In this document: piece after piece, positions 1 to 64,000 of the stretch
Numbering within the stretch: position 1 is the first letter of the stretch
Layout of the letters: each line of letters opens with the position of its first letter
Source of the DNA: an uncultured cyanobacterium
Lineage (GTDB): Bacteria; Cyanobacteriota; Cyanobacteriia; PCC-9006; JAAUQQ01
Reading direction: 5' to 3'
Length of the DNA stretch: 64,000 nt
NCBI GenBank assembly: GCA_963718615.1
Contig: OY970368.1
Coordinates: forward strand, 1,952,001 to 2,016,000
Notes under the pieces: generated by a model
The model's input: the letters and a program-made list of their open reading frames with translations, nothing else
Told to the model about the DNA's origin: nothing
Database searches by the model: none
Translations under genes and position numbers: made by a program

Positions 1-2233
1 CGATGGAAAAACCGTCAAAGACATCCGCAAATTGTTCAGCCAAGACAACGTTGCTGGGTACTTCGCACATGACATAAACTTGCAGGCCATTCTCGCCGCG
101 CTTCAGGCCATTCTTGGCCATTTCTTCTAGGACCCGCTGGCCCTCGGCAGGGGTGCGACAGAAGGGAATCATGGGGATCACGTTGTTAAGGCCCATCTCG
201 TCGCGGACCTGTTTAATGGCTTGACATTCTAAGGCATAGGCATCGCGATAGTTGGGATCGTAATAGCGGGACGCACCCCGCCAGCCAATCATCGGGTTTT
301 CCTCTGCGGGCTCAAACTGCCGCCCCCCAAGTAAATTGGCATATTCATTGCTCTTAAAGTCCGACATGCGCACGATCACGGGTTTGGGATAAAAAGCTGC
401 CGCGATCATGGCAACGCCCTGGGCCAATTTATCAACAAAGAAATCGGGTTTGTGATCGTATTGAGCCGTGAGTTGGGCGATCGCCAATTTCACCTCAAAA
501 TCGGTTAACTGATCAAATCGCAATAACGCTAGTGGATGGGCCTTAATTTGATTGGCAATAATGAACTCCAATCGCGCCAAACCCACCCCATCACAGGGGA
601 TCGCGGCTAATCCGAACGCTTCATCGGGGTTACCCACATTCATCAGAATTTGAGTGCGGGTGCGGGGCAATTCATCCAGGGCAGTTTCTTCCAGCACAAA
701 AGGCACCAATCCCGGATAAACCCGTCCGGTCTCGCCTTCAGCACAGGAAATCGTCACCGCTTGACCGCTTGCTAACACCTCCGTGGCATTGCCACAGCCG
801 ACAATGGCTGGAATTCCCATTTCCCGAGCAATAATGGCAGCGTGGCAGGTTCTTCCCCCTTGGTTTGTGACAATCGCACTGGCCTTTTTCATAATGGGTT
901 CCCAATCGGGATCGGTTCGGTTCGTAACCAAAACCTCACCCGCTTGAAACTCAGCAATGCGATGAACCGTTTCAATCACACGAGCCTGTCCTTGACCAAT
1001 GCGATCGCCCACGGCCCGCCCCGTGACCACCGGAGTTGGCAGATCATCCACGGTCAAGCGATAGCTCAAAAGGCGATTGCCCGATTTCTGGGACTGAACT
1101 GTTTCCGGACGGGCTTGAACAATAAAGAGCTCGCCCGTTTGGCCGTCCTTAGCCCACTCAATGTCCATGGGCGTATCCACACCCCGAACCTGAGAATAGT
1201 GATTTTCGATAATGCAGGCCCAGCGTGCCAGGGTCAAGATTTCCTCATCGTTAATGGCAAACCGATGGCGATCGCCCTCCGGCACCGAAATATTTTTCGT
1301 CAGCTTGCTGCCCCCGAGATCGTAGACCATTTTGATTTCTTTGCTGCCCAAACGCTTCGCCAAAATTGGGCGAAAGCCCGTTTGTAAGGTTGGTTTAAAT
1401 ACAAGAAACTCATCGGGATTGACGGCTCCTTGCACGACATTTTCGCCCAAACCGTAGGCCGCCGTGATCAAAGCTGCATGCTTAAATCCGGTCTCCGTAT
1501 CAATCGAAAACATGACGCCAGAGGCTGCGAGATCCGATCGCACCATCTTTTGAACGCCCACGGATAACGCGACCTCAAAATGGTCAAATCCTTTGAGCGT
1601 CCGGTAGGAAATCGCCCGATCGGTAAAGAGCGAAGCGAAGCATTTGTGACAGCATTCCAGCACCTGTTGAACACCATGGACATTCAAATAGGTTTCCTGC
1701 TGCCCCGCAAAACTGGCGTCGGGCAAATCCTCTGCGGTAGCGCTAGAACGCACCGCCACGTCAATGTCGTAATGACAAGCCCGTAGCCGATCCTGTTCCT
1801 CTGCGGGTAGACGGGGGGAGAGCTCAGTCTGGTTGGCAATTTTTGCACCGTATTGTTCACAAAGCTGGTAGTAGGCTGTGGCGATCGCCATCTCCAGATC
1901 CTTGGGAAAGGGGGTGTGCAAAATCAGCGATCGCGCCTGCTTTCCCCGCTGGCGCAAATTGTTGACATCTTCAACCTCTAGATCGGCAAAAATTTGCCGC
2001 AGTTGTGCTTCAATCCCCGCCTGTTTAATAAAATGGCGGTAGGCATAGGCCGTTGTGGCAAAGCCATTGGGGACCAAAATGCCTTGGGGCACTAATTGTT
2101 GAATCATTTCCCCCAGGGAAGCATTCTTGCCTCCCACCAGAGGGATATCGGTGATCCCCACTTCTCCAAACCCTAAAATTAAGGCTTGATCGCGGCTGGC
2201 TTCTGGAACAATACGGGGCGTGGTGTTAATCAT
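1..2233 (-). CDS. ppsA: Phosphoenolpyruvate synthase (3' end runs off the window)
   Basis: Manual translation from ATG at 2233 gives MINTTPRIVPEASRDQALILGFGEVGITDIPLVGGKNASLGEMIQQL...VPNGFATTA. It later contains VAVRSSATAEDLPDASFAGQQET and GGRTCHAAIIARE (phospho-His), and ends at the window edge in ADVFDGFSI. It is missing from the ORF track because its stop lies outside the window. Confidence 0.96.
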   Translation of the reverse strand, partial: MINTTPRIVPEASRDQALILGFGEVGITDIPLVGGKNASLGEMIQQLVPQGILVPNGFATTAYAYRHFIKQAGIEAQLRQIFADLEVEDVNNLRQRGKQARSLILHTPFPKDLEMAIATAYYQLCEQYGAKIANQTELSPRLPAEEQDRLRACHYDIDVAVRSSATAEDLPDASFAGQQETYLNVHGVQQVLECCHKCFASLFTDRAISYRTLKGFDHFEVALSVGVQKMVRSDLAASGVMFSIDTETGFKHAALITAAYGLGENVVQGAVNPDEFLVFKPTLQTGFRPILAKRLGSKEIKMVYDLGGSKLTKNISVPEGDRHRFAINDEEILTLARWACIIENHYSQVRGVDTPMDIEWAKDGQTGELFIVQARPETVQSQKSGNRLLSYRLTVDDLPTPVVTGRAVGDRIGQGQARVIETVHRIAEFQAGEVLVTNRTDPDWEPIMKKASAIVTNQGGRTCHAAIIAREMGIPAIVGCGNATEVLASGQAVTISCAEGETGRVYPGLVPFVLEETALDELPRTRTQILMNVGNPDEAFGLAAIPCDGVGLARLEFIIANQIKAHPLALLRFDQLTDFEVKLAIAQLTAQYDHKPDFFVDKLAQGVAMIAAAFYPKPVIVRMSDFKSNEYANLLGGRQFEPAEENPMIGWRGASRYYDPNYRDAYALECQAIKQVRDEMGLNNVIPMIPFCRTPAEGQRVLEEMAKNGLKRGENGLQVYVMCEVPSNVVLAEQFADVFDGFSI

Positions 2234-2719
2234 TTTGACAAACTCCCATTCAAACAAATATTGTTCAAATCGCGTAATGACTAGTTTTATTATGGAGAAA
2301 AATCTAATGCAATCGATTCCTTATAAAGGCAAGGAAGAATCGTGCTAAATTAGGCTTCATCTAGTTTCTAATTAGCTCATCTCTCAATGAATGAATGATT
2401 GAATGAAATGAATCTTGGATGCAATGAATTTAGACTCTGCTCTCTTAATGACCGTTCTAAGTATACAAAAATTTTTAAATTAAATCTGGCTTCCGGGAAA
2501 GCCTTGATTTTTCTAAAGGTTTTTTGATAAACAACATTTTTGTTTCCAAAGTTTGAGATTTAAATTAGGATTAAACGGCAGGTTTTGGTGTGCGCTTAGG
2601 ATCGGCGCTTGAAAAGACGAAGTCGATACAGTCTTTTCGGATTTTTGGGTGTACGGTATTGGGATGTACGGTGTAATGAAATGTAATGAGAGAAGGGTTG
2701 CCCTAGTAGTAGAAACATA

Positions 2720-5460
2720 ATGATGAATGCCATCCCTTTGAATCAGCTGAGTCAGCCTCTTTGTCCTGATCCTGCACATGATATTTTGCGCTGCGATCGC
2801 CAACCCCTCACCCCCTTTTTTGCGCCTCAAACGGTCGCGGTGATTGGCGCAACAGAGCGATCGGGCAGTGTGGGCCGAACTCTATTGTGGAATTTAATTA
2901 GTAGCCCCTTTGGCGGAACCGTGTTTCCGGTGCATCCTACCCATGCTCAAGTGCTGGGGATCAAGGCCTACGCCACGATTAAAGATGTTCCGGAAGCCGT
3001 TGACTTAGCCGTGATTGCGGTGCCAGCCCGGCGAGTGCCTGAGATTGTGGACCAGTGCGGAGCCGCTGGGGTTAAGGGGATCATTATTCTTTCCGCTGGA
3101 TTTCGGGAAATCGGGCCAGCGGGAATTGAGCTAGAACAGGCGGTGTTGGCGGCGGCGCGACGACATTCGGTTCGGATCCTGGGGCCAAATTGTTTGGGGT
3201 TGATGTGTCCCACCAGTGGCCTCAATGCCACGTTTGCAGGGGCCATGGCCCGCCCCGGTAATGTGGGGTTTGTGAGTCAGAGCGGTGCGCTTTGTACGTC
3301 AATTCTGGACTGGAGTCTGCGGGAAAATGTCGGGTTTAGCGCCTTTGTGTCGATTGGCGCAATGCTGGATGTGGACTGGGGGGATTTGATCTATTACCTC
3401 GGGGATGATCCCGCAACCCACAGCATTGTGATTTATATGGAAGCGATCGGCAATGCGCGATCGTTTCTGTCCGCCGCTCGGGAAGTGGCCTTGAGCAAAC
3501 CCATTATTGTGATTAAGGCCGGTCGAACCCAGGTGGCGGCCCAAGCGGCAGCCTCCCATACGGGGGCAATGGCGGGGAGTGATGACGTTCTCGATGCGGC
3601 TTTCCGGCGTTGTGGGGTGCTGCGGGTGAATACGATTGATGAATTGTTTAACTTGGCGGAGGTTCTGGGCAAGCAGCCCCGTCCTCGGGGCAAACGCCTA
3701 ACGATTTTGACCAATGCAGGTGGACCGGGGGTATTGGCCACCGATGCCCTCATCCGAGGGGGGGAGAGTTGGCTCCCCTCAGTCCTGAAACCCTAGCGCA
3801 GCTGGATCAGCTATTGCCCCCCCATTGGAGCCGACAGAACCCCATTGACATTTTGGGGGATGCCACCCCGGAACGCTATGGCGCAGCCCTGGATGTCCTG
3901 GCCCAGGATCCCCACAGCGATGGCCTGCTGGTGATTCTGACGCCCCAGGCGATGACGGATCCCACAGCGACTGCTGCACAACTACAAAGCCGCACAGAGC
4001 ACTGGAAGGATAAACCCCTCTTGGCCAGTTGGATGGGGATGGAAGCCGTGGCCGCAGGCGAAGCCCAGCTCAATCAGAGCGGCATTTTTACACTGCCCTA
4101 TCCCGATGCGGCGGCTCAGGTCTTTACGCTGATGGCGAAGTATAGCGACAACCTGCGCGCCCTCTACGAAACGCCCAGCTTGGCCAAGGTTTCAGCGGTG
4201 GATGCCATTCCCATCGATAGGTTGTTGAACCAAGCGCGCCGGGAGCATCGGCTGCTGTTGAGTGAGTGGGAATCCAAACAATTGCTCCAGTCCTATGGCA
4301 TTCCGACGATCGCAACTCATCTCGCCCAGTCCGCTGATGAAGCTGTGGCGATCGCCCAAACCCTCGGTTACCCCGTAGTCCTCAAACTCCATTCCCACAC
4401 CATCACCCACAAAACCGATGTGGGCGGTGTCCAGCTCAATTTGCCCGATGAGCAAGCGGTGCGATCGGCCTACGACGGGATTCAAGCGATCGGCCAGCCG
4501 GGAGATGTGCTGGGGGTGACGGTACAACCCATGGTGACTCAGCAGGGCTATGAACTGATTATTGGCAGTAGCGTTGATCCCCAGTTTGGGCCGGTGTTGC
4601 TGTTTGGCAGTGGGGGGCAGTTGGTGGAGGTCTATCGCGATCGCGCCCTCGGTCTACCGCCGCTCAATACCACCTTGGCTCGGCGTCTGATGGAGCGGAC
4701 TCAGATTTACAAGGCTCTCCAGGGGGTGCGGGGCCAATCCAGTGTCGATTTGGCGGCGTTGGAACAGTTGCTGGTGCGATTTAGCCAGTTGGTGGTGGAA
4801 TACCCGGAAATCAAGGAAATCGAAATAAATCCTCTCTTGGCCTCTGCCGATCAGCTCTTGGCGCTGGATGCGCGGGTGGTGTTGCATGGGCCAGAAATCA
4901 CGCGGGAGCAGTTGCCCAAATCGGCGATTCGTCCCTATCCCAGCCAATATATCCAACCCTGGACCTTAAGGAATGGAACGCCGGTCACCATCCGACCCAT
5001 TCGCCCGGAGGATGAACCGCTGGTCGTGACGTTTCACCAAACCCTCTCGGAGGAAAGCGTTTATTTTCGCTATTTTCATTTGATTAATCTGCAAGCCCGC
5101 ATTGCCCATGAGCGGCTCACTCGCATTTGCTTTATTGATTACGACCAGGAAATGGCTTTGGTTGCGGAATATGTTGATCCCACGACGGAGGAGCGCAGAA
5201 TTTTGGGGGTGGCTCGCCTCAGTCGGTTGCATGGTCAAAATGCGGCGGAGTTTGGCATGTTGGTGAACGATCGCCATCAGGGTCAGGGGTTAGGAACGGA
5301 GTTGTTGCGATCGCTGTTGCACATTGGTCGAGCGGAGGGACTGGCCCAGATTTCGGCAACGATTTTGTCGGATAATCGGGTGATGCAGCATCTGTGTGAG
5401 AAGTTGGGCTTCCGGCTACAACGGCGGGGGAGTGAGGTGCAGGCGGTTTATTCGCCTTGA
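2720..5460 (+). pseudogene. Bifunctional acetate-CoA ligase (ADP-forming)/GNAT acetyltransferase (Pat/YfiQ-like), split by a 1-nt frameshift into ORFs 2720-3796 and 3769-5460
   Basis: The first ORF has the CoA-binding domain (VAVIGAT, GPNCLG, SQSGAL, ASHTG, TNAGGPG). The second has the ATP-grasp region (HKTDVGGV, DPQFGPV) and a C-terminal GNAT (IRPIRPEDE, QGQGLG). The frame break is in G7 at 3758-3764; G8 restores ...[14 protein letters not shown]. May be a sequencing error. Confidence 0.85.
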
Positions 5461-5522
5461 TATCGATTGTTGGCGTATTCGCTGTAGAAGTGTCGATGTT
5501 TCTCACAATCCCCTAATGATCC

Positions 5523-8500
5523 TTACAAGCCGTTTCCAATCAAAATAAACGGAGCCCAGTAGTAGGGATTGCTCAGTTGCTCGTCTGTCATGGCGCTGCC
5601 AGTTTTGGTGCTGACGACTTCGATGCCAGCGCGTTTTAGGCCCACGGTGGTGTAGTTGCTGGAGATGAGTGCTTTTTGAGCTTCTTGGAGGGCTTGGGCT
5701 TTGGTCATGCCTTTCTGTAGAGCAGCGTAGAAGGCATCCATTAGCAATTGGGTGCCGCCGTCATCGACTTGCCAGAGGGAGGCTAGGGCGGCTTTGGCCC
5801 CGGCACGTTGGAATTGGTAGCCTAAGCCTAGGATTTCTTCTCCTTCACCGAAGCTGCCCCCAATGCCGGTCTCACAGGCGGAGAGGACAACCAGTTCTAC
5901 GTCGGTCATGGTGAGATCTTTAATTTCTGGGAGAGGAATCGTTTCGCCGCTGCCGAGGGCGAGGAAGGAGTTGTTGGCATCACCGACGACGAATTTGCCA
6001 TGGGTTGCAAGGTGAATGATGCTGAAGTTATTGAGCTCAGGCATAAGATTCTTGCGATCGAAAGTTTGCTCACGCAGGACTTTTGTGGGGAAAAGCTGGG
6101 CGAGCGAATCGACTTCGTTGAGGGTGAAGGGTATGCCGCCGAACCGAAAATCTTGATTTCCGACTTGGATACTGCGAGATTGGTTACCCCAGGCTCCGGC
6201 GAGGATGCGGGGCGCGGTTTGGGGGGCGGTATCCAATTCAGTCAGGGATTGGGCGACGATGTTGTTGGTGCGGTAACGCTCGGCAATCCATTGGTTGCCA
6301 TCGTACAGGGCGGCGAGGGGAATGTAGCGGAGAATACCGTCGGGGGCGTAGATAAGGGTGTCGGGGTTGGCGGCTTCGAGGTCGGCTTCGAGGGGTTTGA
6401 GCAGCCAGGTGTAAAGTTGTTGAGCTAACCGTTTAGTTTCTTTGATATTGTTGGGGGATTGCAGGGCGCTACGGTATTGGGTGACGGTTTCCCGCAGTTT
6501 TTGGGCGTCGAAGTTGTTAACGGTTCGGCGAAGGGGTGGGCTGTTGGGGGTGGTGATGATGAGTTCGAGGCGATCGGGGAGAATGAGGGGGGAGATGAGG
6601 ACGGCTTTGGTGTTGCGCAGGTTGTCGCGCAGGTTGTTGAGGTCTTCGAGGGGGACGATTTGTCGGGAGGTTTTTCGGCTGACTTGGTTGAGCAGGGTTT
6701 GGATGGGGTCGCTGTCGATGAAGGTGTTGAATTGGTGATTAAGGTCTTTTTCGAGGGCGACGAGTTGGGCGAGGCGGTTTTCTTGTTGGGGGCTGAGAGG
6801 TTGTTGGGTTTTAAGGTGTCGGAGTTGGGTGAGTTCTTGGCCGATTTGGATGGCGGTTTTTTGGAGTTCGTTGTAGCGATCGAGAATTTCTTGCTCGGGT
6901 TTGAGGATAATTAATGGATCGTTGGTTGTGCCACGGGTGTTTTTGAGGTAGTCTTCGAGCTCTTGGACTTTGAGGAGATCAAGGACTTGTTGGGCTTCGA
7001 GGATGCGGTCTTGTTGGAGGAGGAGGTCGGCGAGGGTGCGGTAGGTGTCGGAGATGGAGTTGGTGTAGGATTCTTGGATTTCGCGTTCAAGGCGGGTGAG
7101 GTTGCCGCGAATGTTTTCGTAGGTGTTGATGGCTTGTTTGTAGAAGACGATCGCCAGTTCTGGCTGTTGTTGCTGAATTTGGAGGGCTCCGAGGTGGGCG
7201 AGGGTTTGGGCTTGGGTGGGTCGATCGCCGACTTCCTGGGCAAGGGCAAGGGATTGCTGCAAGGTGGTTTGGGCATCAGCGGTTTGGTTGAGTTGGGTTT
7301 GGGCTTGGCCGATGAAGCTTTGAGTGTAGGCTATGTCTCGTTTTGCGGAAAGTTTTTGGTCAACAGCGAGGGCTTGTTGGAAGAAGTCTAGGGCTTTTTC
7401 GGGTTGGGATTGGGCTAGGTAAACTTGACCGATGCCGCTGAGGATGTTGCCTTCGCGGCTGAGGGCTCCGTTGGTTTGGGTGATGGTGAGGGCTTGTTGA
7501 TAGTAGGTGAGGGCATCGGTGGTTTTGCCTTGAGCAATATAAACTTTGGCAATAACAGTCATTAACTCAGCTTCTAGTCCTTGGGCTTTTAATTTCCGAG
7601 CTAATGAGAGGGCTTGTTCATATTTATCTAGAGCGCGCTGAAACTGGCCCAGTTTGAGATAGACGCCAGCAGTTTGTCCTGCAGATTGAATGATTTGTTG
7701 TTGATCTCCGACTGTTTTGAAGAGTTCCTCTGCTTGTTGAACATATTGAAGTGCAGTAGCATAATCTCCTTGCTCAGAATAGAGTACACCCAAGTTGACA
7801 TATACAGTTGCTTGACCCTCACGATCTTGATATTCATTATGAATTGCAAGAGCTTGTCGATAGAAACTTTCGGATTTTGCCTGTTCACCTTGAGCACCAT
7901 AAATTGAACCAATATTGTTCAATATGCTACCTATTGCACCATGAACAGAATTACTCATTCGCTGAATAGCATCAATCGAACCTTTTGTTGGCTTAAGAAA
8001 TGCTTGGAATTCTTCACCACAGTCAAAAATCTCTGGAGGCGTATCAATGCCTAAATCACAGTGTAATAGTCGCAAATTTTCTGGAGTCGGACCTTTTGCA
8101 AGCTGATTGTAAGTCTTTTGAGAAGATGCAAGAATTTCCTGAAAAACAGACAAAGCATTATCATATTGACCTTGTACAGACCAAATTTTTGCAATATTAT
8201 TCAATATGATTTCTTTTGGTTCTTCAGAGTCAATTAACAAAGCTTGCTCATAAACGGACAAGGATTTAGTATAATTACCTTGATTTTCATAGATTGAAGC
8301 AATTCTAATAAGGACGAAAGCCTTGTAAAAATCAGATGTTTTTGCGTGATAGCTTTCCAATTGTTTATTTAGAAAATCTAGTCCCTTTACATATTCTCCA
8401 CGAAACTCATAAATATTTGCTATGCCCTGAAAGAGTACCATTTCAGCAAGATCGACAACTACCTGAAAGTCTTTAGAGTAATTTTGCCCAGAATTTATAT

Positions 8501-9383
8501 TCGACTCTCTTAGTGCTTGAGAAATAGTGAGTGCATTTTTTGCTTTTAAAAGGTATTCGTCGAAGTATTCTGGTTGATTAAGTTCTTCTACCCAAGAGGC
8601 ATAAATCATAAATTCTGAAAAAAGAGCTATGGACTCATTCTCTTTTTCCTCAGATGCTTTCGCCGCTTCTCGCATTTTGGGCATAATAGCTATGGCTTCT
8701 TCATATCGCCCAGATTCTCTCAAAGCATCAACTAAGTCATCATAAGTATTGAATATTGTGTCATAAATATTTTTAGCATCTTCAGGTATCCTAGTAAGGA
8801 CTTGCTCTTGAAGTGATAGAGACTGTCGATAAACTTCGATTGCTTGTGAGTATTGCTGTTGGGCTTGAAATGAGTTGCCTATTATTCGCAGACTTGAAAT
8901 AATCCAAGACCAATTATCAATTTCCTTAAAAACTGTCAGTGCCTGTTGCGCGTGACTCAGAGAGTTGTCAAAATCCCTCTGACCAAAATAAGTGAGAGAA
9001 AGATGCATCAGAAGGGTACCTTCTTCTTCACGATCGCCCAATTCCCTCCTAATCACAAGCGCCTGCTGATAAAAATCCAACGCTTTTTCGCTCTCCTTTA
9101 GCCCAGCATAAACATCACCAATTGCTTGGAGAGAGGTAGCTTGCCCAGAGCGATCGCCCACCCGCCGAAAAATCCCCAAAGCCTGCCCAAACGTTTCTAA
9201 CGCATCCTGCCACTTCCCTTGCAGCCGTAACTCTTCCCCGGCCTGGTTCAACCGAATCGCCTTCTCTCGCTGCCCCTCTGCCGTTTGTGCCAGCGCGATT
9301 GCCTCCGGCAACCCCAACCCCGTCACGCTAAGCCCCAAGCAAGTCAAACCCAACAGTCCTCCAATCCCTAATTGAGCCTTCAT
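5523..9383 (-). CDS. TPR-CHAT protease 1 with N-terminal signal peptide
   Basis: Hydrophobic leader ending ALAQ, many 40-aa TPRs, and a CHAT domain with HLATHG, VLSACETG and terminal YYWAPFILIGN. ATG 9383 preferred (AGGGG upstream) over GTG 9392. Confidence 0.92.
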   Translation of the reverse strand: MKAQLGIGGLLGLTCLGLSVTGLGLPEAIALAQTAEGQREKAIRLNQAGEELRLQGKWQDALETFGQALGIFRRVGDRSGQATSLQAIGDVYAGLKESEKALDFYQQALVIRRELGDREEEGTLLMHLSLTYFGQRDFDNSLSHAQQALTVFKEIDNWSWIISSLRIIGNSFQAQQQYSQAIEVYRQSLSLQEQVLTRIPEDAKNIYDTIFNTYDDLVDALRESGRYEEAIAIMPKMREAAKASEEKENESIALFSEFMIYASWVEELNQPEYFDEYLLKAKNALTISQALRESNINSGQNYSKDFQVVVDLAEMVLFQGIANIYEFRGEYVKGLDFLNKQLESYHAKTSDFYKAFVLIRIASIYENQGNYTKSLSVYEQALLIDSEEPKEIILNNIAKIWSVQGQYDNALSVFQEILASSQKTYNQLAKGPTPENLRLLHCDLGIDTPPEIFDCGEEFQAFLKPTKGSIDAIQRMSNSVHGAIGSILNNIGSIYGAQGEQAKSESFYRQALAIHNEYQDREGQATVYVNLGVLYSEQGDYATALQYVQQAEELFKTVGDQQQIIQSAGQTAGVYLKLGQFQRALDKYEQALSLARKLKAQGLEAELMTVIAKVYIAQGKTTDALTYYQQALTITQTNGALSREGNILSGIGQVYLAQSQPEKALDFFQQALAVDQKLSAKRDIAYTQSFIGQAQTQLNQTADAQTTLQQSLALAQEVGDRPTQAQTLAHLGALQIQQQQPELAIVFYKQAINTYENIRGNLTRLEREIQESYTNSISDTYRTLADLLLQQDRILEAQQVLDLLKVQELEDYLKNTRGTTNDPLIILKPEQEILDRYNELQKTAIQIGQELTQLRHLKTQQPLSPQQENRLAQLVALEKDLNHQFNTFIDSDPIQTLLNQVSRKTSRQIVPLEDLNNLRDNLRNTKAVLISPLILPDRLELIITTPNSPPLRRTVNNFDAQKLRETVTQYRSALQSPNNIKETKRLAQQLYTWLLKPLEADLEAANPDTLIYAPDGILRYIPLAALYDGNQWIAERYRTNNIVAQSLTELDTAPQTAPRILAGAWGNQSRSIQVGNQDFRFGGIPFTLNEVDSLAQLFPTKVLREQTFDRKNLMPELNNFSIIHLATHGKFVVGDANNSFLALGSGETIPLPEIKDLTMTDVELVVLSACETGIGGSFGEGEEILGLGYQFQRAGAKAALASLWQVDDGGTQLLMDAFYAALQKGMTKAQALQEAQKALISSNYTTVGLKRAGIEVVSTKTGSAMTDEQLSNPYYWAPFILIGNGL
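7017..7507. repeat. Near-identical ~490-bp segment shared with 11731-12221 (TPR-CHAT 1 vs 2)
   Basis: Base-by-base comparison at constant offset 4714 shows only scattered mismatches. Confidence 0.9.
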
Positions 9384-9418
9384 CGCTATCACCCCTGTTG
9401 ATTATGGTTTACAACATC

Positions 9419-9447
9419 TATACGGTGTAACCCTAGCTAGCTATGCA
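9419..9447 (-). promoter_or_regulatory. Cluster promoter motif TGCAT-N18-CGTATA upstream of TPR-CHAT 1
   Basis: Minus strand reads TTCCAGATTGCATAGCTAGCTAGGGTTACACCGTATAGATGT. Confidence 0.75.
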
Positions 9448-9473
9448 ATCTGGAAAGATAGAAGAGTCTGTAT

Positions 9474-9971
9474 TTAGGACAAATTCTCCTCATCCACAAG
9501 CTCCAAAACTCGCTGATATAGCTCTGTTGCTATCCAAAAACCAGCTTGATGGACTAACGCATCCAGCAAGGGTTTTACTTTTACAATAAGTCCTCGATTC
9601 TTTGCCTCAACCAATACCCCCAAAATGCCTGTAAAGCGAAGGTTCAATCGAGCTGCGACCAGGCGTCCCCGATGCTCATCCATCAAGAGTTGCTCAGCCT
9701 GAACTTCGACGGCCAAGGCGATCGCTTCTGCTTCTCCCAGATCCAACTCATGACTCAACACGTTAACCAAAGTGCGATCTTTGACGGAATGAGTTGTAAT
9801 CCAGTCAAACGTTTGCACTTCTACTGACCCTGCCACTGGAAAATTTGGGTTGGTTAATTCTCGATAAACAGCCTCAGGAATCAGAATTGTTCCATAGAGA
9901 TCTCGCAAAAGATATAGGTGAGCAATTGCCGCTAAGTTATTAATGGGGGATGTATCACTAACTACAATCAC
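9474..9971 (-). CDS. PIN-domain protein (DUF3368-like), putative toxin
   Basis: MIVVSDTSPI...IPEAVYRE...LDLGEAEAIALA...LLMDEHRGR...TGILGVL; overlaps the upstream small gene by 4 nt. Confidence 0.85.
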   Translation of the reverse strand: MIVVSDTSPINNLAAIAHLYLLRDLYGTILIPEAVYRELTNPNFPVAGSVEVQTFDWITTHSVKDRTLVNVLSHELDLGEAEAIALAVEVQAEQLLMDEHRGRLVAARLNLRFTGILGVLVEAKNRGLIVKVKPLLDALVHQAGFWIATELYQRVLELVDEENLS

Positions 9972-10213
9972 AATCGACCCATCTCTCGCAAATTATTCAA
10001 ATCCTGTTCAAAATCTTCAACTCCGTAGTGAATCGGGATCTGACGACTGGCTAGCAGGTGCTGAAACATCACACGATGCATGCTGGCAAAGCGGCTAGCT
10101 TGGGCCAGCGTCAGCTTGTCTTTTTGAAATAGCATGACTGCGATCTCTTGACGCATTTCACTGGGAGTCATCCGAGCGACAGTCAGAATTTCGCTGGGAA
10201 TTAGAACACTCAT
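9968..10213 (-). CDS. UPF0175-like protein, putative antitoxin
   Basis: 81 aa with EIAVMLFQKDKLTLAQASRFA...HYGVEDFEQDL; AGGAGG RBS upstream; translationally coupled to the PIN gene. Confidence 0.85.
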   Translation of the reverse strand: MSVLIPSEILTVARMTPSEMRQEIAVMLFQKDKLTLAQASRFASMHRVMFQHLLASRQIPIHYGVEDFEQDLNNLREMGRL

Positions 10214-10263
10214 ATCTCACCTCCTGATCTATAACCTAGTCTAACGAAGTTTATGTCTAGCGC

Positions 10264-13200
10264 CTACAGCCCATTGCCAATCAAAATAAACGGAGCCCAA
10301 TGGAAAGGGTGTTTGGGATCAGTGCGTCCTGGAGTCGATCGCCCTGAGACAGAGGTTGGAACGATGGAGGCCCGGAACTTAGTCAAGCGAGTATTGCTAT
10401 CTTCGTTGTATAGTAAGCTAAGCTGAGCCTGCCGCAGAGCTTCGGCTTTAGTGAGTTCGCCGGAGGCCAGCAGCTCGTAGAAGCGTTGCATCAGTAGACT
10501 CGTGCTGTCGTCATTGACAGACCAAAGCGAGGCAATGACAGTTTTGGCACGACTGGCTTTGAGGAAATAGGAGCTCAGTCCTGCGATTTCTGTGCCGTCA
10601 TTGGCTTCACCTCCGAGGGCGGTTTGGCAGGCGGAGAGGACAACGAGATGGAGGTTGCTGAGACGCTCATGGAGGGTGTCGATTTCGGGGATTTTGAGAC
10701 GACTACCATCGCCCAGCACAATGTATGACTCCTGGGGTCGGCCCGGTGTAAAGGCTGCGTGGGTGGCGATGTGGAGAATGCGATGGCCAAGGAGGTTTTT
10801 CTCCAGTTGTTGGCGGGTGAAGTCTTGGTTGAGGTAGGTTTGGCCGGGGTAGATGCCGGTGGGGTCGTTGGGGGCTTGGCGGACGATGCGATCGAGTTCG
10901 TCTTCCACCGCAGGGAGAGGATCGAAGCCAGGGACCGCTTGGCTGAGGCCTAGGCCCAGAACATTGGCTTGGTTGACGGTGCCAAGGGTGTCTTCGGCAT
11001 CGGTGAGGCTGGGTGTGATGACGCTGGAGAGGGTATAGCGTTCGATCAGATACTGTTGGCCATTGAACAGGGCGGCCATGGGGATGTAGCGGGTGACGCG
11101 ATCGTTGACGAAGATCAGGTGTTTGGTTTTGCTCTGTTGCAGGGCGGATTCGAGGGGTTTGATCAGCCAGTCGTGGAGTTTTTGGCTGGTGGTTTGGAGG
11201 GCTTGGAGGTCGTTGCCGGATTGGAGTTGTTCGCGGAACTGTTGGACGGTTTTGGCTAATTCTGCTTGGGTGACGGAAACTTCGATGCTGCCCGCAGCGC
11301 CGGGGACGGCGTAGAGGAGCCAGAGTTTTTGGTCGGTGATGAAGGGATAGATTAAAACTGCATCTGGATTGGCTTTGAGCAGCTTTTCGGCTTCGCCGTT
11401 GAGGTTGTCGGGGTTTTGGAAGATGTCGTCGTCGTGGCGATTTTTGCGAACGTCGGTCTTGAAGGTTTCGACGCTTTGGGTGTACTGAGCCCTCAAGGTA
11501 CCCGACTGTGAAAACAATTGGTCTAACTCGCCACAGTTGGTTTGTTTGCATTCGGTGAGTTTTTTGCCAAAGTCAATGAGGTTGCCGTGGGCGTTGATGA
11601 CGGGTTGTTCGGCGTCGTTGTAGAGGAGTTCTGTGCCGGTCCAGGTGGCGCGGGTGTTGGTGAATTCGCGGAGTTCGGCGAGTTTGAGGAGGTCGAGGAC
11701 TTGTTGGGCTTCGCCGATGCGGCCTTGGCTGAGGAGGAGGTCGGCGAGGGTGCGGTAGGTGTCGGAGATGGAGTTGGTGTAGGATTCTTGGATTTCGCGT
11801 TCAAGGCGGGTGAGGTTGCCGCGAATGTTTTCGTAGGTGTTGATGGCTTGTTTGTAGAAGACGATCGCCAGTTCTGGCTGTTGTTGCTGAATTTGGAGGG
11901 CTCCGAGGTGGGCGAGGGTTTGGGCTTGGGTGGGTCGATCGCCGACTTCCTGGGCAAGGGCTAGGGATTGCTGCAAGGTGGTTTGGGCATCAGCGGTTTG
12001 GTTGAGTTGGGTTTGGGCTTGGCCGATGAGGCTTTGGGTGTGAGCCATTTCTCGTTTTGCGGAAAGTTTTTGGTCAACAGCGAGGGCTTGTTGGAAGAAG
12101 TCTAGGGCTTTTTCGGGTTGGGATTGGGCTAGGTAAACCTGGCCGATGCCGCTGAGAATGTTGCCTTCGCGGCTGAAGGCTCCGTTGGTTTGGGTGATGG
12201 TGAGGGCTTGTTGATAGTAGGCGAGGGCTTGCTGATAGTAGGATGGGTCTTTGGTGGTTTTGCCTTGGATGATATAGGCGCTTGCGATGGCAGTGATTAA
12301 CTCAGCTTCTAGTCCTTGCGCTTTTAATTTTCGAGCTAATGCGAGGGCTTGGTCATATTTATCTAGAGCGCGCTGAAACTGGCCTAGTTTGAGATAGACG
12401 GTGGCAGTTCCTCTTGCAGATTGGATAATTTCTTGTTGATCTCCAACTGTATCGAAGAGTTCTTCTGCTTGTTGACCATATTGAAGTGCAGTGGAATAAT
12501 CTCCTTGTTCAAAATAGCGTGCACTTAGATTGAGGTGTACAACTGCTTGGCCCGCAAGATCTTGATATTCATAATAAATTTTGAGGGCTTGTTGAGAGAA
12601 GCTTTCTGCTTTTACATACTCACCTTGAGCGCTGTAAATTGAACCAATATTATTTAAGTAAATTCCTATCGTTCGCTTAGCATAGTTTTGACCTTCTACA
12701 AGGAGCTTCTGAAGAAAGATTTTCTGAACTGTCTGATCTTCAGAATCTCCACAAAAAACTGAATAATCAGAAAGGTATTTTGAATATTCACTCTTCATTT
12801 CTTGACACCATAGCTTTATATTGCTTGAAATTAATCCTTTTTCAAAAAAATCGTACTCTTGTTGTTTATATTTAATTAATTCATGAAAGATAGACAAGGC
12901 TTTTTCATATTGGCCTTGCTTGTCGTAAATAAAGGCTATATTATTCTGTATGACCTGTGCGACTTCAAAGTGATTCGACTGAAGAGCGACTGATAGAGCT
13001 TGCTCGTAAATCAATAGAGATTGATGATAATCACCCTGATCCGAGTAGATTGCCCCGATCTGAGCAGAAGCCAGGAGTTTTTTTCCAAGAGATATCTTAT
13101 GCTGATACGTACTTAATGCATTGTTTACTAGACGCAATGATCTTTCATATTCTCCACGAAAACTGTAAATACTGGCAATTTCAAGTAATGTAGAAAACTC

Positions 13201-14451
13201 ATTTTCGACGTTTTCATCAGCCATCTTAGAGTCTATTTTGCGTAAACTTTGGGCAATATCTAGCATCTTTTGTGATTTTTCTAAAGATTGATCGTACTGT
13301 CCAAGTTGCCTCAGCCTAGTTGCCCATCCAAAGTAAATTGAGATTTCTAGATCAAGAACTTCATTCTCATCATTTTTGTTTCCAGAAGCTTTTGCTGCTT
13401 CTAGTATTTGAGGCAAAATTTCGACTGAATTTTCGTATCTATCGAGTAAGTTGTACACATTTATTAGGTGATAGCACGCAATAAAGATTGATCTATTTAC
13501 GAGGCGATTATAAATTAATTGTTCTTCTGTTGAGAGGCTGAAGAGAAATTTTCTATAAAATTCTAAGGCTTTTTGATCAGCTTCAATCGCTAACTCATAT
13601 TTTTGCTTTTGTTGATAGATTTCACCTAGTGCACTCCAAGCTGAAGCAACCTTCATGGGTCTATTAAGCTCTTGAAAGATTGCGAGAGCTTGCTGATAGT
13701 AATCAATCGCTTTGTCGTATTGCTCTAGTGCAGAGTAAGCCTCAGCCATACTGTCAAAGGAATTAGCAACCCCCATAGGTTGATTGAGTTCTTGAAAGAT
13801 TGTGAGAGCTTGCTGATAATAATCAATAGATTTGTCATATTGCTCTAGTGCAGAGTAAGCCTCAGCTCCACTAAAGAAAGAATTAGCAGCTTCAATAGGT
13901 TGATTGAGTTCTTGAAAAATCTCAAGAGCTTGCTGAAAGTAAGTAATAGCTTTGTCATATTGCCCTAACGCAACGTAAGTCTGAGCGATCTGATAGGAAA
14001 CATTAGCTTCCCATGAGCGCAATGGGGGCAAATTCAATTCTTGCGTAATCACAAGCCCCTGCTGATAAAACTCCAACGCTTGCCCATGCTCCCCCAAGTG
14101 AGAATAAACCCTACCTATTCCAAAAAGAGTCCCAGCTTCACCAGCCCGATTAGCTTTGCCAAGCTCCGAATCATCGCCCCCACCCCGCCGAAAAATCCCC
14201 AAAGCCCGCTCAAACCTCTCCCTCGCCTGCCGAAACACCTCCCCCGCCTCCTCAACCTTCCCCTGCCCCTGCAACTGCTCCCCCTGCTCCCGCAACTGCC
14301 CCCCCTCCTCAAGCAACCGCTTCCCAGCCTCCAGCCCCTCCGCCGCCGTCTGCGCCAGCACCCCCCTCTCCGGCACCCCCAACCCCGCCGTCACCCCCAA
14401 CCCCAAACAAGTCAACCCCAGCAACGCCCCAAATCCAGATTGCAACCTCAT
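10264..14451 (-). CDS. TPR-CHAT protease 2 with N-terminal signal peptide
   Basis: Leader ending VLAQ, TPR array, CHAT motifs HIATHA, VLSACQTA and HPFHWAPFILIGN. Confidence 0.92.
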   Translation of the reverse strand: MRLQSGFGALLGLTCLGLGVTAGLGVPERGVLAQTAAEGLEAGKRLLEEGGQLREQGEQLQGQGKVEEAGEVFRQARERFERALGIFRRGGGDDSELGKANRAGEAGTLFGIGRVYSHLGEHGQALEFYQQGLVITQELNLPPLRSWEANVSYQIAQTYVALGQYDKAITYFQQALEIFQELNQPIEAANSFFSGAEAYSALEQYDKSIDYYQQALTIFQELNQPMGVANSFDSMAEAYSALEQYDKAIDYYQQALAIFQELNRPMKVASAWSALGEIYQQKQKYELAIEADQKALEFYRKFLFSLSTEEQLIYNRLVNRSIFIACYHLINVYNLLDRYENSVEILPQILEAAKASGNKNDENEVLDLEISIYFGWATRLRQLGQYDQSLEKSQKMLDIAQSLRKIDSKMADENVENEFSTLLEIASIYSFRGEYERSLRLVNNALSTYQHKISLGKKLLASAQIGAIYSDQGDYHQSLLIYEQALSVALQSNHFEVAQVIQNNIAFIYDKQGQYEKALSIFHELIKYKQQEYDFFEKGLISSNIKLWCQEMKSEYSKYLSDYSVFCGDSEDQTVQKIFLQKLLVEGQNYAKRTIGIYLNNIGSIYSAQGEYVKAESFSQQALKIYYEYQDLAGQAVVHLNLSARYFEQGDYSTALQYGQQAEELFDTVGDQQEIIQSARGTATVYLKLGQFQRALDKYDQALALARKLKAQGLEAELITAIASAYIIQGKTTKDPSYYQQALAYYQQALTITQTNGAFSREGNILSGIGQVYLAQSQPEKALDFFQQALAVDQKLSAKREMAHTQSLIGQAQTQLNQTADAQTTLQQSLALAQEVGDRPTQAQTLAHLGALQIQQQQPELAIVFYKQAINTYENIRGNLTRLEREIQESYTNSISDTYRTLADLLLSQGRIGEAQQVLDLLKLAELREFTNTRATWTGTELLYNDAEQPVINAHGNLIDFGKKLTECKQTNCGELDQLFSQSGTLRAQYTQSVETFKTDVRKNRHDDDIFQNPDNLNGEAEKLLKANPDAVLIYPFITDQKLWLLYAVPGAAGSIEVSVTQAELAKTVQQFREQLQSGNDLQALQTTSQKLHDWLIKPLESALQQSKTKHLIFVNDRVTRYIPMAALFNGQQYLIERYTLSSVITPSLTDAEDTLGTVNQANVLGLGLSQAVPGFDPLPAVEDELDRIVRQAPNDPTGIYPGQTYLNQDFTRQQLEKNLLGHRILHIATHAAFTPGRPQESYIVLGDGSRLKIPEIDTLHERLSNLHLVVLSACQTALGGEANDGTEIAGLSSYFLKASRAKTVIASLWSVNDDSTSLLMQRFYELLASGELTKAEALRQAQLSLLYNEDSNTRLTKFRASIVPTSVSGRSTPGRTDPKHPFHWAPFILIGNGL

Positions 14452-14484
14452 GTCGCTTCAGCCCCTATCGTGGTGTACAACATT

Positions 14485-14513
14485 TATACGAATTAGCCCC
14501 AGCCCGTTATGCA
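14485..14513 (-). promoter_or_regulatory. Cluster promoter motif TGCAT-N18-CGTATA upstream of TPR-CHAT 2
   Basis: Minus strand reads TTCCGGATTGCATAACGGGCTGGGGCTAATTCGTATAAATGT. Confidence 0.75.
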
Positions 14514-14699
14514 ATCCGGAAGCTTGATTTAGATTAACAAATCGCCTCCTTCAACCCTCTCCAATTCCCTCGATTTGCTCGTGATATTTTTGCTACCTAG
14601 ATAAAGCCTTGAAAATACTGAATTTAGCCTAAAAATCGATTTTTATCGTCCTTCGAAAAACTCAAAACGCACATCAAAATCCTCGTATTTTGTCGTTTT

Positions 14700-14728
14700 T
14701 GCATACCTAAATTGCTGATGAATAGATA
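14700..14728 (+). promoter_or_regulatory. Cluster promoter motif variant TGCAT-N18-TAGATA upstream of the sigma-like gene
   Basis: TTGCATACCTAAATTGCTGATGAATAGATATA, with the same spacing as the other copies. Confidence 0.5.
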
Positions 14729-14858
14729 TATTTCTGTAATCGTATAAAGCTCATATTGTATAGAGATTATAGAGACTCCATTTCCCCCCTTCAAACCCTG
14801 TAGAATCGCTCTCAACCCGCATTCCTCAACCCTCATCCCCACCCTATCCCCGTTCGCC

Positions 14859-16244
14859 ATGTCAACCCATCACCAATACTGGACCCTGATCAGACTCGCG
14901 GCCAACGGCACAGGCCAGCCCCACGAACTCCCCCAAGCCAAAGCACTGCTCCGACAGCTCTGCCCCCAGGCCGAACCCGATGAAGACGTGGGCGATCGCT
15001 CCCTCCAGCGACAACTCCATGCAGCGCTCAAAGAAGCGCTTAAAACCGCCTGCTCAGACCCAGATAGCCCAGACCTCGGCCTCGCCTTCCATAGCCCCCC
15101 AAGTCAATGCTTCCGGTGCTATATCTCCCATCAAGCATTGAAAGTATGCCGAGATCTGGTGAAGCAATTTGGCGCAAACCACGGCTTCACCCTGACCGAT
15201 CTCCTGCCCATAGTGCTCAACGACGACGGCAAACCCCTCACGGGATCCTATCGACCCCTGAGCCATAAAATCCTGAGCAAATTCGATCCCCATAGCGCCA
15301 GCCTCAGCACCTGGGCCACCCGACTCATCCGCTCCAGCGAGGATTTAAACACATTTCTCAAAGAGCACGACATTCTGCTGATCAGCGACTGGGCCTTACT
15401 CAACAGTGCCAATCCAACAAAACTCACCAAAGCCCTGGGGGACTTTCATCTGCTCAGCGCCCCAGAAATCGAGCAATCCCAGCAGCTCCTAGCTGCCTAC
15501 CACCAAGTCTATCGGCAAGAGCGGATCCTGAAGGGCGATAAAGGCCGCTGCGAAGATCCCACCCCAGACCAATGCGAAGCCATTCGTCAGCACCTGCCAA
15601 ACCGCGCCATCACCGCCATAGAAGTTTTTCAGCAACTGCGCCGCTTGGCCAAGCGGCTACGGGACTATGATCTAGAGCGCTATCACGGGCAACCAGGAAA
15701 TACAGTTGAGTCCATTATTGAGACTCTTGCCCCTTCTCCTGCCCCAGAGGCCGAGCCAGAGGCGGATTTACCCTGGGCTCGGCTGACCGAAATTTATCAA
15801 GCTGAGTTTAACGCATGTCTCACCCAGGCCGTAAAGGACGTAATTGAGCAACGGCTACAGACGCTCAAGCCCCAGCAGCGGCAGAATTATCTGCAAGCCT
15901 TGCGATTCTTCTATTGTGAGGGACTCAAAATGGGTGAGATTGCACCTTGTATTGGTCTGGAAAAACAGTATCAGGTGACTCGGTTACTGAAACTGAAACC
16001 CTTTCGAGCGGAAATTCGCCATCGGGCGATCGCCTGCCTGCAACTCACGTTACGCCAACAGTTCACCGCATTACTGACTCCGGATCACCTTGTCCAACTC
16101 GATAACAATCTCGAACATCATCTGGGTCCGGAGATTGATGTCATCATTGAAACAGAGGTAAACCAGGCTCAAAACCGCAGACAGCATCGCACAAAATGCA
16201 ATCGTTTAGCCGAAGAAATTTGCCAAATTCTACATCATTTTTAG
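14859..16244 (+). CDS. Sigma-70-family-like protein (cyanobacterial, DUF1822-associated type)
   Basis: Region-2-like FDPHSASLSTWATRLIR and region-4-like HTH LQALRFFYCEGLKMGEIAPCIGLEKQYQVTRLL; lies immediately upstream of a DUF1822-like gene. Confidence 0.7.
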   Translation: MSTHHQYWTLIRLAANGTGQPHELPQAKALLRQLCPQAEPDEDVGDRSLQRQLHAALKEALKTACSDPDSPDLGLAFHSPPSQCFRCYISHQALKVCRDLVKQFGANHGFTLTDLLPIVLNDDGKPLTGSYRPLSHKILSKFDPHSASLSTWATRLIRSSEDLNTFLKEHDILLISDWALLNSANPTKLTKALGDFHLLSAPEIEQSQQLLAAYHQVYRQERILKGDKGRCEDPTPDQCEAIRQHLPNRAITAIEVFQQLRRLAKRLRDYDLERYHGQPGNTVESIIETLAPSPAPEAEPEADLPWARLTEIYQAEFNACLTQAVKDVIEQRLQTLKPQQRQNYLQALRFFYCEGLKMGEIAPCIGLEKQYQVTRLLKLKPFRAEIRHRAIACLQLTLRQQFTALLTPDHLVQLDNNLEHHLGPEIDVIIETEVNQAQNRRQHRTKCNRLAEEICQILHHF

Positions 16245-16474
16245 GAAAAAAACTAGGGAAAATTGATCTCAATCTAAAGCAAAATTAACCAGCTCAAGTT
16301 ACCTAATCCGAATTGATCCATCTCATAAAATTGTGATCTTAATCAATCTGTGATCCAGATCAAATGCTAATCCAACTCATTAGTGTTTAGATAACAAAAT
16401 CATCTGAGGATCAAAATTTCTAACCTGTTCACTCTTTCTAATCCATTCACGCTCACACTTCACCCTAGAAAATC

Positions 16475-17686
16475 ATGACTACCGATTCCTTTACCTTTGA
16501 GACCGACAACTTTGAGCTAGAGGGCCAAGCCATTTCTGCCGAAGCCATTTGGCTAAGGCCCGAACAAGTGGACCAAGCCCAAGCAGCGGCCAGACAAGTG
16601 CAAGACCCATCCAAACTCTGGAACGTTTACCTCAACAGTTTAGCCCGTCAGGCCTTCGAAATCTGGCTGAAAAAAAGACTCCCCCAGCACACCCCGAAAC
16701 GCTTAGAACCGATCGAATCCAGTCAAAACAGTTGGTCGTTGGATGTGAATGGGTTTCAAATTTGTCTTTTACCCCAGGGCAGTCAGCCGGATGAATTCAT
16801 TTTGATTCCTCAGGACAAAGTAGACAGCCCAACCCAAAACTCGACCCCAAGTCCAAACCAGGGGGTTCATTTTTTTGTCCTGGTGGCGATCGCCGAAGAA
16901 CAGGGATGTGTCGAAATTTGTGCGATCTTGCGCCATGACAAACTCATCCAAAACCGCGCTCTTCTCTCCCGAGACGAAGAAAACCATTATCAAGTTCCCT
17001 TCCATTGGTTTAATCCAGAACCCGAGGATTTGCTGCTGTATCTCCGTTGTGCTGAGCCCGCTGCCTTTAGCTTGGAACCAGTACCGAGCCAGCCAGATCC
17101 GAGCCAGCCAGATCTGATCCAGCCAAACCTGAGGGAAAAAGTTGTGAATACAGCCCTATGGTTAGAAGGAAAACTGGATGCGATCGCCCAAACCCTAGCC
17201 TGGACACTCCTCCCCGCGCCTCCCCTGGAATCAGCCTCAGCCTTTCGCAACCGTGCAGGGGGGATGCAAGAACTGCCCGAGGACTCCAACTATTACCGAT
17301 TGATTCGGGAATTGCGCGATCGCCATATTCCCATTCCAGCAACCGTCCGACCCGCCTATCAAGACTTTGCAATCGCCAAACAAAACGTTCGCCTCTATGC
17401 CCTGTCTTGGTCCCTCGAACTTCCGGAGGAGCAAATCGCAGAATGGATATTAGTGCTGATTGTAGGACCCACACCTGGGATTGCTTTCCCCAAGGATATT
17501 GGTTTGATTGTCGAAGATCAGAACCAGATTTTGCTCAATACTCAATTAGACGATCCAGAGCGAGATCAGTACCTGTTTGCAGAGGTAATTGGAGAGTTTG
17601 ATGAAGTTTTCCAGGTCAAACTCCAACTCAGCGATCAAGTCTTGCCTGTGGTTCCAGCCTTTACGTTTCAGCCCCATCATTCCTGA
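16475..17686 (+). CDS. DUF1822-like protein (candidate anti-sigma factor or protease substrate)
   Basis: WNVYLNSLA...FEIWL N-terminal motif, central SAFRN motif, and a beta-rich C-terminal domain ending GEFDEVFQVKL. No signal peptide. Confidence 0.72.
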   Translation: MTTDSFTFETDNFELEGQAISAEAIWLRPEQVDQAQAAARQVQDPSKLWNVYLNSLARQAFEIWLKKRLPQHTPKRLEPIESSQNSWSLDVNGFQICLLPQGSQPDEFILIPQDKVDSPTQNSTPSPNQGVHFFVLVAIAEEQGCVEICAILRHDKLIQNRALLSRDEENHYQVPFHWFNPEPEDLLLYLRCAEPAAFSLEPVPSQPDPSQPDLIQPNLREKVVNTALWLEGKLDAIAQTLAWTLLPAPPLESASAFRNRAGGMQELPEDSNYYRLIRELRDRHIPIPATVRPAYQDFAIAKQNVRLYALSWSLELPEEQIAEWILVLIVGPTPGIAFPKDIGLIVEDQNQILLNTQLDDPERDQYLFAEVIGEFDEVFQVKLQLSDQVLPVVPAFTFQPHHS

Positions 17687-17724
17687 ATTGTAGCCTGAGT
17701 CGCAGCCTAAATTACACCCTGAAT

Positions 17725-17753
17725 TGCATAGGCGGAGTGCCTTCTAAAAGACA
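17725..17753 (+). promoter_or_regulatory. Weak cluster promoter motif TGCAT-N18-AAGACA upstream of CHAT-CHASE2
   Basis: TTGCATAGGCGGAGTGCCTTCTAAAAGACATA, 40 nt before ATG 17794. Confidence 0.4.
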
Positions 17754-17793
17754 TATTCAGGTATCCCTGATTCCTTTGCATCTTTCATTTCCT

Positions 17794-20166
17794 ATGGCTA
17801 AGCTATCCCTGAGCATCTGGCGTGTTGAACAGACCTGTAACTTTGTTTTAGGTTGGGGAGAGGACTGTCAACTCACTGCGAATCTCAAGGTGTTCCCTAG
17901 CCTTTTAGACTACTATGGGATTTGGCAGGAGGCTTACTTAAATTTCTATCGGTCTAGTCTTCGGGGCAGAGCCCAGCAATCCGGTAGTTTTCCGACTCCC
18001 CCGGTGGATTGGCGGGTCAGGCTGGTCCAAGCGGAGGCGGAGCTGCTCAGCGAGTTTCATCGCTGGTTAAATAGCCGAGATCTCATCGATATTCGTCAGA
18101 AAATTGCAGCACTGGCGACCCCTTCAATAACCTTGCAGCAGCCAGTGGATCTTTTTTTGAGCTGCAATGATGAAGAATTGGCTCGGCTGCCTTGGGAAAC
18201 CTGGGAAATGGGTCGAGAGTTTGGTGTTGCAGGCTCCATTCGGCTCGTTCGGACACCGACCACGATCCGTCAAGAAACGCTGTCCTACCGTCGGCAGGGT
18301 AAGCTCCGACTGTTGGCGATTGTGGGTGATGACACCGGACTAGATTTTCAGCGCGATCGCGAAGCTCTCCAGTCTCTCCAATCCCTGATTGATGTGACAT
18401 TTGTGGGCTGGAAGCAGGGCAAAAAGATTGCAGCCCTACAGGAGGAAATTGTGCAAGCGATCGCCGACCCTCAGGGGTGGGATGTGCTCTTTTTTGCCGG
18501 TCATAGCAATGAAACGGCCATCACGGGGGGAGAATTGGCGATCGCCCCTCATTCCTCAATTCTGCTCCGCGAAATTGCCCCGCAACTGACTGAGGCAAAG
18601 CTACGAGGACTCAAGTTTGCACTGTTTAACTCCTGCAAGGGGATCAGTATTGCCAATGCGTTAATCGACCTGGGATTAAGTCAAGTGGCTGTAATGCGAG
18701 AACCCATTCACAATGAGGTTGCTCAGGCCTTTCTGATTGCCTTTGTGAAGGCTTTAGCTAACTACGAGGATGTTCATCAGGCCATGCGATCGGCCTGTGA
18801 GTATCTCAAGGCCAAACGGAATATCACGTTTCCCTCGGCGGCTCTGGTTCCTTCATTATTTCAGCATCCGGGGGCGGTGTCGTTTCGGCTAGAACCCTCG
18901 GGCCTCAAGTCTTGCTTGCGTCGCTGGGGGCCAACCCGGAGGGAGGCGATCGCCGTGGGGCTTTTGGCTGGCTTGAGTCTGCTCCTTCCAGTCCAGCGAG
19001 AACTCATTGAACAAAGACAGTGGGTGCAAGCTCAGTTTCGCCATCTCACTGCCCAAGGAACGAATCCAGTTTCGTCTGCTAGTGTCTCTCCACCAGTGTT
19101 GCTTGTGCAAATCGATATGGATTCGGTGGCAGACGTCGTGCCAGTTCATCCGCTCAATCGTGCCTACCTCGCCCAGTTGATTCGCCAAGCGAGTCAATTG
19201 AAAGTTTCTCGCCTGGGATTTGATTATTTAGTGGATCGAGTGACTAATCAGAAGGATGATGAATTCCTTTCTTCAGAGCTCTTGAAAGCTGAGCAAGGGG
19301 GAATGAAGATTATTTTTGCAACCCATCAAGAAAATGGTCGTTGGTTGCACCCCCATCCTAAAATTACTGAGGTGTCGCTGGATCAACTGGGTGACGTGAA
19401 ACTCTTTGGCAATCACCAGAAAGCGGTTTTACATGCCAACTTGGATCAGGAGGCCACCGCACCGCTCCCCTTGCCATTTTCCAGATTATTAGTTGGTTCT
19501 AAAAACCCGACAAACCCGGCTGAGCAAACGTTTCAAACCTCTTGGATCACATTACTATCCTATTATCTCCACCAGACTTGGCTCCATCCACTGATTGATT
19601 ATTCACTGCCTCCCAGCCAAATTTACCAACTCGTTTCGGCTAAAACATTTCTGAAGCTGTCTACGCGTGCTTCTGAGTTGAGCCGGATCAAAGACCAAAT
19701 TGTACTGATTGCCGCCGGATATACCGATGCGGGTGTGTCCGATAAGGGAGAAGACAAGAAAAAGGCTGCTCGGGCGATGCAGTTTTGGCTGCGTTCCCAT
19801 ACAACTGAGTGGGTCAATGGGGGCGAAATCCATGCCTATCACATCCATCATCTCATGAACCAGGCGTTCATCACGCCATTGCCCGATTTTTGGTTTGTGG
19901 GATTGGCGGCCCTGTTGGGGAAATGGGGCAGTTTGTCCTTCGGTCGGGGCAGGCATCGACGGGGTTACTGGCTCGGGTTGGCGGGAGGGGCTGGAGTTTA
20001 TGGTTTGGTGAGCTTGCAACTGTATGTGACGGTTCAGATTTTGTTGCCTTGGTTGTTGCCGGTGTTGGTGTTGGGGAGTTATGGGCTGGGGAGTCATGGG
20101 GGAGGCGATCGTCGCCGCTATCTACCAAATCCTAATCCTAATGGTTTAAGAGAGATAGAGACATGA
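17794..20166 (+). CDS. CHAT protease - TM - CHASE2 - 3TM membrane protein
   Basis: N-terminal CHAT (RLPWETW, FFAGHS, FNSCKG), TM AIAVGLLAGLSLLLP, CHASE2-like region (VLLVQID, PLNRAYLAQLI, GFDYLVD, IVLIAAG, GGEIHAY) and three C-terminal hydrophobic helices. ATG 17794 preferred over GTG 17737. Confidence 0.85.
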   Translation: MAKLSLSIWRVEQTCNFVLGWGEDCQLTANLKVFPSLLDYYGIWQEAYLNFYRSSLRGRAQQSGSFPTPPVDWRVRLVQAEAELLSEFHRWLNSRDLIDIRQKIAALATPSITLQQPVDLFLSCNDEELARLPWETWEMGREFGVAGSIRLVRTPTTIRQETLSYRRQGKLRLLAIVGDDTGLDFQRDREALQSLQSLIDVTFVGWKQGKKIAALQEEIVQAIADPQGWDVLFFAGHSNETAITGGELAIAPHSSILLREIAPQLTEAKLRGLKFALFNSCKGISIANALIDLGLSQVAVMREPIHNEVAQAFLIAFVKALANYEDVHQAMRSACEYLKAKRNITFPSAALVPSLFQHPGAVSFRLEPSGLKSCLRRWGPTRREAIAVGLLAGLSLLLPVQRELIEQRQWVQAQFRHLTAQGTNPVSSASVSPPVLLVQIDMDSVADVVPVHPLNRAYLAQLIRQASQLKVSRLGFDYLVDRVTNQKDDEFLSSELLKAEQGGMKIIFATHQENGRWLHPHPKITEVSLDQLGDVKLFGNHQKAVLHANLDQEATAPLPLPFSRLLVGSKNPTNPAEQTFQTSWITLLSYYLHQTWLHPLIDYSLPPSQIYQLVSAKTFLKLSTRASELSRIKDQIVLIAAGYTDAGVSDKGEDKKKAARAMQFWLRSHTTEWVNGGEIHAYHIHHLMNQAFITPLPDFWFVGLAALLGKWGSLSFGRGRHRRGYWLGLAGGAGVYGLVSLQLYVTVQILLPWLLPVLVLGSYGLGSHGGGDRRRYLPNPNPNGLREIET

Positions 20167-20909
20167 AATTCAATGCATTTATGCTCATGGTGCCGGTTTA
20201 TTTCATGGTGAGTGTTCTGAGCCCAGGGGTGACAGTGGCGCAGGGTCAGCCTCAAGGCCGGTCGAGTCGGCTCGGTTGGGGCGAATGGTTAGCCCAACGC
20301 TTTAAGCCTAACCCTCCTTTACCTAAGAGTCCTGGTGTAACAAGGCCAGTGGAAAGGCTCTGTTTGCTGGCTCCGAATCACGAGTATCAAGACCAGGGAA
20401 ACCCCATTGAATCTAGACTTTGGCAGGATCCGGTGTTTTTTTGGACAGGCTCTGTGGCGAAGGTTGGGGTGCGGCAGGCGGGTAGTGAGGCGTTGCTCTG
20501 GACTGTCCCGGTGCAGTTGGATCCGCAGGCAGAGGTGCAGTCGCTTCGCTATGCTGGGCCGCGTCTCGAACCGGGGATGACCTATGAATGGGGGATATTT
20601 CTGTCTGCTGCGGATACGCAACCTCAGATTTTTCGAACGTTTCAGGTGATGGAGCGGGCTGAGCGGGGGCCGGTGGTTAGGGCTTGGTTGCGGGAGGAGA
20701 TTGCACTTCGTCAGACGGGGGCTTCGCCGCAGAATCGGTTGGAGCGACGGCTGGATTTTTTGTTGGAGCGGGAGCTGTTTGCTGATTTTTATCAGGAGTT
20801 GTTTTTTGGGGCTGTGCGGGGGCAGTTGCAGAGGGGAGAACAGGAGATTGTCCAAGGCATACTACAGCAATTCTGTCTTCCTCAAACTCAAATTCAAGGA
20901 TCAAAGTAA
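20163..20909 (+). CDS. DUF928-like secreted protein
   Basis: Signal peptide ending VTVAQ, SPGVTRP...LCLLAP, PVFFW and LEPGMTYEW; ATGA overlap with the CHASE2 gene. Confidence 0.7.
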   Translation: MKFNAFMLMVPVYFMVSVLSPGVTVAQGQPQGRSSRLGWGEWLAQRFKPNPPLPKSPGVTRPVERLCLLAPNHEYQDQGNPIESRLWQDPVFFWTGSVAKVGVRQAGSEALLWTVPVQLDPQAEVQSLRYAGPRLEPGMTYEWGIFLSAADTQPQIFRTFQVMERAERGPVVRAWLREEIALRQTGASPQNRLERRLDFLLERELFADFYQELFFGAVRGQLQRGEQEIVQGILQQFCLPQTQIQGSK

Positions 20910-20966
20910 GAACCCAATTAAATGGCTACGATCTCATGCGATCTAATTTTAACGGAGTAGACAACC

Positions 20967-23900
20967 ATGACTCAGGGGACAAGCATGAAAATAGTTTTTT
21001 TAGGTTCGATAGCAGCAATAATTGTTTTGTTTCTGGCCATTGGTTTAGAGGGAAATGATGGAGTAGCTTGGGCTATAAAGCCAGCCATAGAAAGTAAAAT
21101 ATTGGCACAACAATCTCAAAAAAATCAGGCAGATGAGTTATTACAGTTGGGGATTGAGCAAGCTAATCGTAATCAGTTGCGAGAAGCATTACAGAGTTGG
21201 AAACAGGCGCTAGAACTTTATCGTCAAATCAGCGATCGCCAAGGCGAGGCAAGACTATTGGGTAACCTAGGACATGTATATCTGAGCTTTGATGAATATG
21301 AGGACGCGATCTACCTATATTATCAATCTCTGCACATCTGGCGTGAAATCCGCGATAGCCAAGCTGAAGCAAAAGTGCTGAATCATCTAGGTCTTGCATA
21401 CCGTGGATTAGGAGAATATGAAGGGGCGATTCGTTCCTATCAAAAATCTCTAAAAATCTCGCGTGAAAGCCGCGATCGCCAGAGCGAAATAATGACTTTA
21501 GGTGACTTACGAGCGAGCTACGACGACTTAGATCAGTACGAAAGAACGACTAATTTGCGTCAGCAACCACTGACAGCCAACCGTAAGCTCATTGATCTTT
21601 TTGGTGAAGGGGTTTCTTCGGGTGACTTGTCACCTGTATATAACAATTTAGAAGAATATAAGCAGGCGCTTGAGCTTCATCAAAAATCCTTGGTAATTGC
21701 CAATGAAATCCGCGATCGCCCGCTCCAAGCTAGAGCCTTGAGACATTTAGGGAGTATTCATCTGAGATTAGGCGAATACGAACAGGCAATCAATTTGCAT
21801 CAACAATCTCTAGAGATTGCACGTGAAACTCGCGATCGTCAACTTGAAGCCAGATTGTTGGGGCATTTAGGTAATGTTTATCTGAGTTTAGGTGAATATG
21901 AACGAGTAATTAATTTGCATCAGCAATCGCTAAAGATCGCACGTGAAACTCACGATCGCAAACTTGAAGCCAGAGCCCTGATTGGGTTCGGCAATGCCTA
22001 CTTTTATACCTGTCAAGCCCAGAATGATTCAAGTCAGTGTAAGCTTGCATTCGACCTCTACCAGCAATCTCTGACGATTGCCCAGGAAATTCACGATCGC
22101 CAAGGTCAAGCTGCTGCTTGGAATAATTTGGCAAATTCCTCCCTGCACTTGGGTCAAAATAAACCTGCGATCGACTTTCTTCAACAATCCCTAGAGATTG
22201 CGCGTGAAATTAACGATCGCCAAATTGAAGCAGATTCCCTACACAGCTTGGGTCTTGCCTATGCCAATCAGAAAGATCACACTACGGCTCTCAGCCACTT
22301 TCAACAGGCTCTGATGCTGTTCAAAACCATCGGTGCCCGTGAAGGAGAAGGACTGACCCTCAGCGATCTGGGACGCACCTTCAATGATCTCAATCGCCCT
22401 CAACTGGCCATCATCTTCTACAAGGCATCTGTCAATGTTCGCGAGGCCATCCGAGGGGATATCCAAGGGCTCTCCCTGGAAGAACAACAGTCCTATACCA
22501 ACACCATTGCCGATAGCTATCGCGCCCTAGCAGACCTGCTTCTGCAACAAAATCGTATCCCTGAGGCTCAACGTGTTCTCGACCTACTTAAACTCCAAGA
22601 ACTCGATGATTACTTCCAAGGCATCCAACGCAGTGCCGACAGCCAAACCGGCGTAGGTTCCTCGAAAGCCGAACAAGATATCCTCAATCTCTACATCAAC
22701 CACATTCTTGCCGCCGAAGAACTCGCCAGCCTCACCAAGCGCCCCCCCAAAGACCTCAGCAACCCAGAACGTCAACGTCTGGAAGTACTCCAAGCTGAAC
22801 AAGGCCAAATTTCTCGCGACTTTTCCCAATTTCTCGAACGCGAAGATGTCACCACTGCCCTCAAAGCCCTTAACGCCCACTCAGAAGCCCGAGAAGCCCT
22901 CGAACCTAGACATTTCAAACGACTCAAAGACGACCTGGCTAAACTGCCCCAGCGCAGCGCTCTGCTTTATCCGTTGATTCTGCGCGATCGCCTCGAACTT
23001 GTCCTTGTCTTACCCAACCTAGACCCTGTCCATGTCTCCGTCTCCGTTAGCGCTGAGGAGCTCAACCAACTTATTGTTGCCTTTAGCCAAGACCTCAGCC
23101 GCCCCAATAGCAACCCCCTGCCCCCTGCCCAACAGCTTTACCGTTTGCTAATCAAGCCCCTTGAGCCAGCCCTCAGTGGAGCCCAAGTTACCCACTTATT
23201 CTACGCCCCCGACGGAGCCTTGCGCTATATTCCCCTCGCTGCCCTCCACGATGGGAATGGCCCTAATAATGGGCAATGGTTAACCGAGCGATTCACCCTC
23301 AGCAACATCACCGCTGCTTCTCTCACCGACTTTGCGAGTAACCCCGATCGCAACCTTCGCCTCTTTGCAGGGGCCTGTGCCCAATGCAGCTTTAGTTTCG
23401 AGATCAACGGACGTCCCTACCACTTTCGTGACCTACCCGCGACCCAAACCGAAGTCGAAACCCTAGCCCAAGCCTTTCGTGAGAAAACTGTCCTACTCAA
23501 CCGTGAATTTAGCCCCGCCCAGCTCAAACTCAATTTGGGCTACTACAACTTACTCCACCTTGCCACCCATGGGGCTTTTGTTGAGGGAGACCCAAGGGAA
23601 TCCTTCATTGTGTTTGGAGATGGCAGCCGCGCTAGCCTACGCGAAATCCGCGAAACTTGGGATTTGAGTCGTCAGGAACTGGTTGTGCTCAGTGCCTGCC
23701 AAACGGCTGTGGGGGGATCGCAATTGGGCAATGGGGTGGAGATTTTGGGATTAGGCTATCAAATGCAAGCTTCTGGGGCCAAGGCAACTTTGTCGTCCCT
23801 CTGGCTTGTTAGCGATACAGGAACCCAACGGTTGATGAATCAGTTTTATGCAGCTTTGTTGCAGGGAGATCGCCCCCTCACCAAACCCCAAGCCCTACAA

Positions 23901-24062
23901 CAAGCTCAACGAGCCTTGATCACTGGCAAGTTTGAGGCTGGCCATGATGAGGAACGCGCTTCCGTGGTTGGGGTGGGCGATCGTTCCAGCCAATCAAAGG
24001 AGAACAACCTCAGCCACCCCTACTACTGGGCACCGTTTATCTTGATTGGTAATGGGCTTTAG
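20967..24062 (+). CDS. TPR-CHAT protease 3 with N-terminal signal peptide or TM
   Basis: Hydrophobic leader, TPRs, HLATHG, VLSACQTA, HPYYWAPFILIGN. Confidence 0.92.
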   Translation: MTQGTSMKIVFLGSIAAIIVLFLAIGLEGNDGVAWAIKPAIESKILAQQSQKNQADELLQLGIEQANRNQLREALQSWKQALELYRQISDRQGEARLLGNLGHVYLSFDEYEDAIYLYYQSLHIWREIRDSQAEAKVLNHLGLAYRGLGEYEGAIRSYQKSLKISRESRDRQSEIMTLGDLRASYDDLDQYERTTNLRQQPLTANRKLIDLFGEGVSSGDLSPVYNNLEEYKQALELHQKSLVIANEIRDRPLQARALRHLGSIHLRLGEYEQAINLHQQSLEIARETRDRQLEARLLGHLGNVYLSLGEYERVINLHQQSLKIARETHDRKLEARALIGFGNAYFYTCQAQNDSSQCKLAFDLYQQSLTIAQEIHDRQGQAAAWNNLANSSLHLGQNKPAIDFLQQSLEIAREINDRQIEADSLHSLGLAYANQKDHTTALSHFQQALMLFKTIGAREGEGLTLSDLGRTFNDLNRPQLAIIFYKASVNVREAIRGDIQGLSLEEQQSYTNTIADSYRALADLLLQQNRIPEAQRVLDLLKLQELDDYFQGIQRSADSQTGVGSSKAEQDILNLYINHILAAEELASLTKRPPKDLSNPERQRLEVLQAEQGQISRDFSQFLEREDVTTALKALNAHSEAREALEPRHFKRLKDDLAKLPQRSALLYPLILRDRLELVLVLPNLDPVHVSVSVSAEELNQLIVAFSQDLSRPNSNPLPPAQQLYRLLIKPLEPALSGAQVTHLFYAPDGALRYIPLAALHDGNGPNNGQWLTERFTLSNITAASLTDFASNPDRNLRLFAGACAQCSFSFEINGRPYHFRDLPATQTEVETLAQAFREKTVLLNREFSPAQLKLNLGYYNLLHLATHGAFVEGDPRESFIVFGDGSRASLREIRETWDLSRQELVVLSACQTAVGGSQLGNGVEILGLGYQMQASGAKATLSSLWLVSDTGTQRLMNQFYAALLQGDRPLTKPQALQQAQRALITGKFEAGHDEERASVVGVGDRSSQSKENNLSHPYYWAPFILIGNGL

Positions 24063-24102
24063 GACGTGAATTTCAAGAACGTCAGTCTCATCGTAGATTG
24101 AC

Positions 24103-25053
24103 TTAAAACCACGGTATCCTGAACTTGTTTCGGACTCGCCCAGCTCCTGACTGCGCTCGCGACTTCAATTCCTCATCTAGATTCTTAATTACATCCCGAT
24201 CCTCGGGCTCTGCCTTTGGCACGTAGGGTTCTTTGAGAGGTTCTGCTACAGCATTTTCTTTTTGTAGTTGCAGATCAACTCCCTTCTTCTGGGCCTCACT
24301 CTCAAAAGTACCAATCGGAATTCCATAGTTAAACCCTGACTTAAACAAGGCAGATATCTCTTCTGCTGATTCATGTTCGAGATTCAACCTTTGTGATAGG
24401 CCGATTGGATCCTCAGCTCCACCGAGTCCATGAATGCCGATCACGCGTCCCGAAGAGTCGAAGATGCCACTACCACTCATGCCTGCTCGTGTCACATTGT
24501 CGTATGAAACCTCGTAGCCGCCTATAGGAGACTCCAGAAATCCGGATATATTACCGCCGGTGAACTGTCGAATTATTTGCGGATCAGTCGTTTTCATCTC
24601 AGCCATTGCAATAATCGCGTCAGGTTTTGGCCATCCAGAGATAAAGATAGACTGCCCTTCTTTCAGCCTTGCCACACTAATTTTGGCAGTAGGGTATTTT
24701 TCTTTTGTAGTAAATTTAGCAATCGCAAGATCGACTGCTGACAAAAACTTGATCTCCTCATAACTCACTTCATAGGTTTTTCGATCAGGAGTCCTCAATT
24801 GATAATCCTGTCGATGACGCAGCACATGCTCATTGCTTAAGACGAAATACTGATCTCCGTCTTTAGCAATAATGACACCTGAGCCTTGATCTTCTTTACG
24901 ATCTTTTCCCCGGATCAGAACGGTAACCTCGCGGGCAATATCATTGACTTCTTCACCGCTGAGAGCTTGTGCTCTTTGAGGAAGGGTGACAATCAGCGTA
25001 CTGGCGATCGCAACTCCAAAGACGGTCGTGGAAGCATACTTGAATAAACTCAT
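24103..25053 (-). CDS. Secreted trypsin-like (S1) serine protease
   Basis: Signal peptide ending RAQA; GSGVII, SNEHV (His), DLAI (Asp), GMSGS (Ser), VIGIHG. Confidence 0.88.
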   Translation of the reverse strand: MSLFKYASTTVFGVAIASTLIVTLPQRAQALSGEEVNDIAREVTVLIRGKDRKEDQGSGVIIAKDGDQYFVLSNEHVLRHRQDYQLRTPDRKTYEVSYEEIKFLSAVDLAIAKFTTKEKYPTAKISVARLKEGQSIFISGWPKPDAIIAMAEMKTTDPQIIRQFTGGNISGFLESPIGGYEVSYDNVTRAGMSGSGIFDSSGRVIGIHGLGGAEDPIGLSQRLNLEHESAEEISALFKSGFNYGIPIGTFESEAQKKGVDLQLQKENAVAEPLKEPYVPKAEPEDRDVIKNLDEELKSRAQSGAGRVRNKFRIPWF

Positions 25054-25201
25054 ACCTATTGACCTCAAGCAATTAACAGATTTTTTCTTGGACTAAAGCA
25101 CTAAAAACGTTGGGTAGAGCACTCGCTTGCACAAGAGTTTACACGATTTATAGTAAAAGCTCCTGAGTCGAGAACACCGTGCTCATTCACCAATGTCTAC
25201 C

Positions 25202-25229
25202 TATAAGGTTGAACCTCAAAGTTTATGCA
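25202..25229 (-). promoter_or_regulatory. Cluster promoter motif TGCAT-N17-CTTATA upstream of the trypsin gene
   Basis: Minus strand reads CTGCATAAACTTTGAGGTTCAACCTTATAGGT. Confidence 0.55.
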
Positions 25230-25292
25230 GTCAGATGCCTGCTTCAAAAAACAAAGGAACATTGACAATGCGTAGCTGGTTCGCTTCATCCT

Positions 25293-27527
25293 TCAGGGCT
25301 CACCAACCTCAAGTATCACTGAAAACACAGCAAGTGAATCAGTACTGATTGTCTTTCGAGTATCAGCACGTTGTACTCCGGCCCGAGTACTCACATCACT
25401 TACAATGTGGTCGACTAGATCGACCACCGTATCTTCACTTTCACCTGAAGAACGAGTTGTTTCTTCATTAAAACTAAGGTGACTTCCTCTTTGTAGGCCT
25501 CGACCCCTTGCAATTGTTTTCATCGCTTGTAATGCTTCTTTGAGTGGTTTTGTACTTGTAATCACCAATAATTCAGTGAAGCCAGCAGGGCCAACTAATC
25601 TCAGCTCAACAGGGACTTTACCTCCTTTCTTCTCGACCAGTGCAGCGGCTTCCGGCGCAGCCCAATCGACTGGATGTAGGAGATCCAGAGATCCATCATC
25701 AGAAATGACCATGACCCCCATAAACAGGTTTTCAATTGGGTCGTTATTTTTAACTGTTACATCAATTAAAGTCCCAGGCTTATAGGGCTTGGAAAAATCA
25801 ATTTGTCGACTGATCACATCACCCGAGCCTGCGGAACGACTCCCCAGGGTTCCCCTAGGACCATCTCCCTCCTTCACAGCAATGTCTACATCAACCTTTA
25901 CATTGTGAGACGCATCATTGAGCAACTCCTTCAAAATTTTCCCCGCTAATAGCATCTTCAGCCGAGGCCGTAACCGCCCAATCGTCGCCTCGATCGGCTC
26001 ATTGGGACCACCCAAGAACGATCGCGTCACAGGCGTTGCACTCTGACTCAATAGGCCCACACTGCCTGGGGGAACAGAAATGTCAATATTACGTTGCTGG
26101 GCTTGCTTGACCGCTTCTGGTGTTAGACGACCCAATAAAATATCGACGGGTTGAGATTGATCAACAATGACAGGCTCAATCCGGTTGATTTTGCGCAGGG
26201 CCTGCTGCGCTGTAGCTAAATTCCTACCCAAAGAAGGGTCTAACCCAACCTTGAGACTTAGGTTAGCAGGAATAATGCGCAGCTTTTCTCGCATGAGGCT
26301 ACCTTCACCCACCGTTTGACTCGGAGCCTCCACCAACCGACCATAGCCCTTCAGACCCAGTCGGCTAGTTTGTTCAACTTCCCCTAAAGGATTGCCATTT
26401 TCATCAATTAAGTCAAACTTTGCTCCCTTCTCAAAGGATTTGAGATTTCCAGAAGAGACTCCTCCCAGCCAAAACTCAACATTTTGCCCATCGACTTTCT
26501 GAAGAACGGCATCTGCTGAAGGCCGTTGGTCAGAAAGAAAATAGATAGGTTGTAACTCAAAGGCAGGATTTGCGGTAAAGGAGAGAGGATTCTGGGTTAG
26601 TCCAGAGGACTCCGCTACATCGCGGGTAATGAGTGCTAGCCGGTTGAAACTTTGTTGTAGCGATTCGCTGCTGGGTAACTGCCAAAGATAGCGTGTTAGC
26701 AGATACGTGAATGCTCCAGCATAGAAATCTCCAAAGGGCATATCAGCCGCAAGTTGATTTGCTTCCGCTGATCCTAGGGCCATCCCTCTTGCAATCCCCT
26801 TGACCCGTTCTGCTTGGAACTGTTCCGGCGAAAGATTGAGTTTGGTTAACCACTGTTCTTGAAAATTGAGTTCCTGTTCACTGGGTTTGGCCTCTGCTGC
26901 CCCAGATCTCGGTTCTATATTGCGAAACACTAAGTTTCCCCTGGTTCCCCCCCCTGAGTGACAGCTATCGAGCACCATCGTGAAGAAATCAGTATTTACG
27001 GCTCGACTGAGTAAGAAAAGTGTCTTACCCATGATGTCGTTGGCAATATTTCCCGATGCAAGACGAGTATCTGAGGGTACCAACGTTCCGTTGAGACCAC
27101 CCTCTGCTGTTGGGATAGGATTGGGATCAACAACGCGAGAACCGTGACCAGAGTAGTGGAAGACCACAATATCACCGGGTGCTGCTTGTTTAATTAGGTG
27201 CTCGTCAAAAGCCGTTAAAATATTTTCGCGGGTTGGCTTTTGTTGCGCTTCATCGCTGAGGATTAGAATGTCCTTAGGATTAAAGCCATAGCGATGCACC
27301 AAAAGTTGGCGCTGCATTTCCACATCCGTTAGGCAGCCTTGGAGATTGCGGATAGAGTCTTTGTACTGGTTTACACCAACTAACAAAGCCAGCTTTCGCC
27401 CCGTAGGCTGAGCCAAAACGCGACCATAGTGTTCGCTTTGTTGAAAGAAGTTTGCTTCATGTAGGCCCAATGCTGCCAGGGTGGAACCAGCAATCTGGAG
27501 AAAGTGGCGACGCTTTATCGAGGTCAT
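25293..27527 (-). CDS. Caspase-family (C14, orthocaspase-like) protease with twin-arginine signal and probable DUF4384-like C-terminus
   Basis: MTSIKRRHFLQ Tat-like motif; KLALLVGVNQY, LQGCLTDV, HYSGHG (His), LDSCHSGG (Cys). Start 27527 preferred over 27632. Confidence 0.9.
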   Translation of the reverse strand: MTSIKRRHFLQIAGSTLAALGLHEANFFQQSEHYGRVLAQPTGRKLALLVGVNQYKDSIRNLQGCLTDVEMQRQLLVHRYGFNPKDILILSDEAQQKPTRENILTAFDEHLIKQAAPGDIVVFHYSGHGSRVVDPNPIPTAEGGLNGTLVPSDTRLASGNIANDIMGKTLFLLSRAVNTDFFTMVLDSCHSGGGTRGNLVFRNIEPRSGAAEAKPSEQELNFQEQWLTKLNLSPEQFQAERVKGIARGMALGSAEANQLAADMPFGDFYAGAFTYLLTRYLWQLPSSESLQQSFNRLALITRDVAESSGLTQNPLSFTANPAFELQPIYFLSDQRPSADAVLQKVDGQNVEFWLGGVSSGNLKSFEKGAKFDLIDENGNPLGEVEQTSRLGLKGYGRLVEAPSQTVGEGSLMREKLRIIPANLSLKVGLDPSLGRNLATAQQALRKINRIEPVIVDQSQPVDILLGRLTPEAVKQAQQRNIDISVPPGSVGLLSQSATPVTRSFLGGPNEPIEATIGRLRPRLKMLLAGKILKELLNDASHNVKVDVDIAVKEGDGPRGTLGSRSAGSGDVISRQIDFSKPYKPGTLIDVTVKNNDPIENLFMGVMVISDDGSLDLLHPVDWAAPEAAALVEKKGGKVPVELRLVGPAGFTELLVITSTKPLKEALQAMKTIARGRGLQRGSHLSFNEETTRSSGESEDTVVDLVDHIVSDVSTRAGVQRADTRKTISTDSLAVFSVILEVGEP

Positions 27528-27625
27528 GGGGGAATGCTCCTGAGAATGACAAATGACATTTGCAAATAACGTTTGGTAGTGCGCCTTTCGCTCGTTATGG
27601 TTAGTCTCTTTTACAAGCAAAAGCA

Positions 27626-27654
27626 TATTCATCTGGACGTTCTAGAGATATGCA
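27626..27654 (-). promoter_or_regulatory. Cluster promoter motif TGCAT-N18-TGAATA upstream of the caspase gene
   Basis: Minus strand reads ATTGCATATCTCTAGAACGTCCAGATGAATATG. Confidence 0.5.
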
Positions 27655-27731
27655 ATGAGGCCTTGCGGAGACAAAACAAAGGCTGATCCCAAGACAACTG
27701 TAGCCAGCTTCAACAAGGCTTTACGCATTTT

Positions 27732-27760
27732 TGCATAACAGGACATGCCGTCTCCGTACG
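27732..27760 (+). promoter_or_regulatory. Cluster promoter motif TGCAT-N18-CGTACG upstream of the adenylate cyclase
   Basis: TTGCATAACAGGACATGCCGTCTCCGTACGTA. Confidence 0.6.
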
Positions 27761-27803
27761 TACAAGGCAAAAGCAGGACGAAAGCGTTGAGGAGAGTCAG
27801 AGC

Positions 27804-28697
27804 ATGGCAGCTATCTATAACGATCAACAGAAGGGAGTGGGACGTCCCCTGGTAATTAGGTATCAGAAGTTACCTCACCAATCCTTCAATCGCCATTTTT
27901 GGTGCAATCTAGGCACGATTGCCCTCTCCATCTCCCTGCCTCAGCTCATTCCCCAAGGATTTCTAGGGTTGCCTGTTGCGATACAAAACTTCAGCAACCT
28001 GCTTCAGACGGTTCATCCCATGGTGTGGATGCTATCAGTGGTTCTGCTCGTTGCCCTGCCCCTTAATATTGCCCATCGACTACGCTGCCATCCTCTGACT
28101 TTGCCCGCTGCGATCGCCCCAGACCTCCAACCCATCTCCCATCCCATCGCCTATTCCTACGACCAAGTCACCGTCATGTTTGCCGATTTAGTTGGGTTTA
28201 CCCCGCTGTCGGCTCAAATGGCCCCAGACCAATTGTTTGAACTGCTCAACTTGATTTTTTCGACCTTTGATCAACTGGTCGATCACCATCAGCTTGAAAC
28301 CATCAAAACCGTTGGCGATGCCTATATGGTGGCGGGAGGGCTGCCGGGAACCCCGGAACAGCATGCAGATGCCATGGTGGCGTTAGCGTTGGATATGCAA
28401 GAGGCGATCGCCCAAATTCGTCAAATCACCGGTAAAAATCTCTATTTGCGGATTGGTATCCATACAGGGCCTGTGGTTGCTGGCGTCATAGGGTTGAAAA
28501 AGTTGAGCTATGACCTCTGGGGCGATACGGTGAATATTGCGAGCCGCATGGAGTCGCAGGGAATTGTTGGAGGGATTCAAATGAGTGAGCATACTTATCA
28601 GTTATTGCAAGGGTCTTATGGGGTGCGATCTCTAGGCTGTAAGGAAATTAAGGGGAAGGGAGAAATGCAAACCTATACCGTTAATCCCTATGTCTGA
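27804..28697 (+). CDS. Class III adenylate cyclase, membrane-anchored
   Basis: VTVMFADLVGFT, IKTVGDAYM, RIGIHTGPVVAG, YDLWGDTVNIASRMES. The Lys/Asp specificity residues indicate ATP. N-terminal hydrophobic segments. Confidence 0.9.
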   Translation: MAAIYNDQQKGVGRPLVIRYQKLPHQSFNRHFWCNLGTIALSISLPQLIPQGFLGLPVAIQNFSNLLQTVHPMVWMLSVVLLVALPLNIAHRLRCHPLTLPAAIAPDLQPISHPIAYSYDQVTVMFADLVGFTPLSAQMAPDQLFELLNLIFSTFDQLVDHHQLETIKTVGDAYMVAGGLPGTPEQHADAMVALALDMQEAIAQIRQITGKNLYLRIGIHTGPVVAGVIGLKKLSYDLWGDTVNIASRMESQGIVGGIQMSEHTYQLLQGSYGVRSLGCKEIKGKGEMQTYTVNPYV

Positions 28698-28789
28698 TTG
28701 CTTGGTTCCCAGGAAATACTCGGGTTTGCGGGGTCACTAAGCTATGACAGATAGCAGGGTGACCCCACAGCGAGTAACCTCGATGAACC

Positions 28790-29560
28790 TTAAACAAAAT
28801 TAAAGTCTCGGGCAATGTCCACCGTTCCCCAATCCGCATCCTGAACAATGCCAATCAGCCAACCTTGGTAGTAAATGCCTGTATCATACGTTGAGCTACC
28901 AACATTGTAATTGCCCACACCCAGCGTATACAGGCTGGAATTACCCACGACTTCGATCCGGTCGGTGGAGTAGGGGTCAACGCCGCCACTATAGAACGGA
29001 TCCCAATCGACAATGATATCAACGCCTTCCCAGAGGCGGAGGGCAAAGGTATCTGAGCCCATGCCACCGACTAAGGTGTCGTTACCGTAGCCACCATTCA
29101 GATAGTCACGACCATTGCCGCCGATTAGATAGTCTTGACCATTATCGCCGTATAGACAGTCGTTGTCGTTGCCGCCGAAGAGCCAGTCATCGCCGCCGCC
29201 GCCAAACATCACGTCATTGCCATTTCCTCCGTAGAGCGTATCATTGCCGGGGCCAAGGCCAAGAAAGCCATCGCTGCCGCCAAACATCCAATCATCGCCA
29301 TCCCCTCCGTCTAGGAGGTCGTGACCATCACCGCCATCCATCCAGTCATTACCGGCATCACCGTAAAGATTATCTTCGCCGCTGCCACCGTAAATTGAAT
29401 CATGGCCGGAACCACCGAATGCAAGATCGTTACCGCCATTGCCAAAGATAGTGTCGTTGCCGCCATTACCGTAAAGCGTGTCATTTTGGGGGAACCAACC
29501 GAGAAAGCCGTCGCTGCCTTCTAGGGTATCTGCGCCAAAACCACCGTGATAAACTGCCAT
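28790..29560 (-). CDS. RTX/hemolysin-type calcium-binding repeat protein
   Basis: Tandem GGxGxDxLx nonapeptides over most of its length; no Sec signal. Confidence 0.88.
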   Translation of the reverse strand: MAVYHGGFGADTLEGSDGFLGWFPQNDTLYGNGGNDTIFGNGGNDLAFGGSGHDSIYGGSGEDNLYGDAGNDWMDGGDGHDLLDGGDGDDWMFGGSDGFLGLGPGNDTLYGGNGNDVMFGGGGDDWLFGGNDNDCLYGDNGQDYLIGGNGRDYLNGGYGNDTLVGGMGSDTFALRLWEGVDIIVDWDPFYSGGVDPYSTDRIEVVGNSSLYTLGVGNYNVGSSTYDTGIYYQGWLIGIVQDADWGTVDIARDFNFV

Positions 29561-29703
29561 CGGAAAACTCCTGATTTTTGTTGTGGATTGTTTGAGAATT
29601 CACAGCCGATCTCTTGATGTTGAAGATTGAGAAATTCAACAGTTAGAGAATGTTTCTAAAGGAGAGTGCTGGGTGAATAGGAGCTTGTTTGCTCTTGCTA
29701 TTC

Positions 29704-29732
29704 TGTACTTAGAGTTGTTGATTGGCTATGCA
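29704..29732 (-). promoter_or_regulatory. Cluster promoter motif TGCAT-N18-AGTACA upstream of the RTX gene
   Basis: Minus strand reads CTGCATAGCCAATCAACAACTCTAAGTACAGAAT. Confidence 0.55.
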
Positions 29733-29900
29733 GTTTTAATCGATTTTTTATGATTCACTTTTTCTAAAAGACTTGCTGGCTGTAGCTTCTATGATTTTCA
29801 AGAGATAACGAATTCAAAATAGATCGAAGCCTAGGGAACTTTTGATGGGTAATTTTGTCTTTTTAGGGATTTGCGATCGCCCAAGAATTCTTCTGAAATC

Positions 29901-29928
29901 TGCATAGCTTCCCAAGGAACTACAGATA
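29901..29928 (+). promoter_or_regulatory. Cluster promoter motif TGCAT-N17-CAGATA upstream of hypothetical gene 29961
   Basis: CTGCATAGCTTCCCAAGGAACTACAGATATT. Confidence 0.5.
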
Positions 29929-29960
29929 TTGATCCTAGAAACATTCACAGTGTCAACTTC

Positions 29961-30359
29961 ATGAACATGATTCAGAACTTAGTGCAGAACGTATTCGGGG
30001 CTTCCCATCAGCAGAATGAAGCGATCGCCCAAAGCTTAAAGACCGGAGGTCTCTATTCCTTCACCCAGCGAGGCAAAAGGGGGCCTTTTGGGATTGTCAA
30101 AATCTTGGTGCTAGAGCCTAAAATTGTTCATGTTCGTGTCTATAACCCCTGCTTTTCTGTTCGTCCGACGGTGGTTGAAGACTTAGATCAAGGCGTGGAA
30201 TCCTTACTCTCTGACTGGACGATTGGGCATCTGCCTTTAGCCTTGAACGAGTTTGTGAAAGCATGGCAGCCCGTGCTGTTGGTGGAAACCAGGGTGGAGG
30301 AAGAGGAATTAGAAGGCTACAATATCTGGAAAGAAGATCAAGGGGGGGTGTTTAGTTAA
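29961..30359 (+). CDS. Hypothetical protein
   Basis: Compact ORF (FGIVKILVLE...VHVRVY...IGHLPL...EELEGYNIWKEDQGGVF); ATG 29961 preferred over TTG 29871. Confidence 0.7.
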   Translation: MNMIQNLVQNVFGASHQQNEAIAQSLKTGGLYSFTQRGKRGPFGIVKILVLEPKIVHVRVYNPCFSVRPTVVEDLDQGVESLLSDWTIGHLPLALNEFVKAWQPVLLVETRVEEEELEGYNIWKEDQGGVFS

Positions 30360-30480
30360 TTGACGTTACCCCACCGTCGCCCTACCGTTCTGTACCTTGC
30401 GTAAGTAGGTAAGGGACTATGGGGGATGGTAGGATTGTGGGGGATGGTAGAATAGAGAAGAGGTGTTGAGGGGTAAAGCT

Positions 30481-31476
30481 ATGACGTTGTATCTCCAAGA
30501 TAAGTATATTAACCTCCTCACTGACTTTGGCTTTAAGAGAGTCTTTGGTACAGAGCCAAACAAGCACCTGTTGATTGACTTTCTGAATACGCTATTGCCA
30601 GCCAATCGCCAGATTCAGGATGTCACGTTTAAGAACAATGAGAATGTTGGTAATACGTCTGTAGACCGTAAGGCAATTTTTGATATTTACTGTCAAGGTG
30701 AGAATGGTGAGCGTTTTATCGTTGAACTCCAAAAGGCGAAACAAAACTTTTTTAAGGATAGAAGCGTTTTTTATGCAACTTTTCCAATTCAGGAGCAAGC
30801 GCTGAAGGGAGACTGGAATTTCAAACTAGCTCCGGTCTATGCGGTTGGGATCCTAGATTTCATTTTTGATGATCACAAGCATTCAACGACTCTGGTTCAC
30901 ACGGTTGATCTGAAAGATCAAAATTGCCAGGTGTTCTATGACAAACTAAAGTTTATTTATATTGAATTGCCTAAATTCAAGAAGGCAGCTAATGAGTTGG
31001 AGAGCCATAGTGATAAGTGGTTGTTTGTTTTGAAGAATCTGGCTGAGTTGAGCGATCGCCCGCAATCTCTACAAGAGGATGTGTTCAATGAACTGTTTAA
31101 CGTAGCAGAAATTGCGAATTTTTCAGCCGTTGAGCTAGATAATTATCAAGCGAGTTTAAAATACTACCGTGATCTCAATAATGTAGTGGATACCTCTCGG
31201 GAAGAAGGTCGAGCGGAAGGTCGAGCGGAAGGTCGAGCAGAAGGTCGGGCAGAAGGTCGAGCGGAAGGTCGGGTTGAAGGTAAGCAATCGCTGATTTTCC
31301 AGCAACTGGCTTTGAAGTTGGGTGAGATTCCTGAAGACACGGCTTCCCAGCTAGCTCAGCTTTCTTCCGAGGCGTTGAATGAGTTAGGGATTGCGGTGTT
31401 TGGATTTGAGGCGATCGCAGATCTCCAAGAATGGCTGAGATCAAGACCTTCTACAACCCATTCCCAATCAGAATAA
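30481..31476 (+). CDS. Rpn-family PD-(D/E)XK nuclease / putative transposase with DUF4351-like tail
   Basis: YINLLTDFGFKRVFG, FDIYC...FIVELQ, FIYIELPKF, EGRA repeats. Its 3' end overlaps the convergent TPR-CHAT 4 by 26 nt. Confidence 0.9.
   Translation: MTLYLQDKYINLLTDFGFKRVFGTEPNKHLLIDFLNTLLPANRQIQDVTFKNNENVGNTSVDRKAIFDIYCQGENGERFIVELQKAKQNFFKDRSVFYATFPIQEQALKGDWNFKLAPVYAVGILDFIFDDHKHSTTLVHTVDLKDQNCQVFYDKLKFIYIELPKFKKAANELESHSDKWLFVLKNLAELSDRPQSLQEDVFNELFNVAEIANFSAVELDNYQASLKYYRDLNNVVDTSREEGRAEGRAEGRAEGRAEGRAEGRVEGKQSLIFQQLALKLGEIPEDTASQLAQLSSEALNELGIAVFGFEAIADLQEWLRSRPSTTHSQSE
31204..31281 (+). repeat. 12-bp tandem repeat GAAGGTCGAGCG x ~6.5 (EGRA)
   Basis: Read directly from the sequence. 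Confidence 0.9.
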
Positions 31477-34400
31477 AGGCGGACCAGTAGTAGGGATGGC
31501 TAAGGTCGATGCTGGGGTTGAGGGGTTGGTTTTTGGCGATGACCTCGATTCCGGCACGGAAGTGGGCTAGGTCGGTGAGTTGTACGTTGCCTTCGATGAA
31601 GTCGCGGCTGACCTGTTGCAGGGCGGCCACTTTTGTGGTGCCGGGTTTTCCGAGATAGTTGTAGAAGCGTTGCATGTAGGCTCCGGTGGCGGGGTCGTTG
31701 ACTTGCCAGAGGGAGGCGATCACGGCTTTTGCGCCGCGTTGGAGGAAGGCGTTGCTGATGCCTGCGATTTCGATGCCGTCTTGGTCGCGACGGTCTCCGA
31801 GGGCGGTTTCGCAGGCGGAGAGGACGACTAGATGCACATTGGCGAGATCATCAAGGGTGTCGATTTCGGCGACGGGGAAGTGGCTGCCATCGCCGAGGAC
31901 GAGGAAGGATTTGCCGATATCGCCGGGTTCAAATTTGCCGTGGGTGGCGAGGTGGAGGATGTCGTGGCCGCTGAGCTGGGTTTTGATGCGGGTGGCGGTG
32001 AAGCGGTTGTCGAGGAAGATATTGCCGGGGAAGACGCCGGGGTCGGGGTTGCCGGTGGTGACGATGGCGTTGACTTCGAGGGGGACGCTGGGGAGAGGAT
32101 TGAAGCCGGGGACGGCTTGGGAGAGGCCGAGGCCGAGGACTTGGGGCTTGGGGGGGAGTTTGGCGCTGGTTTCGGTTTTGCTGGCGGCGACGAGGGTGGA
32201 GGTGCTGTAGCGTTGGGCGAGGTATTGTTGGCCATCGGGCTGTTTTCCGTCATACAGGGCACCCATGGGGATGTAGCGGGTGGCGCGGTCTGGGACGAAG
32301 ATGAGGTTGGTGATGGGGTTGGGGGCGGTGGCGATCGCCTTTTGCAGTTTTTCGGGAAACATCCAGTTGTAGAGTTTTTGGCTGATGGCTTTGGCGCGGG
32401 CGTGGTCGGCGGCGGTGCAAATGCGGGTTTCGCATTGTTTCATTTCGGTGCGGAAGTCGAGGATGGTTTGGGCGAGGTCGGCTTGGCTGACGGGAACTTC
32501 GTAGACGGTGAGAACGGGGCCTTCGCTGGCGACGAGGAGCCACATTTTGTCGTCGAGGACGAGGGGATAGATCAGCAGGCTGCCGGGTTGGGCGCTGAGG
32601 AGTTCGGCGGCGCGGCGGCGGAGGTTGTTGTTGGGGTCGTTGGGGTCGATCCAGGCGATGTCTTGGGTGTGGCGGTCTTTGAGTTGGGCCTGGAGGGTTT
32701 GGAGGAGGGTTTCGAAGGCGCGGTTGTGTTGGTCGCGTTGGCTGAGCAACTGGGTGTATTTTTCGGAGTTTTGGCAGGTGGGGTCGGTTTGGCAGGTGCG
32801 GAGGTCTTGGCCGAAGGCGATGAGGCTGTTGTAGTTTTTGAGAATGGTTTGTTCGGTGGGGTTGAGGGCGATTTCTGTGCCGGGGGTGGTGGAGCGGGTG
32901 TAGGTTTGGGTTTCTTGGATTTTGAGGAGTTCGAGGACTTGTTGGGCTTCGGCGATGCGGCCTTGGGAGAGGAGGGCGTCGGCGAGGCGGCGATAAGTGC
33001 CGGAGATGGATTGGGTGTAGGTTTCTTGGGTTTCTTGGGGGAGGGTTTTGATGTCTTGGCGGAGGGTTTCGTAGAGGTTGACGGATTGTTTGTAGAAGGC
33101 GATGGCGATTTCTGGTTTTCCCAAGTCATCGTAGATATAGCCAATGTTGTCGAGGGTATTGGCTTGCCCGGAGCGATCGCCCACCGCCCGATACATGGGC
33201 AAAGCTTGGTTATAAAACTCCAAAGCCTTTTGCTTCTCTCCCAAGGCAGAGTAGACAAGGCCAATGCCGGTGAGGGCAGCAACTTGTCCGAAGCGATTGT
33301 TCACCTCCAGCGACAGGGGAAGAGCCCGATTAAGGAACTCCAGAGCTTTTGAATTTTCTCCCAAGTCAAAGTAGACTCTACCAATGTTTGCGAGCCTTGA
33401 GGGCTGTCTGAAGAGATCGCCTACCATTTGGCTCAGATGCAGAGACTGATTGAGGAACTTCAGGGCTTTTTCCTTGTTTCCCAAGTCAGAGTAGGCAAGG
33501 CCAATGCCGCCGAGGGTTATGGCTTGTAAAGAGTGATCGCCCATCTCCTGACTCAGATTCAGAGACTGATTGAGGAACTCCAGAGCTTTTGAATTCTCTC
33601 CCAAGTCATAGTAGATACTGCCAATGCCAGAGAGGGCTATGGCTTGTAAAGATTGATCGCCCACCTCCTGACTTAGGGGAAGAGCCTGATTGAAGAACTC
33701 GAGAGCTGTTGCCCGCTCTTCCAAGTTAGTGTAGATAACGCCAATGACAGTGAGGATAGTGGCCTTTGCTTCGCGATCGCCTAGCTCCTGCATCAGCGGT
33801 AGCGCTTGATTCCAAGACTCCAGTGCTTTCTGATTCTCTCCCAATTCAGTGTAGACAAGGCCAATGACAGTGAGGATAGTGGCCTTTGCTTCGCGATCGC
33901 CTAGCTCCTGCATCAGCGGTAGCGCTTGATTCCAAGACTCCAGTGCTTTCTGATTCTCTCCCAATTCAGTGTAGACAAGGCCAATGACAGTGAGGATAGT
34001 GGCCTTTGCTTCGCGATCGCCTAGCTCCTGCATCAGCGGTAGCGCTTGATTCCAAGACTCCAGTGCTTTCTGATTCTCTCCCAATTCAGTGTAGACAAGG
34101 CCAATGACAGTGAGGATAGTGGCCTTTGCTTCGCGATCGCCTAGCCCCCACATCAGTGGTAGTGCTTGATTCAAAGATTCCAGTGCTTTCTGACTCTCTC
34201 CCAATTCAGTGTAGACAAGGCCAATGCCAGTGAGGATAGTGGCTTGTCCGTAGCGCTCGTCCATCTCCTGCATCAGAGGCAGAAACTGATTGTAGAACTC
34301 GAGAGCTTTGCCAGTCTCTCCTAAGTGAGAAATGTTGGTGAGAATAGTGGTTAGGCCCGAGCGCTCGTCCATCGACCTGCTCAAGAGCAAGGACTGGTTA

Positions 34401-35983
34401 AAGAACTCCAAAGCCTTTTGCTTCTCTCCTAAGGCAGAGTAGACAGTACCAATGTTAGTAAGAATAATGGCCTGGCCCGAGCGATCGCCCACCGCCCAAT
34501 GCAAGAGAAAGGATTGGTGATAAAATTCCAAAGCCTTGTGCTGTTCTCCCAAGTCATCGTAGACATTGCCGATGAGATTGAGAATAGTGGCCTCTCGCTC
34601 GCGCTTTCCCAGTTTATGCACCAGCGGTAGCGCTTGATTGAGATACTCCAGCGCTTTCTGATTCTCGCCTAATTTAGCGTAGATAATGCCGATGAGGTTG
34701 AGAGTAGTAGCTTCTTGTTCACGATTGTCCAACTCACGTATCAGCGGTAGCGCTTGATTGAGATACTCCAGCGCCTTCTGATGCTCGTCCAATTGATCGG
34801 AAATAGCGTCAACGACAAAGCTGGTAATGGCTTTATCGGGGTGATTGGTTCCGCCAAGCTCCGAAGGATCGCCCACTGCTCGGCTCAAGGGTAGAGATTG
34901 GTTAAAGAACTCCAAAGCCTTTTGCGTCTCTCCCAAGTCATAGTAGACTCCAGCAATGTTGCTGAGGGTGGTGGCTTCACCGGAGCGATCGCCCAGCTCA
35001 CGATACAGAGGCAGAGCCTGGTTGTAGAACTCGATGGCTTTTTCGTTCTCATCCAAGGCATCATAGATGCTGCCAATACGGTAGAGAATAGTGGCTTCTT
35101 GTTCGCGATCGCCCAGCTCACGATACAGCGGTAGTACTTGATTGAGATACTCCAGCGCTTTCTGATTCTCACCTAATTCAGTGTAGACAATGCCGATGAG
35201 GTTGAGAGTAGTGGCTTCACCCAAGCGATAACCCTCCATTCGCAACAGTAGCAGCGATTGACTAAAATAATCCAAAGCCTTTTGATTTTCATCCAAGGCA
35301 ACGTAGGTGAGGCCAAAGCCAAAGAGAGCCGCTGCTTCAACAGATCGATCACTTCCCTCCTTCGCAATCGGCAAAGCTTGGTTGAAATAATCTAGAGCTT
35401 TTGAATACTCCTCCAAACCATAGTAAGAAAGACCAACGCCTGCAAGAGAATCGGCTTCAATCGATCGATCAGCCTCCTCAAGCTCCGAAGAATCGCCCCC
35501 CTTCCTGATCACTAGCAACGCCTGATTGAAATAATCCAAAGCCTTTTGAGAGTCATCAAAAACATAGACCCAACCCATACCATTCAACGCTTCTGCCTCC
35601 CCAGATCGATCCTCCAGTTCCCGGCTCAACCCCAAAGCCCGATTAAAAAACTCCAACGCCTTCTCCTGCTCACCCAAATCATCATAAACATCCCCCAGAT
35701 GCCGCAGCACCAAAGCCTGCTTCAGCCGCTGCCCCCCCGCCACACTCAACCGCAACGCCCGCTCAAACTGCTCAATCGCCGCCTTCAAAGACCCCTGATC
35801 CCCCTGCTTCTGCAACCGCTCTCCCTCCGCGATCAACCCCTCCAACTCCCCCAAAACCTCCCCCCGCCCCTCAACCTGCGCCACCGCCCTCCCCAACGAA
35901 CCCGGCAACACCGGCCCACCCAGCCCCAACACAACGGCCAACACAACCGACCCCACCCAGCGACCAGAATAACCAGAATTCAT
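31451..35983 (-). CDS. TPR-CHAT protease 4 with N-terminal signal peptide
   Basis: Start ATG 35983 (MNSGYSGRWVGSVVLAVVLGL...AVAQ), more than 20 TPRs, HLATHG, VLSACETA, HPYYWSAFILIGN. Confidence 0.92.
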   Translation of the reverse strand: MNSGYSGRWVGSVVLAVVLGLGGPVLPGSLGRAVAQVEGRGEVLGELEGLIAEGERLQKQGDQGSLKAAIEQFERALRLSVAGGQRLKQALVLRHLGDVYDDLGEQEKALEFFNRALGLSRELEDRSGEAEALNGMGWVYVFDDSQKALDYFNQALLVIRKGGDSSELEEADRSIEADSLAGVGLSYYGLEEYSKALDYFNQALPIAKEGSDRSVEAAALFGFGLTYVALDENQKALDYFSQSLLLLRMEGYRLGEATTLNLIGIVYTELGENQKALEYLNQVLPLYRELGDREQEATILYRIGSIYDALDENEKAIEFYNQALPLYRELGDRSGEATTLSNIAGVYYDLGETQKALEFFNQSLPLSRAVGDPSELGGTNHPDKAITSFVVDAISDQLDEHQKALEYLNQALPLIRELDNREQEATTLNLIGIIYAKLGENQKALEYLNQALPLVHKLGKREREATILNLIGNVYDDLGEQHKALEFYHQSFLLHWAVGDRSGQAIILTNIGTVYSALGEKQKALEFFNQSLLLSRSMDERSGLTTILTNISHLGETGKALEFYNQFLPLMQEMDERYGQATILTGIGLVYTELGESQKALESLNQALPLMWGLGDREAKATILTVIGLVYTELGENQKALESWNQALPLMQELGDREAKATILTVIGLVYTELGENQKALESWNQALPLMQELGDREAKATILTVIGLVYTELGENQKALESWNQALPLMQELGDREAKATILTVIGVIYTNLEERATALEFFNQALPLSQEVGDQSLQAIALSGIGSIYYDLGENSKALEFLNQSLNLSQEMGDHSLQAITLGGIGLAYSDLGNKEKALKFLNQSLHLSQMVGDLFRQPSRLANIGRVYFDLGENSKALEFLNRALPLSLEVNNRFGQVAALTGIGLVYSALGEKQKALEFYNQALPMYRAVGDRSGQANTLDNIGYIYDDLGKPEIAIAFYKQSVNLYETLRQDIKTLPQETQETYTQSISGTYRRLADALLSQGRIAEAQQVLELLKIQETQTYTRSTTPGTEIALNPTEQTILKNYNSLIAFGQDLRTCQTDPTCQNSEKYTQLLSQRDQHNRAFETLLQTLQAQLKDRHTQDIAWIDPNDPNNNLRRRAAELLSAQPGSLLIYPLVLDDKMWLLVASEGPVLTVYEVPVSQADLAQTILDFRTEMKQCETRICTAADHARAKAISQKLYNWMFPEKLQKAIATAPNPITNLIFVPDRATRYIPMGALYDGKQPDGQQYLAQRYSTSTLVAASKTETSAKLPPKPQVLGLGLSQAVPGFNPLPSVPLEVNAIVTTGNPDPGVFPGNIFLDNRFTATRIKTQLSGHDILHLATHGKFEPGDIGKSFLVLGDGSHFPVAEIDTLDDLANVHLVVLSACETALGDRRDQDGIEIAGISNAFLQRGAKAVIASLWQVNDPATGAYMQRFYNYLGKPGTTKVAALQQVSRDFIEGNVQLTDLAHFRAGIEVIAKNQPLNPSIDLSHPYYWSAFILIGNGL
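33740..34144. repeat. Three exact 120-bp tandem TPR-coding units plus a partial copy
   Basis: 33781-33900, 33901-34020 and 34021-34140 are identical. Confidence 0.92.
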
Positions 35984-36067
35984 CAGACAACCCCTTGAGT
36001 AAACTGATTCCCTCTTCCAGCCCAGACCCAAACACCAGACCAAAAGACAGAAATGGCAACAGAAGCA

Positions 36068-36096
36068 TATACGGCAGAACCCTCGCAACCTATGCA
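36068..36096 (-). promoter_or_regulatory. Cluster promoter motif TGCAT-N18-CGTATA upstream of TPR-CHAT 4
   Basis: Minus strand reads CTGCATAGGTTGCGAGGGTTCTGCCGTATATG. Confidence 0.75.
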
Positions 36097-36111
36097 GCCG
36101 CCCTTTGGTCT

Positions 36112-36933
36112 ATGATCAAAAACAGGATTCGAATCATCCGCAGCCGCGCCACTCCAGAAGAGATACAAGAAATGCTAGAGAATCTTAGACTTCACCTCAC
36201 CCGTATTCAGGCATTAACTAATAGTGAAACTAATAGTGATGCTGACGAACATATTATTCTCCATCTGATTCGTGAAAGTCAGTACCTGATCGAATGGACT
36301 GTACCCACCCTAGACTTGGAGAAAGACGAGAGCCTGAACATTGCCACAGAACTCATCCGCCTTCAGCGACAACTCAGCCAATGGAAACTGCAATGGCATG
36401 AGCTGTGGGCAGATAGTCGGTCGCGGGAGGCGATCGCAAAAACTGCTCAACAATGGTGTCAATCGATTGACCAGTGGTCCGTACGCTCATCGCGGGTTAG
36501 AAATCAATTCCGATTCAGTGGCCTAAAGGCCATTGCCGATCAGAATGAACGGTGCCCAGTAGTAGGGATGGCTGAGGTTGCCTTTAATCTGTGGGGGTTT
36601 TCCGTCGGCAGTGGCGACAACAATGCTGGCTCGGGAGCCGCCGACTTGGGAATAGTCGTTTTTGATCAGGGCAATCTGGGTTTGGCGGAGGGCTTCGGCT
36701 TTGGGCAGGCCGAGGTCGAGGGCAACGTAGAAGGCGTTCATGAGTTTTTGGGTGCCGCCGTCATCGACTTGCCAGAGGGAGGCAATGGAGGCTTTGGCCC
36801 CGGCGCGTTGGAATTGGTAGCCCAAGCCGAGGATTTCTTGGCCATTGCTAAACTGACCGCCGAGGCCGGTTTCGCAGGCGGAGAGGACAACGAGATCAAC
36901 GCCGTTGAGGTTCCAGGCTTCGATGTCACGTAG
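36112..36933 (+). CDS. Hypothetical protein, probably a fused or eroded remnant; only ~36112-36500 looks genuinely coding
   Basis: MIKNRIRIIRSRATPEEIQEMLE recalls a DUF5674 N-terminus and is followed by ESQYLIEWT...ELIRLQRQLSQW. With no stop, the frame continues antisense into TPR-CHAT 5. Confidence 0.45.
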   Translation: MIKNRIRIIRSRATPEEIQEMLENLRLHLTRIQALTNSETNSDADEHIILHLIRESQYLIEWTVPTLDLEKDESLNIATELIRLQRQLSQWKLQWHELWADSRSREAIAKTAQQWCQSIDQWSVRSSRVRNQFRFSGLKAIADQNERCPVVGMAEVAFNLWGFSVGSGDNNAGSGAADLGIVVFDQGNLGLAEGFGFGQAEVEGNVEGVHEFLGAAVIDLPEGGNGGFGPGALELVAQAEDFLAIAKLTAEAGFAGGEDNEINAVEVPGFDVT

Positions 36934-38766
36934 GGTGACGGGTTTGCCATCGCCAAAGAGGATAAAGGAGTCGTCGGGACTGCCGATGACGAGGGCTCCG
37001 TGGGTGGCAAGGTGGATGATGGTGTGGTCGCCCATTTGGGGGAGGGTGTCCTGGGCGTTGAAGGTGCGATCGAAGAGTTGCACGGTATTGGGAATGAGTT
37101 TGCCCAGATTTTCGACTTCGACTTTGGTGAAGGGGAGGCCGTTGAATTGGAATTGTTCGCCACCGAGGTTAAAACTGTACTGGCCGGTGGTGAAGGCTCC
37201 GGCGAGGATGCTGGGGGGTTTAGGGGGTTGGGGGGTGAGCTGGGTGAGGGCGGCGGCGGTGATGTTGTTGATGCGATAGGTTTGGATCAGCCAGTCTTGG
37301 CCGTCGTGGAGGGCGGCGAGGGGAATATAGCGGAGGATGCCGTCGGGGGCGTAGAGGATGGTTTGGGCTTCAACGGTGGCGAGGTCGGTTTCAAAGTCTT
37401 TGAGCAGCCAGGTGTAGAGTTTTTGGGCGATGGGTTTGGGGTCTTGGCGGGGGTCTTGGAGGGCGGCGCGGAAGGCTTGGATCGTTTGCTGGAGTTCGGT
37501 TCGGGAAACGTTAACGGTGTGGCGGCGGGGTGGGGTTTGGGGGTTGGCGGTGGTGAGGATGAGTTCGATGCGATCGTCAAAAATCACGGGATAGAGCAAG
37601 ACGGCGTGGGGGTCGGCGGCGGCGAGGATGGGTTGGACGCTGAGGAGCCGTGCCATTTCGTCGGCGAGGTCGGGGTCACGGGTTTCGGGGCTGAGTTGGG
37701 CGATCAACTGCTGAACTTGGGGGCTGCGGAGAAATTGGTTGAAGTCTTGGGTGATTTTTTGTTGGAGTTGGAGGAGCTGGTTGAGGCGTTGGTTGTCGGC
37801 GGGGGTGCGTTGGGCGAGGGGGATGGCGCGGAGGCGGGTGAGGTCTTGGCCGATGGGGATGGTTTGGGCGAGGATGTCTTGGATGCCGCTGAGGATGAGT
37901 TGTTCGGGGTGGAGGGTGGGGATGTTGCCGGGGGCGGTGTTGCGGCGGACGTTGGTGAGGTAGTCGTCGAGTTCTTGGATTTTGAGGAGGTCGAGGACGC
38001 GTTGGGCTTCGAGGATGCGGTTTTGTTGGAGGAGGAGGTCGGCGAGGGTGCGGTAGGTGTTGGCGATGGAGTCGGTGTAGGTTTGTTGGAGGGTTTGATT
38101 GAGGGGTTGGAGGGTTTGGCGGATGGTTTCGTAGGTGTTGACGGCTTGTTTGTAGTAGAGGATGGCGAGTTGGGGTTGATTTTGTTGCTCAAGCAATAAT
38201 CCAACGTTGCCTAGGGCTATAGCGAGACCATTGCGATCGCCCATTTCCTCATAAATGGGCTGCGCTTGCTGATAGTATTCCAGTGCCTTGGCGTAGTTGC
38301 TCAAAGAGCCATAGGCAATGCCCTGATTCGTCAGCACGTTAGCCAGACCATTGCGATCGCCCACCTCCTCAAAAATGGGCTGCGCTTGCTGATAGTATTC
38401 CAGTGCTTTGGTGTAGTTGCTCAAGGAGAGATAGGCAACGCCCTGATTCGTCAGCACTTTAGCCAGACCATTGCGATCGCCCACCTCCTCAAAAATGGGC
38501 TGCGCTTGCTGATAGTATTCCAGTGCTTTGGTGTAGTTGCTCAAAGAGCCATAGGCAAACCCCTGATTCATCAGCACGTTAGCCAGACCATTGCGATCGC
38601 CCACCTCCTCAAATATCGGCTGCGCTTGCTGATAGTATTCCAGTGCTTTGGTGTAGTTGCTCAAAGAGCCATAGGCAAACCCCTGATTCATCAGCATGTT
38701 AGCCAGACCATTGCGATCGCCCACCTCCTCAAAAATGGGCTGCGCCTGCTGATAGTGGTAGTCCAA

Positions 38767-39207
38767 TTATGTGGGTGCTGGAGAGAATGAAGCGGCATGA
38801 GCCTGCTTAAGGCGCAATTGCTGGTTGTAATGGTGAACGAAATTCCAGATCGCAGCCTCGTGGTTCTCTTGTTTCTTTGAAAACGAGAGCGCCTTTCGGA
38901 CCAAGCGCGACACCCTTTGCCGCAGGGTGCAGTTGAACCTCTCGATGTAGCTCGTCAGCCCGCTTTCTTTCCCAACCGCTCGGTGGCGTTGGCTAGGAAG
39001 CACACAGGCATAGCTCTCCCAATAATCGGTGTAGATGACTGCACATTGGCGGTACACTCCCGGTAGAGACCGCCATAAAGCTTCGGCAGATTTAGCACTT
39101 CGGTCCCCGATATAAAGGCCAATGATTTCGCGAGTGTCCGCATCTAGAGCAATCCAAACCCACTGTTTATTTCCTTTATGGTCCACGAACGACCAGAGTT
39201 CGTCCAT
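38767..39207 (-). CDS. insB: IS1 transposase, InsB (DDE) part
   Basis: MDELWSFV...WVWIA...YTDYWESY...IERFNCTLRQRVSRLVRKALSFSK. Confidence 0.9.
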   Translation of the reverse strand: MDELWSFVDHKGNKQWVWIALDADTREIIGLYIGDRSAKSAEALWRSLPGVYRQCAVIYTDYWESYACVLPSQRHRAVGKESGLTSYIERFNCTLRQRVSRLVRKALSFSKKQENHEAAIWNFVHHYNQQLRLKQAHAASFSPAPT

Positions 39208-39215
39208 CTGGACCG

Positions 39216-39527
39216 TCAGAGCTTTTTTACTTTCTTCGTCACTTCCACCTCCCGAGCAACGGTTTTAGCTTTGGCGTTGACGTAGGTCTGAATGCAGCTC
39301 TCGGAGCGCTGCATCACCCGAGCAATTCCAGCAATGGCCAGCCTTTCAAGCAATAAACGTTCGAGCAAGGCTATCTCTTCATCGCTCAAGGGAAGGGATT
39401 TCGGAGTCAGGACAAACCGGCGATGGCAATCTCGACATTTATAGCTTTGAGTACCGCGATCGTTGAAGCCGTTACGGCTGATATCTTCAGATAGACAGTT
39501 AGGACAATGAAGCAGCTCTTGAGTCAT
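39216..39527 (-). CDS. insA: IS1 transposase, InsA (Zn-finger/HTH) part, joined to InsB by a predicted -1 frameshift at A AAA AAG (39222-39228)
   Basis: CPNC...YKCRDC. A -1 slip gives ...V K K A L T V Q M D E, in frame with InsB. Confidence 0.88.
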   Translation of the reverse strand: MTQELLHCPNCLSEDISRNGFNDRGTQSYKCRDCHRRFVLTPKSLPLSDEEIALLERLLLERLAIAGIARVMQRSESCIQTYVNAKAKTVAREVEVTKKVKKL

Positions 39528-40829
39528 CGCAATTGGCACAGAAGGGTCTTACCCAGTTTGCTTTTTCTTTCTCTAATGGCCACAACATACTCATCCCCCA
39601 GCTAAAGGCACTACCCTGATAGTATTCCAGCGCTTTGGTGTAGTTGCTCAAGGAGAGATAGGCAAGGCCCTGATTCGTCAGCACTTTAGCCAGACCATTG
39701 CGATCGCCCACCTCCTCAAAAATGGGCTGCGCCTGCTGATAGTATTCCAGTGCTTTGGCGTAGTTGCTCAAAGAGCCATAGGCAAGCCCCTGATTCCCCA
39801 GCACCTTAGCCAGACCATTGCGATCGCCCATTTCCTCATAAATGGGCTGCGCTTGCTGATAGTATTCCAGTGCCTTGGCGTAGTTGCTCAAAGAGCCATA
39901 GGCAATGCCCTGATTCGTCAGCACGTTAGCCAGACCATTGCGATCGCCCACCTCCTCAAAAATGGGCTGCGCTTGCTGATAGTATTCCAGTGCTTTGGTG
40001 TAGTTGCTCAAGGAGAGATAGGCAACGCCCTGATTCGTCAGCACTTTAGCCAGACCATTGCGATCGCCCACCTCCTCAAAAATGGGCTGCGCTTGCTGAT
40101 AGTATTCCAGTGCTTTGGTGTAGTTGCTCAAAGAGCCATAGGCAAACCCCTGATTCATCAGCACGTTAGCCAGACCATTGCGATCGCCCACCTCCTCAAA
40201 AATGGGCTGCGCCTGCTGATAGTATTCCAGCGCTTTGGCGTAGTTGCTCAAGGAGAGATAGGCAATGCCCTGACTCGTCAGCACGTTAGCCAGACCATTG
40301 CGATCGCCCACCTCCTCAAAAATGGGCTGCGCTTGCTGATAGTATTCCAGCGCTTTGGCGTAGTTGCTCAAGGAGCCATAGTCAATGCCCTGATTCATCA
40401 GCACGTCAGCCAGACCTGGGCGATCGCCCACCTCCTCAAATATTGACTGAGCTTGTTGATAAAGTTTAATCGCTTTGCCATAGTCACTCAGGTAGGAATA
40501 GGCAATACCCTGATTCTTCAGCACATTAGCAAGACCACGATCGTCACCCACTTCTTCAAAAATCACCTGAGCCTGCTTCAAAACCTCCAACGCCTCCCGT
40601 GGCTTCCCCGTTTTCCAGAGCCGCTTCCCCTCCTCCAATAACCGCTCCCCCTCCTCCCGCCGCCGCTCCACCCCAACCTCCGACCCCCCAGTTTCTCCCA
40701 CAACCAAAACCCCCTCCAGCTCCGCCCCAACCACCGGCCCCAACCCCAGCCCCAACATCCCCAACGCCAACGCCAAACCCACCCAAAATCGCATTGCCAT
40801 AGATCAACCCAGAGTTCTTCTATTACATC

Positions 40830-40858
40830 TATACGCATTAGCCCCACCGCCCCATGCA
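40830..40858 (-). promoter_or_regulatory. Cluster promoter motif TGCAT-N18-CGTATA upstream of TPR-CHAT 5
   Basis: Minus strand reads TTCCGGATTGCATGGGGCGGTGGGGCTAATGCGTATAGATGT. Confidence 0.75.
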
Positions 40859-40907
40859 ATCCGGAAACTCCCTAGCCCCAAAATAGCCCAGCCCCCTTAG
40901 GCAAAAT

Positions 40908-40936
40908 GGCATAACTCCCCACCCAGACAACAGATA
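40908..40936 (+). promoter_or_regulatory. Cluster promoter motif variant GGCAT-N18-CAGATA upstream of the subtilase
   Basis: TGGCATAACTCCCCACCCAGACAACAGATAAAT. Confidence 0.45.
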
Positions 40937-40981
40937 AATTCAGGCAACAAATCCATTGAAAAACACAGCCCCCTCAGAACC

Positions 40982-43300
40982 ATGAAAAACCTACCCCTGC
41001 TCACACTCCTCCTCACCAGCATCCTCATCACCACCACCACCCTCCCCATCCTCCACCATCCCCCCCAATCCATCCTCCTCGCCCAAACCCCACCCCAAGA
41101 CCCCCCACCCCAAGATCCCCCACAAGCCCCCAGCGAATTTTCCTATCGCTTCTATGACCAAAACATCCCCCTCACCCTCCACCCCGATCAGATCGCAGTC
41201 GAATTCAAACCCCAACCCCGTGACAGCACTAGGGGCAATACGGGCACTCGGGGCACCGATACCCGCCCCCATTATCTCAAACTCCAAGACACCCTCCAAA
41301 ACACCCTCCAAACCACCGAACCCAGCCCCAGCCGCGCCCCAACTCGTTCCACCGCCCCTCAGATTACCGTACAACCTCTAGGCACCCGCTACGCCCTCAT
41401 CACCTTACCCAAAACCCGCAGCCGCAGCCTAGAAGACCGCCTCACCCAAAGCCTAGAAGCCCCCTACATCACCGGACAGCTCCCGGTCTTTCAACGCCCC
41501 AATCAGCAAACGTCCATCGTCCTCCCCAACGAAATCGTCGTCAGCGTCGAACCCGACCTCTCCCCCAGCCAAACCGCAGCCACCCTCGATCGCTTTGGCC
41601 TCGACATCATTCGCCCCCTGCGCTTTAGCCAAAACAAATACCTCGTCAAATCCCGCAAAGACAGCGGCACCCATATTCTCAGAGTCGCCCAGCAACTCAC
41701 CACCCTGAGCGGCATCCAATCCGCCACCCCCAATTTTGTCCAATCCGTTGCCTACGGCGTCAACCCGCTCAACCTAGACGATGCCCGCTGGCTCAATCCA
41801 GCCCAAAATCCGCCAGACATCGGCCCCGCCAGCGCCATCGACTTTAGCAAACTCACCCCCCGCCAATCCAGCCAATCCGATCAATCCACCGACCCCGCCC
41901 AAAATCCCCTCCTCGCCCTCGCTTGGCACCTCGATAGCCGCCCCCTACAAAAACTGGCCCTACCAAGAACAGATGTTCATGCAACCGAAGCCTGGGAAGC
42001 GGGTCAGCAGGGCCAAGGCACCGTCGTTGCCGTGATCGATAGCCTCATTCAATGGGATCATCCCGACCTAGCCGCCAATCTTTACACCCTGGGGGATGAC
42101 GTGACCGATAAACTCCCCGGTGAAACCCAGGGTTGGGATTTTACGGAAGATGAAGCTGGTGACTGCGATTCGGCAGAAGCCGATGATTGTAGTTTGGGTG
42201 ATCCAGATACCCGCATTAGCGAGACAGAACTGGAGGTTTTGCGATCGCATTTCCAAAACACCTTCGCATTATCCGACGAGGCACTGCTCGCAACCTATGA
42301 GGAATGGGTAGAGAGCCTACGCAGCGAGGATGCTGACCTCTCCGATCGCCAAATAGCCAACCTGATTCGCAATTACATTCGTGACGATATTGCAGGAGAA
42401 TTTCATGGTACCTGGTCTGCGGGGGTGATTGCGGCATCTCCGGCGAGCGCGATCGGAGCGGTGGGCGTTGCCCCCAAGGCAAAAATTTTACCCGTGCGCG
42501 TCTTTGGCCTGGGGGGCAGTATTACATCAGCCGGATTGATTGAGGCGATCGGCTACGCCGCCGAGCGGGGCGCAGATGTGATCAACATGAGCCTCGGCAG
42601 TTTGTTGCCCGATCAAGACCTCACCGATCAAGTGTTCTCTGTCTTAGATAAACATCCCAACTTAGTGATCGTCGCTGCCGCAGGCAATGAAAACCTAGAT
42701 GGCGTCGGTTTTCCAGCAGCGATTCCGGGGGTTGTATCCGTTGGGGCCACAAATCTAGCAGGGCAACGGACGTCTTATAGCAGTTTTGGAGGACAGCTAG
42801 ATGTAGTTGCACCAGGGGGCGATCAGTCACAGCGACCCAGTGGTGGCATTTTGACCACGGGAGGGACGGGCTCAGAGGCTTGGTGGCAGGGGATTGATCC
42901 CCCTAAAACGGCGTGGGGTCCCTCGCTGGATCCACGGGGACAATATGTGCAGGTTCAGGGGACATCGTTTTCTGCACCGACGGTTGCGGGTGTGTTGGCC
43001 TTGATGCGCAGTGCGGATTTGAGCCATGCGTTGAGTCGTCAACAACTGCTTGAAATTTTACAGGAGACGGCCAGTTATAGCAGCCTCAGATTGACCCAGG
43101 CGGATAAGAATCACTATCGGTTGCAGAAAGAGATTGGCTTCGGCACGGTTTTCGCTTTCCCGCTTTCCCGTCCCTCAGGAATTCATGAACGGCCTGAGGC
43201 GATTTCACCAGAGCGGTACTATTTCGGCTGGGGATTGGTGAATGCGGCAGCGGCAGTCGAACAAGTGTTGCAGCGGGGGTCAGGTCGACAGTCCCCATAA
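40982..43300 (+). CDS. Secreted S8 (subtilisin-like) serine protease
   Basis: Signal peptide, long prodomain, VAVIDS (Asp), FHGTWSAG (His), AAAGN, GTSFSAP (Ser). Confidence 0.92.
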   Translation: MKNLPLLTLLLTSILITTTTLPILHHPPQSILLAQTPPQDPPPQDPPQAPSEFSYRFYDQNIPLTLHPDQIAVEFKPQPRDSTRGNTGTRGTDTRPHYLKLQDTLQNTLQTTEPSPSRAPTRSTAPQITVQPLGTRYALITLPKTRSRSLEDRLTQSLEAPYITGQLPVFQRPNQQTSIVLPNEIVVSVEPDLSPSQTAATLDRFGLDIIRPLRFSQNKYLVKSRKDSGTHILRVAQQLTTLSGIQSATPNFVQSVAYGVNPLNLDDARWLNPAQNPPDIGPASAIDFSKLTPRQSSQSDQSTDPAQNPLLALAWHLDSRPLQKLALPRTDVHATEAWEAGQQGQGTVVAVIDSLIQWDHPDLAANLYTLGDDVTDKLPGETQGWDFTEDEAGDCDSAEADDCSLGDPDTRISETELEVLRSHFQNTFALSDEALLATYEEWVESLRSEDADLSDRQIANLIRNYIRDDIAGEFHGTWSAGVIAASPASAIGAVGVAPKAKILPVRVFGLGGSITSAGLIEAIGYAAERGADVINMSLGSLLPDQDLTDQVFSVLDKHPNLVIVAAAGNENLDGVGFPAAIPGVVSVGATNLAGQRTSYSSFGGQLDVVAPGGDQSQRPSGGILTTGGTGSEAWWQGIDPPKTAWGPSLDPRGQYVQVQGTSFSAPTVAGVLALMRSADLSHALSRQQLLEILQETASYSSLRLTQADKNHYRLQKEIGFGTVFAFPLSRPSGIHERPEAISPERYYFGWGLVNAAAAVEQVLQRGSGRQSP

Positions 43301-43321
43301 CACCCTAAAGCAAAGCATCAC

Positions 43322-44509
43322 TCAAGCCCGCGACAACCTCTGCATTGCTTTACCTTGCAATCGCTCATGGGTTTCTGCCAGTAATTGCGGGATCCGGTCT
43401 GCATAGGGACTCTGTTGCAAACAATCGCTCAGATCGTATTGCTCAACCTCTCCCGCTTGCTGCCCCGCAAACCAATGCCCCCCACGGCCCAATAAATTGT
43501 ACCGAGCCTTGCAAAACTCCTCCATGTCGTAGGCCAGGAGCAAATTGCGCAGCCACAAAATCGTGTGAATATTGATATGGCCAGGAACTTCTGATTCCTG
43601 AGGTAAACCCACATCCCAGGTTTGATACCAGGTTTTGCCGAGGATGGCGATCGCCTCCTCCTCCAATCGTTCCAGAATTGGCGGCAAAATCTCATCCGCC
43701 TGATCCAACAGCGCCAGAACCTCCAAATGCCGGTCAAAATCACTCGGCCTAGCAGCCCCTAAACTCAGCGTATGCACCTCAGGATGACTCAAACAAAATA
43801 GATCGTTAAAGACCATCGGATGCAACGGCTGGCATAGTTCAATCAGCTTTTGTGGAGGATTATAGAGATGTCCACCCTTATCGGAGGGACTGATAATAAA
43901 CACCCCCATATCCTGTTGTTTTGCCGCTGCGATCGCAGGCCAATTCGTTTGATTAATGTAGTACCAATGGAGATTGACATAATCAAAACGACCTGAGGCG
44001 ATCGCCTCCACAATCACCTCCGTCGGTGCATGGGTTGAAAAGCCAATATGCTTGACTTTGCCCTCAGCTTTGAGCCGATAGGCTTCATCCAAACAGCCGC
44101 CGGACCGGAGACTCCAGTCCAGAATCTCGCGGGTATTAATCCCATGCAGGGCAAACAAATCAACGTAATCGAGTTGGAGAAGCGATAGGGATGTTTCAAA
44201 ATCTTGGCGGAAGTCACGAGCCTCAGGCGTTGGCGAAACCTTGGTTTGGCAAATCAATTGCGCTCGGGGAAACTGCGGTAGGACAAAGCCAAGCTGCATC
44301 TCCGATGAACCGTAGCCCCGTGCCGTTTCAATGTGAGTAATGCCCAGGTCCCAAGCTTGTCGAATCGTGGCTTCTAAGTTCTTTTGATTGTCATCGGCAA
44401 TCTGGTTGGGACTCACATCTTGCCAAGCCTGCTGATACCGCATTCCCCCACAGGAGAAGACCGGCATCGGCAATTCTGTCCGCCCGAAGCGTCGATAGAG
44501 CATGGTCAT
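43322..44509 (-). CDS. Aldo/keto reductase family protein
   Basis: YRRFGRT...FSCGGMR, HIETARGYG, DYVDLFALHG, HIGFSTH. Confidence 0.9.
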   Translation of the reverse strand: MTMLYRRFGRTELPMPVFSCGGMRYQQAWQDVSPNQIADDNQKNLEATIRQAWDLGITHIETARGYGSSEMQLGFVLPQFPRAQLICQTKVSPTPEARDFRQDFETSLSLLQLDYVDLFALHGINTREILDWSLRSGGCLDEAYRLKAEGKVKHIGFSTHAPTEVIVEAIASGRFDYVNLHWYYINQTNWPAIAAAKQQDMGVFIISPSDKGGHLYNPPQKLIELCQPLHPMVFNDLFCLSHPEVHTLSLGAARPSDFDRHLEVLALLDQADEILPPILERLEEEAIAILGKTWYQTWDVGLPQESEVPGHINIHTILWLRNLLLAYDMEEFCKARYNLLGRGGHWFAGQQAGEVEQYDLSDCLQQSPYADRIPQLLAETHERLQGKAMQRLSRA

Positions 44510-44527
44510 CGTAATTGGAATGCCCCT

Positions 44528-45910
44528 CTATTGTAAGGATTCTAATTCCCGAATCAAACCAAACAATGCCCGCATCCCCATGGCTTCGCCCCCCTCCGGA
44601 CGACCCGGCAGATTGCGCAGATTCCAAGCCATAAAATCGATGTGAATCCAGGGAACCTCGGGCTTAACAAACTCCTGCAAAAAGAGCCCCGCCGTAATTG
44701 CCCCGCCATAGGCCCCGCCAGAAATATTGCAAATATCCGCAACCTTGCTATCGAGCATCGAGCGATAGGGTGCATGTAGCGGCAACTCCCAAAGCGGGTC
44801 ATCCACCGCTAGCCCCGCTGCCTTGAGGGCTGCTGCCGTTTCCGAGCGATTACAGAAAAAGGCCGGTAGCTCCGTTCCCAATGCCACCCGTGCCGCCCCC
44901 GTCAGCGTCGCGCAATTGACCAGCAGTGCTGGGTCCTCGCTGCTGGCTTCCCAGAGCAAATCGCCCAGGACCAACCGGCCTTCGGCATCGGTATTGCCAT
45001 TTTCCACCGTGATACCTTTGCGGGTTGATACCACATCTGAAGGCCGCATGGCATTGCCATCAATGCTATTTTCCACCGCGCCCACCAAAACTCGCAGTTG
45101 GATCGGTAACTGCATCATTGTGATCAGCTTGGCCAATCCCAAGACTTGAGCCGCGCCGCCCATGTCTTTTTTCATCAGCTTCATTCCCGCAGCGGTTTTC
45201 ATATTGAGCCCGCCCGTATCAAAGCAAACCCCTTTGCCCACCAGCGTAATCAGCGGCCCCGAGGTGCCCCAGCGCAGATCAATCACCCGAGGCGGATTTA
45301 CCGAGGCCCGACCGACGGCGTGGACCATGGGATAGTTTTGCGTCAGCAAATCCTCGCCCACAATTACATTGATCTCCATCCCTTGCTCAGTGGCTAGGGC
45401 GCGAGCCGCTGCCTCTAGATCTGCCGGTCCCATGTCATTGACGGGGGTGTTGATCAGATCCCGCACCAAAGCGGTTGCCGTCACGGTTGCTTCGATCAAG
45501 GCTTGATCCGCGTTGCTGGGGGAAATGAGTTCGGGACGGGAATAAGGGCGATCGCCCTTATTCCTATCGCTCTTATTCCGATCCCCCTTATAGCGATCAA
45601 ACTGATACTGCCCCAATCGCCAGCCCATACACAGCCGCGTCGCCAAATCCGCTTCCAGAGGTTCCGTCAGTTGATATTGCCAAGGGGGTAATGACTGGGC
45701 CAAGCCCGCCAGCGACCAAGTGTCCCAGGATGTTGGTCTCCCCACTAAAACCAGGGTGATGCTCCCCCCCGCTAGGGCAGGCAACACACAAAAGCTACCG
45801 GGCTTCGCCGTGAACTGCGCGGCCTCAAACCAAGCCTGATAGTCTCCGTATTGTGCCTGGAGCTGGGATTCTTCAACAAAAATCAGGGAAATCGGAGCAG
45901 ACGAAGCCAT
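44528..45910 (-). CDS. Leucyl aminopeptidase (M17 family)
   Basis: LVGKGVCFDTGG, MKKDMGGAA, NTDAEGRL, ATLTGA. Confidence 0.93.
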   Translation of the reverse strand: MASSAPISLIFVEESQLQAQYGDYQAWFEAAQFTAKPGSFCVLPALAGGSITLVLVGRPTSWDTWSLAGLAQSLPPWQYQLTEPLEADLATRLCMGWRLGQYQFDRYKGDRNKSDRNKGDRPYSRPELISPSNADQALIEATVTATALVRDLINTPVNDMGPADLEAAARALATEQGMEINVIVGEDLLTQNYPMVHAVGRASVNPPRVIDLRWGTSGPLITLVGKGVCFDTGGLNMKTAAGMKLMKKDMGGAAQVLGLAKLITMMQLPIQLRVLVGAVENSIDGNAMRPSDVVSTRKGITVENGNTDAEGRLVLGDLLWEASSEDPALLVNCATLTGAARVALGTELPAFFCNRSETAAALKAAGLAVDDPLWELPLHAPYRSMLDSKVADICNISGGAYGGAITAGLFLQEFVKPEVPWIHIDFMAWNLRNLPGRPEGGEAMGMRALFGLIRELESLQ

Positions 45911-46045
45911 AAATTGTGCCAATCTTGAACGAACGCAAGTCAACCGCTGCCTAGTATAGCCCGAGACTCTGCTTCCCCATGCCCACAGAGCGAGGCTGAA
46001 GGGGTAAGATGCAAGCGTGTCCCACTAGAGCTGGCTAGGGAAGAA

Positions 46046-47599
46046 ATGCGCGCGATCGATCAAATTGTCGTCACCGCCGGACAAATGCGGTCCATTGAGA
46101 GCCGAATCTTTGAGGCAGGGATGCCTGTTGCGGCGCTGATGGAAAAGGTCGCGGGCCTAGTTGCTAGGCGAATTCAACAGCTGTATCCCGTTGCCACCGC
46201 GCCCCGTGTGGGGGTGCTGGTGGGTCCTGGCCACAATGGGGCAGATGCCCTGGTGATTGCACGGGAGTTGATGTTTCGAGGATACCAGGTGGCGGTTTGG
46301 TCGCCCCTGCAAAAGCAGAAAGAACTGACGGCGAACCATGCCCACTATCTCAAAAGTTTGAATGTTCGCTGGATTGATCAAATAGCTGAATTTAATCCAC
46401 CGGATATGTGGATCGATGGGCTCTTTGGCTTTGGCTTAGAAAAACCGGTGACGGGAAAAGTCGCGGGGGGCATTGATTGGGTGAACCAGAGCGATCGCCC
46501 CATTCTCAGCATCGATCTGCCCTCCGGGTTGCACACGGATACCGGCGTGGTCCTGGGCACAGCCATTCGAGCCACCCGCACCTTTTGCTTGGGCCTCTGG
46601 AAACTGGGGCTGATTCAGGATCCGGCCTTAGATCTGGTGGGTGAGCTAGAACTGATTGATTTTGATATTCCAGAGGCGGATATTGAGGCGGTGCTGGGCG
46701 AAACGCCAGCGGTCCGGCGGATTACGGGGGCGATCGCCCAGGCGGCTCTGCCCTGGCCTCTGTCTCGCGCCACTCACAAATATCGCCGAGGCCACATGTT
46801 GCTGATTGCCGGGTCCCACCGTTACCGGGGGGCAGTGATTCTGGCGGCGATGGGGGCGCGGGCCAGTGGCGTGGGGATGTTGTCGATCGCGGTGCCTGAG
46901 TCCATGGTGACGGAAGTCGCGGCGCAGTTACCGGAAGCCCTGATTATTGGCTGTCCGGAGACGGAGAATGGGGCGATCGAAATTTTGCCCGATGCGGTCA
47001 ATCCCGATAGCTTTAATGCGGTGGCCTGTGGACCGGGCTTGAGTTTAGAATCGGGAGCTGTGCTGGATCAGGTGCTCAAAACCCAGCGGCCCTTGGTCTT
47101 AGATGCGGATGGCTTGAATTTGCTGGCGCGGCGCAAAGCGGTCAAAACCCTGCGGATCCGCCAGAAAAATGGCTTTGGTTCGCCGTTGACGGTCCTGACG
47201 CCCCATCCCGGTGAGTTTGAGCGGCTGTTCCCCGATGAAGTTGAAACCGGTGCCCCGGCCTATTCCCTCGCCCGCAAGGTGGCCGAGATGACCGGCGTGG
47301 TAATCGCCCTCAAGGGGGGATGCATGGTGGTAGCGCGGCCCAAGGGACCGTCCTGGATTAATCCGGAGAGTACCCCTGCCCTGGCACGGGGGGGGAGTGG
47401 CGATGTCTTGACCGGGCTGATGACGGGGTTGATGGCGATCGCCGCCGCCCAAATGAAAGATCCTGAAGCCGTGATCAAAACCGCCGTTTGGTGGCATGCC
47501 CAGGCTGGGCGATATGCGGCCCGACAGCGCACAATATTAGGGGTTGATGCCTGGACGTTGAGCCAGTCGCTGATTCCTGCCCTTGCCGAATTGATATGA
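46046..47599 (+). CDS. nnr: Bifunctional NAD(P)H-hydrate epimerase/dehydratase
   Basis: GPGHNGAD, DGLFGFG, SIDLPSG, HKYRRG, VLDADGL, TPHPGEF, ARGGSGDVLTG. Confidence 0.93.
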   Translation: MRAIDQIVVTAGQMRSIESRIFEAGMPVAALMEKVAGLVARRIQQLYPVATAPRVGVLVGPGHNGADALVIARELMFRGYQVAVWSPLQKQKELTANHAHYLKSLNVRWIDQIAEFNPPDMWIDGLFGFGLEKPVTGKVAGGIDWVNQSDRPILSIDLPSGLHTDTGVVLGTAIRATRTFCLGLWKLGLIQDPALDLVGELELIDFDIPEADIEAVLGETPAVRRITGAIAQAALPWPLSRATHKYRRGHMLLIAGSHRYRGAVILAAMGARASGVGMLSIAVPESMVTEVAAQLPEALIIGCPETENGAIEILPDAVNPDSFNAVACGPGLSLESGAVLDQVLKTQRPLVLDADGLNLLARRKAVKTLRIRQKNGFGSPLTVLTPHPGEFERLFPDEVETGAPAYSLARKVAEMTGVVIALKGGCMVVARPKGPSWINPESTPALARGGSGDVLTGLMTGLMAIAAAQMKDPEAVIKTAVWWHAQAGRYAARQRTILGVDAWTLSQSLIPALAELI

Positions 47600-48357
47600 C
47601 GAACAAAATTTTAGCCGTTGTCCACCAGGAAACCTCTAGCACGGGCTTGGTGGGCGAGTTGCTCCAACAACGGGGCTATGACGTTGAGCAATGCTGCCCG
47701 GCCTTGGGGGACAGGCTGCCCATGGCGCTAGAGCGCTATGCTGGGGCGATGGTGTTTGGGGGGCCTATGAGTGCCAACGATGAGCACCTGCCCTTCATTC
47801 GCCAGGAATTGGATTGGTTGCCACAGGTTTTAGCGGCCCGTTGTCCCTTCCTTGGGATCTGCCTCGGTGCGCAGTTGCTCAGCCGCGTCCTGGGAGGGCA
47901 AGTGGGTCCCCATCCCGAGGAAACGCGAGAAATTGGCTATTTCCCCATTCGGCCCACGGCAGCGGGCCAGGAACTCTTTGGACAACCGCTCTGGGTCTAC
48001 CACTGGCATGGTGAAGGGTTTGAGGTCCCTGACGGGGCCGTGCAGCTTGCCGAAGGAGATTTATTTCCCAACCAAGCCTTTCGCTACGAGCGCCAAGCCT
48101 ACGGTCTCCAATTTCATCCCGAAATGACCCAATCTCTTATGGTGCAGTGGATCGAACGGGCGGGCGAACAGCTCATCTTCCCCGGTGCTCAATCGGCTCC
48201 TGAGCATTTCGCAGGGCAGACTCGCTATGGTCCAGCCGTAGAAGCTTGGCTCAATCGTTTTTTGGACCACTGGCTGGGGTTGCGATCGCCTACCGCAGTC
48301 GCCCAGACTTGTCCACCGGCTCCGCTTTCAAACAAAGTTCAGAGGTCAAGGCCGTAG
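47596..48357 (+). CDS. Class I glutamine amidotransferase
   Basis: GGPMS, LGICLGAQ (Cys), QFHPE (His/Glu). Confidence 0.9.
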   Translation: MTNKILAVVHQETSSTGLVGELLQQRGYDVEQCCPALGDRLPMALERYAGAMVFGGPMSANDEHLPFIRQELDWLPQVLAARCPFLGICLGAQLLSRVLGGQVGPHPEETREIGYFPIRPTAAGQELFGQPLWVYHWHGEGFEVPDGAVQLAEGDLFPNQAFRYERQAYGLQFHPEMTQSLMVQWIERAGEQLIFPGAQSAPEHFAGQTRYGPAVEAWLNRFLDHWLGLRSPTAVAQTCPPAPLSNKVQRSRP

Positions 48358-48550
48358 CCTGTAGGGAGCATAGGCCCCAAATGATGCCTAGAATTTCTAA
48401 GCCCATTTGAATTGAAGTCGGGGTATGAATAAATCCCCAAATTAACAGAATGACTCCGGCAACCAGGGCGGCAATCTGAGGTACATCTTCACGTTGACGG
48501 AGGGCAATTGCAGTGATCCCCAGCCCGATCGCAAATAGTACAAGATACAT
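48290..48550 (-). CDS. Small membrane hypothetical protein
   Basis: Three hydrophobic stretches; GGAGG RBS upstream. Confidence 0.6.
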   Translation of the reverse strand: MYLVLFAIGLGITAIALRQREDVPQIAALVAGVILLIWGFIHTPTSIQMGLEILGIIWGLCSLQATALTSELCLKAEPVDKSGRLR

Positions 48551-48688
48551 AAGCCGCCTCCGCCCGTAGGCTGCGCTGAAGTTGTCATTCTTCTCCAGTG
48601 AACCTTAGAAGTCTCTATGCGTGCCATAGACGGCAATAAAACTTATGGTGCTGATGACATCTAAGATTAAAGATTTTAAAGATCAAGG

Positions 48689-50176
48689 CTAGGCATTCAT
48701 TTGAATAATTCCCATCATGCCGCGATCTTCGTGATCTAAGATATGGCAGTGATACACCGTTTTTCCTGGGAAATTGCGGAACTGAACGCGAATGATCACC
48801 TCCTCGTAGGCCCCGATATCCACCGTATCTTTCCAGGCGCGCAGGACCTCTGGCTGGCCATTGCGCTGGATGACCTGAAACGGATTGACATGGAGGTGAA
48901 AGGGATGATCCATGCTGGCGCGGTTGATGATTTTCCAGTCTTCTACGTCTCCTAATCGGGCTGAAACATCGATGCGATCGGCTTGAAAGGCTTGACCATT
49001 AATCAGAAAACCGGCCCCTCCCATGGGCGCAATGCCGTGATCCAAAATAAACGATCGCGATCGCACCGGTTCCGGTAATGCAGCCACTTCAATTAAAGTT
49101 TGAGGTAACCCTAACGCTGTGGAGCGATCGCTCACCTGGTAGTGAATCATTGCAACAACTTCCGGTTCCATCAGCGCCGCGATACCCGACATTTCCCGAT
49201 GGCGACCCTGTCCCATGGGACCCCTATCCTGCATCGCCCCCATCATGCCGAAGAGACCGCGATCGTAGGGGAGACTGAGGAGTTTGTAGGAACCCGGAAT
49301 GCCGTTGCCCGGTACCAGCAGCTCTGCCCGTTCACCGGGGGCGAGGCGAAGCGGACCCACGGGCGTGGGTTGGGCGATCGCGCCTCGATCGGTGGCGATC
49401 AAAAACCAGGGATGGTCTTGGAGCTGAAGCTGATAGATGCGCGAGGCCGAGGCATTCACCAGCCGTAAACGCAGCAATCCATTTTGGGGAAGCTGGAATG
49501 CGGGCTGAAGCTGACCGCTGACGGTGCGCAGGTGCCCTTCCCGGCCCCACATTTGCGCCATCATCTGGGGCGTGGCGCGATCGCCCTGGTCCGTGAGCTC
49601 AAAATCCTGGAGGACCAGTAAGGCTTCTGCCGCCTGCTGAATTTCCGGAATTTCGTCCAAATCTCCCCGCACCAGCAACACTCCCGCCAGTCCACCAAAG
49701 ACCTGCTCGGCCACGTGACCATGGTGATGGGGATGGTACCAGGCCGTAACCGCAGGATGGTCGGGGGGAATTTGAAACTCGTAGGTGAAGCGATCGCCCG
49801 CTGCCACAGCGCGAAAGACATTATCAATTTCCGGCGAAATATGCAGACCATGAAAGTGCAAATTCGTCGGTTGGTCCAGTTGATTCACCAAATGCAACCG
49901 CACCCGATCGCCGGGCCGGACTTCTAAAATTGGACCGGGTACCTGACCGTTGTAGGCCAAAAGCTGGGCATTGCGGTTCGCCAAGGTCACGGTCGTGGCT
50001 TGGGCCGTTAGCGTAGCTTCGAGCTGTCCGTCTTGGCTGCGCAGCCGCTCCCAGGGGCGGGGTCCGGAATCCTTGAGATTCTGTGGCTGGCGATCGCGAG
50101 GCCTTGCACCACATTGGGACAGCATCACTGCCCCGGTCACAGCCACAGTCCCGCCCAAAAATCTGCGTCGTTCCAT
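48689..50176 (-). CDS. Multicopper oxidase (CueO/SufI family), Tat signal
   Basis: ERRRFL leader; HFHG, WYHPH, HPFHLH, HCHILDHEDRGM; Met-rich loop. Confidence 0.93.
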   Translation of the reverse strand: MERRRFLGGTVAVTGAVMLSQCGARPRDRQPQNLKDSGPRPWERLRSQDGQLEATLTAQATTVTLANRNAQLLAYNGQVPGPILEVRPGDRVRLHLVNQLDQPTNLHFHGLHISPEIDNVFRAVAAGDRFTYEFQIPPDHPAVTAWYHPHHHGHVAEQVFGGLAGVLLVRGDLDEIPEIQQAAEALLVLQDFELTDQGDRATPQMMAQMWGREGHLRTVSGQLQPAFQLPQNGLLRLRLVNASASRIYQLQLQDHPWFLIATDRGAIAQPTPVGPLRLAPGERAELLVPGNGIPGSYKLLSLPYDRGLFGMMGAMQDRGPMGQGRHREMSGIAALMEPEVVAMIHYQVSDRSTALGLPQTLIEVAALPEPVRSRSFILDHGIAPMGGAGFLINGQAFQADRIDVSARLGDVEDWKIINRASMDHPFHLHVNPFQVIQRNGQPEVLRAWKDTVDIGAYEEVIIRVQFRNFPGKTVYHCHILDHEDRGMMGIIQMNA

Positions 50177-50428
50177 AGACCGAATAGACCTAAACGGTTT
50201 TGTCTCTCCTACAACCAGCCTAAACCCTCCAGCCGTGGGGAGAGTCAAGTAATCTCTTAGATAAAGAAATTAAGGAACTTTGAAGCTTTATCTGAGGAAA
50301 GTATTTGATTAAACCGAAAAGACTTGGGTTTTAGAGGCGATCGCGTCAGAATAAAAATAAGCTTCGATCCCAAGACGAAGCGTTGCATTTATCCCCTCAG
50401 CAATTTGGGTTAATTTAGGGCGATTTGG

Positions 50429-50860
50429 ATGGATCTGCGCACCTGCTATCAAATTCTGGAGCTACGACCCGGTGTTTCTACCACCGAGCTGCGCCAGACC
50501 TATAGAGACCTCGTTCAGGTTTGGCATCCCGATCGCTTCTCCCACAATCCTCGGTTGCAGCGCAAGGCCGAGGCAAAACTCAGCCAAATCAACCAAGCCT
50601 ACGAAATCCTGGATACGGTTTCGGCCTCGTTGCCCCAACAGCGTCCCGTTCCAGTGCCCAACCGGGGCAAGTCCCGCAGGCATTCTCCCTTGAAAGGATG
50701 TATCACTGCGATGCTCATGCTATTGGGGCTGCTGGGGCTGCTTTTAATTCCCTTTTTTAGCGCTTATCTGATTTCGCTACAACCGACGCTGGTTGTACTA
50801 CCGATCGCCGGACTGATGGCCATTTTGGGCTACCAGCGCTGGGGGCGACGCTCGTTTTAG
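50429..50860 (+). CDS. DnaJ-domain membrane protein
   Basis: CYQILEL...WHPDRF...INQAYEIL plus two C-terminal TM helices. Confidence 0.88.
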   Translation: MDLRTCYQILELRPGVSTTELRQTYRDLVQVWHPDRFSHNPRLQRKAEAKLSQINQAYEILDTVSASLPQQRPVPVPNRGKSRRHSPLKGCITAMLMLLGLLGLLLIPFFSAYLISLQPTLVVLPIAGLMAILGYQRWGRRSF

Positions 50861-50889
50861 TTAGGAGGTAGCGAAGAATTAGCGAAGAA

Positions 50890-51393
50890 TTAGCGAGGGG
50901 ATGGATTGTCCAGAACATCTGAGACCTGGATGCTGCTGCGTGGTTTTTCCTTCATCGTCGGGTCGTCCGTCGCGTCCATGGCGGTTCCATCAGTTCCATT
51001 AATGGGCTCGGCGTAAAGCACTGCTGCTGTGCCTGCGTCAATATAGATGTGTTGCTCAGGAACGGTGGCACGATAAACCAAATTGCCATCATCGACCGCG
51101 AGAGAAATTTGGTAAGCAGGCATCGCAGCATAGGTTTCTGCGGCCTGAAGGGCGTTTTGTAAACTCACCGTTGCGAATTTTTGCAAGGTTGCCAGGGCCG
51201 CAGGGGTTTCCACGGCCTCTGGCGTCACGCTGGTGTTACTCGTGGGACTACTGCTGGCCGAGGGCTCTGCCTCAGTGTCTGAGGGCAAGGTTGAAGGGAT
51301 CTCTCCGGTTTGGGTAAAGGCGATCGAGGCGGCTCCCCCTGTTAAAAGAATTGCACCGATGGTCACTAGGGCGATTTTAGTCTGTTTCGACAT
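50890..51393 (-). CDS. Secreted PepSY-domain-like protein
   Basis: Signal peptide, ATVSLQNALQAA...DGNLVY...YIDAGTAAVL. Confidence 0.7.
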   Translation of the reverse strand: MSKQTKIALVTIGAILLTGGAASIAFTQTGEIPSTLPSDTEAEPSASSSPTSNTSVTPEAVETPAALATLQKFATVSLQNALQAAETYAAMPAYQISLAVDDGNLVYRATVPEQHIYIDAGTAAVLYAEPINGTDGTAMDATDDPTMKEKPRSSIQVSDVLDNPSPR

Positions 51394-51796
51394 GGCTTCA
51401 ATGCCTCCGTAGCGTATCTGTTGCGGATCTGAGGTTCACCTTAGGGGGCAAAAGTGAAAAACCCGAGAAGACCATCGGTAGCCCAAAAATACAACCGAAT
51501 AGCAATATAGACATGCTAAACTACATTCATTCAAGCGTTAGTAACCGAGCAGTAGCGATGCAATCTCGATTGAATTAAATAGATAGACAATTTGTCAAAA
51601 CATGGCAATATTTCCAGATTTATCCCTTTTCTAAGAAAAATATTAAGATTATGGGGTGAAACTAGCCTATTTCGTGATTTGTCCTTAAGTTTTTAAATGA
51701 TTACATTCTTGTTGCTCGGGTAGGGGCGATCGCTCACTAGCCGTGATTCAGCAATCTAAGATTTAGTGATCTAAAAACAGCAATCCAAAAGCAACT

Positions 51797-53230
51797 ATGG
51801 CTGACTTGATTCCCGATACAATTGTGTTGTCGCGGCTACAATTTGCGCTGACAGCCATTTTTCATATGCTTTGGCCAGTCTTGACGACTGGCATGGCAAT
51901 TTTTCTTGTCATCCTTGAAGGGCTTTGGCTCAAAACTCGTAATCCTGATTACTATTATCATGCTCGGTTTTGGGCTAAACTTTATATCCTAAATTTTGGC
52001 ATCGGCGTCGCGACGGGATTGCCCATGGCGTTCCAGTTTGGCCTCAACTGGGCTCCGTTTTCAGAAGCGGTGGGTGACTTTTTTGGAACGATTCTCGGCT
52101 TTGAAGGCACGATGGCTTTTATGCTAGAAGCCAGTTTTCTCGGCATCATGATCTTCGGCTGGGAGCGTGTCCCTCCTGTTATTCACTTTATTGCCACTAT
52201 TTTTGTTGCGATTGGGGCGAATCTTTCGACATTTTGGATTTTGACCGCGAACTCTTGGCTTCAGACCCCAGCAGGAGGAGAGTTTGTGGATGGCAAGTTT
52301 ATCGTGCATGATTTTTTTCAGGCCATTCTCAACCCCTTTATGGCCAAGAGTTTCTTTCACATGTTCTTTGCCACATTGGAGACTTCACTCTTTGTGATTG
52401 GCGGGATTAGCGCTTGGTATTTGCTGAAGGAGCGGTATCAGGGATTTTTTGGGCGATCGCTCAAAATTGTCTTAGCCTCCCTCATTGTCATTGCGCCGCT
52501 ACAAATCTTTATTGGACATTTGAGTGCGGAGCAAGTCTACCACTATCAGCCCACCAAGCTAGCGGCCATGGAAGCTCAATGGGAAACCATTCCAGCAGGT
52601 CAAGCCGCACCCTGGAGTTTAATCGCGCTGCCCAATGACAAAGCTGAACAAAATGATTGGGAAATTGCGATTCCCAATGCCTTGGGATATTTGCTTGAAT
52701 TAAAACCGAAACTGACAGAACCCGTTCAAGGTCTAAAATCCTGGGCTTCGGCAGATCGGCCCCATATGGTGGGACTGATTTACTATTCATTTCGCATTAT
52801 GGTCGCCATTGGCCTGTTTTTTGCTGGGTTGATGGCCCTCACGACATTGCAGTGGCTTCGAGGCAAACTTGCTGATGGTGCAATTCAGCAGCAAAAGTGG
52901 TTGTTGCGAACTTGGATTTTTGCTGCACCCTTGGGCTATATTGCGGTCGAAACGGGGTGGATTGTGCGCTGTGTTGGGCGTCAGCCTTGGACCGTCTATG
53001 GGGAGCTGCGAACGGTGGATGCAGCCTCAAACTTACCTGCCGGTGAAATTCTATTTTCGCTCTCAGGTTTGATGGCGATGTATTCCGTTTTCTTTGTCGC
53101 AACCCTTTTCTTTGGTCGCAAAATCATTCGCAAAGGTCCGAGTCTGGATTTAGCACTTCCTGAAGCAACAAACTTTAGCGAACCGATTAATCATCAGCCT
53201 AATGAGCGACCTCTGAAACCTCAGGAGTAA
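51797..53230 (+). CDS. cydA: Cytochrome bd ubiquinol oxidase subunit I
   Basis: LSRLQFALTAIFH, FQFG, QPTKLAAME, GW...GRQPW. Confidence 0.96.
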   Translation: MADLIPDTIVLSRLQFALTAIFHMLWPVLTTGMAIFLVILEGLWLKTRNPDYYYHARFWAKLYILNFGIGVATGLPMAFQFGLNWAPFSEAVGDFFGTILGFEGTMAFMLEASFLGIMIFGWERVPPVIHFIATIFVAIGANLSTFWILTANSWLQTPAGGEFVDGKFIVHDFFQAILNPFMAKSFFHMFFATLETSLFVIGGISAWYLLKERYQGFFGRSLKIVLASLIVIAPLQIFIGHLSAEQVYHYQPTKLAAMEAQWETIPAGQAAPWSLIALPNDKAEQNDWEIAIPNALGYLLELKPKLTEPVQGLKSWASADRPHMVGLIYYSFRIMVAIGLFFAGLMALTTLQWLRGKLADGAIQQQKWLLRTWIFAAPLGYIAVETGWIVRCVGRQPWTVYGELRTVDAASNLPAGEILFSLSGLMAMYSVFFVATLFFGRKIIRKGPSLDLALPEATNFSEPINHQPNERPLKPQE

Positions 53231-53286
53231 GGGTTTTAAATTCGAATTGATTCTTCGTTTCGATCGCTTTTTTGTATGTCATCATC

Positions 53287-54300
53287 ATGGAAACACTGGA
53301 CTATTTTTTGCCTCAACTTTGGTTTTTTATTTTGGGGCTGTTTCTCTTTCTGTACGTTCTCTTAGATGGTTTTGATCTAGGCGTTGGCATTCTATCCCTC
53401 ACTGCTTCGTCTGAAGAACGGCGCAGTATTTTAATGACCAGTTTAGGCAATGTTTGGGATGCGAATGAAACCTGGCTTGTTTTGATGGGTGGCTCCCTGT
53501 TTGGTGCATTCCCTCTCGCCTATGCGACAGTTTTGAATGCACTCTATTTGCCTGCCGTCATTATGGTTGTCGGTCTCATTTTTCGGGCGGTTTCCTTTGA
53601 GTTCCGTGAGAACTCCGAGCAAAAACTTTATTGGAACCTGACGTTTGGTGTCGGTAGTTTTTTGGCGGCTCTGGGTCAGGGCTTTGCCCTTGCTGCTATT
53701 TTTGAAGGGATTAAAGTCGATGCTGCGGGTCATTTTATTGGGGGACCGTTTGATTGGTTGACTTGGCGATCGGTTTTAGTTGCATTAACTTTGGTTCAAG
53801 GCTATGTCTTGATTGGTTCGACATACTTGATTTGGAAAACTACAGGTGAATTACAGACGACCCATTTCAAAACGGCTAAGATTGCAGCGATTACGACGTT
53901 TTTAGGAGCGGCCTTTATTACGATTAGTACACCAATTTTTTATGAACAGGCGCGATCGCGACTCTTCGAAGCTCCACAGGTCTATGTTTTTGGCCTCATT
54001 CCAATTCTCGGGCTTCTGCTCATCGGTTTACTTCTACGAAGTTTGTCTAAGGAAGAAGAGGTCACTCCGTTTATTTGGACTGTTCTTTTATTCCTGGTTT
54101 CCTTCATTGGCCTCGGATTTTTGATTTTCCCCTACATTATCCCTCCCAGTATCACGATTTATCAGGCTGCATCTTCTCCCTCTTCCTTGGTCTTCATGAT
54201 CATTTTTGTGGGTTTCTTGATTCCGATTTTGTTGGCTTACACGTTGTACAATTACTTTGTCTTTCGTGGAAAAATCAGTACGGAAGCTTATGGAGAATAG
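53287..54300 (+). CDS. cydB: Cytochrome bd ubiquinol oxidase subunit II
   Basis: YVLLDGFDLGVG, WDANETWLV, FRAVSFEFR, YFVFRGK. Confidence 0.96.
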   Translation: METLDYFLPQLWFFILGLFLFLYVLLDGFDLGVGILSLTASSEERRSILMTSLGNVWDANETWLVLMGGSLFGAFPLAYATVLNALYLPAVIMVVGLIFRAVSFEFRENSEQKLYWNLTFGVGSFLAALGQGFALAAIFEGIKVDAAGHFIGGPFDWLTWRSVLVALTLVQGYVLIGSTYLIWKTTGELQTTHFKTAKIAAITTFLGAAFITISTPIFYEQARSRLFEAPQVYVFGLIPILGLLLIGLLLRSLSKEEEVTPFIWTVLLFLVSFIGLGFLIFPYIIPPSITIYQAASSPSSLVFMIIFVGFLIPILLAYTLYNYFVFRGKISTEAYGE

Positions 54301-54326
54301 ATTTTTTCTGAGGCCCTAACGGTATT

Positions 54327-54362
54327 TTTTACCCTCCTGCGTGAATACTCGGGAGGGTAAAA
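54327..54362. terminator. Stem-loop between convergent cydB and cobI, probably a bidirectional terminator
   Basis: TTTTACCCTCC...GGAGGGTAAAA inverted repeat with flanking T/A runs. Confidence 0.6.
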
Positions 54363-54454
54363 TTACTTTTTCTCACCTCAACAGAAACTGCATGTTTAGG
54401 GCGAAGCTGAGGCGTCAATGCTTCCGCCCGCCTCAGAAGGAAGCTTATTTCAAA

Positions 54455-55189
54455 TTAGAGAAGCAAACTTGATTGATCAAGGCTGGGAATCAAGATCAAA
54501 GCCCAGTAGGGAACCTGTTCGGGGTCGACAGTTTCAATGGGGAGGATTTTTTGACTGGGCAACGTTGCGTGTTCAAGATAGTGCGATCGCTCCAGCAATC
54601 CCAACTCTCGCAAAATCTGCCGAACCTTGGCAAAATGACGCCCTAACTTGAGAATAACCGCTGCATCTGCTACAGCAAGGCGATCGCGCAAAATATCCGC
54701 TTCTAAAGTTGCGGGTAAAACCATCAAAACATCCTGTCGATAGACCAACGGTGTCCCCAACATCGAAGCACTTGCCAAAATTGAAGAAATACCGGGCACA
54801 ACCTCCGTCGTAAAGCGTTGGGAAAGGCGGTTAAACAAATACATAAACGACCCATATAGCATTGGATCCCCTTCGCAGAGCACCGCGACATCTTGGCCTT
54901 GTTCGAGGAAAGGGGCGATCGCCTGCGCGGCCCGGTCATAATCCCCTTGGGCAGAACGAGTCGCATGAATTGAAAGGGGCAACGGCAACTCAATTTGCCC
55001 AGGCCGGATAAACTCCGCCACAATCGATCGCGCCACAGCCTTGCCGCTAGGAAGCTGGGGATAGGCCACCACGGGCACCGTCGTCAAGAGCCGATGGGCC
55101 TTGAGCGTCAGCAACTCCGGATCCCCTGGCCCAATCCCCAATCCATAGAGTTTACCCGGCATCTGCTGGTTTAGGGTTTTGGGGCTCAT
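54455..55189 (-). CDS. cobI: Precorrin-2 C20-methyltransferase
   Basis: LYGLGIGPGDPELLTLKA, LCEGDPMLYGSFMY, VVPGISS. Confidence 0.92.
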   Translation of the reverse strand: MSPKTLNQQMPGKLYGLGIGPGDPELLTLKAHRLLTTVPVVAYPQLPSGKAVARSIVAEFIRPGQIELPLPLSIHATRSAQGDYDRAAQAIAPFLEQGQDVAVLCEGDPMLYGSFMYLFNRLSQRFTTEVVPGISSILASASMLGTPLVYRQDVLMVLPATLEADILRDRLAVADAAVILKLGRHFAKVRQILRELGLLERSHYLEHATLPSQKILPIETVDPEQVPYWALILIPSLDQSSLLL

Positions 55190-55815
55190 GCTTCTGTCTC
55201 CTGGGCAAGGGCATTCACCGCTGCGGCTGCCATGGCGCTGCCGCCTCGTCGTCCTTGCAGCGTGAGGTAGGGAATTCCTCGGGCATCCGCCACGAGCTCG
55301 GCTTTGGATTCTGCTGCACCCACAAATCCCACGGGAAATCCGAGGATTAAAGCGGGCCGAGGTGCGCCTGCATCCAGAAGTTCAAGCAAATGAAACAAAG
55401 CCGTTGGGGCATTGCCTATGGCGACCACTGAACCGGCGAGGTGCGATCGCCACAATTCCACCGCCGCTGCCGATCGGGTAGTGTGCAGTTGCTCTGCCAG
55501 GGCTGGCACCTGCGGTTCGTTGAGCGTACAAATCACAGCATTTTGTGCAGGCAACCGGCTACGAATAATGCCGTGGGTGACCATTTGCACATCGCACAGG
55601 ATCGAAGCCCCCTGGGCGATCGCCCCACGACCGGCAGTCACGGCATCCGCAGAGGCTCGCAAATCCTCAACAATATCGACCATTCCACAGGCATGGATCA
55701 GGCGGATTGCAATGGGGATGAGGTCAGGGGGCAGAGCGTTGAGATTGGCTTCGGCGCGGATGGTGGCGAAAGATTGACGGTAGATATCGGGACCGTGGCG
55801 GAGGTAGGGGGGCAT
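55186..55815 (-). CDS. cobH: Precorrin-8X methylmutase
   Basis: IYRQSFATI, RLIHACG, TRSAAA, IGNAPTAL, PVGFVGAAESK; start at ATG 55815. Confidence 0.93.
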   Translation of the reverse strand: MPPYLRHGPDIYRQSFATIRAEANLNALPPDLIPIAIRLIHACGMVDIVEDLRASADAVTAGRGAIAQGASILCDVQMVTHGIIRSRLPAQNAVICTLNEPQVPALAEQLHTTRSAAAVELWRSHLAGSVVAIGNAPTALFHLLELLDAGAPRPALILGFPVGFVGAAESKAELVADARGIPYLTLQGRRGGSAMAAAAVNALAQETEA

Positions 55816-55846
55816 GGGGGTAAAGGCCTGAGGATAGAGAATGAAG

Positions 55847-55888
55847 GAGAATGGATGGTTGTCAGTAGAGAATGGATGGTTGTTAGTG
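55847..55888. repeat. 21-bp tandem duplication in the cobH/cbiE divergent spacer
   Basis: GAGAATGGATGGTTGTCAGTA / GAGAATGGATGGTTGTTAGTG. Confidence 0.7.
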
Positions 55889-55895
55889 CGGTGAG

Positions 55896-57161
55896 TTGGG
55901 GATGAAGCCAATGGTGGATCGATGGTTGTCGATTGTAGGACTGGGGGAGGAGGGCTGGGCGGGGTTGAGTCCGGTAGGACGGTCTCTGGTGGAAGAGGCT
56001 GAGATTTTAGTGGGGGGCGACCGTCATTTTGCCATGGTGCCGGACCGGGAGAAAGGGTTGAAGCCTCAAGAACGCTGGGTTTGGCGATCGCCCATTGCCC
56101 AATCTGTGGAAGCCGTGCTGGCGATGCGGGGTCGGGCGGTTTGTGTTCTGGCCAGCGGAGATCCGATGTGTTACGGCATTGGGGCGACCTTTCGGCGGTC
56201 TGTGAAGCTGGCAGAAATGACGATTTTACCTGCCCCTTCGGCCTTTAGTTGGGCCTGTGCCCGGTTGGGCTGGCCCCTGGCGGAGGTGGAAACCCTAAGC
56301 CTCTGTGGCCGTGATCCGGCTTTGTTGCATGCGGTTCTCTATCCAGGGGCAAGGATTTTGCTGTTGAGTAGCGATCGCACCACACCCCTGACGGTGGCGG
56401 AAATCCTAACCCAACGGGGGTTTGGCCCTAGTCCGCTCACCGTCCTCGAACATCTCGGTGGCCCCCAAGAACGCATCCGCACCCACCCCGCCAGCCATTG
56501 GCTCCAGCGCCACCCCAGCGACATCGCCGACCTCAATACCCTCGCCCTTGATTGCCAAGCCGCCCTTTCCCCGTCCGTCCTCCATCCTTCTCCCGGCTCC
56601 CCTGGCCTCCCCGATGCGGCCTATCACCACGATGGCCAACTCACCAAACGGGAAGTTCGTGCCCTGACCCTCTCGGCCCTTGCACCCTTGCCAGGGCAAC
56701 TGCTTTGGGATGTGGGGGCGGGCTGCGGGTCGATTGCCATTGAATGGATGCGGAGCGATCGCCGTTGTCGGGCGATCGCCATTGAACAAAATCCCCAACG
56801 GCAACAGTTCATGACCGAAAATGCCCAAGCCCTCGGGACGCCGGGGCTGCAAATCATTGCCGGAAAAGCGCCTGATGCCCTGCAAAATCTGCCGCAGCCC
56901 GATGCCATTTTTATCGGGGGTGGTATCACCCAACCGGGTCTCCTGGAAACCTGCTGGATGGCCCTTCGACCCGGTGGACGACTGGTTGCGAATACCGTTA
57001 CGATTCCAGGGGAACAGAAATTGTTTGAGGGACAACAGCGATGGGGCGGTGAACTCAGTCGTATTGGGATCCAGCGGGCTGAGGCGATCGGTCGTTTTCT
57101 CGGCTGGAAAGCTCTTGCGCCAGTGACCCAATGGGTTGTGATTAAGGCCGATTCGCCTTGA
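55896..57161 (+). CDS. cbiE: Precorrin-6Y C5,15-methyltransferase (decarboxylating), CbiE/CbiT fusion (CobL)
   Basis: VLASGDPMCYGIG, GQLTKREVRA, LWDVGAGCGSIAIEW, PDAIFIGGG. Confidence 0.92.
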   Translation: MGMKPMVDRWLSIVGLGEEGWAGLSPVGRSLVEEAEILVGGDRHFAMVPDREKGLKPQERWVWRSPIAQSVEAVLAMRGRAVCVLASGDPMCYGIGATFRRSVKLAEMTILPAPSAFSWACARLGWPLAEVETLSLCGRDPALLHAVLYPGARILLLSSDRTTPLTVAEILTQRGFGPSPLTVLEHLGGPQERIRTHPASHWLQRHPSDIADLNTLALDCQAALSPSVLHPSPGSPGLPDAAYHHDGQLTKREVRALTLSALAPLPGQLLWDVGAGCGSIAIEWMRSDRRCRAIAIEQNPQRQQFMTENAQALGTPGLQIIAGKAPDALQNLPQPDAIFIGGGITQPGLLETCWMALRPGGRLVANTVTIPGEQKLFEGQQRWGGELSRIGIQRAEAIGRFLGWKALAPVTQWVVIKADSP

Positions 57162-57169
57162 GTTTCGTT

Positions 57170-57952
57170 TCAGTTTTCTTCCAGATGACCCTGCAACCAA
57201 TCCAATGCCGCTGCCACGGTGTGAACGGTTTTACAGTCGGGGACCCAAGGCCGTTGGACCATGACCACGGGCAATCCGAGGGATCGGGCCGCTGCAATTT
57301 TGCTGTAGGTTCCACTGCCGCCGCTGTTTTTGCTGACGATCGCATCAATCTTGTACTCCAGCAGGAGCGATCGCTCGGCGGTTTCATCAAAGGGACCTTG
57401 GGCGAACAAGATGTGGCCAGGGGGGGTGGGGGTGTTGGGGGGTGGGGGGGTGATCATGCGCAGGAGGAACCAGCGATCGCGCAAACCGGCAAAGGTTGAA
57501 ATTTCTTGACGGCCAATGCTGAGGAAAATTCGTTGGGCGTTGGTTGGTAAAGTTGCAACGGCTGCGTTTAGGCTGGGAACTTCGAGCCAGCGATCGCCCA
57601 CGTCCTGGACCCAAGCTGGACGAACCAGCCGGATCATGGGAATTTTGGCCTGGGCGGCAGCGGCAACGGCATGGGCCGAAATCTGGGCGGCAAAGGGATG
57701 AGTGGCATCAATCAAAAAATCAATGGGTTGTCTTTGCAAGTATTCTGCCAGTCCTGCAACCCCGCCAAAATGTCCCACCCGTTGTTCCCAAGTGATCTGC
57801 CCTGTTGTCCTAATCTGAATCCGATTGGTGCGGCCTGCCAAGGAATGGATGACGGTCAAGTTAGGAATTTGAGTGGCCTGTCCAGCCAACTGCATGGCTT
57901 CGGTGATGCCTCCCAAAATCAAGACAAACCGCTGTGCTTTGCCGCTACTCAT
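57170..57952 (-). CDS. cobK: Precorrin-6A/cobalt-precorrin-6A reductase
   Basis: LILGGITEA, GHFGG, IDATHPFAAQIS, GPF, VSKNSGG. Confidence 0.92.
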   Translation of the reverse strand: MSSGKAQRFVLILGGITEAMQLAGQATQIPNLTVIHSLAGRTNRIQIRTTGQITWEQRVGHFGGVAGLAEYLQRQPIDFLIDATHPFAAQISAHAVAAAAQAKIPMIRLVRPAWVQDVGDRWLEVPSLNAAVATLPTNAQRIFLSIGRQEISTFAGLRDRWFLLRMITPPPPNTPTPPGHILFAQGPFDETAERSLLLEYKIDAIVSKNSGGSGTYSKIAAARSLGLPVVMVQRPWVPDCKTVHTVAAALDWLQGHLEEN

Positions 57953-58087
57953 CGCGCTACAACACCAGTCATCTGGAATAAAGATCGCAGGGATTGGGTC
58001 GGAATTGCGGTCATCGGGACATGGTTGAGCGTGAATAGATCGTTGCTTGAGTTTAGCGTTTTGGCTGGGTACTCTGTCGATATATCA

Positions 58088-58498
58088 GTGAGGATTAGTA
58101 CTGTGTCTCCTTTCTCCAATGCCTCTGAAGCCGTCTATCAATCTTTCCTGGTACAACAATTCCAGGCTAAGGGGATTTTGGCCAAGACTCATATCGCGGT
58201 AAAAGGCGGAGAAATTGATATTCTCACACCTGACCAGATCATTGAGTGCAAGGCCCTTTTGGATCGTCAATCTTTGCTGATGGCGTTGGGGCAACTCCAG
58301 CTATATTCTCCTTTTTATCCCAAGTATCGTCTGGCCATAGCAGGACCTCTGCCAGACGCAAAGAAATTTCCAAAAATTTTGAAAACAGCAGAAGCTGTGA
58401 TTACGAGGATACAGGCCATCGGGGTTGAGGTAATTGTCTTACCTAAGCTTGCTAAGCCACCTGTAGATACAGTATCGGTGGAAATGTCGATAGGGTGA
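58088..58498 (+). CDS. Hypothetical PD-(D/E)XK-like protein
   Basis: GEIDILT...IIECK...ALGQLQLY. The start is uncertain; the upstream part of ORF 57671 is antisense to cobK. Confidence 0.55.
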   Translation: MRISTVSPFSNASEAVYQSFLVQQFQAKGILAKTHIAVKGGEIDILTPDQIIECKALLDRQSLLMALGQLQLYSPFYPKYRLAIAGPLPDAKKFPKILKTAEAVITRIQAIGVEVIVLPKLAKPPVDTVSVEMSIG

Positions 58499-58629
58499 AA
58501 CGGGAAGGAAATTCTCTAAACCCTCTCAGAGACCGACAATTTTTAAACTGTCTACAAAGCCTCAAGGCTTTTGGGCTATATTCGCTAGGGTAAGCGTAAT
58601 CCTAATTTCTGGCGGAGAACAATGCAGCC

Positions 58630-58911
58630 ATGGCTAAGATTAAGCCGGTTCAACAGCACAGTCAGCTTTGGATGATTCAGGCTTGGGCTTCGTTTATATT
58701 GTCCCTAGGAGGGTTGTCCTTAGGCATTGCTAATTTACCGGTAGATACCTGGGTTAAGGGCTATATGGGGATGGGAACTCTGTTCACGGTGGGTTCAACC
58801 TTGAGCTTGGCAAAGACTTCGCGCGATCGCTTTGAAGAACAACAAATTACCGCTCGCATTGATGAAGCCAAAGTCGAAAAGCTACTCGCCGAACACCATC
58901 CGATGAATTAG
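58630..58911 (+). CDS. YiaA/YiaB two-helix membrane protein
   Basis: QAWASF...GIANLPVDTWVKGY...LAKTSRD. Confidence 0.85.
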   Translation: MAKIKPVQQHSQLWMIQAWASFILSLGGLSLGIANLPVDTWVKGYMGMGTLFTVGSTLSLAKTSRDRFEEQQITARIDEAKVEKLLAEHHPMN

Positions 58912-58967
58912 AACGTTCCCAAGCAACCCCATGAAACCCCATGAACCCCTGGCACTGTTGACCCAAT

Positions 58968-60236
58968 CTAATCTTCTCCTACATCCCGCAGTCCGCGCGA
59001 TCGCCCGCCTGCCAACTGCTGCACCACCTGAGCCACATCCACGCCCGTCGCCTGCTTGAGTTGCTCAATTAACGCTTTGGTCTGAATCACCCCTTTGCCG
59101 CTGGAATTATGACCATCGATTACCGTGACGCTGTCTACGTCCACGTCTGGGAAGCCAGCGGCGATCGCCTTGAGCAGCACATCCAGTTTCGGGAAGAGGA
59201 AAACCTCCTTCGCATTGGGACCCGCTGCCTGCCAGGATTCCGCGAGCTGCCGTAAACCTTCCGCTTGGGCACGTCCCTCTTCAATAATGGTGGCAGCGCT
59301 CCCCTTGGCTCGGGCAATGGACTGTTGACATTGCGACTCTGCCGGAGCAATCACATCCGCTTCGAGTTGCTGAACCACCTGTTTGATTCGCTCTTTTTGT
59401 ACGGCTACATCCGCCTGAGTCCGCGCAATTTCGGTCCCCACTTCTGACTCAGCTTCCGCCACTAGCGCAACGCGCTTGGTCTGGGCATCCCGCACCCGTT
59501 CCTGGGCAGTGGCTTCTGCAACTTTAATATCCCGTTCAATGCGACGGAGAGAGGTGTTGCGTTCATTGGCGGAGGTGCGGATGGCGGATTCGGCCTTGGC
59601 TTTGGCTTCGGCGATGCGGGCATTGCGGATTAGATCAGCCTGCTGCTTACGGCCAATGGAGTCGAGATAACCGGCTTCATCGGAAATATTTTGAATCTGT
59701 AAACTGTCTAGCACAATGCCCAGCAGTTCCAAATCATCCTCGGCCTCTTCCAGCAAACTACGGGCAAAGGCAACCTTATCTTCGTTGACCTGCTCAGGGG
59801 TCAAACTAGCCAGAACGCCCCGTAAATTACCTTCGAGGGTTTCCCGTGCCAGGGCCTCAATTTCGTTCCGTTTTTTGCCCAGAAGCCGCTCGATCGCATT
59901 GTGAATCGTTGGTTCTTCGCCAGAAATTTTGATGTTCGCAACCCCTTCTACGGTTAAGGGAATTCCGCCTTTGGAATAGGCATTTTTCACCTTTAGATCG
60001 ATGATCATATTGGTGAGATTCATCCGATAGGTCTCTTCCATTAGCGGTATTTGGATGCTGCTGCCGCCCTTAACTAATCGATAGCCAACGCTTTTATCCA
60101 TGCCTGCGACGGGATGACGACTGCCTGCAAAGATTAAGACTTCATTAGGTTGGCAAATGTGATAAAGGTTCTTGATCGCAAAGCTTGCGGCACCGAGACC
60201 GAGGGCTCCGCCAACGAGGAGAACAGGTAAGACCAT
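58968..60236 (-). CDS. Flotillin/SPFH family protein
   Basis: ICQPNEVLIFAG, AYSKGGIPL, ETLEGNLRGVLASLTPEQVNED, AEA-rich coiled coil. Confidence 0.92.
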   Translation of the reverse strand: MVLPVLLVGGALGLGAASFAIKNLYHICQPNEVLIFAGSRHPVAGMDKSVGYRLVKGGSSIQIPLMEETYRMNLTNMIIDLKVKNAYSKGGIPLTVEGVANIKISGEEPTIHNAIERLLGKKRNEIEALARETLEGNLRGVLASLTPEQVNEDKVAFARSLLEEAEDDLELLGIVLDSLQIQNISDEAGYLDSIGRKQQADLIRNARIAEAKAKAESAIRTSANERNTSLRRIERDIKVAEATAQERVRDAQTKRVALVAEAESEVGTEIARTQADVAVQKERIKQVVQQLEADVIAPAESQCQQSIARAKGSAATIIEEGRAQAEGLRQLAESWQAAGPNAKEVFLFPKLDVLLKAIAAGFPDVDVDSVTVIDGHNSSGKGVIQTKALIEQLKQATGVDVAQVVQQLAGGRSRGLRDVGED

Positions 60237-60323
60237 GGCAATGACTTCCTTAATGAAATTTCCGACTGAATGAGAGGTCCGAGAAGAGGTGCGAGATTTT
60301 TGTTAGTTGGATTGATTGGGTTC

Positions 60324-61877
60324 CTAGGAAACTTTGTGGCCGTTAATTGCTGGGGGAGTAGCCGTAGCCGTAGCCGTAGCCGTGGTGGATGTGGAATCCG
60401 CTGGGGTCGGCGCTAAGGCTTGGGATTTGGTTCGGGGTTTGCTTTGGGTTAGGGTTCCCAGGACATCAATGCCGAGGGTTTTGTTAACGCTTTCGAGGAA
60501 CTTCGTCAGGATATCGGGATAGAGATTGACCAGATTGGCGAGCGATCGCCCATCGCCGCTATCCACCACATCAATTTTCTTGAGGTGAAGCCGTCCCGGA
60601 ATCTGCACCGCTTCATGGAGAATCATCTCAATTTGCTGAATCACCAACAGTTCTGGCGCTTCACTGCCAATATCTTTCCACACTTGGCCAAGCAACTCAT
60701 TAGCCTTGGCTTCGGCCTTAGCATTTTCCGCCAGGGGGGCGGCTGAGCCCCGTGCCAGGAGTTCTTGGGCTTTTTGCTGGGCTTCGGCGGGCATGATTTC
60801 ATCGGCCTGAAGCCGCAGTCGCTCTAGCTCAGAGCGCACCGCTTGGAGCTTCTGCTCAAACTTGGCGCGCTGTTCGCGACCGGCGGCGGTGGTGACTTCC
60901 TCTTCGGACTTGGCCTTTTGTTCAAGCTTGGCCTTGAGTTCCCGCAGTTCGTTTTCCTTTTCACGGACAATGGTGCGATCGCGACTCTTAGCCACTTCCG
61001 CCTGTTCTTCGCATTCCGCTTCGGTGCGGTTGGCCTCTTCTAGGGCATCCGATTCGGCAATTTCCGCATCCCGTACAATCATGGCAATCCGCTCGCGGCC
61101 CAGGGAACTGAGATAATCGACATGGTCCGCCACGCTTTGAATCTTGAACGTGTCAATTTCTAGCCCAAGTTTGTGCAAGTCCCGGCGCACATCCGCAGAA
61201 ATGCGTTCAGCAAACTCCAGCCGGTCTTCATTCACCTGTTCCGGTGTCAGTGTTGCCACAACGCCCCGCAAATTGCCTTCGAGGGTTTCCCGCGCCACGC
61301 GCACCAAGTCCTCTCGCTTGCTGCCTAGGAAGCGTTCGATGGCGTTGCCGACAATATTGGGGTCGCTGGAAATTTTGATGTTGGCGATCGCCTGAATATC
61401 CAACGGCGTTCCGCCCTTGGCATAGGCGTTACGAATTTCCACCTGGACCGGCATCGTGGTGACGCTCATGCGCTCAATGGTTTCCAAAATCGGGATGCGA
61501 ATGGCGCGCCCACCGGCCAAAACGCGATACCCAACCTCCTGACCATCGGCCATTTTCCACTTCCGTCCTGAAATCACCAAGACCTCATTGGGTTTGCAGA
61601 TACAGAGAAACGACTTCAAAAACCAGTAGCTCAAGGCGGTTCCTGTCCCAATCAATAACAAGGTGGTGGGCAATGCCAAATCGCCGAGGACCCCAGCCTG
61701 TTGGGTCTGCGCCTGGGGAAGCTGAAGTAGGGGCGTCGGAGCAACCTGTGCCGTGCCTAGAACGGTTGGAGTGGATTGAGCGGCGGGTCTAGGAATATCC
61801 ATCATGATTCTGTAGTCCTGCACAAGAGAATCGGTTAGCGAACTCGATCGGTAAACTTGATCAGTAAACTCGGTCAT
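60324..61877 (-). CDS. Flotillin/SPFH family protein (paralog)
   Basis: ICKPNEVLVISG, AYAKGGTPL, ETLEGNLRGVVATLTPEQVNED; start uncertain. Confidence 0.92.
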   Translation of the reverse strand: MTEFTDQVYRSSSLTDSLVQDYRIMMDIPRPAAQSTPTVLGTAQVAPTPLLQLPQAQTQQAGVLGDLALPTTLLLIGTGTALSYWFLKSFLCICKPNEVLVISGRKWKMADGQEVGYRVLAGGRAIRIPILETIERMSVTTMPVQVEIRNAYAKGGTPLDIQAIANIKISSDPNIVGNAIERFLGSKREDLVRVARETLEGNLRGVVATLTPEQVNEDRLEFAERISADVRRDLHKLGLEIDTFKIQSVADHVDYLSSLGRERIAMIVRDAEIAESDALEEANRTEAECEEQAEVAKSRDRTIVREKENELRELKAKLEQKAKSEEEVTTAAGREQRAKFEQKLQAVRSELERLRLQADEIMPAEAQQKAQELLARGSAAPLAENAKAEAKANELLGQVWKDIGSEAPELLVIQQIEMILHEAVQIPGRLHLKKIDVVDSGDGRSLANLVNLYPDILTKFLESVNKTLGIDVLGTLTQSKPRTKSQALAPTPADSTSTTATATATATPPAINGHKVS

Positions 61878-62227
61878 TGGTTCATTTGAGACTCAGGCAC
61901 CACGAGAATGCGGTTGCCCTGGGCGGCGATCACAAAGACGCGATCGCCCGGATTAAGCTCCTGCTCCACATCGGTAATCGCCAGCAAGTCCACGGCGGAT
62001 CCCTTGATCGTGACGCGAACCTTGCCCCGGCTCAGATGATTAAACGGCACTTCGACAACGCCCCATTGGCCAATGGCATGCTCAGAAGACGCCATGCTGT
62101 TAATGACCGTTGCTCGCCGCTGGATTTGAATGAGAATAACGATCGCACTCCCAAGGGCGATGCCGATAGCGATGGAAATAAACGCAACGTAAAGCATCGA
62201 TTCCGCTGAGAGGGATGGGGAAGGCAT
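61874..62227 (-). CDS. NfeD-like membrane protein
   Basis: One TM plus OB-fold-like GQWGVVEVPF...GKVRVTIKG; located upstream of the flotillins. Confidence 0.8.
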   Translation of the reverse strand: MPSPSLSAESMLYVAFISIAIGIALGSAIVILIQIQRRATVINSMASSEHAIGQWGVVEVPFNHLSRGKVRVTIKGSAVDLLAITDVEQELNPGDRVFVIAAQGNRILVVPESQMNQ

Positions 62228-62487
62228 GCAGGCAAGCAGCGACGGAGGGAGAAAGAAGCAATCCTCGAAGTACGACTATCCTAGCCTCTGGAATTTGAGA
62301 CGGTCAGGAATTGTAAAGTTCCCTTATTTCTTTTCTGATCTCCTTAACCTCTTTAGAGATAATTCCCAATCCTTGACCGCAACTCAAAACCAAACGAGGA
62401 TTCCCCACGGGAGGTGGTCCAAGAAAATCATCCTTGACCGGTATTCCCGCTATCTGCTCAATTCGGCCAAGACTAAAAACTATCCTT

Positions 62488-63669
62488 CTATCCCTTCACA
62501 CAAATAACCTGCCGCAACGTCGCCACCACTTCCACCAAATCCGCCTGATTTGCCATCACTGTCTCGATCGACTTATAGGCCGCTGGAATTTCATCCAAAA
62601 CCCCCTTATCCTTGCGGCATTCAATCCCCTCCGTCTGGGCAATCAAATCATCTAACGAGTAAACCCGCTTCGCCTTGGCCCGCGACATCAACCGCCCCGC
62701 CCCATGGCTACAGGAGCAAAAGCTCATGGCATTGCCCTTGCCCTTGACAATGTAAGACTTTGCCCCCATCGACCCTGGAATAATGCCGTAGTCCTCTTCC
62801 CGTGCCCGCACAGCGCCTTTGCGAGTGATGTAAACTTCTTCCCCAAAGTGAATTTCCTTCTCCGCATAGTTGTGATGACAATTGACCGAGAGCAGCGGTT
62901 TTGTCGGTTTTCCCCCGGCTACATGCTTTTCTACAATGCGCTTAAAGCGCGCCATCATCACATCGCGGTTGTATAGCGCATAGGCTTGCGCCCATTGCAA
63001 ATCTCGCCAGTAATTGGCAAATTCTTCTGTTCCCTGGACAAAATAGGCCAGATCTAGATCCGGTAGCTTATCTTCCGAGAGTTTGGCTAAATGCTTTGCC
63101 GTGTCAATATGACACTGGGCTAGCTTATTGCCAATATTGCGCGAGCCCGAATGGAGCATTAGCCAAACCTGGTCTTCTGTATCCAGACAAACCTCAATAA
63201 AATGGTTGCCTCCCCCGAGGGACCCAAGCTGTCGCATCGCTTTCATTTGCAACGTTTGCACGCCGCGATGGAGCGCCTTAAAGCCTTGCCATCCCTGCCA
63301 ATTCTGCACGGGTTTTTCAATCTGCTTATTCTCGTCAAATCCCGTCGGAATCGCTGCTTCGATCTCCTTGCGAATTTGCTTCAGCTTGCCTTCGAGTTGC
63401 GGAGCTTTAAACGGCATTTTGAGGGCGGCCATCCCACAGCCAATATCGACGCCCACCGCCGCCGGGACAATGGCCTCCTTTGTGGCCAAGACAGATCCCA
63501 CCAAGGCCCCTTTGCCTAAATGCACATCCGGCATCAGTGACACATGCTTAAACACAAACGGAAGCGAAGCCACATTCTTGGCCATTTGGATCTCCTGGGA
63601 CCCTAGGTCATGATTGGCCCAGGAAAAGACCGGCTTGTCAGTTGAAAAGGGAACCGCTTGGTGGGGCAT
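62488..63669 (-). CDS. rtcB: RtcB-family RNA ligase
   Basis: LMPDVHLGKG, VGVDIGCGM, GSLGGGNHFIE, HSGSR, CHHNY, RKGA, SHGAGR, AYK. Confidence 0.95.
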   Translation of the reverse strand: MPHQAVPFSTDKPVFSWANHDLGSQEIQMAKNVASLPFVFKHVSLMPDVHLGKGALVGSVLATKEAIVPAAVGVDIGCGMAALKMPFKAPQLEGKLKQIRKEIEAAIPTGFDENKQIEKPVQNWQGWQGFKALHRGVQTLQMKAMRQLGSLGGGNHFIEVCLDTEDQVWLMLHSGSRNIGNKLAQCHIDTAKHLAKLSEDKLPDLDLAYFVQGTEEFANYWRDLQWAQAYALYNRDVMMARFKRIVEKHVAGGKPTKPLLSVNCHHNYAEKEIHFGEEVYITRKGAVRAREEDYGIIPGSMGAKSYIVKGKGNAMSFCSCSHGAGRLMSRAKAKRVYSLDDLIAQTEGIECRKDKGVLDEIPAAYKSIETVMANQADLVEVVATLRQVICVKG

Positions 63670-63749
63670 TGCCGTCGCTCATGCTCACGTACATCTTGTA
63701 TTATGATGTACTACATGCGGGTGAATGGCAAGCCCCTGGGGCGGCTAAG

Positions 63750-64000
63750 CTAACGGACTGCTGTGCCTCGATAGATGCGATCGCCCTGTTCTGGAGAAAG
63801 CCAAGGTGAAGTCACCGACGTCTGGGGTTTAGCATTGCGCTCCGGTACATGCTCCGCCAAAGGCGCACTGGTTTTCACATACTGACCGGGCTGGATGCCT
63901 TGATCGTTATCTTCTGCGACAATTTGCGTAAAGGGAGGCACAAAGGCATGGGTTTCGTCATCGTAGGCCAGGATGTTACCCGTCTCGAATTCGTAAATCC
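63750..64000 (-). CDS. ccaA: Carboxysomal beta-carbonic anhydrase, 3' end (5' part outside the window)
   Basis: Manual translation from the window edge gives IYEFETGNILAYD...; the C-terminal WLSPEQGDRIYRG resembles the CcaA CcmM-binding tail. Confidence 0.8.
   Translation of the reverse strand, partial: IYEFETGNILAYDDETHAFVPPFTQIVAEDNDQGIQPGQYVKTSAPLAEHVPERNAKPQTSVTSPWLSPEQGDRIYRGTAVR

Follow-up and report, generated by a model that had tools for sequence, protein, structure and literature searches.

Systems of this kind are described in the computational catalogue of Kaur et al. 2021 (PMC8195603), in which EACC2-caspase proteins are reported with an ECF sigma factor and DUF1822, and in which a stimulus-to-protease-to-sigma logic is already proposed. 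The locus considered here is a 38-kb cyanobacterial island in the window (the whole 64,000-nucleotide stretch of DNA that was analysed), where genes for a membrane sensor-protease, a very divergent sigma factor and a group of exported proteases lie together. Six CHAT matches fall within only three of 3029 sliding 38-kb segments of the 6.1-Mb genome, and all three are the island region. An earlier, sequence-only reading had named the genes of the island and placed them; a Pfam profile search recovered every one of them, with three corrections, and the intact catalytic motifs that it had described were found in all nine proteases.

The sigma-like gene (SIGL; 14859..16244, + strand; 461 aa) was assigned to a very divergent branch of the sigma-70 family from a sub-threshold TIGR02937 match, hhalign, an AF2 model and Foldseek. 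A Pfam search with this gene gave no match, and its TIGR02937 score was 18.7 bits (E 1e-3) against a cut-off of 42.9 bits. However, hhalign matched its family to a bona fide long sigma paralogue (95.5%, E 1.5e-8) that itself passes TIGR02937 at E 2.6e-26. The AF2 model (pLDDT 89.3) had sigma chains of RNAP holoenzymes as its best Foldseek rows (E 0.025 or above); sigma chains filled the first six rows and most of the 49 matches listed, and no match with E ≤ 0.001 was among the matches listed. Sigma70_r4_2 was touched by only 4 of 53 relatives. The sigma label is valid only at the profile level, and SIGL could be a regulator that binds DNA but not RNA polymerase, because the curated ECF threshold is failed, Sigma70_r4_2 matches are few and the Foldseek E-values are weak. 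The family is present in 52 of 401 cyanobacterial genomes (37 of 155 genera); 40 of the sigma loci were taken with 9-kb flanks for a survey of gene neighbourhoods, the surveyed genomes being related and not independent.

The next gene encodes a DUF1822 protein (16475..17686, +; 403 aa; Pfam E 1e-26), the predicted binding partner of SIGL. DUF1822 lies directly downstream of the sigma orthologue in 37 of the 40 loci, and the window's own genome holds seven DUF1822 loci, several with the same gene order; the two form an almost obligate gene pair. The structure prediction that the sequence-only reading had called for yielded a predicted complex, with ipSAE values of 0.70, 0.68 and 0.68 in three runs compared with 0.00 for the best of three controls (58 of 80 solved complexes attained the ipSAE mark, as did 2 of 110 mismatched pairs). 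The partners had pLDDT values of 67 or more, and contacts agreed between runs to at least 37%. Family-invariant residues in the predicted interface are W178, Y218, R222 and C231 of the sigma-like protein and W49 and E141 of DUF1822. DUF1822 had been cast as an anti-sigma factor, and this identity was not borne out: its model combines an alpha/beta domain with a beta-sandwich and, on comparison with known anti-sigma domains, resembled none of them. The predicted complex is as compatible with help as with inhibition.

The sensor-protease gene (17737..20166, +) gave Pfam matches to CHAT (E 2.6e-8) and CHASE2 (E 2.1e-12). Its hydrophobic segments put CHAT ahead of the first membrane helix and CHASE2 behind it, in a layout comprising a cytoplasmic N-terminal module with the caspase-fold CHAT domain (catalytic dyad FFAGHS / FNSC), a TM helix at 401-421, a periplasmic CHASE2 domain and C-terminal TM helices at 710-786. 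The motif TGCATA-N17-AAGACA (17725..17753, +) overlaps the GTG of the longest ORF, and the real start is probably the ATG at 17794. The sensor stop is overlapped by 4 nt by the start of a gene for a secreted, DUF928-like protein with a signal-like N-terminus (20163..20909, +; 248 aa). This gene has no Pfam DUF928 match of its own; DUF928 was matched by 32 of 60 relatives, and hhalign against the genome's own DUF928 paralogues gave 94.4% (E 9.2e-8), so that here too the label is valid only at the profile level. The sigma and DUF928 names of the earlier reading therefore stand as profile- or fold-level recognitions, neither gene having its own Pfam match. A sensor-protease is present in 30 of the 40 sigma loci, and a DUF928 or DUF928-like gene accompanies 15 of 18 CHASE2-type sensors compared with 2 of 12 other sensors. 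In the window's genome, a DUF928 gene lies no more than 5 kb from 10 of 19 CHASE2 genes, against a random mean of 0.5 and a maximum of 3 over 2000 randomisations. The DUF928-like secreted protein appears mainly with the CHASE2-type sensor.

All five TPR-CHAT genes previously read in the island were located; because an IS1-family element interrupts the fifth, four, not five, are intact (CHAT E-values 2.8e-55 to 3.4e-64). TPR-CHAT 1 (5523..9392, -; 1289 aa; CHAT E 2.7e-62, TPR_12 E 1e-79) has the dyad HLATHG / LSACET and a signal-like hydrophobic segment at residues 8-26, and TPR-CHAT 2 (10264..14451, -; 1395 aa; CHAT E 2.6e-60) also has a catalytic dyad and a signal-like N-terminus. TPR-CHAT 3 (20967..24062, +; 1031 aa; CHAT E 3.4e-64) begins 57 nt after the DUF928-like gene, with which it probably shares an operon; several other genomes likewise have a CHAT gene after the DUF928-like gene, in the same orientation. 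TPR-CHAT 4 (31451..36088, -; CHAT E 2.8e-55) probably starts at M36 (35983), since a copy of the motif (36068-36096) overlaps the TTG of its longest ORF; a signal-like segment follows M36. TPR-CHAT 5 (36523..40800, -) was recognised by Pfam on both halves, the CHAT half at 36523-38766(-) (E 2.7e-59) and the TPR half at 39499-40800(-). The IS1-family element (InsA/InsB; 38757..39615, -; 859 nt; DDE_Tnp_IS1 E 3.2e-21, Zn_ribbon_InsA E 1.1e-8) sits inside the TPR array between 8-nt target duplications (38749-38756 and 39616-39623), and the genome holds at least nine copies at 99.5-100% identity. Excision of the element and one duplication copy in silico restored an open frame of 1136 aa. Mobile and toxin-antitoxin-like passengers of the island are IS1, PDDEXK_2 and DUF3368.

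The remaining enzymes are a Tat caspase of the C14 family (25293..27632, -; Peptidase_C14 E 4.8e-22), an exported S8 subtilase (40982..43300, +; 772 aa; Peptidase_S8 E 7.8e-48; HGT and GTS motifs), an exported trypsin-like serine protease (24103..25068, -; 321 aa; Trypsin_2 E 7.6e-18), a class III nucleotide cyclase (27804..28697, +; 297 aa; Guanylate_cyc E 6.4e-62) and an RTX-repeat protein (28790..29560, -; 256 aa; HemolysinCabind E 9.1e-38). The caspase has the dyad YSGHGS / DSCHSG and the twin-arginine motif RRHFL; its real start is probably M36 (27527), and RRxF[LVI] occurs at residues 3-22 in 14 of 14 orthologues. Signal-like hydrophobic N-terminal segments are found in the five TPR-CHATs, the trypsin, the S8 protease and the DUF928-like protein, and together with the Tat motif and the membrane layout of the sensor they uphold the exported or periplasmic topology proposed earlier.

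A common upstream motif had also been claimed for these genes and was confirmed; it is promoter-like and resembles TGCATA-N17-nnTATA. The form TGCAT[AG]-N17-CGTATA occurs four times in the whole genome, each time in the region and upstream of a TPR-CHAT gene: 27 nt upstream of TPR-CHAT 1 (TGCATA-N17-CGTATA, 9419..9447, -), upstream of TPR-CHAT 2 (TGCATA-N17-CGTATA, 14485..14513, -), at the copy already described for TPR-CHAT 4, and at TPR-CHAT 5 (TGCATG-N17-CGTATA, 40830-40858). TGCATA-N17-NNTATA has five genomic occurrences; three fall in the region, where 0.03 would be expected. The sigma, sensor, caspase, RTX, trypsin, cyclase and S8 genes are preceded by looser versions, and 23 further loose matches are scattered outside the region, none adjoining a related gene; the P-value of the loose motif is circular because that pattern was derived from the sites in the window itself. 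Among the looser versions, TGCATA-N17-TAGATA (14700..14728, +) lies approximately 130 nt before the sigma-like gene and is its candidate autoregulatory promoter. TGCATA-N17-TGAATA (27626..27654, -) lies upstream of the caspase gene, another copy (29704-29732, -) upstream of the RTX gene, and a candidate with N16 spacing (25202-25229) at the trypsin gene. Variants lie approximately 45 nt upstream of the cyclase (TGCATA-N17-CGTACG, 27732..27760, +; one genome occurrence) and of S8 (GGCATA-N17-CAGATA, 40908..40936, +; two genome occurrences).

In other genomes, with a pattern chosen after the window's sites were seen, TGCATA precedes 12 of 15 sigma, 5 of 9 S8, 6 of 14 caspase and 11 of 28 CHAT genes, but only 1 of 15 DUF1822, 2 of 14 sensor and 0 of 11 DUF928-like genes, compared with 5.7% of random 320-nt segments. 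Motif flanks that had been left out of the selection were still conserved there. The motif is thus carried upstream of sigma and exported-protease genes both here and elsewhere, and is rare before operon-internal genes. A search of 20 relatives did not recover the exact motif, nor was the form with the window-specific -10 element found in the first 40 loci. A PWM trained on other genomes was nonspecific genome-wide, its top 40 holding only the window's RTX (rank 1) and caspase (rank 16) sites.

The gene order is kept in other genomes. Among the other enzymes, S8 and the caspase proved to be linked to the core, whereas the trypsin and cyclase, with orthologues near the core in 0 of 40 loci each, are non-conserved members; RTX genes occur in 3 of 40 loci. 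S8 orthologues are present in 14 of 51 sigma-positive genomes (nine within 1.6-18.5 kb of sigma, one far, four on other contigs), so that 9 of the 10 sharing a contig with a sigma orthologue lie within 18.5 kb. The 29 caspase matches, in 21 genomes, divide into 14 within 6.8-27 kb of sigma and 15 on other contigs; all 14 of determinable position are within 27 kb and none is farther away on the same contig. A caspase orthologue is present in 21 of 51 sigma-positive genomes compared with 9 of 349 sigma-negative ones. The order sigma, DUF1822, sensor, DUF928-like, CHAT, S8, CHAT, caspase on a single strand was found in five genomes; the composition of the 14 extended maps is biased because they were picked for a known nearby caspase or S8 gene. 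Exported TPR-CHATs, the S8 subtilase and the Tat caspase are linked to the core in many genomes, and because much of the gene set recurs in other cyanobacteria, it is probably one putative envelope-to-gene signalling system. CHAT genes beside the core are polyphyletic, from at least four clades. All five caspase and CHAT sites examined in four sigma-negative genomes lacked sigma, DUF1822 and sensor genes within 20 kb, and a CHAT gene adjoins the caspase at four of the five; because such pairs exist, the protease arm can stand alone.

We hold it somewhat better than an even chance that the island is an expanded caspase-sensor/sigma/DUF1822 system acting as a protease-gated, self-amplifying sigma regulon. 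The sigma factor would be kept inactive by DUF1822. CHASE2 would read a periplasmic signal involving the DUF928-like protein and switch on the cytoplasmic CHAT protease, which would relieve this inhibition through cleavage of DUF1822 or of itself. Recognition of the motif by the sigma factor would then increase expression of its own operon and of a protease battery acting outside the cytoplasm; the earlier suggestion that a freed sigma amplifies the whole set is compatible with a promoter motif shared by these genes and the sigma gene itself. In the window's genome, the trypsin, cyclase and RTX genes would have been recruited into the same regulon.

The cascade of the sequence-only reading is unlikely, if the best placed of the alternatives. 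There, exported TPR-CHATs would be the primary variable sensors and, with S8 and the caspase, would process the DUF928-like protein into a CHASE2 ligand; the cytoplasmic CHAT would cleave DUF1822, and sigma would feed back, in a Toll/complement-like manner. The protein topology fits, as does the co-occurrence of DUF928-like genes with CHASE2 sensors; in DUF928 relatives the domain is preceded by a conserved G-x-R-G...C stretch, which could be a processing site, and the common motif would supply positive feedback. Within the TPR arrays, 120-nt units are as much as 94% alike, which points to recent turnover of the repeats, and the five local CHAT domains are one clade of old paralogues (36-53% identity). 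However, no result tells sensors from outputs, and the simpler view of genes that bear the promoter motif of the sigma itself is that they are its products. Moreover, 26 of 40 loci have no canonical CHAT within 9 kb of the core, so the sensor does not require TPR-CHATs upstream of it.

It is rather less likely still that a different factor (a general sigma working with an activator or repressor) recognises the motif, the 461-aa protein and DUF1822 being a non-sigma complex with a regulatory or nucleic-acid-binding role. The weak sigma similarity of that protein points this way, as does the 17-nt -35/-10 spacing, which is also typical of ordinary sigma-70 promoters. Foldseek matched the DUF1822 N-domain to Hjc-type resolvases (TM approximately 0.46-0.49 on target, E 0.0065-0.046), a restriction-endonuclease/Hjc-like fold. 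Against this stand the profile match to a TIGR02937-passing paralogue, the predominance of sigma chains among the Foldseek matches listed, and the independent ECF sigma label given to the neighbour by Kaur et al. (PMC8195603); the 461-aa protein is also the island's only conserved DNA-binding candidate. Two independent modules (sigma/DUF1822/sensor, and exported TPR-CHAT with Tat caspase and sometimes S8), co-transferred or co-selected within a conflict island but not wired directly to each other, would suit the free-standing caspase and CHAT pairs, the several clades of core-adjacent CHAT genes and the island passengers, but are improbable given one motif upstream of sigma and protease genes in many genomes, the proximity to sigma of every placeable caspase orthologue in sigma-positive genomes, and the single-strand arrangement in five genomes.

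For the system favoured here, the core has already been described. This three-gene core (sigma-like, DUF1822, CHAT-TM-CHASE2) is the EACC2-caspase/ECF sigma/DUF1822 set of PMC8195603, and the earlier impression that this wiring was undescribed does not hold, as both the core and its signalling logic are in that catalogue. To that set, the present analysis adds the DUF928-like partner of CHASE2 sensors, the predicted sigma:DUF1822 binding, the linked proteases and the common motif.

Ordinary metabolic genes border the island at window positions 5523-43300, with a CoA-ligase/GNAT protein encoded on one flank and, on the other, an aldo-keto reductase and an M17 aminopeptidase. The genes listed for it in the sequence-only reading were each confirmed by Pfam: four intact TPR-CHAT genes (TPR-CHAT 1 to 4, at 5523-9392(-), 10264-14451(-), 20967-24062(+) and 31451-36088(-); CHAT E 2.8e-55 to 3.4e-64), a fifth that is split in two (TPR-CHAT 5, 36523-40800(-)), a CHAT and CHASE2 membrane protein (the sensor, 17737-20166(+)), DUF1822 (16475-17686(+), E 1e-26), a C14 caspase (25293-27632(-)), a Trypsin_2 protease (24103-25068(-)), an S8 subtilase (40982-43300(+)), a class III cyclase (27804-28697(+)) and an RTX-repeat protein (28790-29560(-)). 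The catalytic motifs had been described as intact, and the His-Cys dyads do align across all six CHAT domains, with the caspase, trypsin and S8 motifs also present. All five TPR-CHAT genes claimed were detected, but only four are intact, the fifth being interrupted by an IS1-family element. There are 50 CHAT matches in the whole genome, and a density of six CHAT domains is reached in 3 of 3029 sliding 38-kb windows genome-wide, all of which are this region. The island is real and non-random.

The IS1-family element (InsA/InsB; 859 nt, 38757-39615) lies inside the TPR array of TPR-CHAT 5 with an 8-nt target duplication. Because its in silico excision, together with one copy of the duplication, leaves an open frame of 1136 aa, the insertion is recent, and the presence of at least nine copies in the genome at 99.5-100% identity makes it probable that the element is active. 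The TPR arrays of TPR-CHAT 4 and 5 (33216-35229, 38220-38756 and 39616-40537) are built of tandem 120-nt (40-aa) units that match at up to 94%, with up to 7.7 copies per array, a sign of recent repeat expansion or homogenisation. Between TPR-CHAT 1 and 2 lie a DUF3368 (PIN-like) gene (9474-9971(-), E 2e-17) and a small overlapping upstream ORF (9968-10213(-), 81 aa), possibly a toxin-antitoxin pair. A PDDEXK_2 and DUF4351 transposase-like (Rpn-type) gene (30463-31476(+), E 8.5e-72) overlaps the end of TPR-CHAT 4 by 26 nt at its 3' end. The cyclase has one predicted TM segment, and its match to the PADLOC Pycsar cyclase model probably reflects generic class III homology. Across 10 island proteins, PADLOC returned only generic domain-level matches (TPR, caspase, subtilase and, at 54 bits, the PycC-like cyclase), and none for the four core proteins.

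The 461-aa protein encoded at 14859-16244(+) had been labelled a sigma factor. The label does not stand on curated models, as there was no Pfam match and TIGR02937 gave 18.7 bits against a cut-off of 42.9, but there is profile-level similarity to a sigma paralogue. An hhalign comparison of the family profile with a 431-aa paralogue from the same genome, which itself passes TIGR02937 at E 2.6e-26, gave 95.5% probability over 266 columns (E 1.5e-8). The family (147 matches) consists of cyanobacterial proteins of 450-480 aa that are labelled 'hypothetical' in databases; no precomputed Pfam domain was present among the 120 listed of the 147, and Sigma70_r4_2 was touched by 4 of 53 aligned relatives (best E 0.0011). 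The top Foldseek rows for the AlphaFold model (pLDDT 89.3) were sigma chains of RNA polymerase holoenzymes, with a best E of 0.025, TM <=0.3 and none at E <=0.001. With no Pfam Sigma70 match, and with 461 aa compared with the compact two-domain form of ~200 aa, the protein falls below the curated ECF standard. On its profile and model it is taken as a probable divergent sigma-70-family protein, and not as an 'ECF sigma'.

Paralogues of this gene were also observed. A second copy of the subfamily in the same genome (C1:5649343-5654488, locus L004; E 1.1e-43 to the window copy) follows CHAT-CHASE2 and DUF928 genes, and no DUF1822 was detected near it. At a paralogous core (locus L003, 5174-6467(-)), the sigma gene reads as two overlapping ORFs of 333 aa and 158 aa, with Sigma70_r4 only in the second, which could be a frameshift or programmed slippage.

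A neighbourhood survey across cyanobacteria found the gene order of the core (sigma, DUF1822 and sensor) kept in other genomes, in keeping with the cascade first proposed. Of 401 cyanobacterial genomes sampled, 52, from 37 of 155 genera, carry the sigma subfamily, and 40 of its loci, with 9-kb flanks, were annotated using HMMs from this genome and two alignments. DUF1822 is directly downstream of sigma in 37 of the 40 and permuted in one more. A sensor-protease was found in 30, by an HMM made from residues 1-400 of the sensor paralogues in this genome. Within the same flanks, a canonical CHAT gene was present in 14 loci, S8 in 7, RTX in 3 and the caspase in 1, while trypsin and cyclase were present in none of the 40. 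The genome itself contains seven DUF1822 loci, several of which repeat the order sigma, DUF1822, CHAT-CHASE2, DUF928.

The proposed pairing of sigma with DUF1822 is supported by structure prediction, in which a complex was returned with ipSAE of 0.70, 0.68 and 0.68 in three runs, compared with 0.00 for the best of three controls. The ipSAE mark is reached by 58 of 80 solved complexes and by 2 of 110 mismatched pairs, a calibration that is only rough here because user-supplied alignments were used for both proteins. The partners were modelled at a pLDDT of 67 or more, and at least 37% of contacts were shared between runs. The predicted interface includes family-invariant residues of both sigma (W178, Y218, R222 and C231) and DUF1822 (W49 and E141). 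The models support binding of DUF1822 to its cognate sigma. The invariant glutamate pair of DUF1822, E141/E142, lies at the predicted sigma interface. The AF2 model of DUF1822 (pLDDT 80.2) comprises an alpha/beta N-domain, with a weak Foldseek likeness to Hjc-type nucleases, and a C-terminal beta-sandwich; it is not a TPR protein. No anti-sigma was found among its Foldseek PDB matches, and its fold is neither the helical ASD nor the zinc-binding anti-sigma fold. As DUF1822 is unlike any known anti-sigma domain, the term 'anti-sigma' is only a functional guess.

In the sensor, the CHAT domain spans residues 138-353 (Pfam E 2.6e-8), and its GHS and NSC motifs align with the canonical CHAT dyad. 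The C-terminus carries CHASE2 (E 2.1e-12), with TM segments at 401-421, 710-728 and 746-786. The HetF equivalog model (NCBIfam NF045509) gave 13.6 bits against a cut-off of 1200. A paralogous sensor-protease elsewhere in the genome (locus L007, 2661-4718(+)) has a Peripla_BP_6/ANF-receptor domain in place of CHASE2, which illustrates the variable C-terminus of the sensor-protease.

The gene that follows the sensor (20163-20909(+)) encodes a putatively secreted 248-aa protein for which the DUF928 label was correct in part: there is no Pfam DUF928 match even at E <=1, but the protein is related to DUF928 at profile level. A word-indexed search with the 248-aa protein found nothing; an exhaustive search found 282 relatives, and DUF928 was matched by 32 of the 60 that were aligned. 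The relatives' profile gave 94.4% (E 9.2e-8) against the genome's own DUF928 paralogues in hhalign; the single sequence gave only 6.7% probability, and the family profile is needed. By this homology the protein is a divergent, signal-peptide-bearing DUF928 relative. Alignments of DUF928 relatives contain a conserved G-x-R-G...C stretch before the DUF928 domain, degenerate in the window's protein, which could conceivably be a processing site for Arg-specific caspase homologues.

Genes for DUF928-type proteins tend to accompany the CHASE2 form of the sensor. Among the 40 loci, a DUF928 or DUF928-like gene is present with 15 of the 18 sensors that have a detectable CHASE2, compared with 2 of the 12 that do not. 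In this genome, a DUF928 gene lies within 5 kb of 10 of 19 CHASE2 genes (random mean 0.5, maximum 3 in 2000 trials), and CHASE2-DUF928 adjacency in Nostoc punctiforme has been noted in the literature on DUF928. This proximity suggests that CHASE2 sensors in general have DUF928-type proteins as their cognate periplasmic partners, in the sense of co-occurrence rather than of binding.

The claim that almost all of these genes share one upstream motif was upheld by cross-genome comparison and genome-wide pattern counts. The hexamer TGCATA is present 30-160 nt upstream of 12 of 15 sigma, 5 of 9 S8, 6 of 14 caspase and 11 of 28 CHAT genes in other genomes, and of only 1 of 15 DUF1822, 2 of 14 sensor and 0 of 11 DUF928-like genes; its background is 5.7% of random 320-nt segments from the same islands. 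Although selected for the hexamer alone, the 38 foreign sites also have in common an A-rich stretch 5' of it, AAssT directly on its 3' side and, at a distance of 17 nt downstream, a -10-like AGAGATATA block. TGCATA-N17-NNTATA, found at 14 of the 38 foreign sites, occurs five times in this genome, three of them in the island (0.03 expected), and all four occurrences of TGCAT[AG]-N17-CGTATA are upstream of TPR-CHAT 1, 2, 4 and 5. A looser form, the count of which is circular because it was fitted to the window's own sites, has 8 of its 31 genome-wide matches in the island and adds the sigma, sensor, caspase and RTX genes. The 23 looser-form matches outside the island are scattered, often inside long ORFs, with no related gene adjoining. 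Variants with one mismatch or an N16 spacer precede the S8, cyclase and trypsin genes. In three genes (sensor, caspase and TPR-CHAT 4), overlap of the motif with the beginning of the longest ORF points to a downstream start giving an orthologue-like N-terminus (Tat motif or signal peptide).

Several searches delimit the motif. It is absent upstream of the DUF3368, PDDEXK_2, 162-aa and IS genes of the island. Exact shared k-mers and ATTGCAT-N18-CGTATAGAT (<=3 mismatches), which proved too strict, gave only three sites. The window-specific form TTGCAT-N16-21-CGTATA matched three times in the first 40 loci and preceded no annotated gene there, and the exact window pattern was present in 0 of 20 relatives. 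A PWM built from other genomes lacked specificity across this genome, which is higher in GC. Separately, a palindrome, AAAAATCGATTTTT, is located at 14629-14642 in the intergenic region between sigma and TPR-CHAT 2. The core of the palindrome, AATCGATT, is found again between the RTX and 162-aa genes and at two further places (2311, 29738 and 36461), giving four occurrences in the window versus 1.8 expected.

The linkage of the S8 and caspase genes to the core was examined in 51 other sigma-positive genomes (S8 E <=1e-117, caspase E <=1e-118). S8 orthologues were present in 14 genomes: nine at 1.6-18.5 kb from the sigma gene, one at 4.3 Mb and four on other contigs of fragmented assemblies. 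The 29 caspase matches, in 21 genomes, comprised 14 at 6.8-27 kb from the sigma gene, none farther away on the same contig and 15 on other contigs. In extended maps of 15 islands, a sample biased because it was chosen for a known nearby S8 or caspase gene, five genomes have a single-strand series of sigma, DUF1822, sensor, DUF928-like, CHAT, S8, CHAT(s) and caspase, and the remainder are rearranged versions of the same set. Of the 51 sigma-positive genomes, 21 have a caspase orthologue, compared with 9 of the 349 that are sigma-negative, as raw counts that ignore kinship. At five sites in four sigma-negative genomes there was no sigma, DUF1822 or sensor within 20 kb of the caspase, which counts against a tight link; a CHAT gene adjoins the caspase at four of these five. 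The trypsin belongs to a multi-copy family elsewhere with no consistent sigma linkage, and the contigs of its three best orthologues carry no sigma gene.

A twin-arginine motif at residues 3-22 in 14 of 14 full-length caspase orthologues suggests that the caspase is a conserved Tat substrate. Signal-like hydrophobic N-termini were seen, by Kyte-Doolittle profiles only, in the window's five TPR-CHATs, the trypsin, S8 and the DUF928-like protein. The CHAT domains of the five TPR-CHATs are old paralogues, 36-53% identical, that group in one clade (support 0.72) which also takes in one foreign member. CHAT genes next to the core belong to at least four clades, which also counts against a tight link and rules out co-inheritance of one CHAT subfamily with the core.

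Computation established the gene set and how it is linked, a predicted complex between sigma and DUF1822, the membrane layout and a shared motif that also precedes the sigma's own gene. In the most likely mechanism, DUF1822 would hold sigma, CHASE2 and the DUF928-like protein would sense something in the periplasm, and the cytoplasmic CHAT domain would relieve the block on sigma via proteolysis. The released sigma would then read the motif, raising its own operon together with an array of exported proteases. That 26 of the 40 core loci have no nearby canonical CHAT favours the exported TPR-CHATs as an output over an obligatory input.

The sequence-only reading had envisaged a Toll/complement-like extracytoplasmic protease surveillance cascade. 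In a fuller form of this cascade, the exported TPR-CHATs, with their fast-changing TPR arrays, would recognise foreign or damaged proteins and, with S8 and the Tat-caspase, convert the DUF928-like protein into a CHASE2 ligand; the sensor's cytoplasmic caspase-like domain would destroy DUF1822, and the freed sigma would multiply the protease arsenal via its own motif. Taken with all its steps together, this cascade is unlikely. If true, it would give cyanobacteria a switch for innate immunity or cell death that does not depend on CRISPR.

To our knowledge, the role of bacterial caspase homologues (orthocaspases and CHAT proteins) in cyanobacteria has been open since their discovery, and a substrate or trigger is known for almost none of them. 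The island provides a compact candidate circuit that can be tested, made up of a single candidate sigma with its predicted partner, a sensor-protease, a secreted candidate ligand and one motif, which marks about ten transcription units, most of them encoding exported proteases. If sigma reads the motif, the regulon could be turned on as required, and a direct search for what the exported caspase-like proteases target would be possible. The island is of interest because it would open the function of caspase homologues in cyanobacteria to testing, through a regulon that can be switched.

In systems of the sigmaE-RseA-DegS/RseP type, an envelope signal reaches an autoregulated alternative sigma through regulated proteolysis of its anti-sigma. 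The proposed circuit is similar in relaying an envelope signal via proteolysis to an autoregulated sigma, but the protease family, partner fold and membrane layout differ, and a site-2 protease gene is absent from the island. In the type III-E 'Craspase', the TPR-CHAT protease Csx29 reportedly cuts Csx30, freeing an RpoE-type sigma. Here too a CHAT protease would free a sigma by cleaving its partner, although the trigger would be periplasmic and not RNA-guided. No Cas7-11 (gRAMP), Csx30, Csx31 or CRISPR array was seen by Pfam on the island ORFs, PADLOC on 10 proteins and a tandem-repeat scan, which returned only the 120-nt TPR repeats.

The closest experimentally studied analogue is DdvA-DdvS of Myxococcus xanthus, in which, according to the passages on this pair, a periplasmic TPR-CHAT is coupled through the membrane to a dedicated sigma that turns on a defence regulon, with proteolysis proposed as the trigger (Bernal-Bernal et al., Sci Adv 2024, PMC11506125; NAR 2018, PMC6061681). 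DdvA is described there as a TPR-CHAT fused to a transmembrane zinc-binding anti-sigma, its own His-Cys site being incomplete. The membrane protein of the island has the opposite predicted layout (CHAT inside, CHASE2 outside), its TPR-CHATs are separate, putatively exported proteins with complete dyads, and the predicted sigma partner is the soluble DUF1822. The window's TPR-CHATs start at the signal-like segment with no N-terminal cytoplasmic domain, and Pfam finds only TPR and CHAT in them, unlike the DdvA architecture. The putative regulon consists of proteases, compared with CBASS or CRISPR in the passages on DdvA-DdvS.

Fusions of cyanobacterial orthocaspases/metacaspases to CHASE2 and other sensor domains have been listed since 2010 (Jiang et al. 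2010, PMC2853523); in the parts of such surveys that bear on these proteins, architectures are given without gene neighbourhood or regulon. The nearest precedent for the core is computational. The relevant passages of Kaur, Iyer, Burroughs & Aravind (eLife 2021, PMC8195603) describe a constant EACC2 and caspase module with a variable C-terminus, for example CHASE2, and neighbouring ECF sigma and DUF1822 genes, and propose that a stimulus activates the protease and leads to sigma-driven transcription. The island resembles these systems in its N-terminal caspase-fold protease with a His-Cys dyad, its variable CHASE2 and TM C-terminus and its neighbouring sigma and DUF1822. The claim that the wiring was undescribed therefore fails for the core, as the combination of sigma, DUF1822 and caspase-sensor is already catalogued computationally in those passages. 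They differ in naming DUF1822 a 'TPR protein', compared with the alpha/beta and beta-sandwich model obtained here, and in having an ECF sigma where the island has the 450-480-aa 'hypothetical' subfamily. DUF928 has 0 occurrences in the main text of PMC8195603, and the same passages contain no exported TPR-CHAT, S8 or Tat-caspase arm and no promoter motif. No description of the larger set was found in the literature searched on DUF1822, DUF928, EACC2, CHASE2/CHAT/caspase, orthocaspase and cyanobacterial sigma; as far as that search extends, four features go beyond what is in print, namely a protease arm that is conserved, the pairing of DUF928 with CHASE2, the predicted complex of sigma with DUF1822 and a motif shared across genomes. 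With the linkage of S8 and the Tat-caspase, the DUF928-CHASE2 pairing and the conserved motif, the computational description of 2021, which covered three genes, widens to a putative regulon.

Follow-up and report, generated by a model that had tools for sequence, protein, structure and literature searches.

In Anabaena PCC 7120, the CHAT protease HetF cuts PatU3 at the R117/S118 bond, and changing the arginine blocks the cutting (PMC9457339; this and the following accounts draw on excerpts of the reports). In a type III-B CRISPR system, SAVED-CHAT and PCaspase form a cascade whereby one protease cuts and activates the other (bioRxiv 10.1101/2023.06.23.546230). The Microcystis orthocaspase MaOC1 cuts after basic residues, with Arg-specific cutting published, and is active only once cut free of the rest of the chain (PMC7935541, PMC5756287). 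Gingipain RgpB, an exported Arg-specific clan CD protease, is matured by cuts after two prodomain arginines (PMC4357240). DdvA is an extracytoplasmic (periplasmic) TPR-CHAT anti-sigma factor with its active site turned towards a flexible linker; that this linker is cut in trans is a proposal, and self-cleavage is likewise unproven (PMC11506125). Lastly, autopeptidase activation has been proposed for EACC2-caspase systems with an ECF sigma factor as well as a DUF1822 protein (Kaur et al. 2021, PMC8195603).

Here we analyse a stretch of 64,000 nucleotides from an uncultured cyanobacterium (the window; Table 1). A sequence-only reading had picked out 20 short arginine-containing strings in its proteins and proposed that they form a shared cleavage code. 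We find that the motifs exist, that they are conserved in variable or low-confidence segments, and that the genes recur together. The motifs are, on sequence grounds, credible candidate cutting sites through which co-encoded exported proteases could mature or activate one another.

Table 1. Genes and arginine motifs, with positions in the window and residue numbers in the respective protein.
Feature	Position	Strand	Support
TC1, TPR-CHAT protease, 1289 aa, signal-peptide-like N-terminus	5523..9392	-	Pfam TPR_12 1e-79, CHAT 2.7e-62
TC1 C-terminal loop, KRAGIE (R1254)	5619..5636	-	family column R 108/152
TC1 junction, NTRGT (R820)	6927..6941	-	family column R 111/152
TC2, TPR-CHAT, 1395 aa	10264..14451	-	Pfam, alignment
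TC2 FRASIV	10360-10377	-	coordinates verified
TC2 NTRAT	11644-11658	-	coordinates verified
DUF1822 protein, with AFRN (R258)	16475..17686	+	DUF1822 1e-26
CHAT-CHASE2 membrane receptor	17737..20166	+	CHASE2 2.1e-12, CHAT 2.6e-08
CHAT-CHASE2 SLRGR (R76), N-terminal cytoplasmic module	17956-17970	+	
TC3, TPR-CHAT, 1031 aa	20967..24062	+	Pfam, alignment
TC3 IQRSA	22623-22637	+	coordinates verified
TC3 ERASVV	23952-23969	+	coordinates verified
Trypsin-fold serine protease, signal-peptide-like N-terminus, adjoins caspase	24103..25068	-	Trypsin_2 7.6e-18
C14 orthocaspase-like protease, Tat-exported	25293..27632	-	Peptidase_C14 4.8e-22
Caspase STRAG (R750), C-terminal tail	25377..25391	-	R 110/120
Caspase TTRSS (R727)	25446..25460	-	R in 61/64 sequences having a residue there
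Caspase GSRSA (R599), 18 residues ahead of DUF4384-like segment	25830..25844	-	R 103/120
Caspase GGTRG (R231), seven residues past catalytic Cys	26937..26951	-	R 120/120, next G 118/120
TC4, TPR-CHAT, 1545 aa	31451..36088	-	Pfam, alignment
TC4 FRAGIE	31544-31561	-	coordinates verified
TC4 YTRST	32888-32902	-	coordinates verified
TC5 3' part (TPR + CHAT, 747 aa open frame) of IS1-interrupted TPR-CHAT gene	36523..38766	-	
TC5 SRASIV	36619-36636	-	coordinates verified
TC5 VRRNT	37936-37950	-	coordinates verified
IS1-family element, InsA-like + DDE ORFs	38757..39615	-	Zn_ribbon_InsA 1.1e-08, DDE_Tnp_IS1 3.2e-21
TC5 5' part, signal-peptide-like N-terminus + TPR repeats	39499..40800	-	Pfam TPR only
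S8 subtilase, exported, 772 aa, long N-terminal pro-region	40982..43300	+	Peptidase_S8 7.8e-48
Subtilase GTRGT (R90)	41243..41257	+	R 106/120; previous T76 S14; next G61 S34
Subtilase PSRA (R118)	41327..41338	+	R 116/120; previous T62 S37; next G51 S35

Conservation of the arginine motifs

All 20 strings are present, each once, in the proteins to which they had been ascribed, their positions in the window were verified, and the domain identities given to these proteins are correct (five TPR and CHAT proteins, Peptidase_C14, Peptidase_S8, CHAT with CHASE2, and DUF1822). The count of five TPR-CHATs holds by domain content, but an IS1 element splits the TC5 gene in two. The element is bounded by an 8-bp direct repeat (38749-38756 and 39616-39623), and the reading frame of the 5' part of TC5 continues into it. 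What failed is the notion that scattered Arg-small sites are noteworthy as such. Thus, R-[GAS] dipeptides match the composition-based expectation in every protein (observed/expected: TC1 9/12.3, TC2 16/13.8, TC3 13/16.7, TC4 25/16.5, TC5 5/6.1, caspase 13/10.7, subtilase 12/10.3, CHAT-CHASE2 11/11.5, DUF1822 2/3.2), with no excess over chance in the 15 proteins of the region or the 12 background proteins examined, and a bare listing of such sites therefore means little.

Position by position, conservation of most of the cited arginines is far above chance. It was assessed in 152 TPR-CHATs, 120 homologues each of the caspase, subtilase and CHAT-CHASE2 protein (all these sets at 40-69% identity) and six DUF1822 orthologues; the column statistics overstate independence because the homologues are interrelated. 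This check had been called for by the sequence-only reading, and most of its sites passed.

The His/Cys columns are invariant in the TPR-CHAT alignments. As had been noticed, R-A is invariant in the C-terminal loop of all five TPR-CHATs of the window; across the family, the arginine column is a gap in 25 sequences and another residue in 19, and 101 of the 152 have a small residue next (G57, A32, S12). An arginine at the TPR-CHAT junction had likewise been ascribed to all five; it is aligned in four of the paralogues, that of TC3 lying one column later, and the residue after this column is small in 124/152 (G94, S21, A9). An alignment of 84 TPR-CHATs agrees at both positions; in these, V precedes the junction Arg in 64, and the residue preceding the loop Arg is variable.

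In the caspase (database start M36, giving 744 aa), the Tat RR motif, SGHG His, Cys, C-x-x-D and D-x-C are kept in 120/120 homologues, and all four cited sites are conserved. R231 has well conserved flanks (0.77). R599, ahead of a segment (residues 617-696) with a weak DUF4384 match (E 0.016, below cutoff), is preceded by S in 93 homologues and followed by G51, S41 or A17, with a flank conservation of 0.47. R727 sits inside an insertion of about half of the homologues (next S36, G20, A6), and R750 (previous T78, A19, S15; next A55, G29, S18) has the least conserved flanks (0.44; 12 gap columns). Two of the four subtilase sites stood among 120 homologues, namely GTRGT (flank conservation 0.36, 18 gap columns) and PSRA (0.32, 19 gap columns); PTRS is not conserved, and STRGN is an inserted stretch that only the window's protein has. 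A subtilase homologue, P0386, is Fervidolysin_NPro-like at residues 145-214. The single CHAT-CHASE2 site is kept, with R in 118/120 and a small residue next in 120/120 (A67, G49, S4), followed in turn by R103 or K14, within a conserved block L-R-[AG]-[RK]-V. The DUF1822 site keeps its arginine in five of six orthologues, but the residue after it varies (N, S, D or P).

Flanks, models and neighbouring genes

The C-terminal loop of the TPR-CHATs had been described as otherwise variable; the motifs are found in the least conserved, most indel-rich stretches of the alignments, and conserved arginines in such flanks tend to the form [ST]-R-[GAS]. Three alignments contain 42 conserved Arg columns, nine of them with weakly conserved flanks, and G/A/S follows the arginine in at least 76% of sequences at six of these nine versus four of the other 33 (Fisher p 0.0025). 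Furthermore, six of the 53 columns held to G/A/S with no single fixed residue have a conserved Arg immediately before them (odds ratio 6.9, p 0.0006), and Arg accounts for 5/24 conserved islands in variable flanks versus 38/603 conserved columns overall (p 0.015). Among the R-[GAS] sites of the caspase and subtilase, 6/8 cited versus 3/17 uncited ones are conserved (p 0.0099). These two proteins of the window show six [ST]-R-[GAS] against 1.0-1.6 expected each, an enrichment that is post hoc because the pattern was defined after viewing the same proteins; none was found in the window's TPR-CHATs. The residue before the arginine depends on the family, being V at the junction of the TPR-CHATs, variable in their loop and T/S in both the caspase and the subtilase, so that any code is a loose one.

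In the full-length AF2 model of TC3, the junction and the C-terminal loop are two of the five segments with pLDDT below 50. Residues 545-554 extend into the junction motif as far as I553 and Q554, with R555 next (average over 551-560, 55), and residues 992-1010 include the whole loop motif. The TC1 model falls below 50 at the junction (fragment residues 55-58), and the 10-residue blocks around its loop Arg average 88, then 72. The models suggest that the motif segments of the TPR-CHATs, being of low confidence, are probably flexible. The loop, which follows the last helix of the caspase-like fold and precedes its last strand, is absent from most of this genome's 24 other CHAT reading frames as well as from the gapped relatives, and is thus dispensable for a working CHAT fold. 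The nearest matches of the modelled fold are Csx29, DdvA, the Arg-specific separases and gingipain R (1cvr, 4ief); DdvA (8rot) is also the only PDB match at the sequence level.

The caspase and subtilase genes recur beside the same TPR-CHAT clade in other cyanobacteria. A same-family TPR-CHAT has a full-length caspase orthologue within 10 kb at 8/73 loci and a subtilase orthologue within that distance at 4/73. The subtilase was found in 13 of 301 genomes searched, ten of which also have the caspase; in six of the 13 both genes share a contig and are within 22 kb of each other (177 bp in G276), and in G170 and G142 a TPR-CHAT of the same clade sits within the caspase-subtilase cluster. The trypsin-fold protease occurs in only two of the 73 related loci, neither of them caspase-bearing, and is therefore not a conserved partner.

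As read from the N-termini, the TPR-CHATs, caspase and subtilase carry export signals, and the DUF1822 protein and the CHAT portion of CHAT-CHASE2 appear to be cytoplasmic. The sites thus lie in two compartments, which makes the one cascade that had been proposed to link all these proteins unlikely.

Proposed processing sites and competing explanations

The explanation we favour, at a little short of an even chance, is that the motifs are linear motifs on flexible segments and act as endoproteolytic processing sites for an Arg-specific clan CD protease of the same neighbourhood. The conserved arginines, variable flanks, low pLDDT, enzyme precedents and gene linkage were counted in its favour. 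Against it count the lack of the loop in 25/152 TPR-CHATs and in most other CHAT frames of the genome, the looseness of the code, the conserved blocks around R231 and R76, the post hoc definition of [ST]-R-[GAS], the interrelated homologues and the rarity of the trypsin-fold neighbour. The segments would be fast-evolving parts of exported, co-encoded proteases, and the motifs would take three short forms: the tail of the caspase and the pro-region of the subtilase have [ST]-R-[GAS], the junction of the TPR-CHATs has V/T-R-G, and their C-terminal loop has R-[GAS]-x-[IVL]. The most likely reader would be the Tat-exported C14 orthocaspase or the CHAT domains, if not the two together; the caspase and CHAT enzymes here could plausibly take Arg at P1 because the caspase keeps its acidic-pocket residues in 120/120 and because HetF and MaOC1, as excerpted, provide precedents. 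First, a cut at the junction would detach the CHAT protease from the TPR sensor array. Second, a cut in the caspase would release the core from the DUF4384-like C-terminal region. Third, a cut in the subtilase would nick its N-terminal pro-region. Overall, zymogens would mature in this way, through self- or cross-processing either in the periplasm or extracellularly; the cytoplasmic R76 of CHAT-CHASE2 and R258 of DUF1822 could belong only to a separate intracellular step, performed by the receptor's own CHAT domain. We infer the cutting of the bonds, the enzyme responsible and the consequences from the conservation and context described above.

It is possible, if somewhat less probable than processing, that the motifs are structural or substrate-groove elements holding no scissile bonds. 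The loop Arg could influence specificity or support the loop, the small residue after it would merely permit a tight turn, and R231 and R76 would belong to the folded core. In caspases, the position that corresponds to the loop borders the substrate groove. The loop's alternating hydrophobics (R-[GAS]-x-[IVL]-x-[IV], often with a T-R-T-G-x-P turn) look hairpin-like, and the surroundings of the TC1 loop Arg are fairly confident. In addition, the conserved surroundings of R231 and of the CHAT-CHASE2 block are what this explanation expects, and these two arginines may be structural. The low pLDDT of the loop in full-length TC3 and its absence in 25/152 relatives, however, count against it, and a structural role is hard to picture for the junction, caspase-tail and subtilase sites, which sit amid gap-rich, poorly conserved columns (12-33 gap columns).

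We consider it improbable that the motifs are docking peptides, in which case a short exposed [ST]-R-[GAS] would be bound by the TPR arrays of the TPR-CHATs, or by some other partner, so that substrates are recruited or a complex is assembled. Binding of short extended peptides is common among TPR arrays, the motifs are both short and exposed, with conservation amid variable flanks, and the genes are linked; three residues are nevertheless short for TPR recognition, and the excerpted precedents in these enzyme families are of cleavage after Arg. Coincidence, whereby common dipeptides would turn up in any protein set, is highly improbable: it accounts for the expected density, the two unconserved subtilase sites and the DUF1822 arginine that no conserved small residue follows, and it stands for STRGN, PTRS and the density claim, but column conservation across 120-152 homologues rejects it for the conserved TPR-CHAT, caspase and subtilase sites, and the association of the small residue with variable flanks also speaks against it.

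Comparison with described systems

Of described systems, those above come nearest to the window's, and they are compared here as their excerpts present them. The orf461, DUF1822 and CHAT-CHASE2 genes of the window fit the neighbourhood of the EACC2 systems; Arg-small motifs, the TPR-CHAT loop and the caspase-subtilase pairing are not described in the excerpts of that report (PMC8195603). The SAVED-CHAT/PCaspase system likewise encodes a CHAT and a second caspase-like protease together, but is cytoplasmic and triggered by cyclic oligoadenylate via SAVED (bioRxiv 10.1101/2023.06.23.546230), whereas the window has no CRISPR context and presents TPR-array sensors, export signals and a linked subtilase. 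DdvA differs in being membrane-anchored and without three active-site helices (PMC11506125).

The HetF-PatU3 pair shares with the window a cyanobacterial CHAT protease, and the bond cut there is a defined one that has Arg at P1 and, at P1', a small residue (Ser). HetF is cytoplasmic or divisome-associated with one known substrate (PMC9457339), whereas the motifs here lie in exported TPR-CHATs and other proteases. MaOC1 resembles the window's caspase in being a prokaryotic C14 protease whose pocket is acidic, but favours clustered basic residues and lacks any extra domain (PMC7935541, PMC5756287); the caspase of the window is Tat-exported, bears a C-terminal region of roughly 430 residues that includes a DUF4384-like part, and offers single Arg sites after Ser/Thr. 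Finally, RgpB matches the TPR-CHAT model in fold (1cvr, 4ief). It belongs to family C25 and processes its own N-terminal prodomain (PMC4357240), whereas the candidate sites of the window lie at the junction of sensor and protease and before the last strand.

Conservation of the arginine positions

The sequence-only reading had drawn a shared cleavage code from 20 quoted strings in which Arg precedes a small residue, each of which is present once and translates from the position claimed for it. It had also taken the abundance of such sites as noteworthy, and here it fails: R-[GAS] (Arg followed by Gly, Ala or Ser) and R-[GASTN] occur at composition expectation in all 27 proteins counted, 15 from the region and 12 background proteins of the same window. 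R-[GAS] was observed 13 times vs 10.7 expected in the caspase, 12 vs 10.3 in the subtilase, 11 vs 11.5 in CHAT-CHASE2 and 2 vs 3.2 in the DUF1822 protein. Density was therefore dropped as an argument; since the counts match expectation, a listing of Arg-small dipeptides proves nothing, and it is the retention of particular positions that decides.

By that measure the motifs are real and mostly conserved well beyond chance at the cited positions, the exceptions being STRGN and PTRS in the subtilase and the residue after the DUF1822 Arg. In the caspase, all four cited sites (GGTRG, GSRSA, TTRSS and STRAG) are conserved among 120 database homologues of 44–69% identity: R231 in 120/120 (Gly next in 118), R599 in 103/120 (Ser before in 93; Gly 51, Ser 41 or Ala 17 after), R727 in 61 of the 64 sequences having that insertion (Ser 36, Gly 20 or Ala 6 after) and R750 in 110/120 (Thr 78, Ala 19 or Ser 15 before; Ala 55, Gly 29 or Ser 18 after). 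The subtilase, also aligned with 120 database homologues, keeps two of four, namely R90 of GTRGT (106/120; Thr 76 or Ser 14 before, Gly 61 or Ser 34 after) and R118 of PSRA (116/120; Thr 62 or Ser 37 before, Gly 51 or Ser 35 after). STRGN is an insertion of the window protein alone, and PTRS, with Arg in 8/120, is not conserved. R76 of CHAT-CHASE2, within the conserved block Y..FY..-L-R-[AG]-[RK]-V, is retained in 118 of 120 database homologues (Ala 67, Gly 49 or Ser 4 next). In DUF1822 the Arg persists in 5 of 6 orthologues, followed by a residue that varies.

With a site scored as conserved if half or more of the homologues have Arg plus a small residue, caspase and subtilase keep 6 of their 8 cited R-[GAS] sites vs 3 of the 17 uncited ones (n = 25, p 0.0099). 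Column tests, whose p-values are all optimistic because the homologues are mutually related, point the same way. Across three large alignments 42 Arg columns are conserved at 80% or more, nine of them with weakly conserved flanks (0.47 or lower); Gly, Ala or Ser follows at six of these nine (in 76–98% of sequences), vs a small residue at 4 of the other 33 (Fisher p 0.0025, optimistic as said), and at all five caspase or subtilase columns among the six, Ser or Thr precedes the Arg in 77–88%. An independent test took the 53 columns confined to G/A/S without a single fixed residue: a conserved Arg stands directly before six (odds ratio 6.9, p 0.0006, likewise optimistic) and is the commonest conserved predecessor. 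A scan for conserved islands in variable flanks was underpowered with 5–9 orthologues; with 120–152 sequences Arg is enriched, not dominant (5/24 islands vs 38/603 conserved columns, p 0.015, again optimistic). The tripeptide [ST]-R-[GAS] occurs six times each in the window caspase and subtilase vs 1.0–1.6 expected, a count that is illustrative only because the pattern was picked after seeing these proteins; the TPR-CHATs show no such enrichment.

The five TPR-CHATs (TC1–TC5) match CHAT (PF12770, clan CD) at 188–218 bits against a cutoff of 24 (CHAT-CHASE2, 34.1 bits) and are 39–50% identical over their final ~525 residues. The HLATHG His and the LSACET Cys, by analogy the catalytic dyad, are invariant in the five paralogues and in 84 sequences. 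One motif site lies at the junction between TPR array and protease, the other in a loop that connects the last helix to the last strand. As claimed, all five paralogues have R-A before the final strand; at the junction, the Arg occupies the same column in four of them and stands one column later in TC3.

Searched exhaustively, 1.84 billion representatives yielded 4,648 clusters with E of 1e-30 or less. The best 150 of these, 40–64% identical, less three lacking the C-terminus (leaving 147), were aligned with the five window proteins. Among these 152 sequences the loop column has R 108, gap 25, Q 11 and other 8, followed by G 57, A 32 and S 12; the junction column has R 111, Q 20, K 5 and other 16, followed by G 94, S 21, R 17 and A 9. 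The 84-sequence alignment, built from five window fragments and the 79 of the 150 representatives with at most 1050 residues, agrees (loop R 61, gap 20, other 3; junction R 58, with Val before in 64). By pattern, both anchors were found in 151 sequences and the loop has at least 18 residues in 130, with R-[GAS] in 110 of these long loops, starting at loop position 10–12 in 81. Among named-genome loci, the loop motif runs throughout the cyanobacterial members and is mostly missing from distant non-cyanobacterial CHATs.

This CHAT region has matches in 95,276 database clusters at E up to 0.001, and a profile of the TPR-CHAT region matches 29 CHAT frames in this genome, a single 6.1-Mb contig that includes the window. 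The five window genes score 783–865 bits and all other frames at most 261. Among the 29, the ~32-residue loop with R-A-[GS]-[IV] occurs in the five window frames alone, and in most others the last helix joins directly to the last strand. The junction helix motif is specific to this clade, since it was not found by pattern in the other 24 frames. The genome's CHAT frames of ~900 residues form a separate TPR-CHAT group without C-terminal loop or junction helix motif.

Gene content and recurrence of the caspase–subtilase pair

The window genes have cyanobacterial best relatives. The 5.5–43.3 kb region encodes, besides the TPR-CHATs, an operon-like group (orf461, DUF1822, CHAT-CHASE2 and orf248), a trypsin-fold protease, a Peptidase_C14 caspase homologue (79.2 bits vs cutoff 21.4), a Peptidase_S8 subtilase (163.7 vs 21.8), an adenylate/guanylate cyclase, an RTX-repeat protein and a PD-(D/E)XK transposase-like protein. 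Neither orf461 nor orf248 has a significant Pfam or NCBIfam match. Of the five TPR-CHAT genes, TC5 is interrupted: it is split by an IS1 element bordered by an 8-bp direct repeat (target duplication), which deprives its CHAT-bearing part of the signal peptide.

Features of the region (window coordinates)
Feature	Coordinates	Strand	Remark
TC1	5523-9392	-	TPR-CHAT protein
TC1, near identity to TC2	6950-7600
TC2	10264-14451	-	TPR-CHAT protein
TC2, near identity to TC1	11670-12350
orf461	14859-16244		presumed sigma-like gene
orf248	20163-20909		signal peptide; presumed DUF928-like
TC3	20967-24062	+	TPR-CHAT protein
Caspase	25293-27632		Peptidase_C14
Caspase residues 228-238	26919-26951		holds position 237
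Caspase twin-arginine motif	27510-27527		K-R-R-H-F-L-Q, residues 36-41 onward
TC4	31451-36088	-	TPR-CHAT protein
TC4 TPR array repeats	33700-34300		repeat unit KATILTVIGLVYTELGENQKALESWNQALPLMQELGDREA
TC5 3' part	36523-38766	-	CHAT-bearing part of interrupted TPR-CHAT gene
IS1 element with target duplication	38749-39623		whole unit
IS1-family element	38757-39615		859 bp; InsA zinc ribbon and DDE_Tnp_IS1 matches; within TC5 TPR array
IS1 DDE frame	38767-39207
IS1 InsA-like frame	39216-39539
TC5 5' part	39499-40800		signal-peptide-like start
Subtilase	40982-43300		Peptidase_S8
Subtilase local duplication	41225-41269		STRGN-TGTRGT-DTRP

Two observations concern the TPR arrays. For ~200 residues up to the junction helix, TC1 and TC2 have almost the same sequence, and they part abruptly shortly before the junction motif, a pattern suggestive of gene conversion or of a recombination breakpoint where TPR and CHAT parts meet. 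In the TC4 array a TPR unit of ~40 residues is repeated in tandem in three or more almost identical copies, which points to a recent expansion.

The C14-DUF4384 caspase and the S8 subtilase are a recurrent cyanobacterial gene pair. Among 301 sampled genomes of the phylum, the caspase (E up to 1e-60) is present in 61 and the subtilase (E up to 1e-100) in 13, ten of which also carry the caspase; in six of the 13 both lie on one contig within 22 kb. The distances are 177 bp in genome G276 (C85), 4.6 kb in G080 (C10; caspase frame short, with a stop), 5.5 kb in G170 (C50), 8.7 kb in G056 (C1), 13.4 kb in the window and 21.7 kb in G142 (C1). A TPR-CHAT of this clade belongs to the same cluster in G170 and G142, and none was found near the pair in G056, G080 or G276. 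Seen from the 73 loci with TPR-CHAT relatives, a full-length caspase orthologue lies within 10 kb in eight and a subtilase orthologue in four, both being present at locus L008. Several database contigs of 5–40 kb also appear to carry both genes. The trypsin-fold neighbor, considered as a conserved partner, was set aside, as it occurs in 2/73 loci, neither with a caspase.

Predicted flexibility and compartments

The AlphaFold2 model of TC1 residues 765–1289 has a mean pLDDT of 87.7, and internally it falls below 50 only at the junction motif, fragment residues 55–58; the loop region is coil, with two ten-residue blocks averaging 88 and then 72. The full-length TC3 model (mean 86.7) has five segments below 50: the N-terminus, the end of the signal-peptide-like region, 545–554, 631–643 and 992–1010. 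The junction IQRSA spans 553–557, so the segment 545–554 stops at I553-Q554 and R555 comes next (block average 55); the segment 992–1010 holds the entire ERASVV (996–1001). Because of the low pLDDT, both motifs are predicted to lie in or at the edge of flexible segments. Foldseek with the TC1 model placed Csx29 (E 4.6e-14), DdvA, separases, gingipain R/K and SAVED-CHAT nearest, so that the CHAT region is predicted to have a separase/craspase-type fold; DdvA was the only sequence-level PDB match.

In the caspase, R599 lies just before, and R709, R711, R727 and R750 lie after, a DUF4384-like segment (residues 617–696), a match that is weak and below cutoff (E 0.016) in the window protein; many caspase homologues carry DUF4384. 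The SGHG His, the D-S-C Cys and Asp, and G-C-x-x-D are kept in 120/120 homologues. We take C-x-x-D and D-x-C to correspond to the acidic pocket of metacaspases. Such a pocket gives metacaspases and orthocaspases their Arg/Lys preference, as PMC5756287 indicates, a paper that partly supports the correspondence too. With regard to the gene start, the database places it at M36, not at the upstream ATG of the longest ORF. A further arginine, R237 in V-R-[AS], stands 13 residues past the catalytic Cys in 120/120 homologues (Ala 90 or Ser 25 after); the window caspase itself has Asn there. This spacing resembles that of the caspase-3/-7 intersubunit cut.

For the subtilase, no Pfam prodomain was found in the first 343 residues. 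A homologue, P0386, has a Fervidolysin_NPro-like segment at its residues 145–214, downstream of the two conserved sites. R90 and R118 both fall within gap-rich loops, in an N-terminal module upstream of the fervidolysin-like prodomain, which is recognizable in this one homologue. The local duplication in the window protein, which puts three T-R sites in 15 residues instead of one, is shared by no other sequence among the 120. A PrcA-type Arg-specific subtilase was rejected as a relative, NCBIfam giving only names below its threshold and the literature nothing usable.

Signal-peptide-like starts are read, from the N-termini alone, in TC1–TC4, the TC5 5' part, the subtilase, the trypsin-fold protein and orf248. 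A Tat motif marks the N-terminus of the caspase, with RR in 120/120 members of the family; because this motif is kept, the caspase is probably exported in a folded state. No export signal was read at the N-termini of DUF1822, orf461 or the N-terminal CHAT module of CHAT-CHASE2. The N-termini thus set exported and non-exported proteins apart, and the single cascade through all of them envisaged earlier is therefore unlikely. More plausible, judging from these termini, are two groups: an extracytoplasmic one of TPR-CHATs, caspase and subtilase, and, apart from it, a step inside the cell at the receptor, which would be an EACC2-caspase/DUF1822/sigma system.

Interpretation and comparison with known systems

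The reading that we favor, tentatively, is that the motifs serve proteolytic processing by a clan CD protease with Arg specificity from the same cluster. Cutting the caspase at R599 and/or at later Arg sites would detach or excise its C-terminal part. The main rival, a structural or groove-forming role of the motifs, strikes us as somewhat less likely overall; it is especially likely for caspase R231 and CHAT-CHASE2 R76, and possibly so for the C-terminal loop of the TPR-CHATs, absent from 25 of 152 relatives. When the 108 sequences that have the loop were compared column by column with the 25 that lack it, no sharp partner residue for the loop Arg emerged, the best hint being Glu after the catalytic Cys in 78% vs 40%.

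The processing reading could be extended to an extracytoplasmic caspase-style cascade with TPR-CHAT sensors, a Tat-exported orthocaspase, a subtilase zymogen, a shared [ST]-R-[GAS] code and five inputs, which we consider unlikely. In such a cascade the code, carried on flexible linkers, would wire together the secreted TPR-CHATs, the orthocaspase and the subtilase; once a TPR array captures a ligand, an active CHAT domain would be set free to turn on first the caspase and then the subtilase, and the five diverged paralogues would serve as alternative inputs to one executioner pair. Should the enzymes prove to be zymogens that process themselves or one another, caspase-like activation cascades would reach the bacterial cell envelope, and the CHASE2/DUF928/TPR-CHAT cassettes recurring in cyanobacteria would be easier to explain. 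The named arginines offer precise, cheap handles to mutate, with expected fragment masses, for probing self- and cross-processing of zymogens. No paper describing these motifs or a caspase–subtilase–TPR-CHAT linkage was found in titles, abstracts and term counts.

To our knowledge, an Arg at P1 and a mapped cleavage site are known among CHAT proteases for HetF only, and, for the orthocaspase comparison, cleavage after Arg/Lys with autoprocessing for MaOC1 only. In published work, the cyanobacterial HetF cuts PatU3 between R117 and S118, and a change of R117 blocks cutting (PMC9457339); MaOC1 cuts after basic residues and is active only once cut free (PMC7935541, PMC5756287); and for DdvA, a periplasmic TPR-CHAT, cleavage in trans of its own flexible linker has been proposed (PMC11506125). 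Separase and gingipain R, fold relatives of the TPR-CHATs, are Arg-specific (for gingipain, PMC4357240). Csx29 cuts a different kind of site from HetF.

The operon-like group has the DUF1822 and CHAT plus CHASE2 genes of the EACC2-caspase-CHASE2 system, described computationally by Kaur et al. (PMC8195603); its orf461 is a presumed sigma-like gene. Among the 73 loci, orf461, DUF1822 and CHAT-CHASE2 occur together in L017, L050 and L072, and orf461 with DUF1822 in L016 and L029. The idea that PatU3 is a DUF1822 protein was set aside, no paper being found that names both. In a type III-B CRISPR system, a CHAT protease activates a second, caspase-like protease (bioRxiv 10.1101/2023.06.23.546230). 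Compared with this SAVED-CHAT/PCaspase cascade, the cutting and activation step is here a prediction; the co-encoding of a CHAT and a caspase-like protease is common to both, CHAT and C14 genes occurring together repeatedly here, in 8/73 loci and in the clusters of G170 and G142.

Follow-up and report, generated by a model that had tools for sequence, protein, structure and literature searches.

A two-block promoter-like motif shared by a cyanobacterial protease cluster, with a divergent ECF-type sigma factor as its proposed reader

We analyzed a stretch of 64,000 nucleotides from the genome of an uncultured cyanobacterium (referred to below as the window), in which genes for CHAT (caspase-fold) proteins and other peptidases lie on both sides of an operon that begins with a sigma-like gene (Table 1). 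The DUF1822 gene always follows the sigma-like gene in the loci compared, and the order sigma-like gene, DUF1822, CHAT-CHASE2 was also found in nine loci of eight other genomes, with one DUF1822 gene split by a transposase. The 248-aa gene and TPR-CHAT gene 3 probably share a transcript with the sigma operon. Among the proteins looked at in this respect, TPR-CHAT1, TPR-CHAT4, the caspase, the trypsin-like peptidase and the S8 subtilase have hydrophobic or Tat-like starts (RRHFLQ in the caspase when read from ATG 27527), suggesting that these peptidases are probably exported.

Table 1. Motif sites and genes of the sigma operon in the window (start codons and coordinates of the genes behind the sites in the last column)
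Position	Strand	Feature	Gene context and remarks
9419..9447	-	TGCATA-N17-CGTATA	Before TPR-CHAT gene 1 (5523-9383/9392); promoter-like
14485..14513	-	TGCATA-N17-CGTATA	Before TPR-CHAT gene 2 (10264-14451); promoter-like
14700..14728	+	TGCATA-N17-TAGATA	159 nt before sigma-like gene; promoter-like
14719..14746	+	TGAATA-N16-CGTATA	Before sigma-like gene; overlaps 14700..14728; alternative site
14859..16244	+	Sigma-like protein, 461 aa	First gene of operon; divergent ECF superfamily; proposed motif reader
16475..17686	+	DUF1822 protein	Conserved partner gene; candidate anti-sigma or adaptor
17725..17753	+	TGCATA-N17-AAGACA	Before CHAT-CHASE2 gene (likely start ATG 17794)
17794..20166	+	CHAT (caspase-fold)-CHASE2 membrane sensor	Longest ORF 17737-20166
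20163..24062	+	248-aa gene and TPR-CHAT gene 3	Without a motif of their own
25202..25229	-	TGCATA-N16-CTTATA	Before trypsin-like peptidase gene (24103-25053/25068)
27626..27654	-	TGCATA-N17-TGAATA	Before caspase (Peptidase_C14) gene, start probably ATG 27527
27732..27760	+	TGCATA-N17-CGTACG	Before adenylate/guanylate cyclase gene (27804-28697)
29704..29732	-	TGCATA-N17-AGTACA	Before RTX-repeat protein gene (28790-29560)
29901..29928	+	TGCATA-N16-CAGATA	Before small ORF of no known family (ATG 29961 to 30359)
36068..36096	-	TGCATA-N17-CGTATA	Before TPR-CHAT gene 4 (31451-35983); promoter-like
40830..40858	-	TGCATG-N17-CGTATA	Before TPR-CHAT gene 5 (39499-40800 plus 36523-38766, interrupted by IS1); promoter-like
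40908..40936	+	GGCATA-N17-CAGATA	Before S8 subtilase gene (40982-43300); weak variant
17794; 27527; 29961; 35983		Plausible start codons (ATG) past overlapping sites	CHAT-CHASE2; caspase; small ORF; TPR-CHAT gene 4

All twelve sites of a shared bipartite promoter that an earlier note on this DNA had claimed were found where it had placed them, in the orientation of the gene that follows, and its remark that A follows GCAT in 11 of the 12 is also correct, with TGCATG at 40830-40858 as the exception. The first block reads TGCATA in ten sites, TGCATG in one and GGCATA in one. The motif takes the form of TGCATA, a spacer of 17 nt (16 nt at some sites) and a hexamer in which position 4 is always A, and the sites lie 58-197 nt upstream of the start codon. 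The second hexamer is degenerate in the window (N-R-N-A-Y-A), with CGT in five of the claimed sites and in the additional site at 14719-14746. The latter was absent from the earlier list, and its second hexamer is the one seen on the TPR-CHAT genes. Four sites overlap the start of the longest ORF, each with a plausible start codon 33-99 nt downstream. All 11 intergenic TGCAT[AG] words in the cluster are oriented towards a downstream gene, and none of them stands at the mobile or toxin-antitoxin genes (DUF3368, PDDEXK_2, IS1) or at the flanking housekeeping genes.

Several sites have counterparts in other genomes. The site at 14700-14728 is the equivalent of the motif that is conserved before orthologous sigma genes, and that at 17725-17753, which is possibly an internal promoter of the sigma operon, has counterparts in genomes G426 and G040. 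Caspase genes are likewise preceded by the motif in G426 and G092, TGCATA lies 59 nt upstream of an RTX gene in G024, and the full motif stands before an S8 gene in G414. For the five weakest sites, support comes mainly from TGCATA and from the motif before orthologous genes in other genomes.

The placement of the motif is not random. Using the pattern TGCAT-N17/18-NNKAYA, which leaves out three of the previously listed sites and takes in a coding-region match at 13093-13120 that was not among them, we counted 10 matches in the window versus 2.88 +/- 1.67 in 100 shuffles (maximum 7; none reaching 10). When two-block words were enumerated without bias over the non-coding DNA of the window, TGCAT-N18-CGTA ranked at the top, with five segments. 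The strict form TGCAT-N18-CGTATA has four matches in the 6.1-Mb genome, all four in the window and before TPR-CHAT genes; the arithmetic chance of four strict matches falling within 31.4 kb is 5e-7. When up to two mismatches to TGCATA-N16-18-CGTATA were allowed, the genome had 382 matches, 55 of them promoter-positioned, and eight of these 55 lie in the 40-kb cluster that makes up 0.66% of the genome (the rough gene call overlooked the 36068 site). Non-coding TGCATA occurs nine times in the cluster versus 0.82 expected (about 11-fold, Poisson 2e-7), and coding TGCATA, with eight occurrences there, shows no enrichment. No clear motif was found at a paralogous locus of the same genome (5,653,070), which has CHAT-CHASE2, DUF928 and sigma-like genes without DUF1822. 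A match before a second DUF1822 gene (genome position 2,941,776) was dropped, as it falls within the sigma-like gene ahead of it, at the 3' end.

Upstream of orthologues of 14859-16244 in 40 foreign loci, TGCATA ranks first among all 4096 hexamers, occurring in sense orientation in 27 loci and in antisense in one. The full TGCATA-N15-GA-NN-TA is present in 22 of the 40, and nine of these sigma genes have no upstream TGCAT. A metagenome search with the single 14859-16244 protein returned no relative and one with a closer alignment as query did; sense TGCAT[AG] was found upstream in 17 of 30 metagenome loci and was absent in 13. Around the homologues (434,532 nt), the strict pattern has 22 matches versus 0 in the backwards control. 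The cross-genome consensus consists of TGCATA, preceded by aaaaC, and then AGA-AnTA. The CGT-containing -10 block described in the earlier note is a property of this genome, mainly of its TPR-CHAT genes, but not of the other genomes, in most of which the second block is AGA-AnTA. The cross-genome pattern TGCATA-N14-NGA-NNTA has no match in this cluster, where the second block lacks AGA, and the exact form of the window (TGCAT-N17-19-CGTA and similar) was absent from the nine foreign loci looked at first, for which exact two-block enumeration yielded repeats and hairpins only. TPR coding repeats dominated when dyads were counted over entire loci, and the conserved foreign form emerged only once the regions upstream of the sigma genes were aligned.

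In G414, G426 and G092, the genome-wide matches cluster around the sigma gene, with 6 of 10, 4 of 7 and 3 of 6, respectively, no more than 20 kb away from it; in G294 and G240 they are not clustered near it. In the former three genomes the motif is located about 60-140 nt before TPR-CHAT, CHAT, S8, caspase, CHAT-CHASE2, small TPR and sigma genes; additional foreign examples precede DUF1822, M48, aspartyl-protease and RTX genes. Because the same motif stands in three other genera before the orthologous sigma gene and, near it, before the same target families (TPR-CHAT, caspase, S8 subtilase and CHAT-CHASE2), we regard it as a conserved regulon promoter.

The sigma identity that had been assigned to 14859-16244 is supported by remote homology but not by direct domain matches. 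The protein has no Pfam match, no direct match to a sigma-2 domain was seen, and its hit to TIGR02937 (E 1e-3, 18.7 bits) is below the cut-off of 42.9. In a profile comparison, however, its family could be aligned, across 315 columns, with six further DUF1822-linked proteins encoded in this genome (97.9% probability, E 6.5e-13). Three of these six match TIGR02937 end to end (67-92 bits versus the cut-off of 42.9, profile positions 2-164/165), and the same three match Sigma70_r4 at E 2e-5 to 2e-8 (24-34 bits, Pfam cut-off 24.1). Residues 76-190 of 14859-16244 align with the segment that TIGR02937 covers, from its position 2, in the DUF1822-linked homologues, the profile of which touches SigI region 2 at E 0.022. 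A six-frame genome search with Pfam Sigma70_r2 found 11 sigmas, none of them DUF1822-linked. The helix-turn-helix of region 4 can be recognized in 14859-16244 via its homology to the Sigma70_r4 proteins, its direct signal being weak: Sigma70_r4_2 matches 4 of 30 family members, hhalign against four ECF sigmas of the same genome covers 30 columns of region 4 only (38.5% probability), and a PDB profile search gave weak helix-turn-helix matches only, with SigF region 4 at E 0.13. The Atlas neighbours of one homologue are cyanobacterial 'sigma-70 family' clusters, and these genes are named ECF sigma factors in the portion of Kaur et al. (2021) available. We propose that 14859-16244 is a very divergent sigma of the ECF superfamily, with a long insertion between its predicted sigma-2-like and sigma-4 parts.

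The earlier note took the motif to be the recognition site of this sigma, a reading that is favoured, indirectly, by autoregulation, co-occurrence and co-variation. A site lies upstream of the gene itself (14700-14728), and the motif stands before orthologous sigma genes. Five genomes that carry the sigma gene have 35 genome-wide matches versus 2 in the control, and five genomes of the same family without the gene have 6 versus 7, a co-occurrence that cannot separate reader from targets because the whole cluster is gained or lost as a unit. As for co-variation between the sigma-4 helix and the first block, where the counts are confounded by kinship, TGCAT is found in 32 of the 39 loci in which the helix is aromatic (Q-[YFHW]-[QE]-V) versus none of six with Q-[VI]-Q-V, and TGCATG is restricted to loci with a Q[YF]EV helix (8 of 8). 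Altogether, judging from sequence comparisons, we consider it likely that the two-block motif serves as promoter for a dedicated regulon, which the cluster's own sigma, 14859-16244, switches on.

The strict orientation and the fixed distance between the blocks, together with the lack of an RNA-fold, Rfam or sigma-70 consensus signal, support a promoter-like nature of the motif. The word TGCATA might instead be an activator-binding site, at which a bound protein, possibly 14859-16244 itself through its C-terminal helix-turn-helix, recruits polymerase with an ordinary sigma. This we consider unlikely: it would suit the degenerate second block, the missing sigma-2 match and the fact that only the sigma-4-like helix-turn-helix is directly detected in 14859-16244, but it does not sit well with a single strict orientation without dyad symmetry, with a fixed 17 nt to the AGA-AnTA/CGTATA block, or with a 315-column homology to proteins matching the full sigma70-ECF model that includes the part before the helix-turn-helix. 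Moreover, no sigma-70-like hexamers were reported at the sites scanned (9300-29290). A housekeeping promoter (TTGACA-N16-18-TATAAT, at least 9 of 12 positions) was rejected for the same stretch, none of the sites being among its 27 matches; these matches are not above shuffles (19 +/- 4.8), and the sites at 29704, 29901, 36068, 40830 and 40908 lie outside the stretch. We find it quite improbable that the promoter is read by another sigma, of the HetZ family or group 3, with the local sigma-like protein serving other targets. The genome does encode HetZ, HetZ-related and HetZ_rel_2 proteins, the HetZ_rel_2 gene has a TGCATA-N16-CGAATA site 63 nt upstream, and the HetZ -35 word TCCGGA stands directly 5' of TGCAT at 14485 and 40830 (TCCAGA at 9419). 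However, GCTA or GGCT, and not TGnA, is found 16-17 nt from both TCCGGA words (2 of the 12 sites), TCCGGA is not in the cross-genome consensus, the motif excess is confined to genomes with the local sigma gene, and the motif precedes that gene itself in most of the foreign loci (27 of 40, as above).

A role of the sense-strand word in RNA, as a folded or protein-bound leader element, would fit strand-specific conservation upstream of coding regions equally well, but is very improbable given the absence of an Rfam match, a spacer of fixed length and free sequence, and fold z-scores versus shuffles that average 0.38 for 25 foreign sites (one below -2) and -0.21 for the 12 window sites (none below -2). 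The notion that duplicated 5' regions of TPR-CHAT genes and chance matches of short words created the likeness, with no regulatory meaning, is hardly tenable, as it is already contradicted by conservation, genome-wide clustering and the enrichment counts. Three of the four strict sites, before paralogous genes, do share flanks (ttccgGAT...gATGTtgta), and the weaker second hexamers are low in information. Yet the invariant parts of the four strict promoters are limited to TGCAT, CGTATA and GGG.T, with a mean identity of 57% and one promoter with unalignable flanks; spacers and flanks drift, non-homologous genes (cyclase, RTX, caspase, trypsin-like and sigma) carry the motif, the non-coding enrichment is strong (the Poisson value given above), and the same word stands before orthologues in distant genera in flanks that cannot be aligned.

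Under the preferred reading of a dedicated sigma regulon, RNA polymerase with the 14859-16244 sigma would initiate a few nucleotides past the second block, and the motif on the sigma gene itself would provide positive feedback. The sigma would be co-transcribed with DUF1822 and the CHAT-CHASE2 sensor, which, by analogy with anti-sigma and protease-gated ECF systems, may keep it inactive until the sensor is triggered. Freed sigma would then turn on at least ten transcription units, encoding five TPR-CHAT proteins, the caspase with its Tat-like signal, the trypsin-like peptidase, the S8 subtilase, the RTX-repeat protein and the nucleotide cyclase. More tentatively, such a self-amplifying, protease-gated switch could serve a collective response of filamentous cyanobacteria, as a cell-death or defence programme carried out through transcription, an idea we hold as possible rather than expected. 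In such a programme CHASE2 would sense an extracellular signal and CHAT would cut or release the DUF1822 partner; the sigma would boost its own operon, and caspase-, subtilisin- and trypsin-like proteases would flood the envelope together with a cyclic-nucleotide signal. The seven DUF1822-linked sigmas of the genome would then represent orthogonal sigma/promoter pairs, one each.

Multicellular cyanobacteria have many caspase-fold (CHAT, C14) proteins, for which a link to cell death and immunity has been drawn on paper. The family described here may be a second one of long, insertion-bearing ECF-type sigmas, beside HetZ, that standard domain models overlook, and its members are candidate orthogonal sigma/promoter pairs for cyanobacterial engineering. 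The promoters of autoregulated ECF sigmas (RpoE, SigW and SigX, for example) consist of two short blocks with about 16-17 nt between them, are also found on the sigma's own operon and come with a co-transcribed regulator; the classical form has AAC in the -35 and CGT in the -10 block, and a typical ECF sigma has about 200 aa. The present system resembles them in block distance, in the site on its own operon, in the co-transcribed partner and in the CGT of some second blocks. It differs in a first block without AAC (found neither in the 12 window sites nor in the cross-genome consensus), in a mostly AnTA second block, in a sigma of about 460 aa and in a partner that is not of a known anti-sigma family.

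A closer parallel in cyanobacteria is HetZ, an ECF sigma with insertions that, according to the part of Hu et al. (2026, PNAS, PMC13342950) available, reads TCCGGA-N16-17-TGnA (DIF1 promoters), is checked by its co-transcribed partner PatU and drives many heterocyst genes. Like HetZ, 14859-16244 appears to be of ECF type with large insertions, is missed by standard sigma-2 models, has a similar two-block geometry and a co-transcribed partner (inhibitory in the case of PatU, putatively so for DUF1822), and would drive many genes. Unlike HetZ, it is associated with the words TGCATA and AnTA/CGTATA, with DUF1822 in place of PatU, and with proteases in place of heterocyst genes as targets. Membership in the HetZ family was rejected: hhalign against the HetZ family of this genome gave 3% probability over the helix-turn-helix only, and 14859-16244 does not match NCBIfam NF037963, NF037964 or NF037965 (one of 30 family members matches NF037965, E 0.004). 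The HetZ genes of this genome are located elsewhere, outside the cluster.

The closest precedent is the triad of sigma, DUF1822 and caspase-CHASE2 predicted by Kaur et al. (2021), who, in the portion of the paper available, suggest that the sigma may regulate many genes. The window shares with it a sigma-like gene, DUF1822 and a caspase-fold protein with C-terminal CHASE2, encoded by adjacent genes (14859-16244, 16475-17686 and 17737-20166), as well as the proposed many-gene transcriptional output. That portion names no promoter or target genes; here, in contrast, a promoter motif and conserved targets accompany the triad. The literature searched yielded no description of this promoter and regulon, and the DUF1822 papers, as far as available, give no promoter. 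The triad was predicted in 2021, and the promoter word and target set are apparently new with respect to that literature; with both of them defined, and the targets conserved, the 2021 prediction becomes experimentally approachable.

The window occupies positions 1,952,001-2,016,000 of the source genome, a single contig of 6.1 Mb with 52% G+C; the homologues of the window proteins are cyanobacterial, and the cluster spans about 5.5 to 43.3 kb of the window. The earlier note had described a shared bipartite motif, TGCAT followed after 17 or 18 nt by a hexamer, in front of 12 cluster genes. This observation is confirmed: all 12 sites read as claimed, each on the strand of its downstream gene. 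A pattern similar to that of the earlier note had 10 matches in the window versus 2.9 +/- 1.7 in shuffled sequences, with none of 100 shuffles reaching 10, and an unbiased count of two-block words in the non-coding segments of the window ranked TGCAT-N18-CGTA first. The strict form, TGCAT-N18-CGTATA, occurs four times in the whole genome, every time within the cluster and preceding a TPR-CHAT gene. The relaxed form TGCATA-N16-18-CGTATA, with up to two mismatches, gave 382 genome matches, of which 55 were promoter-positioned; eight of these 55 fall in the 40-kb cluster (0.66% of the genome), and a ninth cluster match, at 36068, was masked by an over-long ORF call. Non-coding TGCATA is enriched 11-fold in the cluster (9 versus 0.82 expected, P = 2e-7), with no enrichment in cluster coding DNA. 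All 11 intergenic TGCAT[AG] words of the cluster are directed toward a gene, and none is found at its mobile, toxin-antitoxin and flanking housekeeping genes. Sites that seemingly overlap ORF starts have a better start codon 33-99 nt 3' of the second block, which for the caspase is ATG 27527, beginning a Tat-like signal.

Features of the cluster (window positions) and, in the last five rows, of the rest of the source genome (genome positions)
Feature	Position	Strand	Description
TPR-CHAT genes			five in cluster, one split by IS1 element
Sigma-like operon	14859-16244 (first gene)	+	461-aa protein (no Pfam family), DUF1822, CHAT-CHASE2, 248-aa protein, TPR-CHAT protein
Single genes			trypsin-like peptidase, caspase (Peptidase_C14), adenylate/guanylate cyclase, RTX-repeat protein, S8 subtilase
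Interspersed genes			DUF3368 toxin-antitoxin-like pair, PDDEXK_2 gene, IS1 element
Strict sites	9419-9447, 14485-14513, 36068-36096, 40830-40858		TGCAT-N18-CGTATA
TCCGGA	14514-14521, 40859-40866		adjoins TGCAT on 5' side
TCCAGA	9448-9455		adjoins TGCAT on 5' side
DUF3368 (PIN-like) gene and small upstream ORF	9474-10214		between two TPR-CHAT genes; probably a toxin-antitoxin pair; TGCAT motif absent
Sigma-70-like TTGAAA-N16-AAAAAT	14609-14636	+	between TPR-CHAT gene 2 and sigma operon; possible basal promoter
Sigma-70-like TTGAAG-N17-TATAAT	14766-14794	-	same divergent region; possible basal promoter
TGAATA-N16-CGTATA	14719-14746		overlaps the 14700-14728 site of the sigma operon
Caspase opening	27527		twin-arginine-like signal (KRRHFLQ)
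PDDEXK_2/DUF4351 gene	30463-31476		shares 26 nt with 3' end of TPR-CHAT gene 4
312-aa ORF of no family	35995-36933	+	covers 36089-36522 gap; also overlaps end of CHAT part on opposite strand
Split TPR-CHAT gene, 3' CHAT part	36523-38766
IS1 element (InsA and DDE_Tnp_IS1 ORF)	38767-39539		inserted within TPR-CHAT gene
Split TPR-CHAT gene, 5' TPR part	39499-40800		promoter-like site undamaged
HetZ_rel_2	159559-160701		above NCBIfam cut-off
HetZ	162692-163834		above NCBIfam cut-off
HetZ-related	4265503-4266855		just below cut-off (606.8 versus 612 bits)
Sigma-like gene starts	1751682, 2241390, 2160937, 2586532, 2942967, 755423		each before a DUF1822 gene
Sigma-like paralogue (loci L003/L002)	5649343-5654488		follows CHAT-CHASE2 and DUF928 genes; lacks a DUF1822 gene and any clear TGCATA promoter

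The repetition of the motif could reflect duplication of the genes that carry it. Flanking bases are common to three of the four strict sites, and the promoters of these three are therefore paralogous. However, the only invariant parts of the aligned strict promoters are TGCAT, CGTATA and GGG.T in the spacer, at a mean identity of 57%, and the flanks of the fourth are wholly unalignable; moreover, several carriers of the motif (the cyclase, RTX, caspase, trypsin-like and sigma genes) are not related to the TPR-CHAT genes. Since invariance is confined to short blocks and unrelated genes carry the motif, we rejected duplication as its cause.

The decisive evidence for the motif is the comparison across genomes. 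Of 401 sampled cyanobacterial genomes, 45 contain the sigma-like family at E <= 1e-60, and the gene order sigma-like, DUF1822, CHAT-CHASE2 is repeated in nine loci of eight other genomes, one of these loci having its DUF1822 gene split by a transposase. Among all 4096 hexamers in the 300 nt preceding the sigma-like gene, TGCATA ranks first across 40 foreign loci; it lies at -58 to -197 and is strongly strand-biased (27/40 sense versus 1/40 antisense). The full form TGCATA-N15-GA-NN-TA is present in 22 of the 40, and TGCAT is absent altogether from nine of these upstream regions. The cross-genome consensus reads aaaaC-TGCATA-aG-N12-yAGA-AnTA, in which the columns used for site picking are inflated, so the fair figures are the 40-locus counts (27/40 and 22/40). 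A third, independent set comprised 30 metagenome loci, including four pairs that each appear to be one sequence filed twice; 17 of the 30 have a sense TGCAT[AG] upstream, and the strict pattern matched 22 times in 434,532 nt versus none for the backwards control. The second block is CGTATA in the window (overall N-R-N-A-Y-A) and AGA-AnTA in other genomes, and the cross-genome pattern has no match in the window cluster. The site at 14700-14728, the weakest-looking in the earlier list, is the counterpart of the conserved upstream element; the overlapping TGAATA-N16-CGTATA is as good a candidate for the sigma-operon promoter of this lineage. In one foreign locus (L106:4645-7433, genome G426), a DDE transposase interrupts the DUF1822 gene of the system, and the surrounding motif-bearing targets look intact.

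Genome-wide searches with TGCATA-N14-AGA-NN-TA gave 35 matches versus 2 for the control in five genomes with the sigma-like gene. Matches within 20 kb of this gene accounted for 6 of 10 in G414, 4 of 7 in G426 and 3 of 6 in G092, and for none of the 5 in G294 and the 7 in G240. In G414, G426 and G092, the motif stands roughly 60-140 nt ahead of TPR-CHAT, CHAT, S8 subtilase, caspase (C14 + DUF4384), CHAT-CHASE2, small TPR and sigma genes; these target families are those of the window. Other loci have it before DUF1822, M48 peptidase, aspartyl protease and RTX genes as well. No excess is seen in five genomes from the same taxonomic family that lack the sigma-like gene (6 matches versus 7 for the control), and we therefore regard the motif as part of the sigma/DUF1822/CHAT-CHASE2 system and not as a general promoter type.

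Direct comparisons of the 14859-16244 protein with sigma models gave little. TIGR02937 matches it at E 1e-3, below cut-off, and matches 4 of 30 family members; Sigma70_r4_2 was likewise found in 4 of 30. Sigma70_r2 did not match the protein in a six-frame genome search that recovers 11 ordinary sigmas, and a profile comparison with four ECF sigmas of the same genome aligned 30 columns, in region 4 only. The indirect evidence is stronger and points to a sigma identity. Of the seven DUF1822 genes in the source genome, the six outside the window are each preceded by an ORF of about 270-430 aa, and the window protein family matches the alignment of these six ORFs over 315 columns (97.9% probability, E 6.5e-13). 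Against the sigma70-ECF model, three of these ORFs score 67-92 bits over its full length (cut-off 42.9), and a long insertion lies between the two halves of the match; these three also match Sigma70_r4 at E 2e-5 to 2e-8, or 24-34 bits (Pfam cut-off 24.1). Genes of this kind were named ECF sigma factors by Kaur et al. (2021). The sigma genes starting at 2241390 and 2160937 share another conserved upstream word, GCTTAC...TTTCTGTATCGT, which hints that each DUF1822-linked system has its own promoter specificity.

Recognition of the motif by the 14859-16244 sigma, as proposed in the earlier note, is supported by four observations, from which we infer it: in distant lineages the motif stands before the gene of the sigma itself, the motif's targets are confined to the neighbourhood of the sigma, the motif co-occurs with the sigma-like gene, and the system has no other conserved DNA-binding gene. 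A further lead comes from the recognition helix, readable in 46 loci. Of the 39 loci whose helix is the aromatic Q-[YFHW]-[QE]-V form, 32 have TGCAT, versus 0 of 6 with Q-[VI]-Q-V, and the TGCATG variant is limited to the Q[YF]EV helix (8/8). This co-variation would fit the local sigma, as a lead and not a test, because related genomes share helix and first block alike. By analogy, DUF1822 may act as the inhibitor of the sigma and CHAT-CHASE2 as the releasing protease. The proteases of the proposed regulon are probably exported, since their starts are Tat-like (caspase) or hydrophobic and signal-like (TPR-CHAT1, TPR-CHAT4, S8 subtilase and trypsin-like protein).

Autoregulated promoters of the ECF type are textbook knowledge, and the sequence evidence supports reading the present regulon as one of an ECF-type sigma. 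The sigma/DUF1822/caspase-CHASE2 triad was described in 2021 (Kaur et al.). What is new is the promoter word, its conservation, and a predicted regulon of mostly signal-bearing proteases; the literature on cyanobacterial TGCATA promoters or DUF1822, supplements aside, yielded no description of this word or regulon. Through them, a predicted caspase-linked signalling pathway becomes directly testable.

HetZ, a proven ECF-type sigma with three insertions, reads TCCGGA-N16-17-TGnA (Hu et al. 2026, PMC13342950). Membership of the 14859-16244 family in HetZ was rejected (3% probability in profile comparison), and the genome's own HetZ genes are located elsewhere. The TCCGGA words abutting TGCAT sites are identical to the -35 word of HetZ, but its -10 word TGnA does not occur at the required distance from them. 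A TGCATA-N16-CGAATA site lies 63 nt ahead of the HetZ_rel_2 gene and may cross-link the two sigma systems. The sigma-like family and HetZ are alike in being long proteins of cyanobacteria that sigma-2 models do not detect, and HetZ provides a precedent from 2026 for a sigma with insertions (Hu et al. 2026, PMC13342950).
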